Assembly: GCA_008632985.1 (NCBI GenBank)
Contig: QPGO01000145.1
Coordinates: forward strand, 62,001-126,000
Direction: 5' to 3'
From: Psammoneis japonica
Lineage: Eukaryota
DNA length: 64,000 nt
Part shown: piece by piece, positions 1 through 64,000 of the stretch
Position numbering within the stretch: the stretch's first letter is position 1
How the letters are laid out: the number at the start of each line of letters is the position of its first letter
Made by a program: the position numbers and the translations under genes
Notes under the pieces: generated by a model
What the model saw: only the letters and a program-made list of their open reading frames with translations
What the model was told of the DNA's origin: nothing
Database searches by the model: none

Positions 1-3000
1 ACAAGAGCCGCAAAGACGACGGCAAACTGCGCGAGGGGGTCCGAGCTGATACCAAACGTCTTGAAAAAGAGATCGATTTGCGCCTCCTCGTCTTCTTTGG
101 TCTTGGCCGGTCCGTGAGTCTTCCTAGCTGTACAAATACGCTTCATCAGCTTGCTGGCCGACAACGTCACATGACTTGCATGATCAAAGTTATGGAAAGG
201 TACATTTCTGTACATGGACGCAACACAAGCCACGTAAAACGTAAGCTCTTCTGAAGCAGCCTCTGGTATAGACATGATCCGCCCCGTGGTTTCCATTGGA
301 TCTGTCATTCTCGTTCTGTAGCTTTCAAAAGAAACTTCGTCTGTCATTTCGTCTACAACCAGAAAGTTTGAGTCAGTTTCGTCGGAGGCGCTAAACGACC
401 CGGCCGACGGCATGGTCGAACGATGAGTTTCATCGGAGGAGGAGGATTCCTCCAAATCTGAAACTCGCTGCTCGCCACTCGTTCCATAAAACTGACGATG
501 AACCATGACTTTGAGAAGCAGATCCTCCAGAACCGCAGAGTTCCATCTAATTAAGCGATCCAGATCCTGTTGATTCGATGAAAATGCGCGCGTGGAGTTG
601 CCTCTTGGTGGCACAGCTGGTTTGTCGACAACGTCCTTCTCTTCTACCGGCCCCGGTCGAGATTGTGCGAGTGGCCGTCGTTCATTTGGACTCGAATCAA
701 GGCCATAGCGCGAGCTCATATTTGTGCGGATCCAGTAGGCTTTGCAGGCGGCAACAAAAACAGTTCAAATTAGTCACAGAAAACGACTTTTAACGCAGAA
801 AGACACGGCAACAACTCACTTTGAATCTCCCCCTTCCCCTTTGCAATAACAATATCTGGACGCTTTATTAACCAATGCTCTTTTCCCGCTTCTCTCAACA
901 ATGCGGCAGTATCTGGTGAAACCTGGATCATATTTGTCTTTCCTTGTGACTCCATTCGACTGGCGGTGTTCATTGTGTCCCCAAAAAGCTGAAATCGACT
1001 CTTCTCTCCCCTGAGAACTCCACCCGTAACAGCGCCGCTATGCATGCCAATGCGCAACCCCAATGCCGCAGTACCAGGCCCCAGAGTAAGTTCCAGCTCC
1101 TTCGTTAGTTCCACAAACTTGACAAGGCACCGTTGAGCAAATCGAGCCATGATGACCGCGTGGTCCTTTTGAGGATCAGGCAAGCCAGTCGCAGCCACAT
1201 AGCAGTCACCAATGGTTTCAATCTTGAACACACCATACTTCTTGGCTTCAAGATCAAACTCTCGATAAATGTTTTCCAGCAGAACAAATACCTGTGAAGG
1301 TTCTCGTTCGGAACTCCATGCTGTGAATCCCGCAATATCCGCAAACAGAATCGTGGTTGCTGTAAACATGTCGGCGATAGGATCACTCTGGCTCGGTGAA
1401 ACCGAACTTGACATGCTGCTGGAGCGGTTTTCTGCCGACGCTAATGGACTGACGCCGGGAGACGAAGTCGGCCGTTTCAAGTATCTCTTGAGACGACCAG
1501 CGCTCTCGCGACCACTGGGCGAGGACGGTGAAATGCTCGTTGGATCCGCTTCTGATATCAGACGCTCCCGAACGTTGCGTGGGAAGAGTTGTTCGACAAT
1601 CCTATTGTTCTGGTAGGCCACTTTCAGTGCCTCTGCCTGTCGACTCTGTACGATGCAGCTGTAAAACATAAATGTAGATGCAACCAAAAAGAAGACGAGT
1701 GCCACGATTGCAGCATAAATCGCAGGTTGATTCGATGTGTATTGTGACTTGAGGAACGAGCTGGGATAGATGCGGATTGTGTATGTTGTTGCAGTGTCGT
1801 TTCTGAGGCCATCCGTGGGCGAGTCCCCTGGTGATATCTGACGGCTGCTATCAACCAGTCCATCGTTTGGGACGGTAGGAATGTCGTAGGTATAAGTCAC
1901 TTCCTTGTTATCAAATTTGTCATCATGAAGATCAACAGGTCCAAGAAAGACTGCGCGATTGCCATTCAGTTCAAAGGTAAACTTCAAACCACTACCGCTA
2001 CTTTCCAAAACGACAAGGAGTCCCTCCACATTGGGTGGAAGAATGTCATCCAAAACATGGGTCCACAGAAATTCCAATCCAATCGTACCCACAATGTCAC
2101 TGCTGTCAAACTCTCGAAATATAGGCGTAAACAATATTGTTGTTGGTTCCTTGTGTCGTTCACGGTCGCCCTTGTGAAAGTTTAAACCCCGAAACAAAAC
2201 ATCGGTAAAGGCTGGGCGCTTGGTCGCTAGCATTGTATTAATAGCGTCACGTCGAATAGGGTCTCGGTACGCATCGAAAAGGAAACCGCCCTCATTGCCC
2301 CGGCGTGGCGCAATATGCCACAAGGGAAACGCAACGTAATCTCCAAAGTCGTTCAACTTTGGAATTCGTTTTCTACTAGGAGGTGATTCAGCCGGTGGAT
2401 CAATTATAATTTTCTGGCTGTGATGGCCCAGTTCTGGTTGAGGAATCTTTTTGTGAACCTGACTTATGTATTCGTACCATGACGAGAAGGTTTCGCTCGT
2501 GACGAGCGGTGCGAAAAATACAGTGCTTGCATCCGAAAGAAGGAGGCTCCCCCGGGCTTGATCTTGAAAGTCCACCACTGTGACATTGGGCCAGCTCATT
2601 GTGCTTTTAGAAGGTGTCACTCGAGAGCCCTGAATGGTCCCGTTGGTGGAAAAACGACTTGTAAAGGTACTGGCCAAGGCAAAGCCTGTCCATACCAATT
2701 GATCTAAACTTTGTTCTGTCGAATCTACTACTCGCAGTGCAAACGTCTCGTACTGTTGCTCGAAATCGTCTTCTTCCTCCTCTTTTGTAAAGTACCAAAC
2801 CAACACTATTACGAGCACAGCCAAGCAAACGAGCAATAGGATTGCTATGATTTTGAAACGTTTCGCTGCTCGTGCTTTTTCCAGAGCTTTTGATGCGTCA
2901 TGAAACTCCTCGGACGGTTGATCCAGTAAGCTTTCGTCTTCATCCTTTTCTTCCGATGTACTTGATGACGATTCATCCACAACGGTGCTCTCGTCCGACG

Positions 3001-3136
3001 GTACGGCAGACAGGGAACCGAGGTATGAACCTGAATACAAGCTTTCATCTTGCCTCCGTCTGCTTCTGCTGTACGAGTTGCTGTAAGAATTTTGATCAGA
3101 GAAGGACACAGAAGCACTGGCCCTCGAGGATGACAT
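1..3136 (-). CDS. Receptor-type nucleotide (guanylate-like) cyclase fused to a cyclic-nucleotide phosphodiesterase; 3' end runs off the window; exons 3136-820 and 739-<1
   Basis: Two TM helices flank an extracellular region. Class III cyclase motifs TILFADIAGFT, KIETIGDCY, RIGMHSG and LFGDTMNTASRMES. A GT-AG intron at 740-819 restores KGKGEIQ-TYW. Exon 2 is homologous to the PDE half of the paralog at 10780-12293. Confidence 0.9.
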
Positions 3137-3745
3137 TATAAAGGACCACGTCGTTTTTTGTACTGTCGCATGGAACTTATTGTCAAGGCTGTCGATTGCT
3201 GTTCGTGCAATTGTTGCGTTGTTTCAAGCGGTAATGCGCTCTACGAACAAAAACTCAAGTGAAGGATAAAATCGGTAGTGGCCGCAGGGCAATAGCAAAG
3301 TTTTTGTGTGACGCTCTCCTTAAAAAACGAGAATGATTGACAATTGTCCGACAAAGTTGAGACATATTTACTTAAAATATAGTCATACAAGCTTATATGG
3401 TTGCTAAATGAAGGTCTTTTACCTAAAAACAATTATTACGTATAATTCTACAACAGTATTAGTACTTAAATGACCGTTTAACAAACGCGGTCATCATATC
3501 ACTCAAACAGGGGTTTGTGATCCATTTGATTGGCGACCGTTAGGCTCAGTCTTTGTCCTCGTTTCATCCTGGCGGTCCTGGGAAACTCTATGTAAGGTGA
3601 AAAGCACGTTGATAGCGTCTTCTCGAATGACTGGACAATGTTGGGGGTCACAGACATGTGCCGCTCATTCAAGTCGTGCGTAAAGCCAAAATCGATCTCA
3701 CACGAAACATCGAGTTCAGAGTGATCTTGCGAAAAATGGAGTTGC

Positions 3746-4420
3746 GTGCTTGAAACACCAACCCTTCCTCCCTGGTTCAGTGGCATTGAAATCTTTTCAA
3801 AAGCGGCATTCGATGCAATTATTGTTGATGCTGAGAAAGAACCAAATCATCATCACCATGGCGAGCGATGTTTGGATGATGTGTCGCTCCTGATGCGTGC
3901 ACCCGCACTTTGTCGCGAGTGGCCCATTCCACATTATTTGGACAGGTCTCGCACGCTGTGAGTCGAGAAAGCAGGGCAGGTATGCTTCAAACAAACGACG
4001 GAGATAGACTGAAGGCAGGAACAACAATGACAAAGCAACCTTGCACTGGTGCAAATAGTCCAACATTCAAAGCAACACCGTCGCCATTGGCTGTTTCTTT
4101 TTGGGGATTGGCAGCATCCATACAAAGGGATTGACAAAGAAACGAAAAGCGCGAGAACGTTCTCGAGAAAAAGGACACCTCATCCAGCCACACATTCTGT
4201 CCGTCACGAGTCCTCGCAATCAAGATCTTTTCGCTAAAGACATTTCATCCATGAAGATTGGTATCATGAAGAGAAATCTCGAATCGTATGTCGACGAGCT
4301 CCGTGACGCCCGGAATGAGCAGAGTCAACGTGGTGGACTTGAAACGGCAACTTGGTGAGTACGGAGTTGCCTCGGATACGTTTCTGGAAAAGACCGAGCT
4401 AGTGTGGTAACCTTGAGACG
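3746..4420 (+). pseudogene. Fragmentary, stop- and frameshift-disrupted coding remnant
   Basis: Broken frames read DISSMKIGIMKRNLESY..., then EYGVASDTFLEKTELV, resembling a helical 'ELE.YG....FLEK.ELV' repeat seen in diatom proteins. Segment 4031-4167 is homologous to 10450-10586. Confidence 0.3.
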
Positions 4421-5317
4421 TGCTCGATCCAAAGGAAAAAGAGAGATCAAGCACCAATGGTTTTTCAAGCCTTTCCCGCAAAACCGCTAATGGAGATTCC
4501 GGGATTCTTGTGAGTTCATTCTTGTGACTTCATATGCATCATACATCGACATTCTACAAAAGGATCTATTCGTCATCGTTCTTGTCTTCGTTTTCAACAA
4601 TGGGTTGCCATAGACAAAGGCTAAAGTTCTTGACAGTAAGTTGCGTGCGTAAGACCTGCATGTGTTGTCTGTTTCCTTTCTACGACATTCTCTCCGCATC
4701 AGGAGCGACCGCCGGCGATTAGCCGCAACTCCAACCTCTTTTCGAGTCGACTATATTGCTGTTGTTGGCTTTAGCTTGCGCTCTCTTTGATGAATACGGT
4801 CCTCGACGGTACCAATTTCTTGTATAATGAAGTTGTCGTGAGTATTCCTATGGTTGTTGTCGTCGTCACGCGTTCGCGACACTGTACGTTGCTTCACCAT
4901 TGGTGCAATCAGAATATCATAAGAAACTTCAGGCTCAACTCGCTGGCATCTAAGGCTCATTGATGAGACGGAATCGTCTTATGACTGCAACGCCTCTTTC
5001 AGAGTTCTACCATACCAATGGTGCTTCTGTTTCACAGGCAATGAACGGATTGCGAAGAGTCCAGATAGGCCCAAAGTCATCATCCATCACGTGTGCGGGA
5101 CAAAAAAGATGGAGGACGTCCCCTTTTGCTCGTGCACGAAGTATTTTACGGGAAACGCATGTCCATAGTGATCATGTGCATGGTACTTATATCTTATATC
5201 TTTCGAAATGAAGTGAACCACAGTTATTTGCTTTCGAGATAGTCTATGCATGCTTTATAGTTTTAAAATTAAAACATGAAACAACAAAGAAATGTTGCTG
5301 TGCAATATGAAGCACGT

Positions 5318-6187
5318 CTAAAAGCTTGTACCAAAGACAAAGTCTGCAAGTCCAAGAAATCCATAGTTGCCAGCAGCAATACGATGGTGTGCATCATGAA
5401 TGCTGGAGATACCACAATGTCCAAAATTTCCTCCAATCATAATGAGAGCCTGATGCAATGCAACCGTATACACATGACCGTTCACAATCATGGATCCTGT
5501 CCATGCCGTACCCATTGTGATTAAAATCATTTCCATCGGGTGCTGATAGGAAGCATCAACAACATGCGGATCATCAATGCGGTGGTGGTGCTCGTGCAAA
5601 AGAGAGTAGAGTGTTGGCGAGGCATGGCATACAAAGTGTACACCGTAGAACCAGAACTCTGCTGTAATGAGATAAAACATGAAGACCGATACTTCGCGAG
5701 AAATTTCGAAGGTGGTTACTGCCTCAAGATTAACCAACGGAGAAGCAAGCCACGTGACGGCAGGGACGAAGAAAAACCAATTCACCAAACATACTAATGC
5801 GCTTGATTGAATGTGACCTGTCTTGATTGGACTGGCGTCGTGCTCCTTCATTGCAGCGAGCCAGCATGCCGGAATAGATGCAAAGTTCCCCACCAGAGCA
5901 GGGAGATATAGAATCATGAATGAAGACCAAGACCGGCGGGTCAAACGGGGACTCGGGAGGAACAATGCCAATGCCAACAAAATGGTTAAAGTAATGGCCA
6001 ACCGATCGCAGAGGAGATCCAAGGGGCGGGGGTTACAATTTTTCGAAGAGAGCAAAGTGCGTTTTGATGATTTGCGTCGCTCATATAGATTACGAAGTGA
6101 GGAGCTGCGCCGATCCTTGTTGACTTCAGAAGGAGCCTCGGCAGCCAAGTGCGGAAGCAAGATGATGCGCATGAGGCTGTTGTACAT
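5318..6187 (-). CDS. Fatty acid hydroxylase / sterol desaturase superfamily membrane protein
   Basis: His boxes FYGVHFVCH, HEHHH and HDAHH, plus GNYG; several TM segments; first ATG at 6187. Confidence 0.85.
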   Translation of the reverse strand: MYNSLMRIILLPHLAAEAPSEVNKDRRSSSLRNLYERRKSSKRTLLSSKNCNPRPLDLLCDRLAITLTILLALALFLPSPRLTRRSWSSFMILYLPALVGNFASIPACWLAAMKEHDASPIKTGHIQSSALVCLVNWFFFVPAVTWLASPLVNLEAVTTFEISREVSVFMFYLITAEFWFYGVHFVCHASPTLYSLLHEHHHRIDDPHVVDASYQHPMEMILITMGTAWTGSMIVNGHVYTVALHQALIMIGGNFGHCGISSIHDAHHRIAAGNYGFLGLADFVFGTSF

Positions 6188-6224
6188 GGTGACGGTTTGA
6201 GCGACAAAGCAAATGGTTTTATCC

Positions 6225-6455
6225 ACAGCGCCAAAAAAGTGAGGACGGTGAAGTACGAAATTTCAAGTCTCCTTTATGTTAGCAAATGCTACATGCATTT
6301 AATTTGGCGTGAAGGCAAACTCTGCTCTGCAATTCCGTTTACATTTTAGGCCCTAGGCCCTAGCTCACTTCTACAGCGCCAAATAAGTGAGGACGGGTGT
6401 AGTGCGAAATGTCATGCGCGATGATAGTAGTGTTTTATGGCCAATGCTGCATGCG
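6225..6455. repeat. Degenerate ~150-bp tandem duplication upstream of the desaturase gene, split by taggccctaggccctag
   Basis: acagcgccaaa(a/t)aagtgaggacgg at 6225 and 6373; aatgct(a/g)catgc at about 6285 and 6443. Confidence 0.6.
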
Positions 6456-6479
6456 CATGAAGCGAAGAAAGTAGAAAGT

Positions 6480-9335
6480 GGGTGTCACAACGCAATCGTG
6501 TCATGAAGAAAGGTGTGACATCGAACACTGTCACACTGTCGCACAGACAGTCGGTCGGGTGTCAACGCGCGCGATTTAGGACGCGACGAATCACACGGTG
6601 CCCTGCCACTGTGCCACTTGGAAAACTGCACAAGGTGGTTCAAACTGGCAAGCTCTCATGTGGTTGATTTCTTGGAGGAACTAGGCAAATCACATGCATG
6701 GGCATGACACCGCAGTGTGAGAATTGCACCATTGAAAACTGGCCAAGAAAGGCAGAGCCCTCAGCTGCTTGCAAGTGGTGGGGGCAGCAGCGCTCGATTT
6801 GTAGAGCAGCACCCCCTTGCACAATGATCTTGGCGAGCTTCTCTCATCCTCACTCAGCATCTTAAGGAGTGCACAATTGGCTGGCAGTGGTGGCACCCAT
6901 TTTCAAGTCCAGTGTCAACAGGCAAAGAGCCGTGTTGCAGAGTGGCTTGTGCCAAAGACATGTGCGCTGTCACTGTTTCAAGTCATGTGAAAGCACAAAA
7001 TCCAAGCAATCTTGCACAAAACAAGGCAGCAATTGGCGCAGCTGTCAACACCAACAAAGAATCAAATGACTGTTGTGCCATGATGATGTTTGGTTGATGT
7101 GTGACGCTCTTGTGCTTGCCGCACTTTTTTGTCTCACGCAGCTTGTTTGGACATGTCTCGGGAAAGGGGAATTGGCAAAATGCTGAATTGTTGGCAAGAC
7201 TGCTTTGAACAGAAAGAGACAGACAGAAGCCAGGATGAGCAGCTTGTGGGGTGATGGAAAACAAGAAAATGGCACAACTTCAGACACCCATGGCCCACAA
7301 GCACTTGATTGTTCATGTGCACATGCATGCAATTTAGGGCCCCACTCTGTGGAACTGCTCTGTCTTTTTTCCAAAAATCACCCTGCTGTGTCTCCAAAGG
7401 CCTGCCCAAGAACATCATGCCCCCCAGCTCCATTTGTTGTGACTTGGGGCATCTGCCAAATGCTCCAAGCTGCAAGACTCTTGACAGCAATTTGGCCTCA
7501 TGGGCTCCTTGGTGGGCAGTGTGCTTGAGTTGTCCAGAGGTGGGTGGGAAGGCTTGCACAGCTCTCTGACAAGCTGCCATCTCACATTTGCACACAAACA
7601 AGCACCTTCGGCCAAGCTGTCAAAAATCTTCCTCTGCACAAAAAAGGTTTTCCACCACAAAAACCAGCAAAGCTTGTCTGGACTGCCATGCTTGCTTTTG
7701 GCATCTGGTGATGGAAGACAGGGAGCATGCTCACATGCCCCATCTCCCACACAGTCACAAGTTGTGCAGGACATGCTTGTTGCAAGGCCTTTGACAAAGA
7801 TGCAACAAAGCTAGAACAATCTGCACTGCTGCTGTGGGGGAACATTTCTTTTTTCTGCAGTGCAGAAGTGCAGCTTGCTGACAAGCTTCTTGTCTGTGCT
7901 CAGAGACACGTGCCTCTCTCACCTGTTGCAAATTCTCATGTGGATGCAGGTGTCAGAGACAAAGGCATTTTTGTTGCAAAATTGTGGCAGCAAAACAACC
8001 AACCTTTGGCGTCAACATGAACAAACTGCACAAGGTGGTTCAAACTGGTCATAGAGTGGCTTTAGATTGAGCTCCTGTGGGTGATCTCTGGGAGAAACTG
8101 GGCAAATGAAATGAGCAGGAATGATGCCACAATGCAAGAGTCACCCCACTGCAAGACAGCAAAAAGGAGGGCAGAGCTCACAGCTGCCCACAAGCAGAGA
8201 AAGGAGCAGCATTTGGCAAGGGGCAGCACCCACTTGAGCAGCAATCTGGGCAAAAATGCACAGATGCTCAGCTGTCTTGAGGAGTGCACAGTTGGCCAGC
8301 AGTGGCAACACTCACCCTTGAGCCCAGCGCCAAGAGGCAAAGGGCTGGGTTGCTCAGTGCAAGAATTGGAGTCATGCACGCAGCCCCCCACCAGGCTGGC
8401 CCACCCCTGCAAGCCCATTTGGCCTCATTCCATTGTTCACCATCCAGTTGTGTGGGATCAGGAAGAGAGAAAGCTGTGCTGATGCTCTGGGGCAGAGCAC
8501 ACCGTCTCCTCCACCACTCCAAGAAATTCTTCAACCTGGACTCTGTGTGGCGGCACGCTGCAGAATGGGGAAGACAGCAAAATGCCTGTCAACTGGCTCA
8601 AGTCTGCTGATTGACTCCTGACAAATGCCCTTGCCACCACTTGTGCTTTGATCTGCCTGCGGCCTGCTGCTTTGTTTGACTGGCACGACCAGGTCTTTTT
8701 GGTGCAAACAAGAAAAACTAAAACACAGTGGAAAACAGGTGGGGCAGTGCAATTTGGCAAGAGTGGCTTTGGACTGAGCTCTTGCAAGTGATCACTGCCT
8801 GGGAGAGACACAGCCACATGAGTCATGGGCAGCAGGCATGATGCAGGGCAACATGCTTGGGAGGAGTCAGCTCATGGCAGCAATTTGTTGGCGCACCAAG
8901 GCAGAGCTCACAGTCATCTGCAAATGGAGACAGCAGGAGCAGGAATGCCCACTTGTGCAACAATCTGGATGAACTTCTAGCACACACTCCAGGTCTGGAG
9001 GAGTGCACAGCAGGCTGGCAACGAGAGGCACAAAATGCCCATTTTCAAGTCCAGCACAGATTCTTCAAGAAGGGAGGCAAAGAACCAGCACATGTTGCGG
9101 TGTGGTGCAAGAGCTGTTGCTGGTTGTTTCGGGTGGGTGCCACAGAGTAGTGTTGGGACAGGACAATTGTTGTCTCCACTTTTGCTGCACTGCACAGGAT
9201 GAAGGTGTGTGTTGGGCAGCGCCTGTGCTGGTTGCCTTGCTTGGGACGGATGGAAAGATAGACACATGCCGAAAATGGACTCATGGCGCACACGACTGTC
9301 TCAGATAGCACTTTGCGAGCATCAACGCAACTCAC
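6480..9335. mobile_element. Heavily degenerated repeat/TE-derived block, TpA- and CpG-depleted, with internal ~707-bp periodic homology
   Basis: About 11 TA in 6601-9300. aaactgcacaaggtggttcaaactgg at about 6623 and 8023; ggagtgcaca at about 6866, 8281 and 9000; gagtggcttt..gagctc at 8054 and 8761. No intact ORF. Confidence 0.65.
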
Positions 9336-9584
9336 ATAGGGTAGGGTTGCCGGTATAAGGGCTTAACACTTTTGTTTGTTGTGAGTTTGAAGTTGTGATT
9401 CGCAATGCATTCTCTCTCGAGAACGACTTTGAAGATGCGTCTCTTCATGTGGACAACACTTACGGTGCATCTCTGCTTCTTGGATGGGCAAGAGGTGAAT
9501 GGGTTCCATCATCAAGCCTCTGGATCGCGTGCCTTTCACCGCGACAAGCGCGTTACCGCTCCAGAAGCATCCGTGGGGGGCTCC

Positions 9585-10468
9585 ATGAATGTAGAAAATG
9601 GGGATCCCAAAGACAGTCCTTTGACGCTGGAAAGAGTGGCGGAGAGAAGTTATCAAGAATGAAGTATCGCAATGTGATTGTAGTCGTGGGCGCAGGAGCG
9701 TCGGTGAGTGCCGGGATCCCCGATTTTCGATCCCGAGGCACGGGACTGTACGACAACCTTGACAAGTACAACTTGCCAACGCCAGAAGATGTGTTCAGCA
9801 TTGATTACTATAAACAAAACCCACAGCCATTTATAGATTTGTGCCAAGCGTTATGGCCCAATCAAGAGGGGGGACCCCGGCCAACACTGGCTCACGTGTT
9901 TTTAAAGTTGCTTCAAGACAAAGGTGTACTTCGACGAGTGTACACGCAAAACATTGATTCGTTGGAAGCAATGGCCAAGGTGGATACCAAAGACATCTTG
10001 GTGGAATGTCATGGGCATTTTCGATCGGCCAGTTGCATTAAGTGCCGTTCTCATGCAGAAATTGGAGCTTGCATGGATTCGATTCTAGTCAACAAGCAAG
10101 CGCCTACGTGTGCAAAATGTGGCGGATATGTTAAGCCCGACGTTGTGTTTTTTGGAGAAGAGTTGCCCCAGAGATTTCAGGAAACAATTGATGACGACAT
10201 TCTCATGTGTGATTTACTAGTCATTATTGGAACAAGTCTTCTCGTAATGCCTGTCGCTGGGATTCCGTCATGGGTCAAACCATCTTGCCAGAGATTGCTT
10301 CTCAACCGAGAATTGGTAGGCGACATCAGGCCTTATAGCCGACGCGACGTTTTTGAACAAGGCGACTGCGATGATGGTGTGCTAAAGCTCTGTCGGTTAG
10401 CAGGGTGGGAGCAAGAGTTGCTGTCTCTTCACGAGGAAATCTACAGTGGCAAAGCAACAGAGCAATAG
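9585..10468 (+). CDS. SIR2: NAD-dependent protein deacetylase, class I sirtuin (SIRT2/Hst2-like); apparent frameshift near 9641-9648
   Basis: GAGASVSAGIPDFRS, YTQNIDSLE, VECHGHF, CxxC...CxxC, KPDVVFFGE and GTSL.V.P motifs. The upstream frame LTLERVAE joins KLSRMKYRNVIVVVGAG if the GA run is corrected. Confidence 0.9.
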
Positions 10469-10779
10469 TGCAAACAGTCCAACATTCACAGCAACGCCGT
10501 TGCCATTGGCTGTCTCCTTTCAAAATCCATACAAAAGGAAAAAGATCGATAGACAGAGACACGAAAAGCGCGAGAACGATCTCGAGCCTCTCTGGCTTAT
10601 ACCCAAGAGGCGTTTCTTGTGCTGTCAAAAGCCGAACGACAAATCAAAATTCTGCTGTATCGTAGTAGCTGTAAGTTAGAAGAAGACGGAGACACCTTCA
10701 CTGAGCTCTCAGCTTGATAGAAGCTCCTTACTCGTACGTGTGCTCTTGCTACTATTGATTGCGCTAGTTCAGAGCTACT

Positions 10780-13700
10780 CTAAGTGATTCGGTTTGTTTG
10801 TTCAAAACCCTCTGGCTCTTGATCCTCCACCCACTGAAGATACTTTGCAACGATACCTTCTCCTTTCTCGGTCCATTCTTGGCGATTCTTAAGAGCATAA
10901 CCCAGGTACTCGTCACCCGCAGTTCCAAAAACACCGCACTCCTTCAACCGCTTTGCGAGTGGAATGATATAAAAGTCAAAGAATCCAATCTCAGATTTGT
11001 ACCAGTTCGTCCTTGGATCAACAGACGACAAACCATCGAGATATGCAACCATACGCTCTTTGAAGAGGCGCTCGTTCCACTTAATATATGTGATCCAATG
11101 TTGCATTGTATGGGCAATGTCGGATGCCAACATGAGCTGCTCCAAGACCGCTGTGGCTTTGAAACTAACATCAACCTTAGCAAGTTCCTCGACCGGCTTG
11201 TTCCGCCACTCGTCTTCCCACTGGGAAATGTGCTTGAATGCGACGTTCCAGCGTTCCTTCTCCTTCTTCATACGATCACTGTCCGCAATGTCTGTGGCAA
11301 TGATCATGTGGATGAGTAGTTGTTTGAACCGATGTCGGTCTTCCTTTTTCCCGAAGATGCATTTGCGAAGGTTGGGGAAGTCGGGCTCCATTAGCAACTC
11401 CCAGGCAACATGGATAGAGTTCTGTTCGGCAACACTAATGTTGTTGTATCTTTCTGCGAAATCGGGTCGACTCTTGATCAATTCCGTGTTTGTGATACCG
11501 AAATGGTCTACATCGTGGACCAACGCAGAGAACACAACGGCAAATTGCGCAAGGGGATCCGAGCTGATACCAAATGTCTTGAAAAACAAGTCAATTTCCT
11601 CCGCTTCTCCCTTCCTGGTGAAGCTTTGCTTGGGGTCCTTCCTCGAGCAAACTTTCCTCATCAATTTGTTTGCAGACATGAGAACATGACAGGCATGCTC
11701 AAAGCTGTGAAAGTGGACGTTTCGATATAGGGAAGCAATACAAGCAACGTAAAATTGAAGCTCCTCGCTGGCAGCATCTCCAATCGATTCGATGAGTTCG
11801 GAACTTTCAATAGGATCTCTCTGTTTTGGCTGGTACGTAGCAAATGAAACTTCGTCGGTGATTTCTTCGACAAGCAGGTACGGGTTCTTTGGTTTAAGTG
11901 GATTATCTCCTGAATGCTGGGAAGCATCCGATGAGGCCCTCTGTCCACCCGAAGCAAAGGATCTGATCGATGTTGCGAAATCTCTCGAAGAACGCCTTTT
12001 CTTGCGTAACGCTGCTTCTCGTTCTCTCTGCTCGTTTACCTGTCTGTGAACCATCACCTTTAATAGCAGGTCTTCTAGAACGGCAGCGTTCCATTTGACC
12101 AACCGGTTCATATCATCCTCTGCAGTACCAATGGCTGCGAATCCACGTGCCATTTTTCGCGCCTTTGCCTCCTTGTCCAACTCATCATCAAGTTCCCAGC
12201 CAGCAACGCTTGGGTAAACCGTGCTTTCATCGTTTGTGTTTACACTTGCTTGCGGAGACGTCTTTACTGCGGATCTTGGACGAACCCAGTATGCTGTTCA
12301 ACGAGTCAGTCGTGAGACGCACAAAAGTTAGGAATGAACGCATGGCAATGTCAAAGCAAAAAAGAGATTTCCGCGCAACTTACTCTGGATTTCTCCTTTG
12401 CCCTTCGCGGTAACAATATCTGGTCGAAGGGACAACCAGTGTTCCTTTCCACCTTCCTTGATCAACGCCGCTGTTTCAGGGGATGCCTGAATCTTGTTCT
12501 TCACACCAGATGATTCCATACGACTTGCAGTATTCATAGTGTCGCCAAAGAGTTGAAAGCGACTCTTCTCACCCCTCAATACGCCTGCTGTAACGGCACC
12601 GCTGTGGATACCGATACGAATACCAAGAGCAGCTGTGCCAGGTCCAAGGGATATCTCAAGCTCCTTTGTTAATTCGATGAACTTGACGAGGCAGCGATAC
12701 GCGAATCGCGCCATGACAACAGCGTGGTCCTCTTGAGGATCTGGCAACCCTGTTGCAGCCACATAGCAGTCACCAATGGTTTCAATTTTAAAAACGTTGT
12801 ACTTCTTGGCTTCAAGGTCAAATTCTCTGTAGATGTTTTCCAGTAGCGTGAAGACTTGTGATGGTTGTCGCTCGGAACTCCAAGCTGTAAATCCGGCAAT
12901 ATCAGCGAACAGAATCGTGGTGTTTGGAAACATGTCGGCGATTGGTTCGCCAATGTCAATCGATGACATGGCCGTTGATTCGTCACGTCTCTCTTGTGGA
13001 CCGCTAAGAAACTTCTTAAGCCTTGCGTTTGGATTGCTGCTAGTAGAGACAATGCCCGACGCAGAGCGTTTATACCTTTTTGGTCGTTGCACTTCGTTCG
13101 TCGAGAAGAGTCGCTCGCGAACAGTAGCTGGAAACAAGGAATGAACAATCTTGCTTGTTTGAAGGGCCCGGTTCATAATAGCGGCTTGACGATTTTCGAC
13201 AAGGCAGTCATATGCGATGAATGTCATGGAAGTGAAGAAGAAAATAAGTGCCACAATGACGCAAAGGATCACAGGCATGCTCGTTACATATGTCTGCTCA
13301 AAGACTCTTGTAGGATAGATGCGAATTTCAAATGAAGCATCAGTAGAGTTTGAATGCTCGGAAGCATCAGCCGTAGCAATTGAAGGTTGATCCTTCACAT
13401 TGAAGTCATTGGCCTTCTTGAGTCTTCGTAGGCCTGGTCGGCCTCCTGCAACCACACCGTCTTCGTCCGGCATGTTGTATCGATAACGGAGTTCCATGTC
13501 GTCGTAACGTCGATCATGAAGATCACCAGGGCCCTGAAACTCTGCATAGGCACCTTCAAGGCTGTAGGTGAACTCTTGTCCATCCCCAGCATTCAACACC
13601 ACAGACAAACCCGCCATGTTATCTGGCAACAGCCTCCTGAAGTTCATACTCCAATCAAAATCAATGCCGATGGTTCCGACCACCGTTGTTCTGGTAAAGT

Positions 13701-14793
13701 CCAGAAAGATTGGACTAAACAAAATACCTGTGGGTTCCCGGTGATGCTCTCGATTTCTTGAGTGGTAATCCCAGTCTCGATACAAGAACGTTGTGATGGA
13801 TGTCCTTTTTGAGTCCAGCATTCTGTCTATAGCCGCCCTACGAAGCGGCTCACTGTATTCGTTAAAGAGAAAACCACCAAGGTTGATGTTTCTCGGAGCA
13901 ATATGCCAAACAGGAAAGTAGTATGGATCTTCTTTTCCGGTCTCTCGCTCCCGCTTTCCTTGTGCGTCAATCCTGTAGACGCCTTGTTTAATCTTGGAGT
14001 GAATACTATCATCTTGTGGTTGTCCAGCTTCAGTCTCTGGCATGTGCTTGTAGACATTGCGAGCATATGCATTCCAGGGATGAAACGTCGCCTTGGTCAA
14101 GAGCGGCGCAAAGAGCACAGCTCTTGAGTGTGCCATTATGTTTGTTCCCTTGGTTTGATCGTCAAAGTCAGTCATTGTAACATTTGGCCAAACGGTATGC
14201 TCGTTGCCATACGTATCCATTTGAGTCGCCACCGTCTCGGGTGAAAAGCGACTGGTAAAGACACTGGCCAACGTGTAGGCCGCCCATACTTTGGTATCCA
14301 TATTGTGTATAAAGCTCTCGATAGCCTTTCTCGAAAAAGTATCATACTGAACACTAAAGTCTTTTTCCTCGTCCGTCTTGGTGAAATGCCACACCAAAAC
14401 AGACACCAACACGGTCGCACAGACAAGCATCACCACAACGGCAATCTTGACTCGATTGACCGCTCTGTTTCTCGCTAGCTGATTGAATTCTTCTTGAATC
14501 TTGGCATCATGTCCACCATCGTTGGTCTCTTCCATCATTTCATCGTCCCATTTCTTCACAATACTGTCTTCATCCTCTTCGACGAGACCGTCTTCGACGA
14601 GTCTTCGTATACTCTGCTCGACATTCATTCTTTTGGACATCATGGTGGAAGTTTGACGCAAAAAACCATCGCTATTTGTGACTGTAAGAGCAACGCTCTC
14701 ATGCCCGTCTGGTAGCTCGGACTCATCCGTAACGGATTCCTCGGGCAAGGGCGCCAATGGACGACGTGTGCTCAGTTTGCTTGATCTCGGCAT
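10780..14793 (-). CDS. Receptor-type nucleotide (guanylate-like) cyclase fused to an HD-type cyclic-nucleotide phosphodiesterase; exons 14793-12384 and 12293-10780
   Basis: Same cyclase motifs as the paralog. A GT-AG intron at 12294-12383 keeps the frame. PDE motifs FHSFEHACHV, HDVDHFG, IATD, ASDIAH and GFFDFYIIP. Confidence 0.92.
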
Positions 14794-15480
14794 GGCTTTG
14801 TTGTGACGATGAAATGACCACAAAGCCTCTTGAGTGAAATCTTGATTGAACGCTTTTGGTGGTGACCAGCAATGCCTCTCAAGTCAATGTGGTCTTGATT
14901 CCTCACCAGGCCCTTTGGTGACCTCGATAATGGAGAAAACGAGGAAAAGAGAGAAGCTTTGAAGCGTGAGCTTGCAACAATTAGCCCCCGAAACATTATT
15001 ATGTGTCCGATTCGTGGCACAATCGAGTGTCCCGGATTCATTCGCGAAGATTTCGAATTGAAAGATGTCTTGGGGCATAAGTACAACACGTTAACAATGA
15101 CTATTTTATGTCATTACCGTCATTAACGATAGGTCGCACATAGTTGAGGTGTGACCGGACACAGGTGTCCCATCGCAATGGTTGCATAATAGTATACGAG
15201 TACCAATATATTCAAAATGTCATATTTGTAAACAAGTCATATGACTTGTAAATGACCCATAAATGTTTTTTGTGAGAGACAGAGAGCGCTTTTTTCATCT
15301 GTTTGATTGTGTGTTTGACTTTGAAAAAGTGCGTGTGGTCTCCGCCTCACTTCATCACATACACACTAAAAATCTGAATCGACACCGCCCGTTGTGGCAT
15401 CATTGTAACAGTATGTCGCTGTTGCTGCTGTTTATTATTTGGTACCATATCATAAGGCTCGGTGTAAGGCGTGAAGGATA

Positions 15481-17443
15481 ATGTTATCACACTGGTTTGA
15501 ACGTGGTCTGGGTCAGATAGTAGCCCCTGATGAGAATGCGGCTGCTCAGGCTCCACCAGAAGGAGAAGGTGTCGGTGAGTCACTATGGCAAATTGTAGCT
15601 CCAGACCCTGCTTACTATGAAGCGAGTCACAAAGGCAAAACGAGTCCCAAGGAGAGAGATGAATCATATTCAGCACTGACACCCACTTCAACGAACAACA
15701 ACAAGGTTCTCTGCGAGCACTGCCATCGATGGACTCCATCTAAACCGCAATCGTTTGAAACCCCCTCGTCTACAACTGCGGTAATGACTTCTCCTGCACC
15801 TCGTGCTGATTCGCTAGATGCCATGGTGTTGGATGCAGCCAAGGGCACGGCACAAAGCATGACATCGCCTCCTAACGTGTCAGATGTGCGCAACAAGGTG
15901 TTTCGGTTGTGTGCTTCTGCCAAGCCTCTGACGGAAAAAACGTGCAATCGTTTGCGCAAGTTGTTGCAGAAAGATCCGCATTTGATCAAGAGCCGATCGG
16001 CTCGACTCGGTGAATTGGTGGAGGATGGGTATACGCCACTCTTGGCTGCTGTCGCGGCAAACAATATCGCAGCTATTCGAATTATTTTGGAATTATTTCC
16101 GGAATCCCGTTCTGACTGTGACTTGCAGGGACGGACCGCCCTGCATATTGCAGGCGAATTGGGCTACGTGGACGCCGTGGACTGTCTCATGGCTGTTTCT
16201 CCCACAAACATGTTGGGACCAGACGCTCCAGTGGACTTGGTTGGTCGTACTCCTCTGGGATGTGCCGTGACATCGCCACACCCGTCGGCACGCAAAAACG
16301 CAGAAAAGCTTACACAACAGCTCTTTTCTCCCGGAGACGCGTCCGTGTGTGGTGCACCAACTCCTGCCAAGGAACGCAATCAATCTCTGGGAGATTTGAA
16401 AATGGTGTTTGGTTCCGCCGACATGCCGGGATTTCGTGTCAATATGGAGGATGCGATTTGTGTCGAAAAGTGGAAGGACGATTCCTACAAGGCACTCTTG
16501 GGCGTTTGTGACGGACACGGCGATGCGGGATTAACGTCCCAATTCATTGCCACCCATGCCGCACAGGTTTTGCGAGAGACAGACGAATATCCCCGACAGG
16601 ACTTTTCGGCAGCGCTCACCACCATGTGTTTGCAACTGGACGAACAGCTCAAGGCTTCGAGCGCCAACCGTGGCGGAGGAACAACGGCCGTCTTGGCGCT
16701 CCTGACGAGTGGAGCCATTGTCGTGGCCAATGTGGGAGACTCGAGATGTATTCTGGTTCAAACCGGCAACGGAAGAAAGACTCGGCTCCCGCTTCTCTAG
16801 AAAAGACCATGGGGAGTTATTGCTGAAAGACAAGGAGGAAAACGACTCTGGTGAAAACCAACAAGAGTCGATGTCAGAAAAATCAACAGAAGGGCCCTCT
16901 ATTGTCGTGAAGGCCATGTCAGAGGACCACAAGCCAGACCTGGAGCAAGAACAGGAACGCATCGAGGCCGCTGGGCTTTCGACAGAGGCAGAAACCTTTG
17001 AGCAAGACGGACAAGAGATTACGATCCACAAGGTCAAGCTTACCGATATGGACCGCATGGCTGTATCACGAACCTTTGGTGACTACGAGTACAAGGCCAA
17101 CTCCACCTTATCCGCTCGTGAACAAGCCGTTGTGGCCGTACCGGATGTTGTGGTGCACACTCGTGATGCCGAACGGGACTTGTATCTCATTTTGGCGTGT
17201 GACGGTGTCTGGGACGTGATGAGCAACGAGGAGGTTGCGGCGTACGTCATGGAACACGTCGAGGCGCAGAATACGCTATTGCCGTCCGATGAGGTGTTGC
17301 CGCATGTGGGCGACTTGCTCTTGACGGAATGTTTGAATCGGGGATCACGAGACAACATGTCTGTTGTCATTGTGGCCCTGCACAAGGCGGCGGACAATCT
17401 CGGAGTCTCGGTGGGAAGGACGCTAGAGTTTCAAGTCGAATAG
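15481..17443 (+). CDS. Ankyrin-repeat plus PP2C (PPM) protein phosphatase; frameshift(s) near 16760-16815
   Basis: Ankyrin motifs GYTPLLAA, GRTALHIA and GRTPLGCA. PP2C motifs MEDA, VCDGHG, ANVGDSR, DHKP, SRTFGD, ACDGVWD and GSRDNMS spread over two overlapping frames. Confidence 0.88.
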
Positions 17444-17715
17444 AATGATGCATTCGCGGCGCAAGTGAGTCGCTTGGAGCCAACACTAGTAGAATAATAA
17501 TGAAACACTAAATAATGATTCTGAAGGCAAGAGATCAGTACTGTGATTCACTGCTTGCAGACTAAGACATCAACGTGTTACAGTGTTGAATACATGAAAC
17601 TCTCTAGTTTGTTTTCAACCTTCTATCTATCCTTCTATGACCACCAAATCTTTACTACAGTGATATCGTCATGTAATAGGCACCGCTCGCATCTAATGTG
17701 CATCTATTTTCGCAT

Positions 17716-18854
17716 CTAAACAGACCCCATAATTAAGTCAATGCGCATTTCAGGAGCCTCGTTCTTGAGCGTAGCAAATGTCTGAAACTTGAACGTGAGT
17801 GTGACATCGCTAGACCCCTGCTTGGCGGAGGAGTAAATGTCCACACTGGTTTTGGGCCTGGGTGGAAATGCATTTCGTTGCAAACTGGAAAGAAAGAAAA
17901 CGAAATACATTGTCGTGGACTGTCAGCGCCAGTATAACAGATGCTATCATACATAGCGGAATCTCAGTTGTGGCTTACTTACCACCGAGCCTCCTTCACA
18001 TGGACACTGGCGTCCTGTTCAGCCATGCTGCTTACGATGACTTGGAGAAAGCCCACCCCAAGAAAACCGCCACCTACCACAGCGCTAGTGTGTCGGATCT
18101 TATCGATTTGGACACGGCAGGCTTGACGAACCTTGGCTGGTGTTTCCTCATTCTCCACGAGATCTTGCGACAGAATCTCTACAATTGGTTGGACTCTTAG
18201 CTTTATCGGACAAAGATCGTCATCATTCGTCTTTGATTCCTCGTCCACAAGATCGTATCGAATCGGCATACCCACGGCCACCTGAAACGCAAGAGACGGC
18301 ATCTTACGAGGTGATACGGTAAAGCCAATATCCTTCATCTCACTATCGGTCTTGCCATAACGAATTTGTGAAGAAATGACCTGCACCATGGACTTCAGCT
18401 TTTCTTCGAGAGTACTACGCTGAGGATGAAGGAGAGCTGCTTGGATCGTATCCAGAAGCAAATCAGCAGCGACACGAGTACCAGCAACTCTCCATACGGT
18501 GAATGTGTTGTCTCCATCTAGCATGAGCAACCGGAACTCATCCAACAACAGAGGCACATCATCCGACAGAGACGCTCGACACGACTTGACAAGCAACGAT
18601 GACGGTGCGTTGGTTGATTCCTTTTCCACCGCTAGCAACATTTCCTTGAATCGATCAGACAGATCCTTGTACGCCTTTTCCAGCGCATGTTTGACGAGAA
18701 GTGCGTCGCTCTCTCCAGTCGTAGCATCTGCCGACTTGTGATTGAAAGCTTGGCTGCAAAGCGGAGAAACATTTCTGGGTTTCCAACTTGCGTGCCAAGA
18801 CGAAGGTGGAGCGTTCACCTTGACTTCGTTGAAGCGAGTGATGTGGTCAGACAT
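17716..18854 (-). CDS. Hypothetical protein, probably with a 3' intron
   Basis: ~290-codon ORF from ATG 18854 ending at a gtaagt donor-like site near 17980; possible last exon ending at 17716. No recognisable motif. Confidence 0.45.
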
Positions 18855-19217
18855 GACTGTAATGAAGCTGACATGGAGGAGGATTGCTTGTGTGCTTTGT
18901 GTGTTGTTTGCACAAAATAGTGGGTTGGTTGACACTTGATTGACACTCCAAAATTGACACCTCATTGGCATGTGGGAATGACGTTGGCGCTTCTCGTTTT
19001 TTGACACCGCGCGTCACGCGGCTTCAGTCTTGCAAAAGCAAATGTCGTTAAGCAGTTAACGGAAGCTTATTTAGGGGTTCAGTTGATTTCCTATATGATT
19101 TCTATCCGAAGTCTGTCCGAAGTCGTTAATTAATTGGAACCAGCAGGACAAAATGCGTCGAGCATATGCACTCACCGCACGATGCGATGGAGAGCCCGTG
19201 CGAAGATTTGTGCATGC

Positions 19218-19455
19218 GTACCGGTACCCTCTGCCGGTACTCTTAGAGAGTAGCTACAGTACTCTCTCTACTCTACTCTCTCTCTCTAGAGTAGAGAGTA
19301 GCTACTCTACTAGAAGGGGGCGTACAGTAGACTCACGATGGACGGATTGGAGAGTGTATCTAGAGTAGCTAGAGCCCTAGAGATACCGGTAAGGGCCCTC
19401 TGTCTAGAGTGGAGCTAGCTAGTAGGGAGACTGTCTACAATAGAAGTACCTGTAC
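19218..19455. repeat. Low-complexity TAG/CTA/GA-rich patch
   Basis: gagagtagctacagtactctctctactctac...ctagagccctagagataccggtaagggccctctgtctagag. Confidence 0.75.
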
Positions 19456-19845
19456 GTTATTATCCCCCTGTCACACCCCATATTTTTCATTTTTTCGGTT
19501 AGGAACATCATCAACTGTGTAGAGACCCTGTCAACGACCGACCAATGTGTGGGATGTTAGCCCAAAGCTGGGGAAGCATGCTGCACAAGAAGAAAGAGAC
19601 AAATTGGTGAATCATAGGAGAGAACCTTTCTTCACTCTTTGCTAGTACTACTGACGCAAGAGCATGCTGAAAATGCCTCGAAGCAGATGATAAGCTGTAT
19701 GGTCATTTGTCATTTTACTAAGTTTAGAAGGCGAGCGTTGGACGTACGTACGCTAGCGTTCAACACATGCGTACTTTGCAAACCAATCACTCCTGCTCTC
19801 TCAGTTGCACGTTGCCTGCCGATAAGAAAGTCGAAACATCTACGT

Positions 19846-20899
19846 CTAAAAGATGCGTGCCACCTCTCGAACCACCGCACTACAGTTCATGCAGGACAAG
19901 TCACCAATGGGCTTGTTCTCGTAGAGAATGCGTGCGCATTTCATGCAACTGACGAGTTTGTAGCAGCAAGTGGACACAACGACAGCCTTGTTGTCACGGC
20001 AAATGTAGCAGACATTATCATCCTTGTCGGCCGCCGTCTCGTCCTCGCCACGAAGCTTCAGCTCAATTGTGGGTTGATGACGGACAGTCGCAACTGCGGG
20101 AGGAGCAACAACCTGGGGTTGCTGGTCGGCTGGAAGTTGCATAGCTTGGAATGGTGGAAGTATTCTGGAATCGCTGCTCAAGCTGTTGCTGTATCTGCTG
20201 ATGGGCGTCGTGCGCCTGCTGATAGGCGTCGTGCGCCTGCTGCTGGGCGTCTTGCGCCCGCTGGGCCATTTGCAGTTGCATGTATTCTAGCTGTTCATTC
20301 ACTGCCCCAGGTCGCTGCTGCAGGAGTTGTTGGAGTTGATTCATGCGTTGTTGACGCTGCTGCCTGCGTTCCTGTAGCGCCTGATCGGCAGGTACGCCAT
20401 TGATGGTGTTTCCAACGCCGTAGGCACCGGCTTCTTCCTCTGCAACTTCATTGTTGTTACCGTTAGCGCTGGAATGGTATCCATCAACCTTGTTTTGATC
20501 ACCTCGGGCCCTGGCATATCGTCCGCTTAGTGTATTGTGATTTCCTTCAGCGTTAGAATGATCTCCAACGATGGTATTTCTGTCTCCTTCGACCGTTGCA
20601 TTACTGCCATTGATGATATTTCCATTGCCAGTGACCTTGGCGTAGTCAAAAGTGATGTCGTTGCCGTTGCCTATAACAGTCAGTCCTGTTTCAAACGACC
20701 CGTTTCCAAGTAAGCTGTTTTGAATACGTTGCAAAATTGCATCAACATCGTTGAAATTATCAGGTAGGCTTATGACATTGTCATTTCCATGAACCGTAAT
20801 ATTGGACCCGGTGATAGTGTTGCGATCGCCGTAGATAATAAGATCTGAGCCATCAAGAACAGCGTCGCTGCGACGAATGGTGGTCGGCGCTTCTGCCAT
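19846..20899 (-). CDS. Protein with GxxNxI/VxG beta-roll repeats, a Gln-rich coil and a C-terminal RING-like finger; frameshift near 20160
   Basis: Repeats GDRNTITG, GNGNIING, GDRNTIVG and GNHNTLSG. The overlapping second frame ends CYICRDNKAVVVSTCCYKLVSCMKC...CMNC...ARIF. Confidence 0.7.
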
Positions 20900-21239
20900 T
20901 TTCTTGGAGAAACTTGTATGCGTTTCCCGCTGTTGTTGTTAGCTTCAATGCGTAGAGGTGTTGTGTATCGTCTAAAGGCGAACAATCGTAAAGCGTCAAC
21001 AAGACGGTGCGTGCAAACAGAACAGAGACCTTCGGTGTTTCTTGTCCTCTTTTGCACAAATGCGTGAAGTGTTTGTGTTTGAATTGATGCGGTTTGACCG
21101 TTTATTGTTCTGATTTTTGGCGGTAGGGTCTGTCCGTAAGCCGGTCCGAATGAAAACAGCATGCGCATGCGCGGGCGAACGGCGGGCCACTTTGACAACG
21201 CACGCAAATGTCGGCAATTTTTTCATGTTCGTGGCCGGT

Positions 21240-22700
21240 TAAAGGAAAAGGGAAAAAGGAGGGGATTTGACTGTTGAACACACACACAAATTGACCATGC
21301 AACCAGGGCCAGAGTTGCGCTGGCTTCTTTTGGTCCAGGGTGGTTGCTGCAGGTGCAAAGCAAGAGTGGGGCACATTGCAGCTGCAGAGGAGGGTTTACA
21401 ATGTGACGCTGAGTGTGTGCCACCAAGCTGGGCAGCCCAGCTTGGTTGTCAGCGCCAAGCACTGCCAGGCCAGCTGCCCTGGCTCCAGCTCCTGCTCCTC
21501 CCAGTGTGCGTCAACTGTTGAAGGAGCACCACATTGACTCAAAGGCTGTGTTTTAAGTGGGGCAGAGAAAAAAAAACTGTCATCTTGACTGGTGCTTGCT
21601 TCAAACCCTGCATCATGAGCGCAGCTCCTCTTGAGAAATGAGCGAGAACAGCCATTTTTTTGGCACCTCTCTTTGGTTGCCCACTTGGCATTGCCAACAA
21701 ATCTTGAACCTAACTTCACTCACAGTTTCTTCACTCTTCAACTAAAAAAGCAGGTTCAAGTTTTTGTTGGCTTCTTTGTGGCTGGGGGGTGCTGTTGCAG
21801 GCACAAATGGTGGGCACATGCCATGCGGCTCTGCTTGGCAACAATGTGATGCCAAGCATGTGCTGCACACCAAGGAGCCAAGCAGCCCAGCTCAGCTTTG
21901 AATGAAGCCCCAGGACAGCAGCCAACTCTGGGTGATCTCAGCATGGATTGCTTGTTCAAGCCATGCTGCACTCACCCCACAATGGTTTGTGTTGGGGTGG
22001 CTTGTTGCAAGCCAGAGCTGAGAAGTCAGCAGTCAGCCAGGGGCCTGTCTTGCAAAGGCCACACATGTTGACCCTGTGTAAAGCTGTGTGAGGAGCCAGG
22101 CACAGCAGCAATTGCAACAATGGCTTCATGGCCATTGGCCCCAAGTTGGCATTTGATTGGGAGCCAGTGCTGAGGGGCTGTGAAGTGTGGGGTTGGGAGC
22201 CAGCTCACACTCTCTTTGTTGTCACAAAGTGCTGCCACAGCTGTCTTTGCATTGCAACCAGTCAGGTGCAGTTGACCCCAAGTTGGCACTTGATTTGAAG
22301 TGACTGCCAACAAGCTGTGAAGTGTGGGGTTGGGAAAGTGCTGTTGCAGCTGTCCTTGCATTGTGGTGCCAGCCAGGCACACATGGCCAGAGGAGCAGCC
22401 TTGGCACATCCTGCTGACAAAGCCAGCAAAAAGAGTGGCTCTTGTGGTTGAGCTAGCACGCAGAAGGTCTGGGCACACCCCTGGGAAGTCAAACAGGAAG
22501 GAGGGCTCAGCATTGCCACCAGTGCCAGGCAGAAATGTCAGCTTGTCTTGAGAGAGATTCGAGCGCATCCTGCTGCAGACTGTGCTGCTGCGGAGAGCAC
22601 GGGAAAATTGAATGGCTGTTGTTCTTTGGACATTTGTGAAAAGAAGTCATCAAATGTGTTTTGTGGGGCTCATGCAGAATTTGTGTGTGGGCAATGACAA
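21240..22700. mobile_element. Degenerate TpA/CpG-depleted block with an internal ~138-bp direct repeat, possibly an LRR-gene relic
   Basis: Almost no TA. ccccaagttggca...gctgtgaagtgtggggttggga at about 22139 and 22276. Confidence 0.55.
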
Positions 22701-22773
22701 CAATCGCTAAAAAAAGTTTGTGCAGTTGGCGATTTCGCTAAATGACATTGGCGAGAACGGCTTGACGTTGAGT

Positions 22774-23130
22774 CGTGCGGTAAAAAAAAAACAGCTTGAA
22801 CAGCTCAACTTTGCGTCGTCCGGTAAAAATGCTGTTCGCACACAGCATCAGCGATTGCTCTCTGATGCCATAAAAAACCACCATGGCCTGTGCTGAGTCC
22901 TTCTTTCTTCCCTCAGGGCTTCGTATGATGATCGGATGCTTGGCGGAGGGCGGAGGATGTGGAACGCTCAAAGACAAACGTCAGCATGGAAAACGTCCGT
23001 CGGCTCTCATGCTGAAACCAAGAGGGTTTTGATTTGCCTCAACGGCAAAAGTTTAACGTCTCCGTTGCCGTACGGTAAAAAAGAATGCCATTTTTTTTAC
23101 CGTCCGGTAAAAAACAACTGCTTGAACGGC
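22774..23130. repeat. Clustered motif CGT(C/G/A)CGGTAAAAA
   Basis: Copies at 22774, 22817, 23069 and 23101, plus an inverted partial copy at about 23091. Confidence 0.6.
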
Positions 23131-23490
23131 ACGCGTTTCGGCGATCTGGTGAAAAAGAACTGCTGGCACGTCAGACGTCCGAGCAAAAGCGCGCGCAAAT
23201 TTTATGCGACAGCCGACCGTTGAACACATGTGTCCTTCTCTTCGATGTTGCATGCTGTTCAATGGAAAACAAGGTAAAATTGCACACCGTCTGGGCGGAC
23301 ACCCTGTTTTCCCGTGGTCTCCTGGGGTCTTGGGTCTTGAGTGATCATCGTGCGCTCGTTGCCATCGTCGCCAAGGATTTTCGAATTGGCAGAAAAGGTG
23401 CATCTTTTCATTCTCTGTACACTTCGCACTGGAAGGTGCGATGAAGAATCTTTGATCGAAGCTTGGAAGCTCAGGGAATCAGGGAAGCCA

Positions 23491-24914
23491 AGGACTGGAG
23501 GCGAGCGCGCGGCTGCATGAAGTCAGGCGGGACTCATTCAGTCACGTGTGCGCACACACCCTCCAAATGCCACTCACCATGAGAATTGGAACGGCATTTC
23601 ATGCTGTTGCCAAACCTTTTCAACAACAGCAGTGCTTTAGAACAGTTTCTGCCATCATGTGGAAACTGTTTTCATTGCTTGTTTGAAGGCAATTGCTCAA
23701 TCGAAAGGTCAAAAAATGGATTTTGCAATTGCATCACCATCCGCTGCTCTTTTTCGTGTGCTGTCGCGATGCAATCGCACTGCGCTTTCGTGTCACTGAC
23801 TCGTTCTTTTTATTTGATGCACTTGTTTCATGCACTCATGTGGGGAGCATTTCAACCATGTTAAAAGCCCTGACGAGGAACACCGGCTCTTAGTTTCATG
23901 TCGACATTTGAGCCATTTGTCTGCGGCCGACATTTCTGCGTCAATCGAAATGGGGCTGTTGCGTGTCATGCACTGTCTTTTGGATCAAGCCAAGCAACAG
24001 ATGGTCGATTTCATTGATAATTTGGATTGTGGTGTGTGTTGTTTGATGGCAGACAACGGTGAGTGTATGATCCACAACTTGCTGCCGCAAAAAATGATGA
24101 TGTTCACCTCGAACGCAAGCAACTGACGACACTTTCTTGCCATTTTGCATTTTTCTTACTCGTTGTTGAAGGCTTTAGGCACTTGTCGCTTTATTGCGGT
24201 TCTACACTGCATTTTTAGCCGTCAATGTCCAATCTGTCGTCTCGACTTCTCACGGTAAAAATCGGGATGGATGACGTGAATCCAGGAGGAGGTTGGGGTC
24301 GGAAAATTCGCCAGCCGGTGGTTTTACAATCTCTTGACAGTAAGTGGCACTTTTGTGATGTGAAATTCTACTTTTTTTGTTGAGATGTGTGCTAAAAATA
24401 TTCTTTGCTCATTGTCCAAAGTTGACGCTTTTCGATGCACTCACGACACGCACCTCGGCACCGGGTCGTGGAGCTTCTAGATGGGGTCCGTGTTCGGGAT
24501 GCTTTTTCAATTCGGCGTTCATTTGTGTCACCGTGACATCTTTGTCCACACCCCGCAGCTTCAATTCCGTCAACCAAGCATCAGCACTAACCCAATGCCC
24601 AACAAGAGACAACGTTTTCCGTGGCTTTATCGCGTCGTCGAACGCTGCGTGGATCGTTCTTTGTTTTGGTGCCATTTCATCGAATCGGCTGCACCCAATG
24701 CACAAAGTAGACTAATTGGGTATAGGTGGTTCGTAAACACTGATTAGGTGCAGTGAATATTGTTACTAGCAAAAGTTATTTGCATCGGCATGCCATTGTC
24801 GCACCCGTCGTCATTTTTTCCCGCGGTGCACCGCGGTGTCCAGATGGAAGCGTCGACGAGTCCCGAGCAGGCGGGACTCAAAACTTCATGTAGCCGCGCG
24901 CTCGCCTCAGTCCT
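23491..24914. mobile_element. Non-autonomous or internally deleted DNA transposon with ~33-bp TIRs and a probable TA target-site duplication
   Basis: Left end aggactggaggcgagcgcgcggctgcatgaagt (23491-23523). Right end reverse-complements to aggactgaggcgagcgcgcggctacatgaagt (24883-24914). Subterminal caggcgggactca at 23524 and 24868. Decayed minus-strand ORF at 24409-24705. Confidence 0.8.
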
Positions 24915-24996
24915 TACTACTTCTACTACTAGGGCCCTACTCTCTAGCTAGTTGGACAGTACAGTATAGAGTTTTATTTTAGCATCTATTTTCTGG

Positions 24997-26517
24997 ATGT
25001 CACCCACAACCACCATGGATGAAGCTACAAATGAAATAGCAAACAATAGTGATGCTCGTCATTCATTTCAAGAGCCGCTCCTCCAGCCTGACAGCGTCGA
25101 TGACGGGGAAATGACGGGAACTGAACAAGCACCGAATAATGCAACAAATCGTCAACGTCTTTCTCGGAACGTGTATGCCACACTGGCTTACATGTGTATC
25201 CGGTGTGCTGGAGAGGCTGTTTGGTATTATTCCGTATTGTCGGCTTACATATTTTTATTACGGCCTGATAATCCGGCAATGGTTGGATATCTTTCGGCCA
25301 TCGAAGGTGTAGCACAATTTATCGCGGCGGCGGCTGCAGGTGTTATCGCCGATCTATATCGTCGTGATCGATTACTACAGATTTCGTCATTTGTCGGAAT
25401 TGCTGCAAGTGTTTTAACTTGGCTGTCTAGTTACCATCAAGCATCGACGGAATTTTGGTGGTGGTCACTCGTTGTGATTGCGCCCGTTTTGTGGGGTGTC
25501 TTTGATGGGATTGGTTTGACCGCTTCTTTGGCACTTTTTGCCGACTCGATTCCAGATGGACAACGATCCTATTATTTCACTCTCCGTACGGTCTATACAA
25601 CTGGCGGACAAGTTCTTGGACCTGTCGGTGCCTTGATCATGTTTGCTGTATTGGGTGATCAATGGACCATATCCGATTGTAGCAAGGTCATTTGTTTGGC
25701 ACAGTTTATTTTAATACCAGCCTTTGCTCTCTTGTGGAGCTTTTCGGATGACGACAAACCAACCACAGCAACAACCGAAACAGAGAATCTTTCCGAGGAG
25801 AACGAAGAACGAAGCAATCTATTGGAAGGAGGAGAGATGGAAACACAGCTACAATTTGAATTGGGAGAAGACACCGATGCCGAAGAAGAAGAATCATCTT
25901 TATCCACGTATTTTGCCGGGATGACAAAAGACCGCTTTGTCGCAGTCAATGCTGCCACTTCCGACATCATCTGCGCCTTGTCGCAGGGAATATCCAATCG
26001 CTACTTTGCAATCTTTTTACTGAAAGATCTGCAGCTTCATCCCGTGTTCGTCCAAATATTGGATGCCTCTTCCTGTGTCACGGGAGCGGCTCTCTTACTA
26101 ATCGCACAACGTTTGGCCGAACAGTTCGGTAGATGCCCCGTTTCAATCGCATTAAAGCTCATTGGAGTCGCGATTTTAGTCCTTATGATACTCATGCAAC
26201 ATGAATGGAGGCCGTTCGTTATGCTTTGCTACGTACTCCAGGGATCATTCTTGTACTCGACACAGGCACTGACTAGAAGTTTGGTCATGGATCATGTTCC
26301 TAGTCACGAACGTGCGAAATGGAGTGCATTGGAATCGATCAACATCTTTGGATGGTGTGGAAGTGCGGCGATTGGAGGATTGTTGGTCCATTTGTTTCAT
26401 GGAAATGTGATTCCTGTCTTTTGGTTCACAGCCATCTTTCAAGTGGTGGGAGTGTTGCCTTTGGTGCCGTTGGTCAAGGTTGTGGTTGAAAAACAGGACT
26501 CTGTAGTAGCAGAATAG
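24997..26517 (+). CDS. Major facilitator superfamily transporter
   Basis: 506 aa, about 12 hydrophobic helices in two halves, an acidic central loop, and GVIADLYRRD (MFS motif A-like). Confidence 0.88.
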   Translation: MSPTTTMDEATNEIANNSDARHSFQEPLLQPDSVDDGEMTGTEQAPNNATNRQRLSRNVYATLAYMCIRCAGEAVWYYSVLSAYIFLLRPDNPAMVGYLSAIEGVAQFIAAAAAGVIADLYRRDRLLQISSFVGIAASVLTWLSSYHQASTEFWWWSLVVIAPVLWGVFDGIGLTASLALFADSIPDGQRSYYFTLRTVYTTGGQVLGPVGALIMFAVLGDQWTISDCSKVICLAQFILIPAFALLWSFSDDDKPTTATTETENLSEENEERSNLLEGGEMETQLQFELGEDTDAEEEESSLSTYFAGMTKDRFVAVNAATSDIICALSQGISNRYFAIFLLKDLQLHPVFVQILDASSCVTGAALLLIAQRLAEQFGRCPVSIALKLIGVAILVLMILMQHEWRPFVMLCYVLQGSFLYSTQALTRSLVMDHVPSHERAKWSALESINIFGWCGSAAIGGLLVHLFHGNVIPVFWFTAIFQVVGVLPLVPLVKVVVEKQDSVVAE

Positions 26518-26696
26518 AAGAAAAGTTTTAGCAGTACATGTTTTATCGTTTTCCATATCGATGGCTTACAGGAAAAATCGACTATCGTAGAGTACTATGG
26601 AAGACGATTTTTATTGCCTACTCGCTGCCACAATCGAGGAGTGGTTTGGCTAACGAGGACCGATAAGAGTTTCGAAAAAAGAAAACTTTTCAGAGA

Positions 26697-29541
26697 CTAT
26701 GAAATTATAAAGAGTGTAAGTGCAGCGGAAAAGACACCAATCCCAAATGCAATTATCGGCGATTGACGAATTGCCAAGGATGGCGTCGACTGGGATGATA
26801 CGCAACCGTACGCATATGTCAAGGAGAACTTCTGTTCGGTTGATTCGAGATTTGCAGCCGAGACAGTCACACGAATCACATTTCCTTGCTTGGCGAAAAA
26901 TCGGACACGCTCGACATTGTTTGTATCGTCCTTATTATCGCGTCCATTTGGAAAATGATTAGTAGTTTTGTCGTCCGCGGTCTGTTTGACAAGAAGATCG
27001 AGGTCGTTCAGGAGACATCTCAGGCATGAAACGTATCCCGGCGGATCTGCCCAGGTGAGTGTTACGCTTACTCCCACATCTTCGCAGGTCCCGGTGCTCT
27101 CTTTTGATACAGTGAACTCGTACTCTGCAGGGGCCCCTCCCTGAGTGACAATTTCTCCGTCATAAAACTCGGCAGTCAAATCATTCTCTCCAGCAAGTGG
27201 TAGCGAATCGATCAAGCTTATTCTGCCAAAACCCTGATTGTTATCCACGTCCTGGAATGCGTATCCGGACAGAGGTTGCGCGCCATTCACAAGAATGGCT
27301 TTCAGCAGAGTTCCGGATACGATCTTTCCTTCTGCACTTCCCTTGCTCCCATCGCCGTACCAACCCTCATTAAAGTATTGGCGAATCAAAGCAACGGATC
27401 CACTGACTACAGGCGTCGCCATTGAAGTGCCTTGCATCGAGACAATGCCATAGGGGGAGTCCCTCTCACCTGGCTTTGGCAAGTCACCCTCTTTCGGAGG
27501 GTCGCAGGATGGGGCTGGCCGAGCACCAGCGGACAAGAGGTAGCTCCCGGGGGCCACAACGTCAGGCTTGATCCTTTCGTCCATTGAAGGTCCACGTGAC
27601 GAGAAGGAAGCAAGCGAATTAACCGCCGGCGTCCGTCCATTTATGTCATTGCCTGCGCTGGTGCTTGCTCCAACTACAGAGAAGGTGCAAACAAACAGGG
27701 GCAATGGTGAGGAATGATTCGATAACGAAAAGCGTCCATTGTAGTAATTACCTGTGATGACGTTTTTGGCATTGCCTGGAGAGCGCACAGAAACACCGCT
27801 GGGACCTTTGTTACCGGCTGCCACGACGACGGCTAACGTTTCATCATTGTAGAGGTATCGATCAAAGTCCTTTGCTTGGTTTGCATAGAAAACTGCCTTT
27901 TTGCTTCCCCAACTGCATGAGTGCGTCAATGCGCCAGCAAGCCTTCCTGTAACAATGGCATAGAAAATGTTTGAATGATATTTGTCCGATGTTGTGAGTT
28001 CGTCAAGTCTCCGGCTTACCTGGTTCAAATAAACGGCTGGCCCAGGGGATCCGCAGTCCTGTACAGTAGAATGAGCAATGAAAGAAAAGAGGGTTGGGAA
28101 GTGACAATTCAGATCGTTTTGTGAACAGAAAGACACCTGGACACTTACGATCGTCTCGACCAACGTCAAAGAAGGCCAATTTGGCATCACGGGCGACGCC
28201 ATCCACCATGCCATCCGTCTCGGAGATTCCATCTTCGGACTTTCGTCCTGCAATTGTGCCACAAACATGCGTTCCATGGCCGCTGGTGTAGTCCTCTTTA
28301 TCCACAAAGTCGACATATTGAACGACTTTCCGACTGACATTGTTGAATCCCTACATATGGACGACAAGCATGAGAAAAAATATTGAGCTGCAAATCTTCG
28401 GACATTCACACAAGACTGCGGTAGAGACTTGCCGTTCCAAACTCAAGAGGATTCTGAGAATCACGAAAGTAGCAGTTCTGCAGGTCAAGGCCAGTGTCTG
28501 ACACCGCTATCACTTGTCCTTTCCCAGTAATGCCCATATCAAAGAATGGCCTTTCTTCGGGCACTCCACTCTGAGAAATCCATTGAGCTTCGTCATTCTC
28601 GACGACAAAAGGATTACGTCGCTCAATAAAACAAATTTCAGGTGCATGTGCCAGTCCCAAGGCCAATAGAAGAAAACACGCTTCTGGTGCGAATCCGTCC
28701 TCTGGCGTGGTGAGCCGAAGAATAACATAGTCCACATCAGCCTGCTCGGACTCGACCGACTCGAGGAGGGTCGCATCGCAAAAGTTTGGATTCTGGTCGA
28801 GCTCGTCTTTCAGTTGAAGAAGATCAGGGATGAAAGGTTCTACTTCTGGTACTGAAAGGAAGAAATCGATCAAGCCTATTGCCAATTCAATTGTTTCCAG
28901 AGTGAATGTTTCCAAATCAAGAAAGGGTAACCCAGGACAAAAGTTGATAGCATATTCTCGTGCCTTGCTTTCGTCCGAAACAAAGTCGACAGATCCCGAA
29001 TTGAGTTTCATGATGAATCCAATCGGTTGCACAATAAGCTCTCCCAACGTTTCTGCGATGGATGCGAATCCTAGTGCGACGGCGCATGTAACGTTCTCTG
29101 TGGTGTAAATCGTAACAGTCTCGTTGAGCATATTCTGAGATTGTCGCGCCATGACTTGACGTCGCTCAAGAGCTGTTCGAGTCAAGTTTTCGTCGCAAAA
29201 AATGAATGGAAACTCTTTTGTTTCATTCTGCTCGAGTTGTTTTGCATACTCCCAATTCCATTCGGTCTGAATCTCCCACGAATCGAGCTACGGTACAACG
29301 CGAGCGGGAAACAAGAAATTTGGTCCTTCTGCACATGTCAGCGAAACAGACAAAGGAGAGCTACGGCATTTCTCATACTTACTGGATTCGAACTGTTGCC
29401 GCCTTCGAGCGGGGTCCCCACAACTGTAAACAGGATTTGATTGAAGAATTCTGGGGTCATGGGCATAGCATCGCGAGCTATTGTTGTCTGAAGGATGACT
29501 CCCAAGAAGAAACAGATGTACGAAAATGATTTATTCGCCAT
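26697..29541 (-). CDS. Secreted/membrane-anchored subtilisin-like serine protease (S8, KP-43/TagC-like), multi-exon
   Basis: Catalytic triad motifs VSDTGLD, GHGTHVCGTIAG and QGTSMATP; AAGN; FSSRGP..D.RIKPDVVAPG; NDLDL and NNVERV in the C-terminal domain. Signal peptide from ATG 29541 and hydrophobic tail. Exon borders not fully resolved. Confidence 0.88.
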
Positions 29542-30159
29542 TGCTGATTCCAACTACACCTAACCCATGCAATTTCGATTTCCAGAAGTGTTTGTATGAA
29601 GAGGTCGTGTCAAATCGGAACACCTTGCCCTCTTTCATTTTTTATCATATATTCATCATGCGATCAGGGTCTGAGTTCTCATCGGAATAATTTGCTTATT
29701 CAAAAAAAGATACTAAGAAAAACCTTATTCGATTGTCCCAATAATTGTAGGTCAACAAGAATGAAATTTCTTTATTTGAATTTTTGATTTTTTCAGTCAT
29801 ATTCCGCGAACACTCATAAAACATAAAACCTTTTGAGTCATGAGGAAGAGCAATGCAGGTATCTACCCTACGTAAAATCAACGGAAATTAAATACTGCGT
29901 CAGGAATGGGTTCTTTGTTCTTTGGAGCAGTTATAATTACTATATATATATGAATATGTTAATGCAATAAAGATATCAAAATTTTTGGTTGACACTGATG
30001 AATGATCTTGCTCCTTCTTCTGGGTGGTCCGTACACTTTTTACGAGAAACGGATCTGCACCGAACTCCTCCTTCAGACATTCTGTGACACCAAAAAATCC
30101 ATCACCGCCACTCGTCTCATCAGAGTTCTCATCAAACATCCAGTGGACAACACATCACC

Positions 30160-31432
30160 ATGAAAATCAATGTCTGGTATCGTATCTTGAGTATTGGAGG
30201 TCTCTCGTTGCTCTCGCACTGTGAAACAGTTATCGGTTCAACGCCTTCTTTATCGAGAAAGGAGAGCAAGGTGAGCTTAGTTTGTCACTTGGCGGTTTCT
30301 GACACCTTACCGTGTACTGATTGATACGTTCTCCTCTTCTACTCGAACTTAAAAGACGAATACTGTCACCAAATCTCCCTTGGGAATCGATAACGAGGTT
30401 GTTATCAAATCCATATCAGAGTATTTATGGAACCACAAGTTCCCCGACGACTCGAGTGAACCTTTCAAGTTTCTCATCAAGGGATCCTATCCAGCTGCCG
30501 TCAAAGCTTTGGAAGCGTCAAATGGGGAGCTTGTTCTTCCGTTCAACGACATTGATGTCTTTGTTGAAGCACCGGTCAAGTCGGACGCAACATGCTCGCA
30601 CAAAGACCCAAGGACTCGTCTGATTAAATCCTCCTACGTCCAAGGTTTGATCCCCAACAGCGACGTGAAAGTTCAGGTGTCAATCATGTGCCAGCTGGAT
30701 CCAGAGTTTCATACAGTCGAATGGGCTGATATCAATGCGGTCATGGCAGGCTTCACAGTTGTACCTAAAAAGCACCAAAAGAAACTGGGAGATCCTAATG
30801 ATGCTGGCGAGAGTGTTATCCCGCAAATCGGAGATTGGATCCTTTCTCCCAGTTTTGAACAGTTCTTACACAAGCAGGTGCTTGAACTCGACTACCAAAA
30901 AATATATACCCACTTTCATGGACAACAGGCTGCCAAGAGCGTTATTCGTCTTCTCCACAAGGCGGAGCAGTTGGGCATGAAGTACAAGGTTCCTGACGAA
31001 CAAGAATTGAAGGACTTGCTCCACGGCAAGATTATCGGGGCTCAATACAAGCGCAAGTTCGACAAGCTGGATGATTCAACGAGCGACTACCATGCCGTCA
31101 TCAAGAGTCATTATGATGTCATTCCCGTGGAAGGCCACTCGGCCTTTTACATGTTTGTTCTCAAGGGTTCAGAAATCCCGACCCGTCCGCGCAAGCTTCA
31201 AGACTGTTACTATGAAGGCGCAGAAGGTTGCGAGCTCGGTGGCCAACCCGGTGGTGAGCCTGGTGGCGATCCCGGTGGTGAACCTGGCGATGAGCCTGGT
31301 GGCGAACCCGGTGGCGAAACTGGTGACGGAGACGGTTCTTCCTCACCAGGTTTCGACTCGATGGCTTATCAGAGTCTGGTAATCCTAAGCACTTTCGCAG
31401 CAGCATTCTTTGGAGCTTCTTGGTTCCTCTAG
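30160..31432 (+). CDS. Secreted, probably GPI/TM-anchored protein with a nucleotidyltransferase-like motif; exons 30160-30270 and 30356-31432
   Basis: In-frame GT-AG intron at 30271-30355; signal-like N terminus; IKGSY...FNDIDVFV and DINAV; GGEP stalk; hydrophobic C terminus. Confidence 0.7.
31238..31333 (+). repeat. 12-bp coding tandem repeat (GGEP)n
   Basis: ggtggcgaaccc-like units encoding GGQPGGEPGGDPGGEPGDEPGGEPGGET. Confidence 0.85.
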
Positions 31433-31528
31433 GAAGTTACTGAAAGTGGTCGTTCTATTTGTTCAACACAGCACCTGTTAAAGTGTACCCATTAAATCAA
31501 TTTACTTTAAATGTGACTAACGTGGCGT

Positions 31529-31665
31529 GTACTTGGATCTACCGGTACAGTGTACCCTCTCTCGTAGCTACTAGTAGAGGGCCTCTAGCTAGAGGTAGAG
31601 AAGAGCAGCCTCTCATTCAACCTACTCTCTAGAGCTAGTTTTAGCTGAGAGATAGAGAGAGACCA
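31529..31665. repeat. Low-complexity TAG/CTA-rich patch next to the LINE 3' end
   Basis: ctctctcgtagctactagtagagggcctctagctagaggtagag...ctactctctagagctag. Confidence 0.7.
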
Positions 31666-31685
31666 AGCTGATGGGAGTGGGCTGA

Positions 31686-33855
31686 TTTTTAAAATAGAAT
31701 ATTAAGAGAGGAAGGGAACAGCAGAGGGAGGCACGGAGGTAGCTGTAGTGACGGTAGAGTAGAAGGGCCGAAGGACACAGGACGAAGGGCGTTTAGAGGA
31801 AGGTATAGGTGAGGAGGGAGAAGGGAGGGAGGAAGTAAATCGGAGGACATGCGTAGAAAGGTGACGAACAACGTTGTAGCCAAGGGTTTGAGTGGCCCAC
31901 TGGGACGGGGAGGCTGTGCGTCCCAAAGCGATCGGCGGACAGGCGACGCCATGCGAAGTCAGCGGACGGAAGGATTGCAGACGGAGACGACAAGGCGTAG
32001 AGGAAGGCGGAGTAGGAGGCAGCGGAGTGACGGAAGTCAGAGGAAGAGGACCAGGGAGGCTTGGGTTGAGAGCAGATGGAAGAAGACGTAGGACCAAAGA
32101 GCAAGCGGTGAGCAAAGCAGCCGAGACCACCAAGGTGATCGACAGCAAAGGGGAGCAGGAAGATGCCATCATTGTCAAGCGAAGAAACAACAAGGGAGCC
32201 ATCAGCAGAGGAAGCAGAGGGGCCAAGGAACTTCAGTCTCGCGCTCGAGTGGTGTGCCTCAGTTAAAATGGGAGAAGAGGGAGCAGGCAGACCTGGAGGA
32301 GGGCAAGAAGAAGCTTGAGGGACGGCAACGTCCACTGCAATGTGATGATGACGGGAAGGAGCGGAAAGGGAGGCGGGAGGGGGGACAGAAATGCCGACAT
32401 CGGCGGGACGGAGAAGCGGGCGGGTGGGGAGCAGGTTGGTGGGTTCAAGATGAATGTCATTGGGGGATCGACAGAACTCTGCAAGAGGACCCAAAGTTTG
32501 GGCTAGGATGAAAACAGTGTCACGGAGACCATTGGAAAGCTTGGACTTGTGAGCACGGCGGCAAGAAAAGGCATGATCACCACAGGCGTCCAGAATGGCA
32601 TGGCCACAGGGACAGGGAGTGTTGACAAGGGACGGAGGAAGGATGGGGAGATGAAGCTTACGAAGGGCGGCGACAGCACAGGCGTCCGAAGAAAGACGGG
32701 AGCTTGGGAAGCGACGGGAGAAGGAATGAAGAGGAAGGCTTGTGAGCGGAGAGAGCAGTGAAGGCAGCAAAGATTGCACCTCGTAGGAAGAGTTGGCAAG
32801 GATGGAAGCAACTGCTTGCTGTTGATGTTCATGGTAAAGACGGCGAGCCAGGCCAGGAAGGGTGGCCGATTTATCCAGGGCAGCCAAGGAAGAAGAGGAA
32901 AGGGCAGAAGCAGAGGCAAGAACGGGGGCATGCCGACAGAAAAGCGTGCAGAGACGTGGGAAGAGTGAGGGTTGGACCAGGAAGAAAGAGAGAGCCGAAA
33001 GCAGCGCGGAAGGGAAACAGAAGCACCGGAGGCCAGGCTGACACCGTGCAAGGTGAAGCGGAAAGAGCGAAGGAGGGACACCAAAAAGGAAGGAATGGCG
33101 GCAGCTGTTGTGTCCCGAAGGCCAAACCCGCCTGAGGAGGCAGGGAGGAAAGCGATGGCAATGGAATGATCAGGAAAAGGGGCGGCGCAGGATGCAGCGC
33201 AGTGAAGAAAGCGGTGAGCAACGGTGAGAAGGAAGTCTTGAAATGGAGAAGTCCAGAGGAAGGGGTCGGGAGGATTGTCGGGGTCAAAGTTGCAGCAGAA
33301 GTCAGCCCCAAGGAGGTGGGCAGAGGATGGAACAAAGCAGTGTTTGAAGAGTTGAGCTTGGGTTTGTTTGTCATGGAGACGGGTGAGAAGCACATCAACT
33401 TCGTCGGAGATGGCAGAGGAAATGTCCGAAAGGAAGGAGCTGGCAAAGTCGTGAGAGCCGAGGGGTTGTCTGAGGAAGTGAACACCAGAGGCGAGTTCCG
33501 GGTTGCAGGAGGGGTCATTGGCGGGATTTAAGAAGGAGAGAGTGGCACGGAGGGGATCGGCGCGGGAAGGAGGAAGAGCAGGGATGGGGCTGACACCGGC
33601 AATGGAAGTGAGGATTTTGGTTTTACGGAGATTGAGGGAGATCCTGCAGGGAGCGCCGAGAGCGGAGAAGCGTTCGAGGAACCACGGAAGCATGGAATGG
33701 GGAAGAAAAGCACGAGCATCGTCAATGCAGGAGCCAACCGAGACAGATAATCGGCCAGGGATTCGTTCTCGAAGCTCTTGGTTGATCGGACGAAGAACCA
33801 GAGAGAGGACTAGACTGGCGAAGACAGGGCCGAGAGGGCATCCTTGGGCAAAGAT
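31686..33855 (-). mobile_element. 5'-truncated non-LTR retrotransposon with a restriction-like endonuclease (CRE-like), hypermutated
   Basis: RT motifs FAQGCPLGP and SCIDDA (YxDD position), LNLRKT, LPASSGGFGL; CCHC knuckle CPCG...GDHAFSC; RLE motif RPAD...AVDV; short A tail at 31686-31690. Confidence 0.88.
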
Positions 33856-33993
33856 TCAAACTCTTTCTGCTGACTGCGTGTGCCTTTCTCAACAGGAATC
33901 ATTCAGGGTCCTGAGAGTCATCACGCAGAAATTGTGCAGGAGAGCACTGAAAACAATCATTGTCAGTCTGTCCATCCATCCATGTGCGAACAT

Positions 33994-34106
33994 CAACTTC
34001 TCGGGAAATCAATTGAAATGCTATCTGATTGACGGTATTTTGATTCACACAGTGAAGGCCAATGCCGTCAACCAGATAGCATTTCAATTCAGTTCCCGAA
34101 AAGTTG
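33994..34106. repeat. Inverted repeat/hairpin with ~46-bp arms and a 21-nt loop
   Basis: caacttctcgggaaatcaattgaaatgctatctgattgacggtatt pairs with aatgccgtcaaccagatagcatttcaattcagttcccgaaaagttg, about 5 mismatches. Confidence 0.85.
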
Positions 34107-34361
34107 TTAGCTCTAATCACTCTCTCGTATGACATTGTGTACATTTCTACACGATTTTGTGTTTTTCCTTATGTAAAATATTAATTATGACCCAAGCGAC
34201 ATTTTCGAATGATTCCTATTTATTGTAAGGTTCTTGCGCGTGGAGAAAACACGCGTGAAGATCTGAAATTATTTCACAGAGCTGTTGCTATGGTACTTCC
34301 AGCCACACATCCCTCAAGATCCCTCAAGCGACAAGAGTTTGAAGTTCATAGGAGGTCCTAA

Positions 34362-35629
34362 ATGATACAGTCGAGGCCAATGCTTCAGAAACGCCGAACT
34401 CAATCCAGATTGACGACGAGCAGGATCAAGTGGAAAAGCATAAGATCGTTGTTCTTGCTTTTCACGATCGTCGCGGTTATTCTCAACACATACATCAGGA
34501 ACTTACCCAACGTCGCTGATAATCGTGTGCCAATCTACAATTTTCCTCCCGACACTAGAGGGCAAGCCGAAGTGGGCTTGCGATATAGTAAACGTCTCAA
34601 AGAAACAACCGACCCCGACACGGACGGTGCGGTGTGGGCAATCAATTATATTCGAATTCAAGGCAGCGATTCTGAGAAATGCAAGACCATTGTCAAACAC
34701 GTCAAAGAAAGCATCACTCGAAGAAGAAGGCGACGAACGTTTCACCTAAGCCGTAGCAACAGCCAGTGGCAAATTTTCCTTTACGATTATGCAGACAAGA
34801 CCCGAGATATCAGTGCATGCCTGAAAACGTTATCATCACTCTTGGGAGGCAAACATAATATCAAATACGCGCGACGAAGTCTTGTGGATGGCAGAGATTT
34901 CATTCCTTTCATCAAAAGCAAAATTTCAATGAAACAATTCCATTGCGACAACTATACGGGTACCCATCAAACTACTCCTCAACAGACTTGTCACAATACA
35001 TTTACAATGGCGTCGTTTCCAAGTTTCACATACAGGTGCGATCTGATCTCCTTCGCGAGCTACGTAGGCTGTATCACTTACAGCAATCCCACGTTCGTCC
35101 TGGAGACGTGGCTCATTTCTGGAGATTCCAACCGTACATACAGGGCGGGGCTCTCCGGAATCGCGTGAGCGAGGCAATTTCGTCACTCGAAGCAAAAAAC
35201 ATTTCCATCCTGGCCGATACAGTGAGTCCGCGCTCTAGGATCGGGCGCAATTCCGTGGCACCAGCCTATGCTCGGGCCTTACTGGAATATAAAATCATCG
35301 TGGTTTGCCAGCGAGATGAATACGAGGACCATTTCCGACTCTTGGAAGGAATGATTTCGGGTGCTCTCGTCATGTCGGATCCCATGGTCCACATGCCTCC
35401 TGGATACAAACACGGAGAAAACATTGTCGTGTACGAAAGTATCGCTGATCTCAAACAAAAGATAATGTATTATTTGGAGAACACTAGAGAGCGGCTACGG
35501 ATTGCTCGGGCTGGAAGGATACTTGCCGTGGAGCAGCACAGACCTTGGCATAGAATGGAACGATTCATCTTGGGACAATGGCCAACAAGCAGTGATCAAC
35601 CAGTCATTCCATTGCTACAAGGAGTGTGA
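34362..35629 (+). CDS. Type II membrane glycosyltransferase with a GT1-like (Glyco_trans_1_2-type) C-terminal domain; frameshift near 34932
   Basis: N-terminal TM helix; C-terminal RLLEGMISGALVMSD...HGENIVVYESIADLKQKIMYYL...ERLRIARAG. One extra A in atgaaacaatt joins the two ORFs. Confidence 0.75.
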
Positions 35630-36009
35630 TTCGTCTAAATAGAACTCCGGCACATCCCTCCAAACGGGGAGATTCGACCCAGTGCACTAGAAGCAATTTC
35701 GGTTGCATCGTACCGATCCGACACTCATCGAACTGCATCCTCAAACGTGACAGTCTCTCCTCCATGTGATAATCTACTTTCGCCCTCCAACGACCAGACT
35801 TGAGTAATCCCTGCCTGCGAATCGAAAGACGGCTTGGCGTCAACGACTTTGCTCTATGATGGAGATTGAGTGCGGAAAGCTCTTCGAGAGAGACAGAGAC
35901 ACCATCACACACATTTTGAATTATCTTATCAACTACAATGGTCGTTCCGTGTCACTCGCATCATAGAGCATAGGAAAACCATACTAAAGAAAGCTACCAA
36001 GCCGGTCGT

Positions 36010-39000
36010 TCAGCAAGCTCCGCAAGACTTGGGACACAAATCGCTGACAATGGCTGAGCTATTGGTTTCTTCGGAACATCGCCGAGTAGTTTTGCTTGGA
36101 AATGCAGTGGTCCATGCACACCTGACGGAAACGCCACTCTCCTTGAGAATGAAGGAAGCGCCAGTATCCTGGCATTCGTTCTCGTTGTCACTTCCGCAAG
36201 TTCCACATGACTCAGGACAAAGCTGTTCGACGACTGGACCTTGAAATGTTGTTTCCGAGCAACGCCGATCGGTCAAATCAGGAAATTTCTTTGTCCAGTC
36301 GCATTTGACAAAGGTGCCTTGGTAGAGCTCGAAGTTATCGGTGGTGTCTTTGCACGAAAGTGCCGCGGATGGCTGCGCAGAGGCTGTAGGAAGAGATGAT
36401 GGCGCATTTGAAGGTGCCTTCGTGAAGCCAGTGGGCAGCGGACTGGGCAAAGGTAGATCACAATCTCCGCATGACTTGGGACAAAATTCTCTCACAATCT
36501 TCCCATTCAAGGATGCCTCCGCACACCGTCTTTCTGTTTTACTCTCATATGCCGTGACATACCAGCATCCCACAAAAACATCTTTGCGAAGCTCGAACTT
36601 ATCTTCTTCGTCTTCGCAAGTGGTAGGACTGTGTGTCACGACAGTTGTAGGGGTACTAGTGATGGTTGGAAGCTGTGACGGGGCGATCGTTGGTGCAGTA
36701 GTGCCGGAAGGTGGACGCACGTCGCAATCGCCGCAAGACTTCCTGCAATATTCCCTCACAAGCTTGCTGTTGTACGATGACTCCGCGCATCGTCTCTCTG
36801 TCTTTTCTTCGAACGCCGTTACATACCAACATCCTACAAAAACATCTTTTCGAAGCTCAAACTTTTCTTCTTCGTCTTCGCATGTGGTTGGACTGGGCGT
36901 TACAACAGCCGTGGGACTGCTAGTCACAGTTGGAAAGCTTGTCGGGGCAGGGGTCGGCGACAGAGTAGGCCCGTTGGGGGCCGCAATCAAGAAGAGGGCG
37001 TTCCGTTCTGAAATCGTCACAGACTTAGGATTGTGAATCGGCTGACCGTTGTTCATCTTCATCGCCTGATTGTATTGATCCATCCCGTCACTTGGTATGA
37101 GGTCAATCGGTACATCTGATGCATGAAGGCGGTTGTAACCCGTCCTCCCTGGGAATACTTCTTCGAGATCCAAGGTTACGTCGTCAAGCGAGGGATTCAC
37201 AAGTACAACGCCTCGTTCAAATTGACAAGCCAACGTATCAGTGGCAGCATGCACGCTCAAATTACGAATTCGTATGTCTCCTCCGTCTTCAAATCTCACG
37301 CTGAACTCCACAGAACCCGCTCCAGCCCTTCGAACGAGGTAGCCCACCGGAACGTATGTCGCATTTGATATCGTGGCACGCACTCCTCCAGTCTCGTACG
37401 AGCCTGTGATAGTCGGCAACTTGATGTGACGGACCAAAGTCATGTCGTCTGAGCGAGCTTCCATGAGAACAGTGAAATCAGTTAGCTTCGGGAGCTTAAA
37501 CTTGAGCGTGAAAGTAACAAACCCAGAGCCTTTGCCATTTGGACTTATCACCAACTCGTCGCCGTCGACAGACAAATCGGCCCTTAGAATGTCAAGATTT
37601 GGCAGCATTGCTTCAAAGTCGTTTGAACTCGAACTCTTGTAGTTGAGGAGTAGATTCGGCCTCAGAGAAGCGGGACGCACCAGAGATCCAACCTTTCGTC
37701 CGAGCCAGTGAGCTTCCTTTTCGGCTCCCTTGAACAACTCATCTCTTTCCAAAAGTTCCAATCCATCACCTTCGTCCACGTCAGCGGCCAAACCTAGGCA
37801 GGTAGAATACCCATTCAACAAACGATGCAACTGAACTCGAATCTTCTTCTCTTCGCTATTCAGGTACTGAACAAACGCAAGGGACACCATGGGTATGGTC
37901 GAAATCTTTTCCCATGCCAACGCCTCATTTACAGTCCGAGAAACTTCCCGCCATGGATCATGCGGGCGAGCCAAGCCCTCTTGGTTCAACCCATTAATGA
38001 ATCCAAGCATGGTGTAATCCAGTTCTGAAGTCAAAACACGGTCGCTAGTTAGCACCTTCCAGACTCGTTCATAAAAGGTTCGAACTCCATCTCGATAGAC
38101 ACTGCTATCATCGGCTTCTCCATCAACGTCGTAATCTGCATTGATGGGATCCACGTTCAAGGGGCCACTCGCCAAATCCAATCCACCAATGTTGCTCAAT
38201 GCCCCACCGACATCCAAAGGACCAACCATTTCTTCCAAAATGACATCCATGGCAGAACGACCTTCCGAATCGAGGGGACAAAACTCGGAATAGTTGAAGA
38301 ACCAGTCCGTGTAGTCTGCGTGAACACGAACATCATAGGGCATGGGAGCAATGTAGGTATTCCCGCTCGGAAAGGCTCGCGCCTGAGGACTACCATTGAA
38401 TTCTCTCTTGACAGTAATGGTGTCGCCATTCACCTTGTTGATCAACACGTACTCAAAGCGATCCCAGAGTTTGTTTCCACCATTGTCCGTTTCCACCAGC
38501 AACGCCGGTCCCACGGCCATCTTGGTGCCATCCGCAACTTGTAGCGTCGTGTCGGTGGAGGATATGCTCGATTCGAGATTGCTTCCTGGACTCAAGACAA
38601 AGTGCCCTGGAAACTCAATGACACTCTCTCCGAGTGGATCACCATTGGCTTCCGCGTCCTTACCCTTGGGGTTACCACTCGCAGCTCTCCATGTACTCAT
38701 CATCAGCATACTGGGGTTTTCGTCAGCAAACCGATTGGCATAGTCATAGTTTTCAGGAGCAAACCGCAAGACGTTTGTCTGCAAATCGACCGGAAAGCCC
38801 TCGGGCATAAACTGATGTCTCTTCCAAATATCATAGTTCCGAACAGGACTGAGTTCAGCACAAGCAACGAAACGAGTGTGAGTTGCAGTTGTGGTTTGAC
38901 CATGTTGCAACGAAAAGGTCACGCAGTAGAAACTCACTTGCGAGGGCCTTCTCGAAACTGAGCAGTGAGGGGATACTCCCCGGCAAACACGGACTTTACC

Positions 39001-39014
39001 ACCGCTGCTGCCAT
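36010..39014 (-). CDS. Large, probably extracellular protein: putative glycoside-hydrolase-like region, Pro/Thr linkers and four Cys-rich repeats ending CPKSCGxC; intron 38849-38937
   Basis: 975-codon ORF; FERGVVLVNPS; PTPAPTSFPT linkers; four C.D....F.L.......C.W.......RRC.........E.C..SCG.C units. Start codon uncertain. Confidence 0.75.
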
Positions 39015-39889
39015 TGTCGGTGATGGATATGGCGATGCTCAGCCAGAAAGCCGTCCAGGAGAAATATGAAAATAAGAATGAACTGCGTAGTCACTCTCAC
39101 TTTTTTGTGCCTTTCACCGTGTGCCGCCACCGAGAGTGGAAAACAAGTATGACTCTTTTGGAAGAGCCTTTCTCCTAAAAGTGCGGGACCAAACCATAGT
39201 AACGTTGAATCATTCATCTGCATCCCCGCGTGAGTCATGGCGGGATACGTCCGTTGACGATTGAACAGACACAGTCAAACTCATGTGCATCGACACACAT
39301 ACAATCGGGCAACGGAGTTGAGTGAAGAGAAACGTCATGGGATTCCGTTTTCTTACAAACACAAATGAACCAACCGATGAGTCATGCGATACCTGTAGTG
39401 TCATACAGTAGAGCGTAAGACACCATTGCGAATGCATGTTGCCGAGTTGACGGTTAAGTGGGGTGACCATTGACCATCATCATGTTGTGAAGTAAAAAGT
39501 GAAGTCGTGGGCACGTGAACGTGAGTCGTCGTACTTGTAGCCTTGAGTCCAGTTGAACGGGATTTCGTTCAAATCGAGCTCGGTGAAGCGATCTGCTCTA
39601 CGTGTGCTATGGTACAAACCTGTAGTGGCATGGTGTTAACATATATATAATGAATAAAAGGGTACAAAAATGTGGACATTTTCAAAAAGAAATGCTGCAT
39701 ATAAAATATACAAGAAATAACATTTGAATAAACGTCGAAAAACGAAAAACCCGCGCGAGCCGGACGCAAAATCTGAAACAAGTCATCGGAGCTCGAGTCG
39801 ATGTTGGCCAGTTGCGTAGAATGTACGCTGAACATGTACCAGGGAAACCCGGATATGTGGCCAACTTTGGCCAAAGCTGGACACAAGGT

Positions 39890-41193
39890 CGTCGTGACAA
39901 TTCACACTCCTTTCTTCACAGGCGTGTGTGCTCTGAGAAAGCTGAAACGGCTCGCTCGCTCGATAAGCCATGTGCACTGGTACAAAAATCACGTAGAATT
40001 TTTATGTAGAAAAAATTAAAAAATCAGGGTTTGGGCCGATTTTTTTTCTCGTGCTTCTACCGTGCTTCTCGGCTCCACCGACGCCTCAAGGAATCGTTTT
40101 CCCCTGAAACCATTGACAATTTACATGATGACTTTTGTCTAAGTAACACGATTCTGTACATGAACACTTCAAAATTCCATTTTCAGAAATTCGATCAACA
40201 CTTCACTGCTGTCCCACCACGGTGAACATTTTCCAACGATGGAATTTTGCCGAACGGTGGACATCGTCATGTTTGTCATCAAAAAGTAAGTACGCAAAGT
40301 GTCAACCATTATGACTGAAATCTATTCCTTGAGGTCCTGGCCTATTTTTCGCAAAGCACGGGAAAAGCACGACGAACAAGATGTGCTACGTGAATTTTCT
40401 ACGTGAGTTTTGTACCAGAAATCGGCCCAAACCCTGTTTTCTGGGACTCATAACCCCTGCACATGGCTTATTCACCCCTCGAGCTCTGCTCTGCGCTCTG
40501 TCGTGTACCTCCTGCCGTGAGGGTGCATGTCCAAGCAGCGTGCCGCACCAGCAGCAACAACCATGTAAAAACCCCATGACGAGTGAGAACAAGAATTTCG
40601 CGAGAGCAAGGATGAGTGGAAGACTGGTCAAAAGATGAGGGGTGGCAAGGAAAGAAAAGCAGCAAAGGCCACGGACAGATTGCGCGGCGAGGGGCGCAGC
40701 ATGCTCTCCACACTTGCAGGCACCACTGCTGATGAGTCAGTGGAAATCAGCATTTCCAGGCCAGCTGCCCAGCACTTCAGTGACAAGCCACCACCACAGC
40801 ACAAGCAGCCGCCCCCACTGTGTTCTCTTGGAGAGACACCACCACAGCTGCCTGCTTTTTGAGACAACAGATGGGACTCAGATTGGGTGCGCAAAGGGGA
40901 GGATCTTGTGACAAAATCATGCTCTGAAGAAGAAAGAGATGATGGTGACTTGCTTCAAACACTGCTGAGATGAATGAATGGGAAACTGACAAATTTAAAA
41001 GGTGCCAAAATTGAGCCAGTCAGTTGCCCCTGTTCAGGGTCCAGAGCCACCCAACTTGGAGTGCACTTGTCTGCAAGACAGTGGCCCATGTCAGATGTTG
41101 GGCCAGCTTTGCTTTCTTGCCACATTTGCTGGTGTCAGCCACCTTGCCAGTGGAGAGAAATGTGCCAGCCAGGAGCCATCAATTGTCAAAACA
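39890..41193. mobile_element. Dispersed repeat, copy A, with short terminal inverted ends (..tgacaatt / aattgtcaaaaca), interrupted by a MITE
   Basis: Colinear with 47931-49737, from tgacaattcacactcctttcttcacaggcgtgtgtgctctgagaaa to gccatcaattgtcaaaaca. Confidence 0.8.
39966..40468. mobile_element. MITE with TIR agccatgtgca, TA flanks and long subterminal inverted blocks
   Basis: ta|agccatgtgca ... tgcacatggct|ta; absent from repeat copy B. Inverted blocks ctggtacaaaa.tcacgtagaa and cagggtttgggccgattt. Confidence 0.8.
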
Positions 41194-43603
41194 ATTCAAT
41201 TCAATCTTGACAATTGCGCAGCCTTTTCTGACTGCAGCCTGTGAGAAGTTTTTGCAACGCCTGGCATGCCTTTCAATCCACAACCATGGACAGGGTCAGA
41301 GTGTGTGTGCATGACAAAACAAACACAAATCTGCGTTTGCAGTTGTGGGTGGATGCACTGCAAACAACTGACAATCCTTGGAGCATCAATCAGCATCAAG
41401 GGATGCAACAGCCAAACCAGTGACTGACACTGGCTGCTTCAAGCCAGTGTCTCTTGCAGTCCTGATCCTCTGCCAGAACTTGTTCCAAGGGCTTGACAAA
41501 CCATCCAGACAGATGGTGATGAGAGATGGGGTTGTTGTGGAAGGTCCCGTGTTCTTCTTCTGCTTTCTGTCTAAAATGCCATTGATCTGCAGCGAAGTTT
41601 CTGACATTTCCAACTCATCCTCTTTCTTCCGGTGCCTCCACATGTCCCAGGCAATGGCCCACAATTGAGCTGTCAAACCTGATGCCCAGCACAGTCCTGT
41701 GGTCCTTCTTTCCAGATGTTTGCAGTGCAACTGTTGTGCATGCGCCCACTCAACAACTGGAAAACCTCCAGCAAGGGAGTGCTTGCCCAGAGATTCTTGA
41801 GCCACAAAAGCTGACTCCACCAAGGGATGTTCTGATGAAATTGCAGGTGCAGGAAGTTTGTCATGCCATGTGGACAGGAACCTGATTGCTCCCCTTTTTG
41901 TCTCTGGGTGTGTGCGCTGTTTTGCCAGCCAATCTTCGAGCTCCTCCGAAAGCTTCTTGCTCCACAATTCTTGCATTGAAAAGGATTTACACCAAAGCAT
42001 GTGATCAATGCTGTTTTCTACTTTTCCACATTGTGGACATGCTGCTGTTTCAATCTTCCCCCAATGGCGCAGGTTGCTTTTTGTGGGAACAAAGCCCGTG
42101 GACCATTTCAGTTGCCAGAGTTGCCGGAAAGTGGGGCTTCCATTCATTGCCTTCCCAAGAGCCACCCAGACAATCTCCATGTGGACTGGCTCTGCTCTCA
42201 GCTTTTTGCTCCAACATTTGTCTGTGGGAGGTCCACAGATGTGATCCACTGAAGCCTGCTTGTCCCAGTTTGTCAGAGCCATTCCTCCAGCGGACATGTT
42301 CCAAACCGTTGGTGTCATCTCACAGTGTTGAAAGTGCTCAGTTCCTTTCAGTGCCTCCCAGTGTGCTTTGGCCAACAAATCCATCTCCACATTTAGAACC
42401 TCTGACAGCTGACTGAGTTGTGAGTCATGAGCTGTGCATGCCTGTGATGTGGATCACAGTCACACACCCAGTGGACAGACATTGGGACACTCAGTTGGCG
42501 GAAGATCTGATCGGATTCTCCTCCGCTCACTTTCTTTCTGACTGGTGCCATGTTGTCATCACTGTCCTGGTGCACATTAGATTGTGCCAGCAGACCCTCT
42601 GTCCATTGGGTTGTGACCACATCATGCTAATCCTCCATCACCGGAGTGCCCACAAAAAGCAAAATCTGTGCCACGGAGTGCCATTTTCGTCGAGAAAATG
42701 CCATCTCTGTCTCGCAAATTTTCCCACCAATTGCACTTGGAGGACCATCTCAGACATGGCAGAGCTCTATGCAGCCTTTTTTGTGCACCACCATGATGAC
42801 TTCATCAACTGAACCTGTCCATTTGACACAGATGGAGTCCATGCTCTTCAAATTTGGACCCAACTCTGCTCATCCTGATGCCCACACTCACCTGAACAAC
42901 TTGCGTTTGGACAAAATTTCAGATCCTTCAGTCATTGTGAATGGCGTCACACCACCAAACCTCATTGATGACATTGTCAAGATCTCACGCCAAGAACACA
43001 TCAACCAGGTTGTTGTGCCCCTGGCCACAACAACTGCAGACACAGCATGCATTGGACCTGTCACTGAACAAGCCAACCTCAAAGTTCATGCCCCTGAACA
43101 ATGCAAGACCCATCTCAACCAACTGACACCTCACAAAGCAATGTCTGAAGCTGTCAAAGCACAAGAAGACACAATGATCATTGTCACAGTCAGTGCCCAC
43201 CACCTCCACTTTGCTGAAAAGGAGTGTGAGTGCAAGAGCTGAGGTGATGTCAGCACCACCCCTTTCACTGATGACACTGTGAAACCAACTGCGGACACAA
43301 AGTCAGCGCCCCACAATGCTCCTGCGGGAACAGCTGAAGAGTTTGCCAAGGCACTGGCAAAACATTTGCCAGGTCCCAAGCCATGCGAAGATGCTGTTGA
43401 CCACGCTGACAAGAAAATGCCAACCACTGCCAGCACCCCTGCACCATCTTTTGGCAGATCCACTCTTGTGTTCATGTTTGGTCCTGCAGGACTGCCCAGA
43501 AATGTCAAAGATCGATGTGATTGCAAACAGAAAGGACAGCCAGGAAACCACCAACCCAGACATCTTCACATTTTTAAATTGTGGTTTCTTCCCATGGACA
43601 AAT

Positions 43604-44048
43604 TGCAGCATGCATGCAGACAAAAGGTCATTTTGTCACACCCTTTGTGACATTTAAAGGCTGTGACACGTCGCCGTGATACATTGACTCTCATTGGTGG
43701 CTGTGCATTGCACTCCTCCCCATGTGTCACGCGTCCATGCGGCTCTTTACTAACATGCACTGACACTGCACGGTTTTGGCGGAACAGTGTGGGCACGCAC
43801 GAAGGAACGTGCAGAACTGCACAGAGTTTTACGCGTTCGACAGTGATCAACGTTGCTGCAGACAACTCCCACTCAGGGTTTCGAACCCCTGGCCTCCTGC
43901 CCAATGGTTGCGATGAACCACTCCGCTGTGAATTCACAATGCAGCATGCATGCAGACAAAAGGTCATTTTGTCACGCCCTTTGTGACATTTAAAGGCTGC
44001 AACACGTCACCGTGATGCACTGGCTCTTGTCAGCAGCTGTGTGTTGCA
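43604..44048. repeat. 109-bp direct repeats (43604-43712 and 43940-44048), 336-bp period
   Basis: Ungapped alignment; all differences are transitions. Confidence 0.9.
43866..43935 (-). other. tRNA-like (SINE-head-like) relic
   Basis: Minus strand has A-box-like agcggagtggtt and B-box ggttcgaaaccc; no complete cloverleaf. Confidence 0.4.
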
Positions 44049-45771
44049 AGGTGGCATGTCATCAATGCTTCTTGCCAGAGGTGCCAGCTTGAGGAAGAAG
44101 GGTGTCCTGCCTCAGGCCACACACATGGCTTGTGTCACATTGGTGCTCCCCATTCCAAAACTGTGGCAGAATTCGAAGCCTGTCTCCACTCGCGATGTCC
44201 GAGATGCAAGTTGCATTCATCCACATTCTGCAGTTGTTGATTTTCCCAAGCTCTTGTCGGGCACCAGGGCTCCTCCCGTGGCTCGCATGCCTCCTTCCCA
44301 GCAGTCTGTCATCAACTGAAGTCCTAAAATCACTTCTTGACAGGATGCATTTGCATCTTGTTCGGGTGTGAAAGGTGGATCTGTGTTGTCCACAAAGGCA
44401 CAACAGATGCAATGAAAGACCTGACGTGTGATCGGTGTCACCGCATGTGCTCCATGTCCTTCTGCCCGTGACACACCATTTGCCTGTGCACTCACAAGAA
44501 GCCAGATTGCTGGAGCAGCACCACATCCTTAGAAGATGCCTTGCAAATGAATTTCAAGTGCTGTGTGTGCTTCTTTGGAATCCCTGTAGATGGCTCTGAT
44601 GCAGCAGCGCTGCATCTGATGCAGGGTGCCCAGCACGGCAAATGCCAGGTCCTCTCCTGCCCCACAGAACATCATGTGTGTGGCCGCAATGGTGCGCAGC
44701 ATCCTGTCACAATGTGATTTCATGTCAGTGCTGTTTGTGGCTCCTGCTTTGTGCAATGGACGGAACATGTCTCCAGTCAGTGCCTTGTCAAGGGCACAGT
44801 GGATGGGGGCTCTGTGACGTTTCCTGCTTCCGCAAGCTTCCCACGGGGGATTGACTTGTGTGTCTCAGCCTGTCGTGCCAATGCCATTCTGCAATGCTTG
44901 TTCATTTGATCAAACACTGCATCAAAGAGGACAACAGTGTGGAACTTCTTCACATGGGAGGAGTTGGATTTCTTGGGGATCATGATGTCTGCCGCTTTAG
45001 CCCAACTTCTTGGTGTGCATCCATGTTTCACTGGAATGGCTGCCACACAGGCATCGGACTCAGCAACTGTGGGATTTTGAGACCCAGCTTTGCAGCCGGC
45101 AAAGGATGGACCAAAGGGGCTGCTGGACATCTGAGCTCTCATTTTCTTCCAGCCAGTGACATGCTCTTCAGTTGTGTGCAGCATGCAAAGCTCTGGCACT
45201 GGCGGTTCAGGACATTGGAGCTGACGGAGAAACTTGGTTGCACGCTCATTGGCTCCCGGGGGAATCTTGTGCATTCCCTCTAATGCTTCATTGGCTGCTG
45301 GAGTGTTTGCGAGGTGTCCAAAGTCTGAGAGAAGAGGTTCCTTCATGAACGGCACTTCGCACCCTTTTTCGAAGGTTTGCCCGCATCGGGACATTCCCTC
45401 TCTGCCACATGTTCTTTCCATGTCTCTCTTGGTGCAGCACTCTCGGTCTCGGCCCGAGTTGTCTTGTGCCGTCACCACCTGCAGCACTGGTCCAGCTTTC
45501 CCTGTGACCTGTTTTATCCGCCTAAATGCTCTCTTCTGATGACAAGCATGTCCCAGGATCCTCTCTTCCTGCTCGTGTTCATCAAAGTAGATGGCAGACG
45601 ATTGCAAGAGTGAACAAGACGAGTGGGACGAGGCCGCGATGTAGGTTCCATAGAATAGCTGTTCGTTAGGCGAGCGTTAAACGAAAATGCAGCTTTTAAT
45701 GCTCTGCTGAAGAGGCGCTGTACTCAGGTCTTAGTCATTCGACATCATACACCAATACTATGATTTACTAG

Positions 45772-47904
45772 CTAGTGTTGTGAAAAGTAATTACGTCCTC
45801 CTCTAGAGGAGGCATTCGGAAGGGGGAGCACAATCGGAAGTGCTGACACCGGAATCGATTGGGACGCAAAGGCAGCAAACAAAGGAGCCAATCGAACCAA
45901 TTCCCGGGCCAGCCAAACGTCATTGAGAATTTTTTGGTCACCTTGCCGCCGTTCCGAATATTTGAGAATGGTTTTGATGTGTTCTCGCTCAACCCCGTCA
46001 GGCAGTGCCTCTCGCAGTAGCAATAGCTTCTTGTAGGGACGACGAAGCAATACATTGTTCGCATAGTTGCGAGCTGCTTCGCCGTCTACACCAGCATGAC
46101 TGGGTTTGTCGCGGAACAAGTTACTCTGTTCGAACACTTCGCGCCCGCCCGTTTCTACAAGACCTAAAACAACCGCCAAAAGCTGTCGTGCCAAACTCTT
46201 TGGTACAACTGAAATGTGAGCCCCCGATTGAATGGCAGCAGCCACAATATGCATGTCAACTCGCAATTTTGTAGCGATATGTTTAAGGGCGCCTGCATCA
46301 CTACGGACCGCAGCCAACGCAATTTGACGATCCTCTTGCAGGTCCCTGGAGGCATACTTTATAGCAATTCCACATGTTTTTACTGCAGCCATGACGATTT
46401 CCCGATTGCCTTGTAGTCTTGCTGAAGCGTATGTCAGTTCAGGTTCGTCGTTATACATTTTGAGCCACTTTTCCTCTTCTGCCACGGAGGAAGGTTTGGT
46501 GCGTCCGTTGCCATGCTGGACGGCTTGCATCACAAAGTCATAATGATCGTTCATTGTGCAAGAGACATGTCTCAATGAAAATGTGTCGTTTGCCAACACA
46601 ACGCCCACAAGTTGTGGATCACTCCACAGCTGTGAGTGGGCGTATTCGATTGCCTTCCAATCCCGCTGGATGGCTCGCAAGACAATCTCACGATCACTCC
46701 GCCAGCACTGTCCCAACAAGTCGTCTCGGAGCACGGCTACATCGGCGACACTGACAGCCTACAACGCAAATGCCCGGTCGCGTTTCAGCGTGTCTGACGC
46801 ATGCCTTGCATACACAAACCACTCCTGGATCCCCGCCAAAATGATTTCTGGATTGGATTTGAACTTATCGCGCACGAAGTGAAGGTTGAATGCACTGTGT
46901 CTGACTAGTGCCAAGACCATTTCTTGATCATCATCAACATGCCTGGCGATTGATCTATTTTTCTTGGTCAGCTCCACAACAAATTTTGTATCTTTTTTGA
47001 GTTCTGGTGACATGTGTTGAAAACTATTGTCGTCGTCGCCGAACATCTTTTCACCGGTTTCGACTGCCAGTTTCACCACCTCTCGGTCGTTCTTGAGTGT
47101 GTCGGAAGCAAACTGAAAAGAAAAGCTACCCTCCTTCAACGCTTTCATGACGAGGGCTTTGTGATTCCGAAGGTTCTCGAGCGAATATCCTTCTTTGCGA
47201 ATGGCTTCCTCAACAATAGCTTTTTCTCCCTGGAGCTGCTGGGATGCAAACTGCAGTGAGCACCCGTCATGCTTCACCGCAGCCTGCACAATGGCACGGT
47301 TGTTGCGCATGGCTTCTGAAGCAAATTCGAGCGCTGATCCGTTCGTTGTGACAGCGAGCATAACCACCTCCTCGTCGTTTTGCAGATTCGTAGAGGCAAA
47401 CTGGAGGATGCTCTTGTCGTGTGGTCCATACGACGACCAAAGTTCTTCACTTCTCCTCAAGGCGGTCAGAACCACGTCACGGTCGTCCTTGAGATTCTTA
47501 GAAGCATACTGCAAGGCACGAGGGTTCTGCTTCACAGCTGCCCTAACGACAAATTTCGTGTCCTTGACATGTGGCGAAGCATGACGCAAGGCACGTCCAT
47601 CGTGGTACACGATAATCGCCATGACAATTGGATCAGTGGCATTTTTTCGAATGTAGTATTCCCCTGATTCCTTCAGACGTTTTGGGACATCCTTTTCGAA
47701 AAATTCTTTGTGCTTTTGCTTTGCTCTATCATTGGCTTCTTCCTCTGGGTTGGCATTCACGCGCTGCCGTTTTGCAGCTGGTGGTGATGCTTCTTCTTCT
47801 ACGTCATGTTTCATTTTATCGTGGCGATTCTTGCTCTTCCCCCACCCAGCGGGTGGCACCACGACGGGCACCTTATCATTTTCATTCGACGCCATGGTGG
47901 CCAT
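45772..47904 (-). pseudogene. DUF4116-repeat protein with one in-frame TAG at 46759-46761
   Basis: Many ALQYAS.NLK.DR.VVL.AV-type repeats. ORFs 46759-48153 and 45772-46734 share one frame separated only by TAG (FAL*AV). Likely ATG at 47904. Confidence 0.75.
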
Positions 47905-47930
47905 GGTGTCTGTTTTGTGTCTCTGCGCCG

Positions 47931-49737
47931 TGTCTTGACAATTCACACTCCTTTCTTCACAGGCGTGTGTGCTCTGAGAAACTCGCGCTCGTCTGCGTCT
48001 GCCTGCTCTGCCCTCTGTCGGGCACCTCCTACCATGAGGGTGCATGTCTAAGTGTGCCGCACCAGCAGCAACAACCATGCAACAAACCGCCATGATGTTA
48101 ATTGTAAACAAGTTATTTGTTGATTCATTGACCGCCCTGTTGCCATGATCCAAGATGAGACAAAAATTTCACAAGCAAGAAGGATGTGAACTGGGGAAGT
48201 CTGGTCAAAAGTCGAGGGGTGACAAGAAAAGAGAAAAAAGCAGCAAAGGCCGCTGACAGATTGCACTGTGAGGGGCACAGCATGCTCCCCACACTTCTTG
48301 GCACCACTGCTGATAAATCAGTGAAAACCAGCATTTCTGGGCCAGCTGTCCAGCATTTGATTGACAAGCCATCACAGCACAAACGACTTGTTCCAGACTT
48401 AGGTGCACTCACGCGCGAAAAAATGACCCTTTTTGCATGAAACGCGCGGTCCACACTTGCGGTACCATTTTCGATAGTAAAAACATAACAATTTACAAAT
48501 GTGTTGTTATGGGTACATACAGAATTGTCTTGTGCGTGTACCCATGTATTCGAAACTGTTGATGGACTCAGTTATTAGTCGCTAAATTGTACCGTAAGTT
48601 GAGAGCTCGAATTTTCCGATGAGCGATTTATATATGCCTAAATGTAACAAGAAACATATAAAATATTATTCATATATATAAATTAAGTCTTTAACATAGC
48701 ATAATTAATATTTTGTTTTTATACGCGAATATGAGTTACACTCAACGGATCGAATAAAGCATTCGTTGATTAATAAGTTTAGGACGACGTGAGAAGAAGT
48801 GTAGCTCAGCCCACGCAATGGCGTCGACTTCGGACCATTTTTCACGGTTTAAAAGGCATAAACGATTGATACACTTGAATCAGTCGAATATATTGAGGAA
48901 ATATACATGGTAATAGAAAAGAAATGGTCCTTAGAGGCAAATTGTGAGTGAATAGAGGCTCAATTGTTGTTGCTGACAGATTTAGCATTATTGTGCCGCG
49001 CTGCAGCCTTCAACAAGCATTTTCACTATTGTTGTTGATGACACAGACTATATCAAATACGTAGATCGTGGTCATGACATTCAATTTTCCATAAGGCTGA
49101 AAAAAGTGGGCCGTCATGGTCACTGAAAGCCATGGCCGGTTTGGCTGTTTGTTTGTTCGAGTTTATTCTGTTTATTTTACTTATAAGCCATTGATATGAT
49201 CAATTTTATTAAATATGTCCGGTGTTCAATATAAAGCATTAAAAAATTATTTTTTCTGCGAAAAGGGGCATGTGCGCGCCACCTAAGTCTGGAACAAGTC
49301 AAACAGCCACCCACACTGTCTTTCCCAGATGGCGCTGCTGCAGCCAAGAAACGGCATGAGAGAAAATGCACCCAAGCTCTCTTGGAGAGACACCACAGCT
49401 GCTTTTTGAAAGAGCAGGGGATTCAGATTGGGTGCAAAGGGGGGGATCTTGTGGTCAAATCATGCTCTGAGGAAGAAAGAGGTGGCTGCAACTTGTCTCA
49501 AACGTTGAGACAAGCAACGAGTGGGAAGCTGACAAATTTAAAAGGCACCAGGCCAAACGTTGAGCCAGTGGCCCCTGTTCAAGGTCCAGAGCCACCAAAC
49601 TTGGAATGCTTGACACTTCAAGACAGTGGCCATGTAAGATGTTGAGATGCCTTTGCTTTCTTGCCGCATTTGCCAGCATCAGCCGCCGAGCCAGTGGAGA
49701 GAAGTGCGCCAGGCAGCAGCCATCAATTGTCAAAACA
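47931..49737. mobile_element. Dispersed repeat, copy B (homolog of 39890-41193), interrupted by a 916-bp MITE
   Basis: Colinear homology to copy A; termini tgtcttgacaatt / aattgtcaaaaca. Confidence 0.8.
48385..49300. mobile_element. 916-bp non-autonomous DNA transposon with perfect 21-bp TIRs and a 4-bp TSD (AAAC)
   Basis: aaac|gacttgttccagacttaggtg ... cacctaagtctggaacaagtc|aaac. The empty site is seen in copy A (cacaagcagcc). AT-rich non-coding interior. Confidence 0.93.
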
Positions 49738-49739
49738 TC

Positions 49740-50350
49740 AACAAGCTCACACACCTCATGCTGACACCTGCAGTTGTTGCTTCAAGGACAAGGACAAGTG
49801 CAAAAGCCAGCAGAATGACACAAACAACATGGCAGCTGTGCCACCAGCTGGGCTGGCCTTTTCACAAGATTTTGATGATGTGATGGATGGGCCTCAACAC
49901 AACAGAAGAAATTTCTTTAAGGTTGCTTTGTTGGCCAAGGCTGTGTCACATTAAAGAAACTTGTTTGTTTGTGACAAATGCTTTGCTGCTGCTGGCACTG
50001 CACTCCAAAGACCTTGTCACAGCTTTTGCAGCAGAAGAAGGGGTGTGCAGGAGGCTTTGCTGGGAGATGGCAGCACTTGTCCACAACAAGACCAGTTGAG
50101 TTCAAAAGGTGTGCTGCATGGAAGTTTGCTTTCTGGGAAGAGTGCAGAGCTTTTCTTGATTTCAGGCAGCACAAAAGATGGTTGCTCAGCCCGCCCTTCC
50201 CCCTGCTGAGAGGGGGAGAAGCTGTTGCTTGAATCTCATTTGTGGCCATTGCCAGAGTTAAGAACAAACCATTGTGTTGATGGTGGCTGAAAAAGAGAAA
50301 GACATGTGATGCCAATGACTGTCCCGTGATCATAGAGGAGACAATGGGAG
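49740..50350. mobile_element. Degenerate TpA/CpG-depleted TE-derived block
   Basis: TA survives almost only as ttaa; no intact ORF. Confidence 0.5.
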
Positions 50351-51142
50351 CCAATCAGCTGAGGATCGATGTGGGGTTGCCGGTGCTGGGCGTGTCGACT
50401 GTCGCCTGGAGCAGACTATGAGCCCGGGAACCAGAAACCCGGGCGTGCTCTAAATCGGCACTGGCGATAGGGCCCTCTAGAAAGTAGGTCTACACACACT
50501 ACACTGCTTCTTTTCTCTCTACTCTCTTAATTAAGGGCTGCTTCTACGAGAATTCAGGCGACCTGGGACTGCCTTCACATTGTGGCAACCTTTCTCCTCA
50601 CGGAGATCGTCACTGGCGGAAAGATGTCACGTAGATTTCAGCCGCTTTATTGGCGACCTCCGTAACGAGATCCCTCGAAACTGCTGTGGCGTCACTGACG
50701 AACGATCTGCCGACCATTGCGCCATTACGCCCGGCATCAAGGAGTCGCTCACCGCGACTTTTCTTCATGTGGCGACTGCTGGCAGATTTAGCGTAAGAGT
50801 CAGCTCGCTTTCGACATTTTCTCATTGTATTCGAGGAAGCCATGGTAAAGTATGGTGAATGATAGCAATTGAAGAAACTGTGGTTGTTGCAATGTAACCA
50901 ATGGAACTCAGAACAAGAAATTGAGAAGTAAAAGTGTGAACGCGAGACCGACAGGCACGCACAAAGCGCGCGTCCTCGGTCTGCGTGGTCCGAGAACTCT
51001 TCAAACCAGTTACAGCATTCGCAATAGCATTGTAGATATCTTTTGGCAGAGATGAAGCTCGGAGTCTGATCTTAAATTCTTCATCAACATCACAACGTTG
51101 TAAATGGAAGCAAGTCGGAACAACCACCCGTGAATTCCTTTT

Positions 51143-53425
51143 TCAAAGACTGCGACAAGGGCCACTGCCTCTGCATGAAATGTAACAAACAACAATAAAC
51201 TCTGGACAGTCAAATGTTCCCGTAATTTCGTTTTCATTAAGTATCAAGTGACTTTAGGAGAGCAACACAAAACGATGCGAGAGCAAAACAGTGAGACACA
51301 TCCTCCTAGTGCAGGCGGGATCGGAGTTTTCTTATCCAAAGCGTTCTAACTATATCAAATAGCATTGCGAGATACTCACTTAAAGTGCTCATCGACTCAA
51401 ATATATCTGGTATAGTTCCGACGAGGGAATTCGCATTGACAGCGAACCATGCTGCTCGTAGACCGGAGAACACAACACGTGAGGATCATGATTGCGATCT
51501 TTCTGCGCTAGGCTTGTTTCACTTCAACTTACACATGTTACTCATATCGCCGACCTCTGTCGGAATTGTTCCTTCCAAGCGATTATCATAAAGCCAAAAC
51601 AGATCTGCGTCAAAAGCAATAGAGCGAAAATGGTGGTTGTTGAGAAAAAGATGCGAACAGAGATGACATTCAAATTTACACAGCTTTGAAAGCTTGTGCG
51701 AAGCATGGCCACACAATGGATGCTCACCGACATTGCTTAGGAGGCCAACTTCTGACGGGATAGTGCCTTCAATCTCATTGCCGTAAAACCTCACATCCCC
51801 TTTACCAAAGGATGAAAAATCAACAACACACATGTTGGATCCAAAACAACACAAGAGACGAAATGTCAAAAGCAGCACCGGCAGCAACAAAAACGTACTC
51901 AAATACGAGAGCAAGCCTAGCTCGGGCGGGATGGAGCCACTCATATTAATGGAGGACCGTCCGAATCGGCTCACATGCTCCCCGTCGTGGCACAAGCTTG
52001 GAAAGCCACTGACCCAGTCACACTCGTCCACGTCCGTCAACCAATCGGTCGACCAGGTCCAATCCTCACCATTGGTGCTGTAGTACAATGTAGCAAGCGC
52101 ATAGCGTTGTATTTTTCTCCAGTCCGGATACTGTTGCAAGTTAGCATTCCCTTGCAACCACGACAGCGCACGAGACTGTGGCGATGACCCGTCCTGTAGA
52201 GAGGCACCGTTGTCAAATGAGACTGAAACAATCAAGTCCTCGAGACTTGCAAAAGTTGCGGCGATTGTTGGATTTGGCGTAGGTAGAGGAGGAGGACGAA
52301 AAGTAGGCTGTGCCGTTGGTAATGGTAGTTTGGAAGGCGGCATCATCGTGGGGGGTGGTGTCGGTGGCAGAGTAGTAACAGACGGCGGGGACGCAGGAGA
52401 TGTGGAAGGTAGGTCCGAGGGAGGATTTGGGAATACAGAGGGCATCAAACCGGATGGCTGCAGAGTGGAAGAGGTGGGTCCAGGAGTGGATTGCGTTCCA
52501 CTAGTGGAGGAATCAACGCCACCCGATTCCTTACTGCTACCTGCCACCACCGCTGCTACAATAACTGCAACCACAATGGCAACAACAGTAACGAGACCCC
52601 CTACCAGAAAGCAGCGACGTTTCGTGCTGCTGGCTTCATAGCAGTGCTTGCCTCTATTCGATTCTTGTCGCGATGGAACCGCTTCTTCTTCATCATCCTC
52701 ACGACGTGGAGTTTCGACGTTGTTGCTTGATGTGGCCCCTGCCTGCTGTGACAATGGTGTGCCAAGAACAACCGGTCGTCTTTGCATCTCTTCCTGCCTT
52801 TCTCGGTACTCTCGAAGCTCACGAAGCTCCTCATAAACATCGTTGCCTTGTACGGGTACAGCATAAGCGGTCCCAACCTCAATGGCGCTGCCGATCGTGT
52901 CCTCCTCGTTTTGGTTGCTACCAGGACCAGAAATCGCAACCGCTCCTGGGCGGACACCAGAGCTCGCAGCTTGGTTTCTTGTTGGATTGGTTGTAACCGC
53001 TGGGGGTTCAGCTTCATCATGGACACGTGGCTGGAATTGAAGTTCAGCCTGAGCTGAAATGTCGTCAGTGCCATCATGCACTCTATAGTTCCCCACCTCG
53101 ACGCTTTGCTCCTCATCTGTGTTCCTCCGCATAGCACTACTACTAGGCTTGGATTCCCCTCATCCGTAGAGTGTCGCGATCTACCGGGTCTTCTCGTTTC
53201 CATGCCATGAGAAACTCGGGTATCTGTCTCATTGGTAGTTCTTGGGGTATGTTCGAATTGGTTGTCTCGTTGGTAATGCATTTCCGTCAAATAGGCTCTC
53301 TCCTTCTCGGCATAATTATCTTCCCTAACTCTCTGCTCACTATCGGTTAGCATGTTCATCTCTTGCGGGTACTCCTCTATTTCCCTTGCTTCTTCCTCAT
53401 CTTTTGGCCTTCTACTTCTTTGCAT
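51143..53425 (-). CDS. Type II membrane leucine-rich-repeat protein (diatom LRR family), multi-exon; frameshift near 53157
   Basis: PGAVAI motif, TM helix, Pro-rich stalk, SPQSRALSWL...QRYALATLYYSTNG..W...WL....ECDW cap, and LRR exons GSIPPELGLL, EGTIPSEVG, EGTIPTEVG and VGTIPDIF. Last exon ends CRSL* at 51143. Confidence 0.85.
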
Positions 53426-53999
53426 CTTTCTTCGCTGTAACTGTGAATCGTAGACGAATAATCGATGAGGAACGTACAGATGATTCTTTTGTTGTAAGTC
53501 TTATTACTTGGAGCTATAGTAGCACCGGTTCCGTTGAAAAGTGTTTGCTTGTTGCCGCCACGCACTGGACTTTGGAATAGAGGACGCGGGGGGGCCGCTT
53601 TTTTCCAGGGATAGTGCCACCTTCAGTAGACTATACGAGATATATCACGAACAAAAATGTGACGGGGCCCGCCGCGGGGACGGATGCAGTCGTTTTTTTC
53701 TGAAATCGCTCCGTACCAATTACAGACCTCCCAAGCTGGGAGTGCTATGCTCTATCCAAAGGACGCCCGCCACCGGCATGCAGTTAGTAGTTGCCGCGTG
53801 AACGCGACGTCTGTCGGGAGCGAGACGGGCGATCGATCGAACAAAAATGCCCATGTTACGAAAACTAAAATCGTCGTAAAGCAAAAACCGTTTTTATTGC
53901 GGCAAATCATTTTTGCACAGCACGCGAAACCACGTTCTTTGTCATTCAATGAGGAGAGAGTCAGCCAATCAAAAGTTTCACCTCTCAACTGATCCCTGA

Positions 54000-55740
54000 T
54001 CAGCGCAAAGCATGTGTGGTCACAAAAAAGAGCCCGTTGCCACAACACCTTGGTGGATCCATTGGGTGCAACAACAAAGCACTGCATTGCACTGTGCTCA
54101 CACAGCCAAATTGTCCAGCTTCTCTCTTTCTCCTTTCAAATGGCTCTGTGTCTGTGCCATTTTTTGTCATCCAGAAAGAGCTGCGGTTGTGTGTGTCAAG
54201 AACGAAGTTGCTTGCTTGTCCCCAACCACAAATTGGAGCACAGAGGTGCACCAACGAAGAACAGGGGGGGGGGGGGGCACCGCTTTGTGGTGAGCAAGGT
54301 GGTGCAGTGGTCAAAGTGCAAAGCCCGCAAAGGCAAGCTCCTCATCTTGTCTCTTTCATGCTTTGCTTGGAACTCATTTTTTGGCAGCACCTTTTTCAAA
54401 GCATTTTGATGAGACAAACATTTGTCCATTGTTTTTTGCAAGAGTTCCAGCCATGTGGATTTGGTGGAAAATGCCTCTCACATCCAGCTGGGTGGAAGGT
54501 TGCTGGTTTCCAAGATGATGGGGCACTTTTGGCTGTTTGCTTTGGCACAGACAGCATCGTCCCAGCCCATGACATTTTTTCATTGCAGACACCAGCACCA
54601 CCAGCAACAGAGCATTGCACCTGGTTGTTCCTTCACTGTGCTGCTGGCTTTCCCATGCTGCACTTTGCCTGGTGCCAGGTGCCAGCCCCATGAGCGACTT
54701 GGCCATTGAAGAAAACTTGATGCCCCAAACTCCAGGCACACTGGTCTTTCACACTGCTTAAAATGCCAAACCTCTGGCAAGATGACATGCTTGCTCAACA
54801 TGTTTGGTGAAAAGCTTGCTGCTCAGCCATTTCCCTGGACAGCACTCTGACTGTGTTCCACACTGTTTCTCTTTTGTTGCTGAAAAACTGTTTCCACGAG
54901 GTGCTGCTGAGGCATCATCCCGGTTGCAAGGGAGAGGGTCTTCATGTTCCATCACAGGCATTGCCACCTTTGCCCCCACTCCTCCATTTGATGCTGAACA
55001 AAACTTTGCAGCCAAAGCAGCTGCTCTGCCCTGGCATGTCTGGCACTCACTCTCAAGCTGGCAACACCAGAGCAGGGGGAAAGAAAGCATCAGCCTTGGC
55101 AAACAAGAAGAAGAAAAAACAAGGGGGGAGAGTAAAAGGAGGAGCACACTCTTGTGTCATTTGCTCTCTTTTGCCAATGTCTGTGGTGGCAAAAGGTCAG
55201 TTCTGTGAAGCATTTCAATGGACCACAGATGCCGGCACCTTTTTGACAGCCTCCAAGAGAAAAACAGCATTGGCTGTTTGGTGTGGCTGAGAGATGAGGG
55301 GGGTGTGTGCATGCCACTGTGTGGTGACATCTGCGCAACATCTGCACACTGTCTCACAACTTTTTCCTTCTCTTTCAAACCTTTGTGTCTGCAAATCGAG
55401 CCTCGTTTCATGTTGCTTCTCTGCACATTACAGAGTCTCTCACAGTTTGCAAGAAGTTCGGTGTTCACAATTGCTGAGACAACAACTGCGACCCCACTTG
55501 CAAGTGTGTGCTGGCACAGCACTGAGTGCTGCTTCCCAGAGCTTCCTTGCTAGAAGGGAGAGAAGGGGCATCTCTTGCTGCTTCGCGAACAACAGCTCGC
55601 TGTCGGGTGGATTCCGAGCGGTTCCCGTGTTCGGTCATTGGGGGACATGCGTGCTTGTCGAAAAGGTCATCGCCAGCTGTTCCGGGAATGCCCAAATCAA
55701 AATGACCAAGACAAATCTGCCAGTCATTTCCTCACATAAT
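54000..55740. mobile_element. Degenerate TpA/CpG-depleted TE-derived block
   Basis: Only a handful of TA over 1.7 kb; many overlapping Cys/His-rich, Tyr-poor spurious ORFs. Family not identifiable. Confidence 0.55.
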
Positions 55741-55843
55741 GTGATGCGAACATAACATGCCACAGAAATAAACTGGAAACGCAAGGAAAACACACGAAAC
55801 AATGAAAACAAAGACAGTCACAGTCCTCTTCTGATGTTTAAAT

Positions 55844-56818
55844 ATGTGTAGAAAAGATATCGACATGACGCTTGATCAAAATCGAAGACAACGAGATGGT
55901 CAAAGACGAGCCTTGATCACAGTCGGCAGCTGGCCCATGCTCATTGCTTCCCTGGTCATGTTTGGAGGATCAATTCTCGTCTCGCAACAAGTCACAGTAA
56001 CCACGGTGCAACCGCAATCAATAGAACAGCGAATCACAAGGACAGAGACTGTACAATATCCACCCGTTCTGTATGGCTTTGTTCACATGGCGAAAACAGC
56101 CGGAACAACCGTCAATGGAGTGCTCGCTGCCAGGTATGAACGTGTTTGCGGAAACAAGGGATACTCGTACGATTCCTTTCAAACCAATCTTCGATTCAAC
56201 AACGAAACTTCCATTCGAGATCAAAAAGACAGTATTTCACAAATTCGCGAGGACTACAACCGCGGCCGATTGCCCTTGTCAATCATGAATGAAATTGGCT
56301 ACGAGGATTGCGATTACGTGAGTGCCGAAGAGGATTGGAACGACTTTTGGGTGGAACGGTTTTCCAAGTGGCACTTGCCACTCGAACTCCACGTGCCATG
56401 CCGAGAACCGATAGATCATTTCATGTCACAATGGAATCATCGGCACCGATGGCCCTTTCGTTGTCATCCTCCCAAACATATTGATTTGCTCGGGGAAGTG
56501 GACACGAGTATCAAACGAGTGCGCAATCGATTTTCCATGCAACTACAAAAGCACGACAATATTCACTTAAAATGTTTTGACTTTTCCAACACAACACAAT
56601 ATCTCGAGTACATGGGAGAACGATTGCAGGACAAGCGACTCAAGGGAGATTACGTTTTTCGATCTACCAATTCTCAGAGAAACAAATCAGAAGAGTGTAT
56701 ATGGCAAGATTCTGCGGTCCGAAAAAAAGTCCATGCACATTTACTGGACAAATATGACTATTATAAATTTTGCAGCAAGTGTCTTGGATCAAAAGACGAC
56801 TTGCTAGTTGGCAAGTAG
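55844..56818 (+). CDS. Type II membrane sulfotransferase-like protein
   Basis: N-terminal TM helix; PAPS-binding-like FVHMAKTAGTT; REPIDHFMSQWNH (3'-PB-like). Confidence 0.7.
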   Translation: MCRKDIDMTLDQNRRQRDGQRRALITVGSWPMLIASLVMFGGSILVSQQVTVTTVQPQSIEQRITRTETVQYPPVLYGFVHMAKTAGTTVNGVLAARYERVCGNKGYSYDSFQTNLRFNNETSIRDQKDSISQIREDYNRGRLPLSIMNEIGYEDCDYVSAEEDWNDFWVERFSKWHLPLELHVPCREPIDHFMSQWNHRHRWPFRCHPPKHIDLLGEVDTSIKRVRNRFSMQLQKHDNIHLKCFDFSNTTQYLEYMGERLQDKRLKGDYVFRSTNSQRNKSEECIWQDSAVRKKVHAHLLDKYDYYKFCSKCLGSKDDLLVGK

Positions 56819-56865
56819 CTATCCGAAATATGAAATCTCCTATTCTTGCCGAAATGTGAAATCTC

Positions 56866-58073
56866 CTATTCTTGTTCGGCATTACTCCTCAGCTTCAGCA
56901 AAGCGTCGCGTCCGTAATGCTGGACAGTTCTATTTGCTGGGTGTTTCTTAATGGCGATATCAATAGCGTTCGAGCCTTCAGCTTCTAAGATGGCGCATCT
57001 AAGATCTTGTTGAACGGCAAGAGCATCCAAAGCACGACATGCGGCTGCTTGGATATCTTCGCTTTCCTCGTTGTTTTTCATTGCCGAAACAATTGCGCCA
57101 ATGCCTCCGTATTCTACAATCTTGTTCCGACTGTAGTAGGTGGCAATACGAAAGAGCATGTCACAGCAGTATAGTTGGACGTTGGGGTTTGTCTGGCTGA
57201 AAGTCGTCATTGCGTTGATAATAGCTCGTGTAACTCCAGTAGCGATTACCGCAACGGCGCCAAAGACACGTTCGGGGCTTGTCAACACGTAAAGCGCAAA
57301 ACAGGCAGCTTCGGCAACAGAGTCCTGATGCTTATTTAAAGCAGATACAATGGCGCGAATCCCACCCGTTTTAACAATCCAAACGCAATTGTCAGGCGAC
57401 TGTTGAGCGAGAACCGCCAGTTCCATGCAGATTTCATTTGCCCTGTCCGCACAAGTGCAACACATTAATTCGTCTGCCTTTTCTTGTGAAAGGGTATCGT
57501 CGAAGTCTATTTCTTCTGACGAGTATCCTTCATCTCCGCCTATCTTGTTTTGGCTTTCCATGATTTGGGCTCTACAACAGAGCAACTTATCCTCTTCGGG
57601 TTCAATGATCTGTTGACAACCTACCTTCCAGTTAGTATCGATTTCGTCGTCTTCATTGCTGCTTTTTAAAGACTTTTCTACCACTTTCTGAATTTCTGGG
57701 CGTTCGTCACCCGTAGCTGCATTCTCTATTCTAGCGCAGAGCTTCTCCTCACTGGCTGTTCCAAGTTTGAGCCTCCCAAAATGATTTTGGTCCTTTTCAA
57801 CCTCTTGCTGACGTTTTTCGAAAAAATGACACTCATTTTCATTTTCTAGTTGTTCCAATTCCTTTTGAAGCGTGTCCGTGATTGTCGCATAGTCCAATTC
57901 ACATTGTGGACAGCTCTTCCTACGCCACATGGTTTCTTCTCGTACGCGTGGGAGTGATGATGATGGTCGGGACAAGAGCCGCGTCGTCGAAACAACTCTC
58001 GCGCAGACTCTTGTAATTCTCCAGCTTGTCGCATCTGTTGTTGAAGTAACTCGCGTTGAGCTTGAATATTCAT
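56866..58073 (-). CDS. Armadillo-repeat protein; probable frameshift near 57935
   Basis: ARM-like units GGIRAIVSAL, GGIGAIVSAM..DIQAAACRAL and VQHYGRDAL; upstream ORF from ATG 58073 overlaps in another frame. Confidence 0.75.
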
Positions 58074-58343
58074 GGTAACAACGATGGAGACTACTGTTTA
58101 CATAGCGGTCCTTTCATGGTCAGCAAAGAAATGCGTTTGTCAATAATCTCAAAAACGCGAATCACGACCAACTTCGCGTCACGACTGACGGTCGTTAAAT
58201 ATCTCTCTCAGTCACGCTTTGAGCTCACCCTCGCGATCTTCGCGCACGTTGCCTGCCTGCATCACTCGCATCACAATCGACAACCACACAAGATTTTGTC
58301 AAAGTGTATCTTTTCTCTCTTCTTTCGTACACATAAACCAACC

Positions 58344-60491
58344 ATGGCACACATTCTTTCCGCTGTCGAAGGTACGCACAGCACTGCTTACCGAAGAAAA
58401 CGTGTTCGTTTTGATTCTTGATTGAAAAAAGACGAGCGATCCGTTTGGGAACACATTAAACGGATGTGTGAATACGCACCATCAAGTTTTGTGTCGTTTG
58501 ATTCGCAAAATTGTGAGATTCCGTTCTCTTACACTTTCTACATGCGTTGTACCTGTTCCATGGAATCTCGATGATTTGAATCTTTGCTCACATTTTGCGC
58601 CTTCTCATTTTTTGCTCATTTTTTCTCATCTCTCTCTCTCTCCTCCAATTTCAAATTCAGGAGACACAACGGACATTGTTCCTATTGAGCGAGCTCTCAT
58701 TTCGGTTTCCGACAAGACAGGCATTGTCGAGTTTGCTACCTTTTTGGCTTCTCAAAATGTCGAGTTGTTATCCACGGGAGGAACTGCGAAAAAGCTTCGC
58801 GAGGCTGGTTTGACCGTCAAGGATGTTTCCGAGTATACCGAATCGGTCGAATGCTTGGACGGCCGTGTCAAGACGTTGCATCCCAAGGTTCACGGTGGAT
58901 TGTTGGGAGTCCGTGGCAATCCCCAACACGAAAAGGAAATGAAGGAATTGGGTATTTCCAAAATCGACATGACCATTCTCAATCTCTATCCCTTTGAAGC
59001 AACCGTTGCCAAGGAGGGCAGTACCTTTTCGGATTGTACTGAAAACATTGATATCGGTGGTCCCAGCATGTTGCGTTCGACCGCCAAGAATCATGCCTTT
59101 ACCACCATTGTCACGTCTCCGGATCAGTACGACGAGATTGTCGAGGAAATCAAGAGCAAGGGTGGAACGTCGCTGGCACTGCGCAAACAGTGTGCGGCAC
59201 GAGCGTTTGCGCTTTCGGCTAGTTATGATTCTGCCATTGCCACGTGGTTTTCCCAACAAGATTTGGGTGGCGGTAGTGGTGCTCCTGCCCCCGTGGTGAC
59301 TCGCGTGTACAAGCCCGAGTTTCCGCTAAAATATGGGTGCAATCCGCATCAAAAGCCTGCTCAGATTCTAAGCAAATCCGGTCAGCCTTTGCCTTTACCG
59401 TAATTAACGGTGTACCGGGATACATTAATCTCTTGGACGCCGCCAATGCCTGGCAACTTGTCAAGGAATTGCGTCAAGCCACGGGTTTGGCATCCGCTTC
59501 GTCCTTCAAGCACGTGTCCCCCGCCGGTGCTGCCGTTGCCGTACCCTTGACCGAGGTGGAATGCGCCGCCTACGAAGTCACTGCGGAAGCCGCTGCGGCA
59601 CTCACTCCCACGGCATTGGCCTATCTCCGAGCACGCAACGCAGATCCCATGTGCTCGTTTGGGGACTTTTGTGCCGTCTCGGATGAAGTGGACGAGGATA
59701 CCGCAAAGATTCTCAAGCGTGAAGTGTCGGACGGAATCGTCGCTCCGAGCTACACGCCACAAGCATTGGAATTGCTCAAGACGAAAAAGGGCGGCAAATT
59801 CATCATTTTGCAAGCCACGCCCGACTTTTCACCCGGTGACGTGGAATACCGTGAAGTGTACGGCATGACCTTTTCGCAAAAGCGAAACGACGTGATTATT
59901 GGCAAGGAGCATATGGAAAACGTTGTAACGTCCAAAAAGGACTTGACAGACGCGGCCATTCGCGACATGATTGTTGCCTCCATTTGCATAAAGTACACAC
60001 AATCCAACTCGGTCGGCTTTGCCAAGGACGGCATGATGGTGGGTGTCGGTGCTGGACAACAATCTCGTGTCGATTGTGTCAAGCTGGCTGGACGCAAGGT
60101 GGCGACTTGGTATTTGCGCCAACACCCCAAGGTGTTGGGATTGCAATTTAAGGATGGTGTCAAGCGTCAGGATCGCGTCAATGCGCGTGTCCGATACATT
60201 GAGGGAGACTTTACGGATGAGGAACGTGTCCGATGGGAAGCGCAATTCACAACCGTTCCTGACCCCCTCACGGCCGAGGAAAAGGATGCCTTTCTCAAAG
60301 AATCGACCGGTGTCTGTATTAGCAGTGACGCCTTTTTCCCGTTCAGGGATTCGATTGATCATGCTTCCAAGTTGGGTGTCACCCATGTTGCGCAGCCTGG
60401 TGGAAGTGTTCAAGATACACAAGTTACAGAAGCATGTGATGAGTACGGTATGGCCATGTGCTTCACCGGCGTGCGTCTCTTTCATCATTAG
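58344..60491 (+). CDS. purH: Bifunctional AICAR transformylase / IMP cyclohydrolase; intron 58372-58660; apparent 1-bp deletion at 59394-59396
   Basis: RALISVSDKTG, STGGTA, GRVKTLHP, ENIDIGGPS, LKYGCNPHQ, PGYINLLDA, SFKHVSPAG, KYTQSNSV, GAGQQSR, SDAFFPF, QPGGS and RLFHH. Confidence 0.97.
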
Positions 60492-60907
60492 GATTTGTCT
60501 ACGTTAAAATTCACATTGGACTTGTGGTGCTACCATAACTTTTTAACATTGATTGCATTGCGAGTTGCGTGTTGTTGACCTTTGTGTTCACCGAATTCTC
60601 CCTGGCCATTATGCCATGTAAGAAGTCGTCAGATTGGACTGAAGGAGAGACGCGCCTATGGTTTGCACCTTCCTTCGTACCACCTATGATAGCAGTATTT
60701 AGAATAGTTTTAGTTTTTATTGCCAGGGTTCTCCCAATTCGAAAATCACAAATCAAAAATGTGAGTTGGGAATCATCCAGAATGAGCAAGCGTGCCCCTC
60801 TACTGTAGAGCCTAAAATAAAAAAAAAAAGCAAACGCATTGAGACCGTCTGTCCACCGACGCGACCATCGCATCCATCATCGCATCATATTGTATCATCA
60901 CCGCATC

Positions 60908-62071
60908 ATGCAACCACTACTACTAGTGATTCTGCCAATCGTTAACCTTACAAAAGATAGAGTGATGCGGTTGCTTATATCTCTTTCACTCTGTTGGACT
61001 CTAGCAGCGTTTTCCCCAATAAGGATGTTTCACGGCTCGTATTGGGGGAGGAGGACATTGAAAAATATTTGCGGGACCAATAATAACCGCCTTTGTGCCA
61101 TGCAAGAGTCGGATCGCCAAGAAGAATACGCAAAACGCAATTATTCGTGGCCAGTTCAAACCTTTATCCCAGACACTCCTGGATGGCGGCGTCTCATGCA
61201 ACGCCGAATGAACCAAGTTTGGCAAATTTCGGACCTAGATCAACGCTACAACGGATGGATGTCCGTGATGACATCGGCGGTAGTTCTTTCCAACTTTACC
61301 GAAACGGGATTTGCGCTTACGAAAGCGCCGCCCGATATTCTAGAGAGTTTAAAAGAATCTCTTCATAGAGGTCTGAAAGAGAGCCGAACAACACTGGAGT
61401 TGGGAAATGAAATCATTACCGAAGCAGATGATGTTTCGCAAGCCCTTCCTCCCCTCTTTATTGAACAAGAAGAATTGAATAGGAAGGTATTGAAAGAATT
61501 GCAACCCATTCATGAAGAATTTGCGGGAGTCGATTTGATTGGAGCCAAAGCATTTGGATTGAGAGTCTATCGAAATCGTTCCTCCTTGCTCATGCACACG
61601 GATCGGCTCAACACGCGTGTCATTGCCAGCATTCTTCACATTGATCATTCACCCGACTCGGATCCTTGGCCCATTGTTTTGGAAGATTTTCATGGCAATA
61701 CCCATGAGATTGTAATGCAGAGTGGCGATCTTTTGCTATACGAAAGCAGCAAAGTCTATCACGGTAGACCAAAACCGTTCAACGGAAGCTACTATTGCTC
61801 GATTCTTGCTCACTATTATCCTCAAGACTGGCCCAAAAACATGGATTTAGAAGCGCACTATGCCGTACCGCCCATTTGGTTTGAAGATCCCCCGGAAATG
61901 GAACCAGGTTTAGAACGAGTGCAAGTCGTTGGGACGGCCTTGTGGGAACCGGATTGTGAATTTGGATGGTCTGGTCTCCAAAACTCAATCAAGCATGGAT
62001 ATGACGGAAAGCAGGACGAGATTAGCCTTGATGAGAATCTAAAAGCCGAGGCTGTGTTTGACAGCGCTTAA
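60908..62071 (+). CDS. Secreted 2OG-Fe(II) oxygenase-like protein (diatom family)
   Basis: MHTD (HxD), PWP, GDLLLYES and HGRP motifs; hydrophobic N terminus; start at 60908 or 60965. Confidence 0.7.
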   Translation: MQPLLLVILPIVNLTKDRVMRLLISLSLCWTLAAFSPIRMFHGSYWGRRTLKNICGTNNNRLCAMQESDRQEEYAKRNYSWPVQTFIPDTPGWRRLMQRRMNQVWQISDLDQRYNGWMSVMTSAVVLSNFTETGFALTKAPPDILESLKESLHRGLKESRTTLELGNEIITEADDVSQALPPLFIEQEELNRKVLKELQPIHEEFAGVDLIGAKAFGLRVYRNRSSLLMHTDRLNTRVIASILHIDHSPDSDPWPIVLEDFHGNTHEIVMQSGDLLLYESSKVYHGRPKPFNGSYYCSILAHYYPQDWPKNMDLEAHYAVPPIWFEDPPEMEPGLERVQVVGTALWEPDCEFGWSGLQNSIKHGYDGKQDEISLDENLKAEAVFDSA

Positions 62072-62299
62072 ACATGTCAATTATGTGCAATCTTTATGGA
62101 TGGAAGATGCAAAGTGTCTCTTACAAATTATAATTCAAACCATTAGGCATCCCCCGAAGCAACCGCTGTGGGCTTGGATCCACGCCTGATTGCGACTTGA
62201 ACCGAACAGTGACCGACACTGGATGACGCTCCCCAAAGAAGAGTTGGATCTCACTCTACTAGATTTTCTTGATCAATCAAATCATGTCTGATATCACCC

Positions 62300-64000
62300 G
62301 CAACCACTGATGCTGGGCTTGTGTCAAGCCTTCGCAGTGCCACCAGGACGGGGGCGGGACGCCTTTTGGAACCTTTACAACCATTTCTCCTTGGGCCCAA
62401 CAACCCAGGTGACATAGCCACAGTGGTTAAGACACGTTCGACTTTACTCTCTCATCATGACAAAGTGCAAGTTGAGGCAAAACAACATGTTGTCAATGAA
62501 GCGTCTCTCAAGGAGCATGACTGTGGATCTGGAGACAGGCTTCATCAGGACTCAGACAATGGCCTTGGCCTTGCTGCACAATGACTTCTTGGCCTGCATC
62601 ATCTTGTTCTCAAGGATTTCATTGAGCAATCCAAGCCACAGGGCAGCACTGCACAAGTGCAAAAGATTGCCATGGCAAACAAGCAAGCATGTGCAAGATT
62701 GTTCACATGCTGATCAGGTCAAGAACAAATGCTGCTTTCCACCAAAAGAGCACAACAGGATCTGACAGAAATGGTCATGCAAGAACCCATGCCCATGTGT
62801 GAAGGATGCAAGAACACCTCTGCAACAACAAGTTGGTGCAATGACTTCAGCACAGTGTTTTCCTGGGTCAAATTGAGAGACAATGGGACACTTGTGTGCC
62901 CAGGTCTTTGGCATGACAAGTGGGTGGGCCAAAGCTCTCTCTGACTTGAAAGAGGCTTGCGCCCAGCAGAAGTGGCTGAGTGCACTGACACACCCCACTG
63001 TCAATGATCAGTCTGCTTTTCATCAATGGTGGATGGTGGGTTCCCTGCAAAGCTGCTGCATGCAGTGAAACACTTGTGGTCACAAGCACACACACACACA
63101 CAGCAAAAGTGCAGGACATGGGTCCTGAAGTCACACAAAGAGTTTGTCAAGAGATCAATGAGGCCAACTGCAATTGCTTGTTGCCAGGTGTCATTGACAA
63201 GGAGATTCAAGCTGTCAGAAAGGGCACTCAAAATGGCCAATGATGACACCAACTTGGCAGAACAAATCAATTGCCACCACCTGACACTTGATGGCTCCTC
63301 CAGTGCCAACATGTGCAAGGGTTGCATCAAGAGACAGCACACAGGTTGCACCCATGACAAGCAACAGCACTCAATGAACTGGAAGCCAAGATGGTTGACA
63401 TTGAAAATGCTTGCACCATGGCCCGGAGCAGCAACAGAATCTTTGCAACAAAACCCCAGCTCCAGAATTTGGCTCAGATGATGGGAAGAAAAGGCCATTT
63501 TTGCGTGCACCCTCTGTGGCTGGAAAAGTGCAAGTGAGTCTTTCAGAAACCATCTGGCTTCCGGCACACATCACTTGGGGTGGAAATGTGTCCAGCTGGC
63601 CATCACATGCAGCCAAAGAGGAGAAAATGTGACTCCACAAATGGGCTCAAGCACTGCACAATTTCTTTGCTGTGCATTGATGATGACATGTCACACCAAC
63701 AGTGCACCACAATGCCACGAAGACATCAAAAGAGCTGGGTTGCTGTTTCAAGAATCTGAAGCCCAGCTTCATCATGTGCGACAGAGACATGGAGCAAGAT
63801 GGTCCAGTGGGGGGTGCCAGCTCCACACAACATCAGTGACAGCAAGCAAATCATGTCATTTTTCCTTTGCCAAGTGGCTTTGTGAGGGGGGTTGTTGGGG
63901 CTCCTTCTTTGTTGTGGCTGAGTGCAGCTGCCAGGAGGCAAACTGACCAAAGTCTGTCCATTGCCCCCCAAGCAGGCTTGGGGAGGCCAAAGAGTTTGCC
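62300..64000 (+). mobile_element. Degenerate TpA/CpG-depleted block, probably a retrotransposon relic; runs off the window
   Basis: Essentially no TA after about 62450; possible RT-like CIDDD at about 63673. Confidence 0.55.

Follow-up and report, generated by a model that had tools for sequence, protein, structure and literature searches.

About a fifth of the window (the whole 64,000-bp stretch of DNA analysed here) consists of blocks in which almost no TA steps and only a minority of CG steps are left. These blocks are probably transposon- or satellite-like relics whose DNA was altered in situ by two kinds of transition, each specific to one dinucleotide and each yielding TpG or CpA. The first process would turn TpA into TpG or CpA, the A opposite or next to a T becoming G on either strand, and its signature matches that of a hypermutation whose de novo occurrence has been measured in viral DNA integrated into Bigelowiella natans; the second would turn CpG into TpG or CpA, as repeats with methylated cytosines ordinarily decay. 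Both would strike particular elements with sharp borders and each copy independently, the conversion running over long periods until almost no TA remains, with the outcome that Tyr, Ile-ATA, Leu-TTA/CTA and Val-GTA codons would be erased and that copies would diverge fast.

Blocks were called by a two-state segmentation on YpR steps within this 64-kb window, the analysis being confined to one window of one genome, which is intron-poor and of SAR-type algal character. Among the longer purH-containing proteins searched (708–2020 aa), the best named hit comes from an oomycete, with 67% identity. The window was also compared with the Logan contigs (31-mer) of a public sequencing run, hereafter X1. 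Eight converted blocks (6599–9243, 21268–22702, 40697–43652, 43927–45201, 48138–48381, 49290–50321, 53940–55549 and 62453–64000) were delineated over 12,745 of the 64,000 bp, and the occurrence of blocks nearly free of TA is, as an observation, confirmed. Altogether they contain 39 TA, 135 CG, 1421 TG and 1485 CA. The strand-symmetrised observed/expected ratios (O/E) for blocks versus host DNA are 0.05 versus 0.55 for TpA, 0.17 versus 1.00 for CpG and 1.83 versus 1.19 for CA/TG. In terms of frequency, TA stands at 0.0031 versus 0.0378, CG at 0.0106 versus 0.0568, and CA and TG at 0.1141 versus 0.0742 each, the drop in TA+CG (−0.081) being matched by the rise in CA+TG (+0.080). Conversion is about 95% complete in the blocks, and the longest TA-free runs measure 1555, 864 and 807 bp, when the expected number of runs of at least 500 bp in 64 kb at the host rate is 4e-5. 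AA/TT shows no depletion (O/E 1.21 in blocks versus 1.15 in host; frequency 0.0745 versus 0.0786), and the lower O/E of AT in blocks (0.77 versus 0.95) fits a loss of AT inside ATA and TAT.

These figures bear out the initial annotation, which had described TE blocks nearly free of TA, with fairly sharp borders and spared host genes; its TA counts agree with ours (10 TA in 6599–9243; host DNA holds 35.9 per kb). Indeed, borders are resolved to one or two 50-bp bins (50–100 bp), and the host ORFs flanking the blocks are normal, as are host genes 100–400 bp away. The richness in TG/CA that had been reported is present too, but the strong loss of CpG had been overlooked; as CpG is lost in the same blocks, this richness has two sources.

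The direction of change can be read from elements of recognizable origin:

40486–45600, minus strand: 5'-truncated LINE relic, with tblastn and HMM matches to family positions 495–933, 1188–1267 and 1537–1800
48138–48384, minus strand: left part of a second LINE 3'-terminal fragment, converted (1 TA and 2 CG in 244 bp)
49301–50321, minus strand: right part of this second LINE 3' fragment, converted (5 TA and 10 CG in 1032 bp)

The relic belongs to an APE-RT-RNaseH-Zn family with an intact length of about 1900 aa, of which it keeps an RT part (45571–44250) and a C-terminal part (42405–41623). TpA is lost along its whole length, and CpG is mostly retained in the 5' 400 bp (45202–45600; O/E 0.2 for TA and 0.6 for CG). 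Only one of its 783 residues is a Tyr. At the 12 columns in which Tyr is present in 40% or more of the 34 LINE family proteins, the relic reads Cys (7), His (2), Phe (2) or Val (1) and never Tyr, in agreement with the replacement of Tyr by Cys or His noticed initially. By comparison, Trp is retained at 18 of its 23 columns (binomial p = 7e-8) and Gly at 26 of its 37; with Trp and Gly mostly kept and all 12 Tyr lost, the rate of change at TA must have been far above that elsewhere. TA-containing codons make up 1.0% of the relic versus 8.2% of family DNA (79 related loci), and the predicted product codons (TGY, CAY, ATG, ACA, GTG, GCA, CTG, CCA and TCA) are all increased. The related metagenomic LINE loci, all 79 of them, have a TA O/E of 0.48–0.89, and some display CpG loss alone (CG 0.30–0.37 with TA 0.72–0.75). 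On the sense strand of the two LINE blocks, TG and CA are nearly balanced (summed counts, 489 versus 474). The block-wide TpA ratio and these codon and Tyr-column data support a substitution running from TA to TG/CA (A:T to G:C) on either strand, opposite to fungal RIP, as had been proposed.

The second fragment is paralogous to the relic over 48138–48384 (with 40584–40804, 80% identity) and 49378–49737 (with 40824–41193, 79% identity). The two copies have most conversions in common, differ 14 times by CG versus CA/TG, and show six CA↔TG doublets in 756 columns; this number of doublets, far below what conversion wholly subsequent to the duplication would have left, suggests that most of the conversion is older than their split, or was inherited from a converted source. 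The initial annotation had attributed all blocks to TEs. Judged by homology, this origin holds only for the LINE at 40.5–45.6 kb and its 3' paralog at 48.1–50.3 kb, no homolog having been found for the other blocks.

That the change acts on DNA is seen in a tandem repeat lying in the gap between the two LINE blocks:

43604–44048, no strand: satellite-like tandem repeat, partly converted (period 336 bp, 1.3 units in the window)

In this gap the O/E is 0.36 for TA and 0.88 for CG. The units are 86% identical; their 15 differences are all transitions (0 transversions), 13 fall in YpR steps, and there are five CA↔TG doublets. The satellite reaches a summed depth of up to 55,000 in X1, with ‘goes back’ joints, and all 15 copy variants listed from reads at 43681–44009 are exchanges of TA or CG with TG/CA (p = 3e-4). 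Among block paralogs, for which the three pairwise comparisons inside block 6599–9243 are not independent, CA↔TG accounts for 26 of 43 adjacent double transitions (1423 aligned columns), versus 6 of 16 among host-gene paralogs (1308 columns), where it is also the commonest doublet; transitions and transversions number 158:80 and 145:169, respectively. The change thus acts on DNA, on both strands and independently in each copy, tandem satellite units included. Its target seems restricted to A preceded by T, with other A contexts spared, although the indication is indirect. As AA is not depleted, a WA signature of the Pol-eta or ADAR type is argued against, and the WA-to-WG signature of somatic hypermutation, suggested initially, is not supported by the AA/TT ratios given above.

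The remaining blocks and the borderline zones are as follows:

6599–9243, no strand: converted block (10 TA and 26 CG in 2645 bp)
21268–22702, no strand: converted block, TA and CG both lost (6 TA and 12 CG in 1435 bp)
22703–24200, no strand: adjoining zone of TpA loss only (O/E: TA 0.23, CG 1.05, TG 1.36, CA 1.37)
32000–34050, no strand: ambiguous TA-poor, purine-skewed stretch (O/E: TA 0.16, CG 0.72, TG 1.19, CA 1.38)
53940–55549, no strand: converted intergenic block (3 TA and 17 CG in 1610 bp)
62453–64000, no strand: converted block reaching the window end (0 TA and 7 CG in 1548 bp)

The first of these is flanked by genes for a fatty-acid hydroxylase and a Sir2 protein, contains a ~340-bp unit in three direct, diverged copies (6623–6944, 8023–8359 and about 8760–9054) and has no Pfam match in six frames; none was found for 21268–22702 either. 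The border of 53940–55549 is visible in 50-bp bins at 53.90–53.95 kb; in frame 1 of this block, the four internal stops are all TGA and the terminal stop is TAA. The last block, to which the 1555-bp TA-free run belongs, has no relative among 1.84 billion representatives. Two of the zones listed initially need qualifying. In the 21.2–24.9 kb block, full conversion holds for 21.27–22.70 kb, but 22.70–24.20 kb is TA-poor with normal CpG and 24.2–24.9 kb is host-like in composition. The block placed at 32.1–33.9 kb is indeed poor in TA, but its plus strand is 68% A+G and its CA/TG ratios reach only 1.2–1.4, and the ambiguous stretch was left out of the converted-block count.

Two elements in or beside the LINE relics have escaped conversion:

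39941–40485, no strand: MITE-like element, unconverted (subterminal inverted repeats at 39950–40042 and 40386–40484)
48385–49300, no strand: young 916-bp MITE within the LINE fragment, unconverted (perfect 21-nt terminal inverted repeats)

The first (545 bp; O/E 0.48 for TA and 1.11 for CG) is missing from the paralogous locus, where the empty site is 47981–48003. The second is flanked by AAAC at both ends, also has an empty site in the paralog, and shows O/E values of 0.85 for TA and 1.34 for CG over 48382–49289. Their copy number was estimated by adding up depth across contigs with a likeness of at least 90%: X1 depth is 4130 for the first and 1700–3700 for the second, versus about 62 for single-copy DNA, hence about 65 times and ~30–60 times single-copy. 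Variants among MITE copies are mixed (6 of 15 of YpR type, 7 transversions). Since these two young multi-copy MITEs are untouched, repetition alone is not the trigger, and the description of the process as ‘repeat-targeted’ is not supported, in view of the nested 916-bp MITE.

Other explanations of the blocks have to be weighed against this evidence. Modified DNA can give systematic miscalls on some long-read platforms, so that TA and CG might really be there in repeat DNA, a base-calling artefact already envisaged in the initial annotation; moreover, the assembly itself may derive from the sample behind X1, the single run retrieved, and the accuracy of the X1 reads is inferred from multi-kb, near error-free 31-mer contigs. 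However, these contigs carry the same TA/CG-free sequence, with 0–2 differences from the window per contig, at a word depth of about 62x that is alike in host genes and blocks (61.9–70.6 in most single-copy bins, and 27.9 in one border bin). As they reproduce the blocks and bridge into host genes (borders spanned at 44020–47981, 49276–53740 and 54342–56000), such an artefact is unlikely; with copy variants segregating among reads, and with the deletions, frameshifts and non-YpR substitutions that the LINE relic also carries, as expected of real decay, we regard it as extremely improbable. A general mutation bias against TpA and CpG, acting without targeting, would make the blocks old unconstrained DNA at equilibrium, with selection keeping TA and CG in the host. 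TA is under-represented in host DNA as well, and CA↔TG is the top double transition in host paralogs too. Yet host CpG shows no deficit, synonymous sites and intergenic spacers included, multi-copy MITE families retain TA and CG with mixed copy variants, the LINE relic has kept most Trp and Gly columns but no Tyr, and borders are sharp to 50–100 bp, all of which makes this explanation decidedly unlikely.

Editing before integration, in which LINE RNA or cDNA would be hyper-edited (ADAR-like A-to-I, or during reverse transcription) and then inserted, agrees with the retrotransposon nature of the block of known origin, with converted zones that stop at element ends and with the conversions common to the two LINE 3' paralogs. 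We nonetheless hold it to be very unlikely: Tyr became both Cys and His and TG nearly equals CA on the sense strand, which also speaks against one-strand RNA editing of the ADAR type; ADARs edit A after U and A, and AA is not depleted; satellite units, which arise by DNA duplication, show these changes between them too; CA↔TG doublets between paralogs need independent hits on opposite strands; and ~95% conversion is far beyond hyper-editing levels. Lastly, a single enzyme system could account for both losses, be it a chromatin-guided dual A/C deaminase or another YpR-specific activity in silenced DNA. TA and CG are lost together through most of the 12.7 kb, the two losses add up to the gain in CA+TG, and the B. 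natans preprint (10.64898/2026.01.13.699255) cites ADAT2 enzymes that are reported to edit both A and C in DNA. However, TpA is lost with normal or near-normal CpG at 22703–24200, at 45202–45600 and in the satellite, some related LINE loci from elsewhere have lost CpG alone, CpG does not appear in the searched text of the B. natans preprint, and ordinary 5mC decay explains the CpG part. A single system is therefore unlikely, and the places where the two losses part company lead us to favour two processes.

Several known systems resemble what is seen here. Decay of 5mC at CpG is matched in the blocks by CpG depletion with a corresponding excess of TpG/CpA, but it cannot remove TpA, the loss of which extends into stretches of normal CpG. 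As in the RIP of ascomycete fungi, dinucleotide-specific transitions affect both DNA strands of selfish or repeated DNA only, ruin coding capacity and leave a strong dinucleotide footprint. However, RIP (C:G to T:A) makes TpA from CpA/TpG, whereas in the blocks TpA disappears and CpA/TpG accumulate (O/E 0.05 and 1.83), so that its direction does not apply. RIP responds to highly similar copies measuring a few hundred bp; a duplication trigger of this kind is rejected here, both the 916-bp MITE and the 545-bp MITE-like element being spared. ADAR and APOBEC footprints in animal retroelements are likewise clustered transitions fixed in genomic copies and attributed to restriction-factor deaminases. 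ADARs act on A preceded by U or A, and APOBEC3 enzymes on TC or CC. These footprints are strand-asymmetric, partial and pre-integration, whereas the change described here is symmetric, nearly complete, strictly TpA and also present in tandem DNA repeats.

The closest likeness is with B. natans. The initial annotation knew of no description in diatoms, which stands for diatoms and stramenopiles, but the same TpA-only process has been reported in this alga, as an A:T to G:C hypermutation of integrated NCLDV and virophage DNA (Mettrop et al., 10.64898/2026.01.13.699255). According to this preprint, 230 of 231 mutations in two viral regions of mutation-accumulation lines were A to G or T to C, all of these on TpA, at a rate of about 6e-7 per site per generation versus 3.5e-10 elsewhere, the process being active in some lines only, and low-TpA coding sequences, reverse transcriptases and DDE transposases among them, are enriched in RT and DDE domains. 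In both cases TpA alone is struck by the adenine change and becomes TpG or CpA according to strand, the long-term footprint combines low TpA with high CpA+TpG, and the affected DNA is foreign or selfish (here the LINE relic, the LINE fragment and the satellite are identified) beside normal host DNA. The differences are that our window represents another lineage, stramenopile-like and intron-poor; that conversion here has hit a LINE relic, a satellite and relics of no recognizable kind instead of inserted giant-virus DNA; that TA frequency is 0.003 over kilobases, versus 3.3% in the B. natans NCLDV region; that CpG is also lost in most blocks; and that the de novo rate was measured there, whereas here the process is read from its footprint.

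For the TpA process of the favoured two-process reading, the most likely chemistry would be that a TadA/ADAT2-like enzyme deaminates adenine to hypoxanthine; in the natural tRNA substrate of such enzymes, the target A likewise follows a U. The 64-kb window itself encodes neither a deaminase nor any other candidate enzyme, as had been noted earlier. The blocks may be cytosine-methylated, guidance may come from chromatin or small RNAs, and the whole may serve defence. Genes for DNMT5 and the RID-related DNMT4 are reported to be widespread in diatoms (PMC9998398). The more ambitious proposal of a heritable, chromatin-guided DNA base-editing defence in a stramenopile alga, a ‘RIP in reverse’ driving both TpA and CpG to TpG/CpA to the point where selfish DNA can no longer be read, with an adenine-editing core common to Bigelowiella, is speculative and rather unlikely as a whole. 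To date, TA-specific A-to-G hypermutation has a single report, from 2026 and in an unrelated alga. If the proposal were true, the Bigelowiella system would be no single-species curiosity, and adenine deamination of invading DNA would be a defence of long standing in the SAR clade, or in eukaryotes.

Profiles at 500, 100 and 50 bp reveal an alternation of host-like DNA and blocks nearly without TA. In host-like DNA, the observed/expected ratio (O/E) is approximately 0.55 for TA, 1.0 for CG and 1.2 for CA/TG. A two-state segmentation on the pyrimidine-purine (YpR) steps TA, CG, TG and CA then delimited eight blocks, totalling 12,745 bp.

Converted blocks called by the YpR segmentation (positions in the window)
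6599-9243, converted block
21268-22702, converted block
40697-43652, converted block
43927-45201, converted block
48138-48381, converted block
49290-50321, converted block
53940-55549, converted block
62453-64000, converted block

Together, these blocks hold 39 TA, 135 CG, 1421 TG and 1485 CA. TA-free runs extend up to 1555 bp, the host rate being one TA per 28 bp, at which 4e-5 runs of at least 500 bp without TA would be expected. After strand symmetrisation, CG falls from 0.0568 in host DNA to 0.0106 in blocks and TA from 0.0378 to 0.0031 (combined loss 0.081). For both CA and TG the value goes up, from 0.0742 to 0.1141 (gain 0.080), and AA/TT is the same in host DNA and blocks. The initial annotation had described blocks poor in TA and rich in TG/CA. 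Its TA counts were reproduced by our recount over the window and the loss of TA stands, but it had overlooked the depletion of CpG (block O/E 0.17). Most of the stretches that it listed are likewise retained, with two exceptions: at 22.7-24.2 kb TA alone is depleted (TA O/E 0.23, CG 1.05), and 32.0-34.05 kb, TA-poor and purine-skewed without clear CA/TG richness, is ambiguous and was left unclassified.

Two patches of opposite composition (19200-19450 and 31530-31680; TA O/E 1.27-1.31, CA/TG 0.75-0.77) consist of words resembling CTAG, TAGAG and GGTACC, such as runs of CTCTAGAGTAGAG; the latter patch adjoins the purine-rich, TA-poor DNA at 32-34 kb. In the block frames read, all internal stops are TGA (4/4 at 53953-55755, 6/6 at 62453-63997), as expected if TAA and TAG have been erased. 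With stops thus reduced to TGA, long open frames on either strand of a block are no sign of coding.

Contigs built only from X1, a public sequencing run, have a word depth of 61.9-70.6 over most single-copy bins, in host genes and blocks alike, and cross block-host borders (44020-47981, 49276-53740 and 54342-56000). They show 0-2 differences per contig from the window, an agreement that is no independent biological replication, as X1 is possibly the assembly's own sample (library type unrecorded). Since multi-kilobase, nearly error-free 31-mer contigs require accurate reads, miscalled modified bases are an unlikely source of the blocks. Six single-base differences between X1 and the window lie inside blocks (40775, 41919, 42946, 49490, 55222 and 55429) and may be alleles or assembly errors; three of the six are of the footprint type (CG/CA at 42946 and 49490, TA/CA at 55429). 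A second public run, X2, covers parts of host genes and leaves the blocks uncovered except for the satellite, which says nothing on expression.

The blocks are difficult to recognize by homology. Pfam gave no credible match, either for 15 block ORFs or for 40.6-45.7, 6.55-9.3 and 21.1-24.5 kb read through in six frames; the lone Pfam row, FAM217, is at chance level (E = 0.19). For none of the blocks outside the LINE DNA described below was a relative detected. Block 62453-63997, read with X at stops, has no relative among 1.84 billion representative proteins. The ORF at 41386-42453 (minus strand) has one relative, which in turn leads to 33 longer proteins of approximately 1900 aa, with RVT_1 in 20 and an AP-endonuclease domain in 10; the group is a LINE family. 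By tblastn and by an HMM of 34 family members, family positions 495-933, 1188-1267 and 1537-1800 map to 45571-41623 on the minus strand, which is thus a LINE relic, 5'-truncated and internally deleted. HMM matches in the window are confined to 41623-45571, and weak tblastn matches at 63445-63586 (E = 0.002) lack HMM support. Another 3' fragment of this LINE occupies 48.1-50.3 kb (79-80% identity to the first) in two parts, separated by a 916-bp MITE whose 21-nt inverted ends match perfectly and which has AAAC at each flank. The window also holds a 545-bp palindromic MITE-like element (39941-40485) and a tandem repeat (43604-44048; period 336 bp) whose summed depth is very high.

The host genes are long and nearly intron-free, encoding cyclases, a phosphodiesterase, Sir2, purH and DUF4116 proteins. 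A gene pair encoding a cyclic-nucleotide phosphodiesterase and a CHASE-domain adenylate/guanylate cyclase is duplicated (3-3223 and 10780-14883), with 68-75% DNA identity between copies (13-362 versus 11531-11877; 812-1384 versus 12376-12948). Two neighbouring DUF4116 repeat-protein genes (45772-48168) lie between the two LINE relics, and the second gene, read from stop to stop, overlaps 47932-48095, a paralog of sequence flanking the first relic. At 58426-60491, purH (MGS and AICARFT/IMPCHase) is divided between an ORF at 58426-59403 and another, overlapping it in a different frame, at 59277-60491, owing to a short intron or a frameshift. Its best named match is from an oomycete (67% identity), with dinoflagellates at 57-64%, a coarse placement from a search confined to longer proteins (708-2020 aa). 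On this basis the host is SAR- or stramenopile-like and plausibly a diatom.

The LINE relic gives the direction of change. When its three segments were aligned with the 34 family proteins, Tyr accounted for 1 of 783 residues (2.5% in the family). At the 12 columns with at least 40% family Tyr, the relic carries Cys seven times, His twice, Phe twice and Val once, and Trp is retained in 18 of 23 columns (p = 7e-8 and 5e-8 for these comparisons). As comparison DNA we used 79 related LINE loci from metagenomes, taken from the best 80 of 454 matches, a choice by which converted copies elsewhere would be missed. TA-containing codons make up 1.0% of the relic versus 8.2% in these loci, and CG-containing codons 4.4% versus 9.5%; all the predicted product codons (TGY, CAY, ATG, ACA, GTG, GCA, CTG, CCA and TCA) are raised. 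The TpA to TpG/CpA direction proposed in the initial annotation is thus right.

A family natively free of TA is ruled out, as all 79 relatives, within the same best-80 choice, have a TA O/E of 0.48-0.89 and the family has 2.5% Tyr. At the DNA level these relatives give no polarity, the nearest having at most 42% amino-acid identity and no useful blastn match. CpG/UpA suppression of the kind seen in RNA viruses is by far too weak, and the relic is not intact; ultraviolet damage would fall on dipyrimidines, where the pattern is not located.

The change acts on DNA, in place and on both strands. The relic shows both Tyr to Cys (a sense-strand change) and Tyr to His (an antisense-strand change). 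Between duplicates, CA opposite TG is the signature of two independent changes at one ancestral TA or CG; such doublets form 26 of 43 adjacent double transitions between block duplicates (1423 aligned columns, the three pairwise comparisons inside block 6599-9243 being mutually dependent) versus 6 of 16 between host-gene paralogs (1308 columns). Transitions and transversions stand at 158 : 80 in the former versus 145 : 169 in the latter. Between two tandem satellite units, which were duplicated as DNA, no other route being possible, there are 15 transitions (13 of them in YpR steps) and not one transversion, and all 15 satellite copy variants listed from reads are TA or CG versus TG/CA. However, only six CA/TG doublets separate the two LINE 3' paralogs in 756 columns, a number that counts against conversion entirely after duplication: most of it is common to both and predates their split, so that the process was active before and after.

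As the initial annotation had held, the change is local: host genes as close as 100-400 bp to a block are normal. Its trigger, repetition, is wrong or unproven, as both multi-copy MITEs (summed depth approx. 30-65 times single copy) are unconverted, though nested in or beside converted DNA (916-bp and 545-bp elements: TA O/E 0.85 and 0.48, CG O/E 1.34 and 1.11). For the 916-bp MITE, copy variants are of mixed type (6/15 YpR, 7/15 transversions). The change is therefore specific to element or locus, and neither genome-wide, purely regional nor triggered by repetition alone.

TpA loss occurs with normal or near-normal CpG at 22703-24200, in the 5' 400 bp of the LINE and in the satellite, and CpG loss occurs alone in some metagenomic LINE relatives. 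This separability suggests two processes: a TpA-specific conversion, apparently the faster, and ordinary decay of methylated CpG. Thus, the initial interpretation was sound on direction and locality, but incomplete on CpG. Its proposal of Pol eta is wrong or unproven: with AA undepleted, a WA-type signature, whether Pol-eta or ADAR-like, is disfavoured. The pattern is best filed as TpA hypermutation of selfish DNA superimposed on CpG decay; beyond that signature, we infer that the TpA step would proceed by adenine deamination, perhaps guided by silencing. Among LINE relatives in other organisms, three loci (L062, L078 and L079) have CG O/E of 0.30-0.37 with TA at 0.72-0.75, and another (L055) has the lowest TA O/E of the 79 (0.48) with CA/TG at 1.46.

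To our knowledge, targeted adenine mutation of a eukaryote's own nuclear DNA was known in no species before 2026. The sole known report is a preprint on one chlorarachniophyte, Bigelowiella natans: of the 231 mutations that two integrated viral regions acquired in mutation-accumulation lines, 230 were A to G or T to C, all of these at TpA, at a rate of approximately 6e-7 per site per generation versus 3.5e-10 elsewhere; RT and DDE domains were over-represented among genes low in TpA, the long-term footprint was modest and an ADAT2-like adenine deaminase was put forward as the cause (10.64898/2026.01.13.699255). A term search of the preprint text returned no mention of CpG or diatoms (10.64898/2026.01.13.699255). 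RID-related DNMT4 genes are described as widespread in diatoms (PMC9998398). The literature searched, with subscription journals mostly outside its coverage, yielded no diatom description of TpA hypermutation.

The two systems share the TpA to TpG/CpA signature. They differ in extent (near-complete conversion here versus a modest footprint) and in targets (transposon and satellite relics versus viral inserts); the present host is an unrelated, intron-poor alga in which converted DNA lies beside intact genes. The blocks are best filed as a second, far more saturated case of TpA-specific hypermutation of selfish DNA, in another lineage. If this holds genome-wide, the TpA process would be no single-species quirk, would target transposons as well as viral inserts, and would be detectable by sequence scan alone, from low TpA with high CpA + TpG. 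The process could also provide natural material for tracing a DNA adenine deaminase or some activity equivalent to it. As Pfam and homology searches miss relics of this kind, repeat content would be under-annotated in genomes with this process.

Follow-up and report, generated by a model that had tools for sequence, protein, structure and literature searches.

A dead LINE copy, poor in TpA but keeping CpG, in a diatom genome

Results and discussion

Anatomy of the locus

The window, by which we mean the whole 64-kb stretch of diatom DNA analysed here, carries a non-LTR retrotransposon relic on its minus strand. The initial annotation had already called it a LINE, and the call is borne out by a profile of homologous proteins and by a restriction-like endonuclease downstream of the reverse transcriptase (RT). 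The features of the element and its immediate surroundings are listed below.

31686..33855, minus strand: 5'-truncated copy of a multi-copy non-LTR retrotransposon, from RT motif B to the C-terminus plus a very short 3' UTR
32971..33855, minus strand: frame piece 1, RT motif B (QGCPLGP), motifs C-E and thumb region (hmmsearch E=7.7e-84, profile positions 487-788)
33715..33732, minus strand: RT motif C, S-C-I-D-D-A (TCC TGC ATT GAC GAT GCT)
31946..32872, minus strand: frame piece 2, linker, CCHC knuckle, restriction-like endonuclease core and LPFAVDHLGGLG tail
32561-32614, minus strand: CCHC knuckle
~32231-32446, minus strand: restriction-like endonuclease core (E143, D158 of RPAD, D181, K214)
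31702..31938, minus strand: frame piece 3, the ORF's C-terminal tail (P0003 residues 1112-1147 by tblastn; hmmsearch E=5.2e-8)
31702-31704, minus strand: stop codon TAA
33886..34130: unrelated high-copy repeat adjoining the LINE and not part of it (summed depth 6200-11100)
33994-34048 and 34052-34106: inverted repeat with 55-nt arms inside the adjoining repeat
30353..31432, plus strand: host ORF ending ~250 bp from the 3' end of the LINE (no Pfam match above cut-off)

By tblastn, residues 461-1147 of P0003, a full-length relative of 1197 aa, align to 33852-31840; the match is split into three frame pieces, none of them interrupted by an in-frame stop. The RT profile used for hmmsearch was built from 39 long homologs. 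An exhaustive phmmer search with the relic piece returned 319 relatives at E<=1e-3; a word-indexed protein search at near length gave nothing at E<=0.01, and the two long ORFs of the relic matched no Pfam family. The Pfam domain RVT_1 was found in all six intact relatives, four of them above the 29.6-bit cut-off and P0005 just below it (29.3). It was the sole domain at E<=0.01 and no APE domain was present in any of the six; the relic itself is without the N-terminal half. The coding sequence is barely decayed: the relic keeps 156 of 208 consensus columns (75%), and the 12 listed homologs that are intact keep 72-84%.

Both a CCHC knuckle and a PD-(D/E)XK endonuclease lie downstream of the RT. 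The solved structures that match best, by sequence profile as well as by fold, are R2 proteins, at 10-12% identity in the modelled part; phmmer found no match for P0005 in the PDB, and the C-terminal model gave no Foldseek row at E<=0.001. Judged by its domain order, the locus is best described as a dead, 5'-truncated LINE copy with the R2/CRE domain plan (RT, then CCHC, then a restriction-like endonuclease), a statement of architecture and not of clade.

Summed contig depth is 900-6800 inside the LINE, rising toward the 3' end, and 60 in the unique left flank. At the 3' junction, a unique-flank contig stops at 31739 and the flank of another copy diverges at 31700; the flanks differ between these two junctions, the only two seen. 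Self-BLAST detected no second LINE copy in the window. Neither a tRNA nor an Rfam hit above the gathering score turned up between 30000 and 35500, and no rRNA, spliced-leader or snRNA target was found at the insertion site. Elsewhere in the window, a SIR2 ORF has its best named matches in Nitzschia, Pseudo-nitzschia, Cyclotella, Seminavis, Skeletonema and Thalassiosira (47-61% identity), and a PurH-like host ORF matched bacterial clusters only in the Protein Atlas. A search of sequencing runs returned DNA only, as two runs of one sample, with no RNA dataset among those listed.

TA and CG content of the copy

The LINE had been noted for about 10 TA in 32101-33900, where CG stays abundant, and for about 17 TA in the terminal 31681-32100. 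Recounting gave the same figures. The former interval holds 10 TA where base composition predicts 73.3 (o/e 0.14), together with 91 CG (o/e 0.74), and the latter 17 TA where 16.8 are predicted (o/e 1.01). The 64-kb window overall has a TA o/e of 0.44 and a CG o/e of 0.81. When the change point was set at exact positions, 14 TA fell in 195 nt and 13 in the remaining 1975 nt (Fisher p=1e-8), delimiting the following tracts.

31881..33855: TA-poor body, 13 TA in 1975 nt (TA o/e 0.17, CG o/e 0.78)
31686..31880: TA-normal 3' terminal 195 nt, 14 TA (o/e 1.36), mostly coding, with a pyrimidine-rich sense strand as in the body
32872..33529: TA-free run of 657 bp (CG o/e 0.72)

TA-free runs of at least 250 bp number 22 in the window; the run at 32872-33529 is the only one with a CG o/e above 0.4, the other 21 lying at 0-0.38. 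The compositionally closest relatives, L002 and L003, have a TA o/e of 0.51-0.59 vs 0.17 in the relic body, and their remaining dinucleotides are alike. Split by codon phase, TA o/e is 0.14/0.33/0.11 in the relic vs 0.50/0.59/0.67 in L002. The body shows a modest excess of CA and TG (TG 1.33 and CA 1.22; L002, 1.40 and 1.05), and sense AA is undepleted (o/e 1.91). Methylation-driven CpG decay was rejected as the cause, the LINE having a CG o/e of 0.74-0.78 vs 0.81 for the window; on the same figures, the claim that TA loss is independent of CpG deamination held. By these dinucleotide counts, the deficit is specific to TA and distinct from CpG decay.

The LINE region is also strongly strand-skewed (GC skew 0.37, AT skew 0.38; sense A 13%). 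All 26 metagenomic relatives have a sense-strand G of 0.12-0.18 and a purine fraction of 0.30-0.53, and the intact L002 (1290 aa) has a sense purine fraction of 0.34. A C/T-rich sense strand is the ordinary composition of this LINE clade, whereas the lack of TA is abnormal. Transitions cannot generate a purine/pyrimidine skew. The initial annotation had left the two unseparated; the TA loss is real, and the skew belongs to the clade as a whole.

Host genes in the window have a TA o/e of 0.46-0.57 in all codon phases, and repeat-like blocks 0.00-0.20. Six other blocks are CG-poor (o/e 0.07-0.30), with CA at 1.57-1.96 and TG at 1.68-1.97, and CpG loss contributes there too. Pfam matched none of 85 ORFs taken from the right flank and the TA/CG-poor blocks. 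As many frames stay open in TA-free repeats, a long ORF there is no evidence of a gene.

A spared 3' end

The depletion had been described as fading near the element edge. This was true of the 3' end (14 TA in 195 nt) and not of the 5' truncated edge (4 TA in 355 nt), and causes other than a fading process are possible. The TA-poor zone, from 31881 to ~34000, ends 195 nt short of the 3' end and at its other side runs ~150 nt into the adjoining repeat. Spared 3' zones recur in relatives: L011 has 7 TA in its last 270 nt vs 8 in 3300 nt, and a similar zone is present in L013/L014, the zones spanning 150-270 nt across elements. With L005 as reference, L011 retains 3 of 20 TAs across its last 400 nt and 4 of 139 across the body (p=0.04). 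Our preferred guess is that the escape of the last ~195 nt reflects constraint on the 3' end of the source elements. The 3' 220 nt have no stable RNA fold (z=-0.03; body control z=0.58), and this flat score lends the constraint idea no support.

RT motif and tyrosine columns

RT motif C reads S-C-I-D-D-A at 33732-33715 on the minus strand, as annotated. In the column of the motif Cys, 27 of 39 homologs have Tyr and none has Cys; Thr follows the two aspartates in 17 of the 39. A passage from Y-x-D-D-T to C-I-D-D-A is what two TA>TG changes on the sense strand would give. The initial annotation had traced it to two TAC to TGC changes, of which one is right; the other is GAT-ACT to GAT-GCT, across a codon boundary. 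The stop-to-stop ORF at 32503-33855 (minus strand; 450 aa, 396 aa from the first Met) indeed has no Tyr on recount, and the second reading frame of the element (31793-33169) holds seven. The segments GADFCCNFD, LFKHC, LPFAVDH and GLGCFAH, proposed as further relics, were all found in the element; in LFKHC the reading as a lost Tyr fails, its Cys being the family consensus (33/39 homologs).

C-I-D-D-A together with a lack of Tyr in intact, active relatives, or a lack of enrichment at TA, had been named as evidence against TA-directed change. The motif-column Cys occurs in 0/39 homologs, and TA-context replacements at conserved columns are enriched in the relic (8/94) vs seven TA-normal relatives (16/1043; p=4e-4). 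The older nonsynonymous TA-context changes of the relic are sense TA>TG in 8/8. A test on Tyr columns was confined to a small sample of six columns with Y>=0.3, in which the relic has C, F, F, L, C and A.

Inherited and private loss

Other copies of the family were compared through contig depth at variable places and not by base-by-base reading of a close relative. Private differences were defined as sites where the window departs from at least 90% of the depth of the other copies; 38 of the 40 rows listed, out of 276 variable places, were analysed. TA is restored in the other copies at four of these, CG at eight, and six have CG in the window only. Because other copies restore TA at merely 4/38 analysed sites, the family itself is TA-poor, and most of the depletion of the window copy seems to be inherited from it. 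The four private hits fall on ~30 family TAs, which make up 2.8% of bases (binomial p=0.02); all four TAs are present in 95-100% of the other copies' depth, and the losses read sense TA>CA in 4/4. The difference spectrum of the copies is A>G 75, G>A 79, C>T 52 and T>C 32. CA at the codon boundary is 1.61 in the relic vs 1.24 in L002. Such codon-phase patterns suggest that TA was lost under purifying selection in the source lineage, and they weaken the case for action in situ on this young copy, which the initial annotation had favoured; with TA restored at so few private sites, that part of its reading was not sustained.

Related elements before and after TA loss

Pairs of related elements display the loss by direct alignment. 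L011 keeps 4-5% of the 145-160 TAs of L005 (74.6% identity), of which 49-51 have become TG and 55-60 CA; CG is kept at 0.56 vs 0.61 for other dinucleotides, that is, at the background rate. None of the 44 aligned Tyr-phase TAs was retained: 24 changed to TG (Cys), 18 to CA (His) and two to other dinucleotides. Codon-boundary TAs went to CA in 19 cases vs one to TG. L011 has a 706-aa ORF with no Tyr, and its TG, CA and CG stand at 2.10, 1.31 and 1.02. In the closer pair, L016 vs L017 (96.1% identity), TA is kept at 0.48, CG at 0.91 and other dinucleotides at 0.93 (p=4e-8). L013 combines a TA o/e of 0.21 with a 1106-aa ORF (maximum 696 in 300 Markov simulations) and keeps S-Y-C-D-D. As read from the aligned pairs, the relatives show the same TA purge directly, by transitions to TpG or CpA and independently of CpG. 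The annotation's view that TA is lost faster than CpG found its confirmation in L011/L005 and L016/L017.

Origin of the TA deficit

The explanation we favour, with a probability of about 0.6, is a TA-specific transition pressure on the LINE lineage, acting mostly before insertion and filtered by selection, with host TpA hypermutation as its likely source. The pressure would convert TpA to TpG or CpA and leave CpG untouched. The bulk of the loss would have occurred in the source lineage before the window copy arose, and a minor share would have continued after insertion. Purifying selection would have let through silent or tolerable changes (third-position T>C, Thr>Ala, Tyr>Cys), both changes behind C-I-D-D-A among them. 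The cause would most likely be host hypermutation of TpA in DNA that is foreign or repeated, as in the chlorarachniophyte Bigelowiella natans. We infer that the pressure is mutational, host-driven and DNA-acting, and the enzyme behind it is a matter of the same inference. Several points run counter to the favoured explanation. Independent purging of every copy would also give a TA-poor majority, and four private losses are few. The private losses read sense TA>CA and the older nonsynonymous changes sense TA>TG, which implicates opposite strands. The precedent is one preprint, in its accessible text concerned with viral insertions in a distant alga.

The copy might instead have arrived TA-normal and been stripped in place by a DNA-level process spread over a chromatin domain and fading toward the host gene. 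We regard this as unlikely, even though the B. natans process works on integrated DNA during vegetative growth (bioRxiv 10.64898/2026.01.13.699255), the window copy has four private TA>TG changes, and a near-intact frame despite heavy TA loss resembles a fast burst. The TA-poor zone also mismatches the element, stopping before the very end that faces the host gene; yet the adjoining high-copy repeat may be TA-poor in its own right. The low number of private sites that restore TA makes the other copies TA-poor too, and the persistence there of the four family TAs lost here means that the purge is unsaturated in them. The codon-boundary CA of 1.61 and the 19 CA to 1 TG of L011 indicate a selection filter, impossible for a dead copy. 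A distinctly unlikely variant places the change at the RNA or cDNA stage, where a TadA/ADAT-like deaminase would act on UpA/TpA, in the LINE RNP or in first-strand cDNA, during every round of retrotransposition, so that copies would be born mutated with the 3' ~200 nt shielded by bound reverse transcriptase. Such editing would account for the 3'-specific spared 150-270 nt, seen also in L011 and L013/L014, for TA-poor, CpG-rich copies whatever their age, and for the gradual depletion of active lineages such as L013. Against it, the last 400 nt of L011 are mostly purged relative to L005 (3/20 kept), the two strands of L011 are affected about equally (49-51 TG, 55-60 CA), the unclassified TA-free blocks of the window have no Pfam evidence of retroelement origin, and the B. 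natans process strikes single-copy integrated viral DNA (bioRxiv 10.64898/2026.01.13.699255).

Two further explanations dispense with a special mutation process. Selection against UpA, proposed for cytoplasmic RNAs and RNA viruses (PMC3829696), could have acted on the stability or translation of the element RNA. The family-wide TA-poor state alongside preserved protein conservation, the motif Tyr retained by the intact, TA-poor L013 and the preference for synonymous routes would all suit it. We nevertheless find it quite improbable: L011 keeps 0/44 aligned Tyr-phase TAs and has a long ORF without Tyr, the conserved motif Tyr of the relic became a Cys seen in 0/39 homologs, and TA-context nonsynonymous changes are enriched. 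Moreover, Pfam-less repeat-like blocks, where RNA-level selection is unlikely, reach TA o/e 0.00-0.20, and host mRNAs stand at just 0.46-0.57. The likelihood that low TA is a by-product of the extreme strand composition (sense A 13%) is close to nil. The skew is real and large, but the o/e values are already corrected for composition (10 observed vs 73 expected), the 3' tail is equally skewed yet has a TA o/e of 1.36, and relatives of the same composition lie at 0.5-0.6; these three observations refute it.

Implications

The same signature in diatom LINEs would make the process phylogenetically broad. At somewhat under even odds, we propose that diatoms run an active, CpG-independent defence, deaminating adenine at the TpA sites of retrotransposons and other repeats, that it is the same as the chlorarachniophyte process and is old and at least SAR-wide, and that LINEs survive it only through nearly TA-free, Tyr-poor genes, with a ~200-nt 3' end exempt. 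Were this true, the 3' exemption may mark where the RT of the element protects or needs its RNA. The data also suggest that mobile elements adapt by shedding TA, even Tyr. The pairs L005/L011 and L017/L016 offer natural before-and-after comparisons for gauging specificity. In genome annotation, Tyr>Cys/His drift conceals TA-free repeats from Pfam.

Comparison with known systems

Like R2, CRE, NeSL, R4 and Hero, the element has one ORF with an RT, then a CCHC knuckle and then a PD-(D/E)XK-type endonuclease. It also resembles R2 and other LINEs with a restriction-like endonuclease (RLE) in its 5' truncation and a copy gradient biased to the 3' end. No rRNA, spliced-leader, snRNA or tRNA target lies at this insertion site, the two 3' junctions seen have different flanks, and identity to R2 is just 10-12% in the modelled part.

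Other mutational systems share parts of the signature. Fungal RIP likewise disables repeats through transitions at a specific dinucleotide, but it converts CpA to TpA and thereby raises TA, an effect opposite to that seen here. It was rejected as the cause, TA being depleted rather than raised and C:G pairs being gained. Deamination of 5-methylcytosine also yields TpG and CpA; it is evidently at work in the six other window blocks, and not in the CG-keeping LINE. Hyperediting by ADAR or APOBEC is similar in leaving deaminase-style transition clusters that are heritable in retroelement copies. ADAR also edits after A, unlike the process here, which leaves sense AA undepleted, and APOBEC gives G>A/C>T, a bias that the difference spectrum of the copies does not show. 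The literature searched contained no report of TpA-specific loss in diatom transposons; the word 'dinucleotide' occurs 0 times in PMC2806351, and RLE LINEs of diatoms do not feature in PMC5029228.

A single earlier report, from 2026, describes hypermutation of foreign DNA specific to TpA, for viral insertions in one rhizarian alga. In mutation-accumulation lines of B. natans, 231 of 302 new mutations fell in two integrated viral regions, where every GC-biased mutation was at TpA, giving TpG or CpA; RT and endonuclease-RT domains were enriched among TpA-poor coding sequences, and the authors ascribe the process, which acts on integrated DNA in vegetative growth and affects single-copy viral DNA, to an ADAT2-like enzyme deaminating adenine, and link an Asn to DNA editing (Mettrop et al., bioRxiv 10.64898/2026.01.13.699255). 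Diatoms, stramenopiles and retrotransposons are not named in the accessible text of this preprint. Its cut-offs are <=0.43 for Rho TpA and >=1.52 for Rho CpA+TpG; the relic body passes the first (0.17), and its TG of 1.33 and CA of 1.22 fall short of the second.

The B. natans case rests on new mutations measured in culture, in a chlorarachniophyte with giant-virus and virophage insertions, whereas ours is deduced by sequence comparison in a diatom and metagenomic relatives. Depletion is far deeper in the LINE elements (o/e 0.04-0.2) than in the B. natans viral region (0.45), and the selection filter and spared 3' end belong to the LINE elements, being undescribed for B. natans in the accessible text of the preprint. 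The likenesses are that TpA alone is hit, by transitions only, on both strands and with no involvement of CpG, and that foreign or repeated DNA is affected rather than host genes. Transitions from TpA to TpG or CpA were found in L011/L005, in L016/L017 and in the window copy, and CpG was independent of them (CG o/e 0.74-0.78 in the relic, 1.02 in L011). At the level of sequence signature, this locus, its family and the metagenomic relatives thus match the TpA hypermutation of B. natans and would represent a new instance of it, in a diatom and in a LINE.

Identity of the LINE copy

The translated frame of the LINE copy at 31686-33855 (minus strand; the relic) found no match in Pfam or in a word-indexed protein search. 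Exhaustive phmmer searching retrieved 319 relatives of its protein, 25 of them at E<=1e-30, with top identities of 39-44%. Full-length relatives measure 1150-1360 aa and by inspection share one order: an N-terminal Cys/His region, the reverse transcriptase (RT), a C-x-C...H...C knuckle, an R-P-A-D-V-G ... D-V-T-V region and an L-P-F-T-V-D-H-L-G-G-L-G tail. Residues 461-1147 of the 1197-aa relative P0003 aligned to the window as three frame pieces, interrupted by two frameshifts but by no in-frame stop (E values come from a profile built on 39 long homologs).

33852-32974, minus strand, relic frame piece 1 (E=7.7e-84)
32860-31946, minus strand, relic frame piece 2 (E=2.1e-76)
31938-31840, minus strand, relic frame piece 3 (E=5.2e-8)
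31702-31704, minus strand, stop codon of the LINE ORF

RVT_1 was the sole Pfam domain in six of six intact relatives, and two R2 proteins (8e-8 and 1e-7) ranked above L1 ORF2p in a profile search of PDB sequences. The relic is thus a LINE with a restriction-like endonuclease, truncated at its 5' end. Genes for rRNA, spliced leader, snRNA or tRNA were absent from its insertion site. Named homologs of a SIR2 gene nearby mark the host as a diatom.

Contigs of the sequencing run X1, which may be the window's own sample, were aligned to the window at >=80% likeness; 798 matched (103 at >=99%, 171 at 95-99%, 267 at 90-95% and 257 at <90%). Their summed depth, which does not equal copy number, was 900-6800 on the element and rose toward the 3' end, versus 60 on the unique left flank; the repeat begins at ~31700. 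The LINE clearly belongs to a family of many copies, which shows the gradient of 5' truncation usual for LINEs. A separate high-copy repeat (33886-34130; summed depth 6200-11100 versus 60 on unique flank) adjoins the truncated 5' end and contains a hairpin with 55-nt arms (33994-34048 and 34052-34106) that are 84% complementary. An Rfam search of this repeat returned only mir-3660, below threshold (36.9 bits versus a gathering score of 70).

TA loss in the relic

The initial annotation had described the element as scarce in TA, abundant in CG and spared at its 3' edge, and the counts agreed. The region 32101-33900 has 10 TA versus 73 expected from base composition (o/e 0.14) and 91 CG (o/e 0.74), and 31681-32100 has 17 TA (o/e 1.01); the whole window has a TA o/e of 0.44 and a CG o/e of 0.81. 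The step lies near 31880, with 14 TA in 31686-31880 (the 3' tail) versus 13 in 31881-33855 (the body; Fisher p=1e-8). A 657-bp stretch (32872-33529) is free of TA at a CG o/e of 0.72; it alone kept CpG among the window's 22 TA-free runs of at least 250 bp, the rest having a CG o/e of 0-0.38. TA o/e was 0.17 in the body and 1.36 in the tail, versus 0.44-0.59 in four relatives of the same composition from metagenome contigs (L002, L003, L017 and L009), from which other dinucleotides departed little. By codon phase, the relic gave 0.14/0.33/0.11 versus 0.50/0.59/0.67 in L002.

The frame lacks Tyr, as annotated, over 450 aa (396 aa from the first Met), and S-C-I-D-D-A and the four peptides quoted as further relics (GADFCCNFD, LFKHC, LPFAVDH and GLGCFAH) are present. 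Derivation of C-I-D-D-A from the family's Y-x-D-D-T fits TA-specific pressure: both differences are of the sense TA>TG type, and the motif column holds Y 27, I 5, F 4, V 2, W 1 and C 0 in 39 homologs. Against the proposed relics, the Cys of LFKHC is family consensus (33/39 homologs), and the Cys residues of GADFCC and GLGCFAH lie in variable columns. Sense TA>TG-type replacements relative to consensus accounted for 8 of 94 differences in the relic (six Thr>Ala, one Ile>Val, one Tyr>Cys) versus 16 of 1043 in seven TA-normal relatives (p=4e-4). The relic protein has decayed little: it keeps 156 of 208 consensus columns (75%), and the range among 12 listed intact homologs is 72-84%.

Purines make up 64-79% of the plus strand along the whole element. 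Transitions leave the purine content of a strand unchanged, and the skew is therefore not a product of the TA>TG/CA process. It is native to the LINE clade: sense-strand G was 0.12-0.18 and purine 0.30-0.53 in 26/26 relatives (metagenome contig DNA), and L002 carries an intact 1290-aa ORF at a sense purine of 0.34. Since the sense strand is G-poor in all relatives, a protein rich in S, P, L and F is normal for the clade; in the relic the bias toward S, P and A is slightly stronger, and K, N, T and M are scarcer. Roughly half of the lineages (L001-L026 and the relic) are A-poor besides G-poor (G 12-18%), with 30-39% purine in coding DNA.

TA-specific loss in related elements

Tabulation by dinucleotide in two pairs of relatives supported the proposed TA-specific, CpG-independent transition pressure on the clade. 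L011 and L005 are 74.6% identical over 3.6 kb, and L011 reads in one frame across 1096 aa at 71% identity. Only 4-5% of L005's 145-160 aligned TAs were kept in L011 (49-51 now TG, 55-60 now CA), versus retention of 0.56 for CG and 0.61 for other dinucleotides. L011, a near-intact relative, has a 706-aa ORF without Tyr, at a TA o/e of 0.04 and a CG o/e of 1.02 (contig positions 1-3600). None of the 44 aligned TAs that start Tyr codons in L005 was kept (24 TG, encoding Cys; 18 CA, encoding His; 2 other). Across codon boundaries (T|A) the silent route prevailed, with 19 CA versus 1 TG; in L011, selection on the protein thus filtered the purge. L016 kept 10 of 21 TAs of the 96.1%-identical L017 (7 TG, 2 CA), versus retention of 0.91 for CG and 0.93 for other dinucleotides (TA difference p=4e-8).

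L013 (1-3318) has an open 1106-aa ORF, versus a maximum of 696 across 300 Markov-chain simulations, at a TA o/e of 0.21 with 0.4% Tyr, 7.6% His, 3.1% Cys and S-Y-C-D-D retained. L013, L014 and L020 are 97%-identical copies of one LINE from three assemblies, a lineage apparently functional and adapted to near-absence of TA. No TA-specific excess was found in the L004-6, L010/L018 and L019/L023 comparisons. Together, the comparisons show a CpG-independent TA pressure that differs among lineages or hosts and can hit lineages staying functional.

Timing of the loss

We analysed 38 of 276 variable places, at each of which the window departs from at least 90% of the depth contributed by other copies. 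The family has TA and the window TG at four (31918, 32344, 32744 and 33592); family CG occurred at 8, window-only CG at 6 and window-only TA at 1. With family TA at only 4/38 sites, the family majority is TA-poor too and the depletion mostly inherited, although the majority rule would mask independent purging of each copy to TG or CA. The four private losses fell among ~30 family TAs (2.8% of bases; p=0.02), and private changes affected ~13% of TA, ~7% of CpG and ~1.4% of other bases, which suggests, on four events, that TA is still the most mutable class in the relic. CA at codon boundaries was 1.61 in the relic versus 1.24 in L002; this excess points to TA loss under selection, preceding death of the copy.

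The initial interpretation was partly right. A TA-specific, CpG-independent transition pressure acts on the clade and the motif change agrees with it, but the TA-poor state of this locus was mostly inherited from a source lineage shaped by TA pressure and selection.

The spared 3' end

The annotated fading near the element edge applies to one end. The relic's last 195 nt have normal TA and the clade's strand skew and are mostly coding; the truncated 5' edge, with 4 TA in 355 nt, has no comparable rise, which ties the sparing to the element's 3' end rather than to edges generally. In L011, the last 270 nt hold 7 TA versus 8 in the first 3300 nt; relative to L005 this 3' part is still mostly purged, with 3/20 TAs kept versus 4/139 in the body (p=0.04). 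The last ~150 nt of L013 and L014 are TA-rich, and so is the terminal 100 nt of TA-normal L002. The sparing may reflect constraint on the 3' end of the source elements, protection of the RNA by RT, or the closeness of a host gene that ends 250 bp away. Folding of the relic's 3' 220 nt as RNA was no better than shuffles (z=-0.03).

Other TA-poor sequences in the window

Six blocks are poor in both TA and CG.

7000-9000, TA/CG-poor block
21500-22500, TA/CG-poor block
40700-45500, TA/CG-poor block
49500-50500, TA/CG-poor block
54000-55500, TA/CG-poor block
62500-64000, TA/CG-poor block

Their o/e values are 0.00-0.20 for TA, 0.07-0.30 for CG and 1.57-1.97 for CA/TG, and many frames are open; of 85 ORFs taken from the blocks and the right flank of the LINE, none matched Pfam. 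Two blocks share ~79% identical segments (40824-41193 and 49378-49737). The six probably represent old methylated repeats, TA-purged as well. Host genes in the window have a TA o/e of 0.46-0.57 in all three codon phases and normal CpG; by this comparison, repeats of the P. japonica genome are TA-purged generally, and the LINE family is the case without added CpG decay.

A second TA-poor, CpG-normal stretch (22700-24600; 0-4 TA per 100 nt, TA o/e about 0.1-0.4 in 500-nt bins, CpG 0.86-1.15) adjoins a CG-poor block and has neither a long ORF nor recognisable coding. Paralogous CHASE-guanylate cyclase genes lie at 770-3223 and 12328-14883 (both minus; 75% identity over 573 nt), each adjoined by related downstream sequence, with a PDEase gene (10780-12297) beside the second. 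The arrangement resembles a local segmental duplication that copied a pair of signalling genes.

Comparison with known processes

Fungal RIP raises TA, the opposite direction from the relic. CpG decay does not fit a CG o/e of 0.74 versus 0.81 in the window, and the substitution and dinucleotide patterns do not fit APOBEC- or ADAR-type editing. Beyond a 2026 preprint on Bigelowiella natans (10.64898/2026.01.13.699255), our literature search found no report of TpA-specific loss in algal transposons. In that preprint, 231 of 302 new mutations in mutation-accumulation lines fell in integrated giant-virus and virophage regions, where the rate was ~1000x background in some lines only and all GC-biased mutations were at TpA, to TpG or CpA; RT, endonuclease-RT and DDE domains were over-represented among TpA-poor genes, and an ADAT2-like adenosine deaminase was proposed as the cause (10.64898/2026.01.13.699255). 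Diatoms, stramenopiles and retrotransposons are not named in its text (10.64898/2026.01.13.699255). Our finding is best classed as a further case, from a diatom and on LINEs, of the TpA hypermutation lately described in a chlorarachniophyte.
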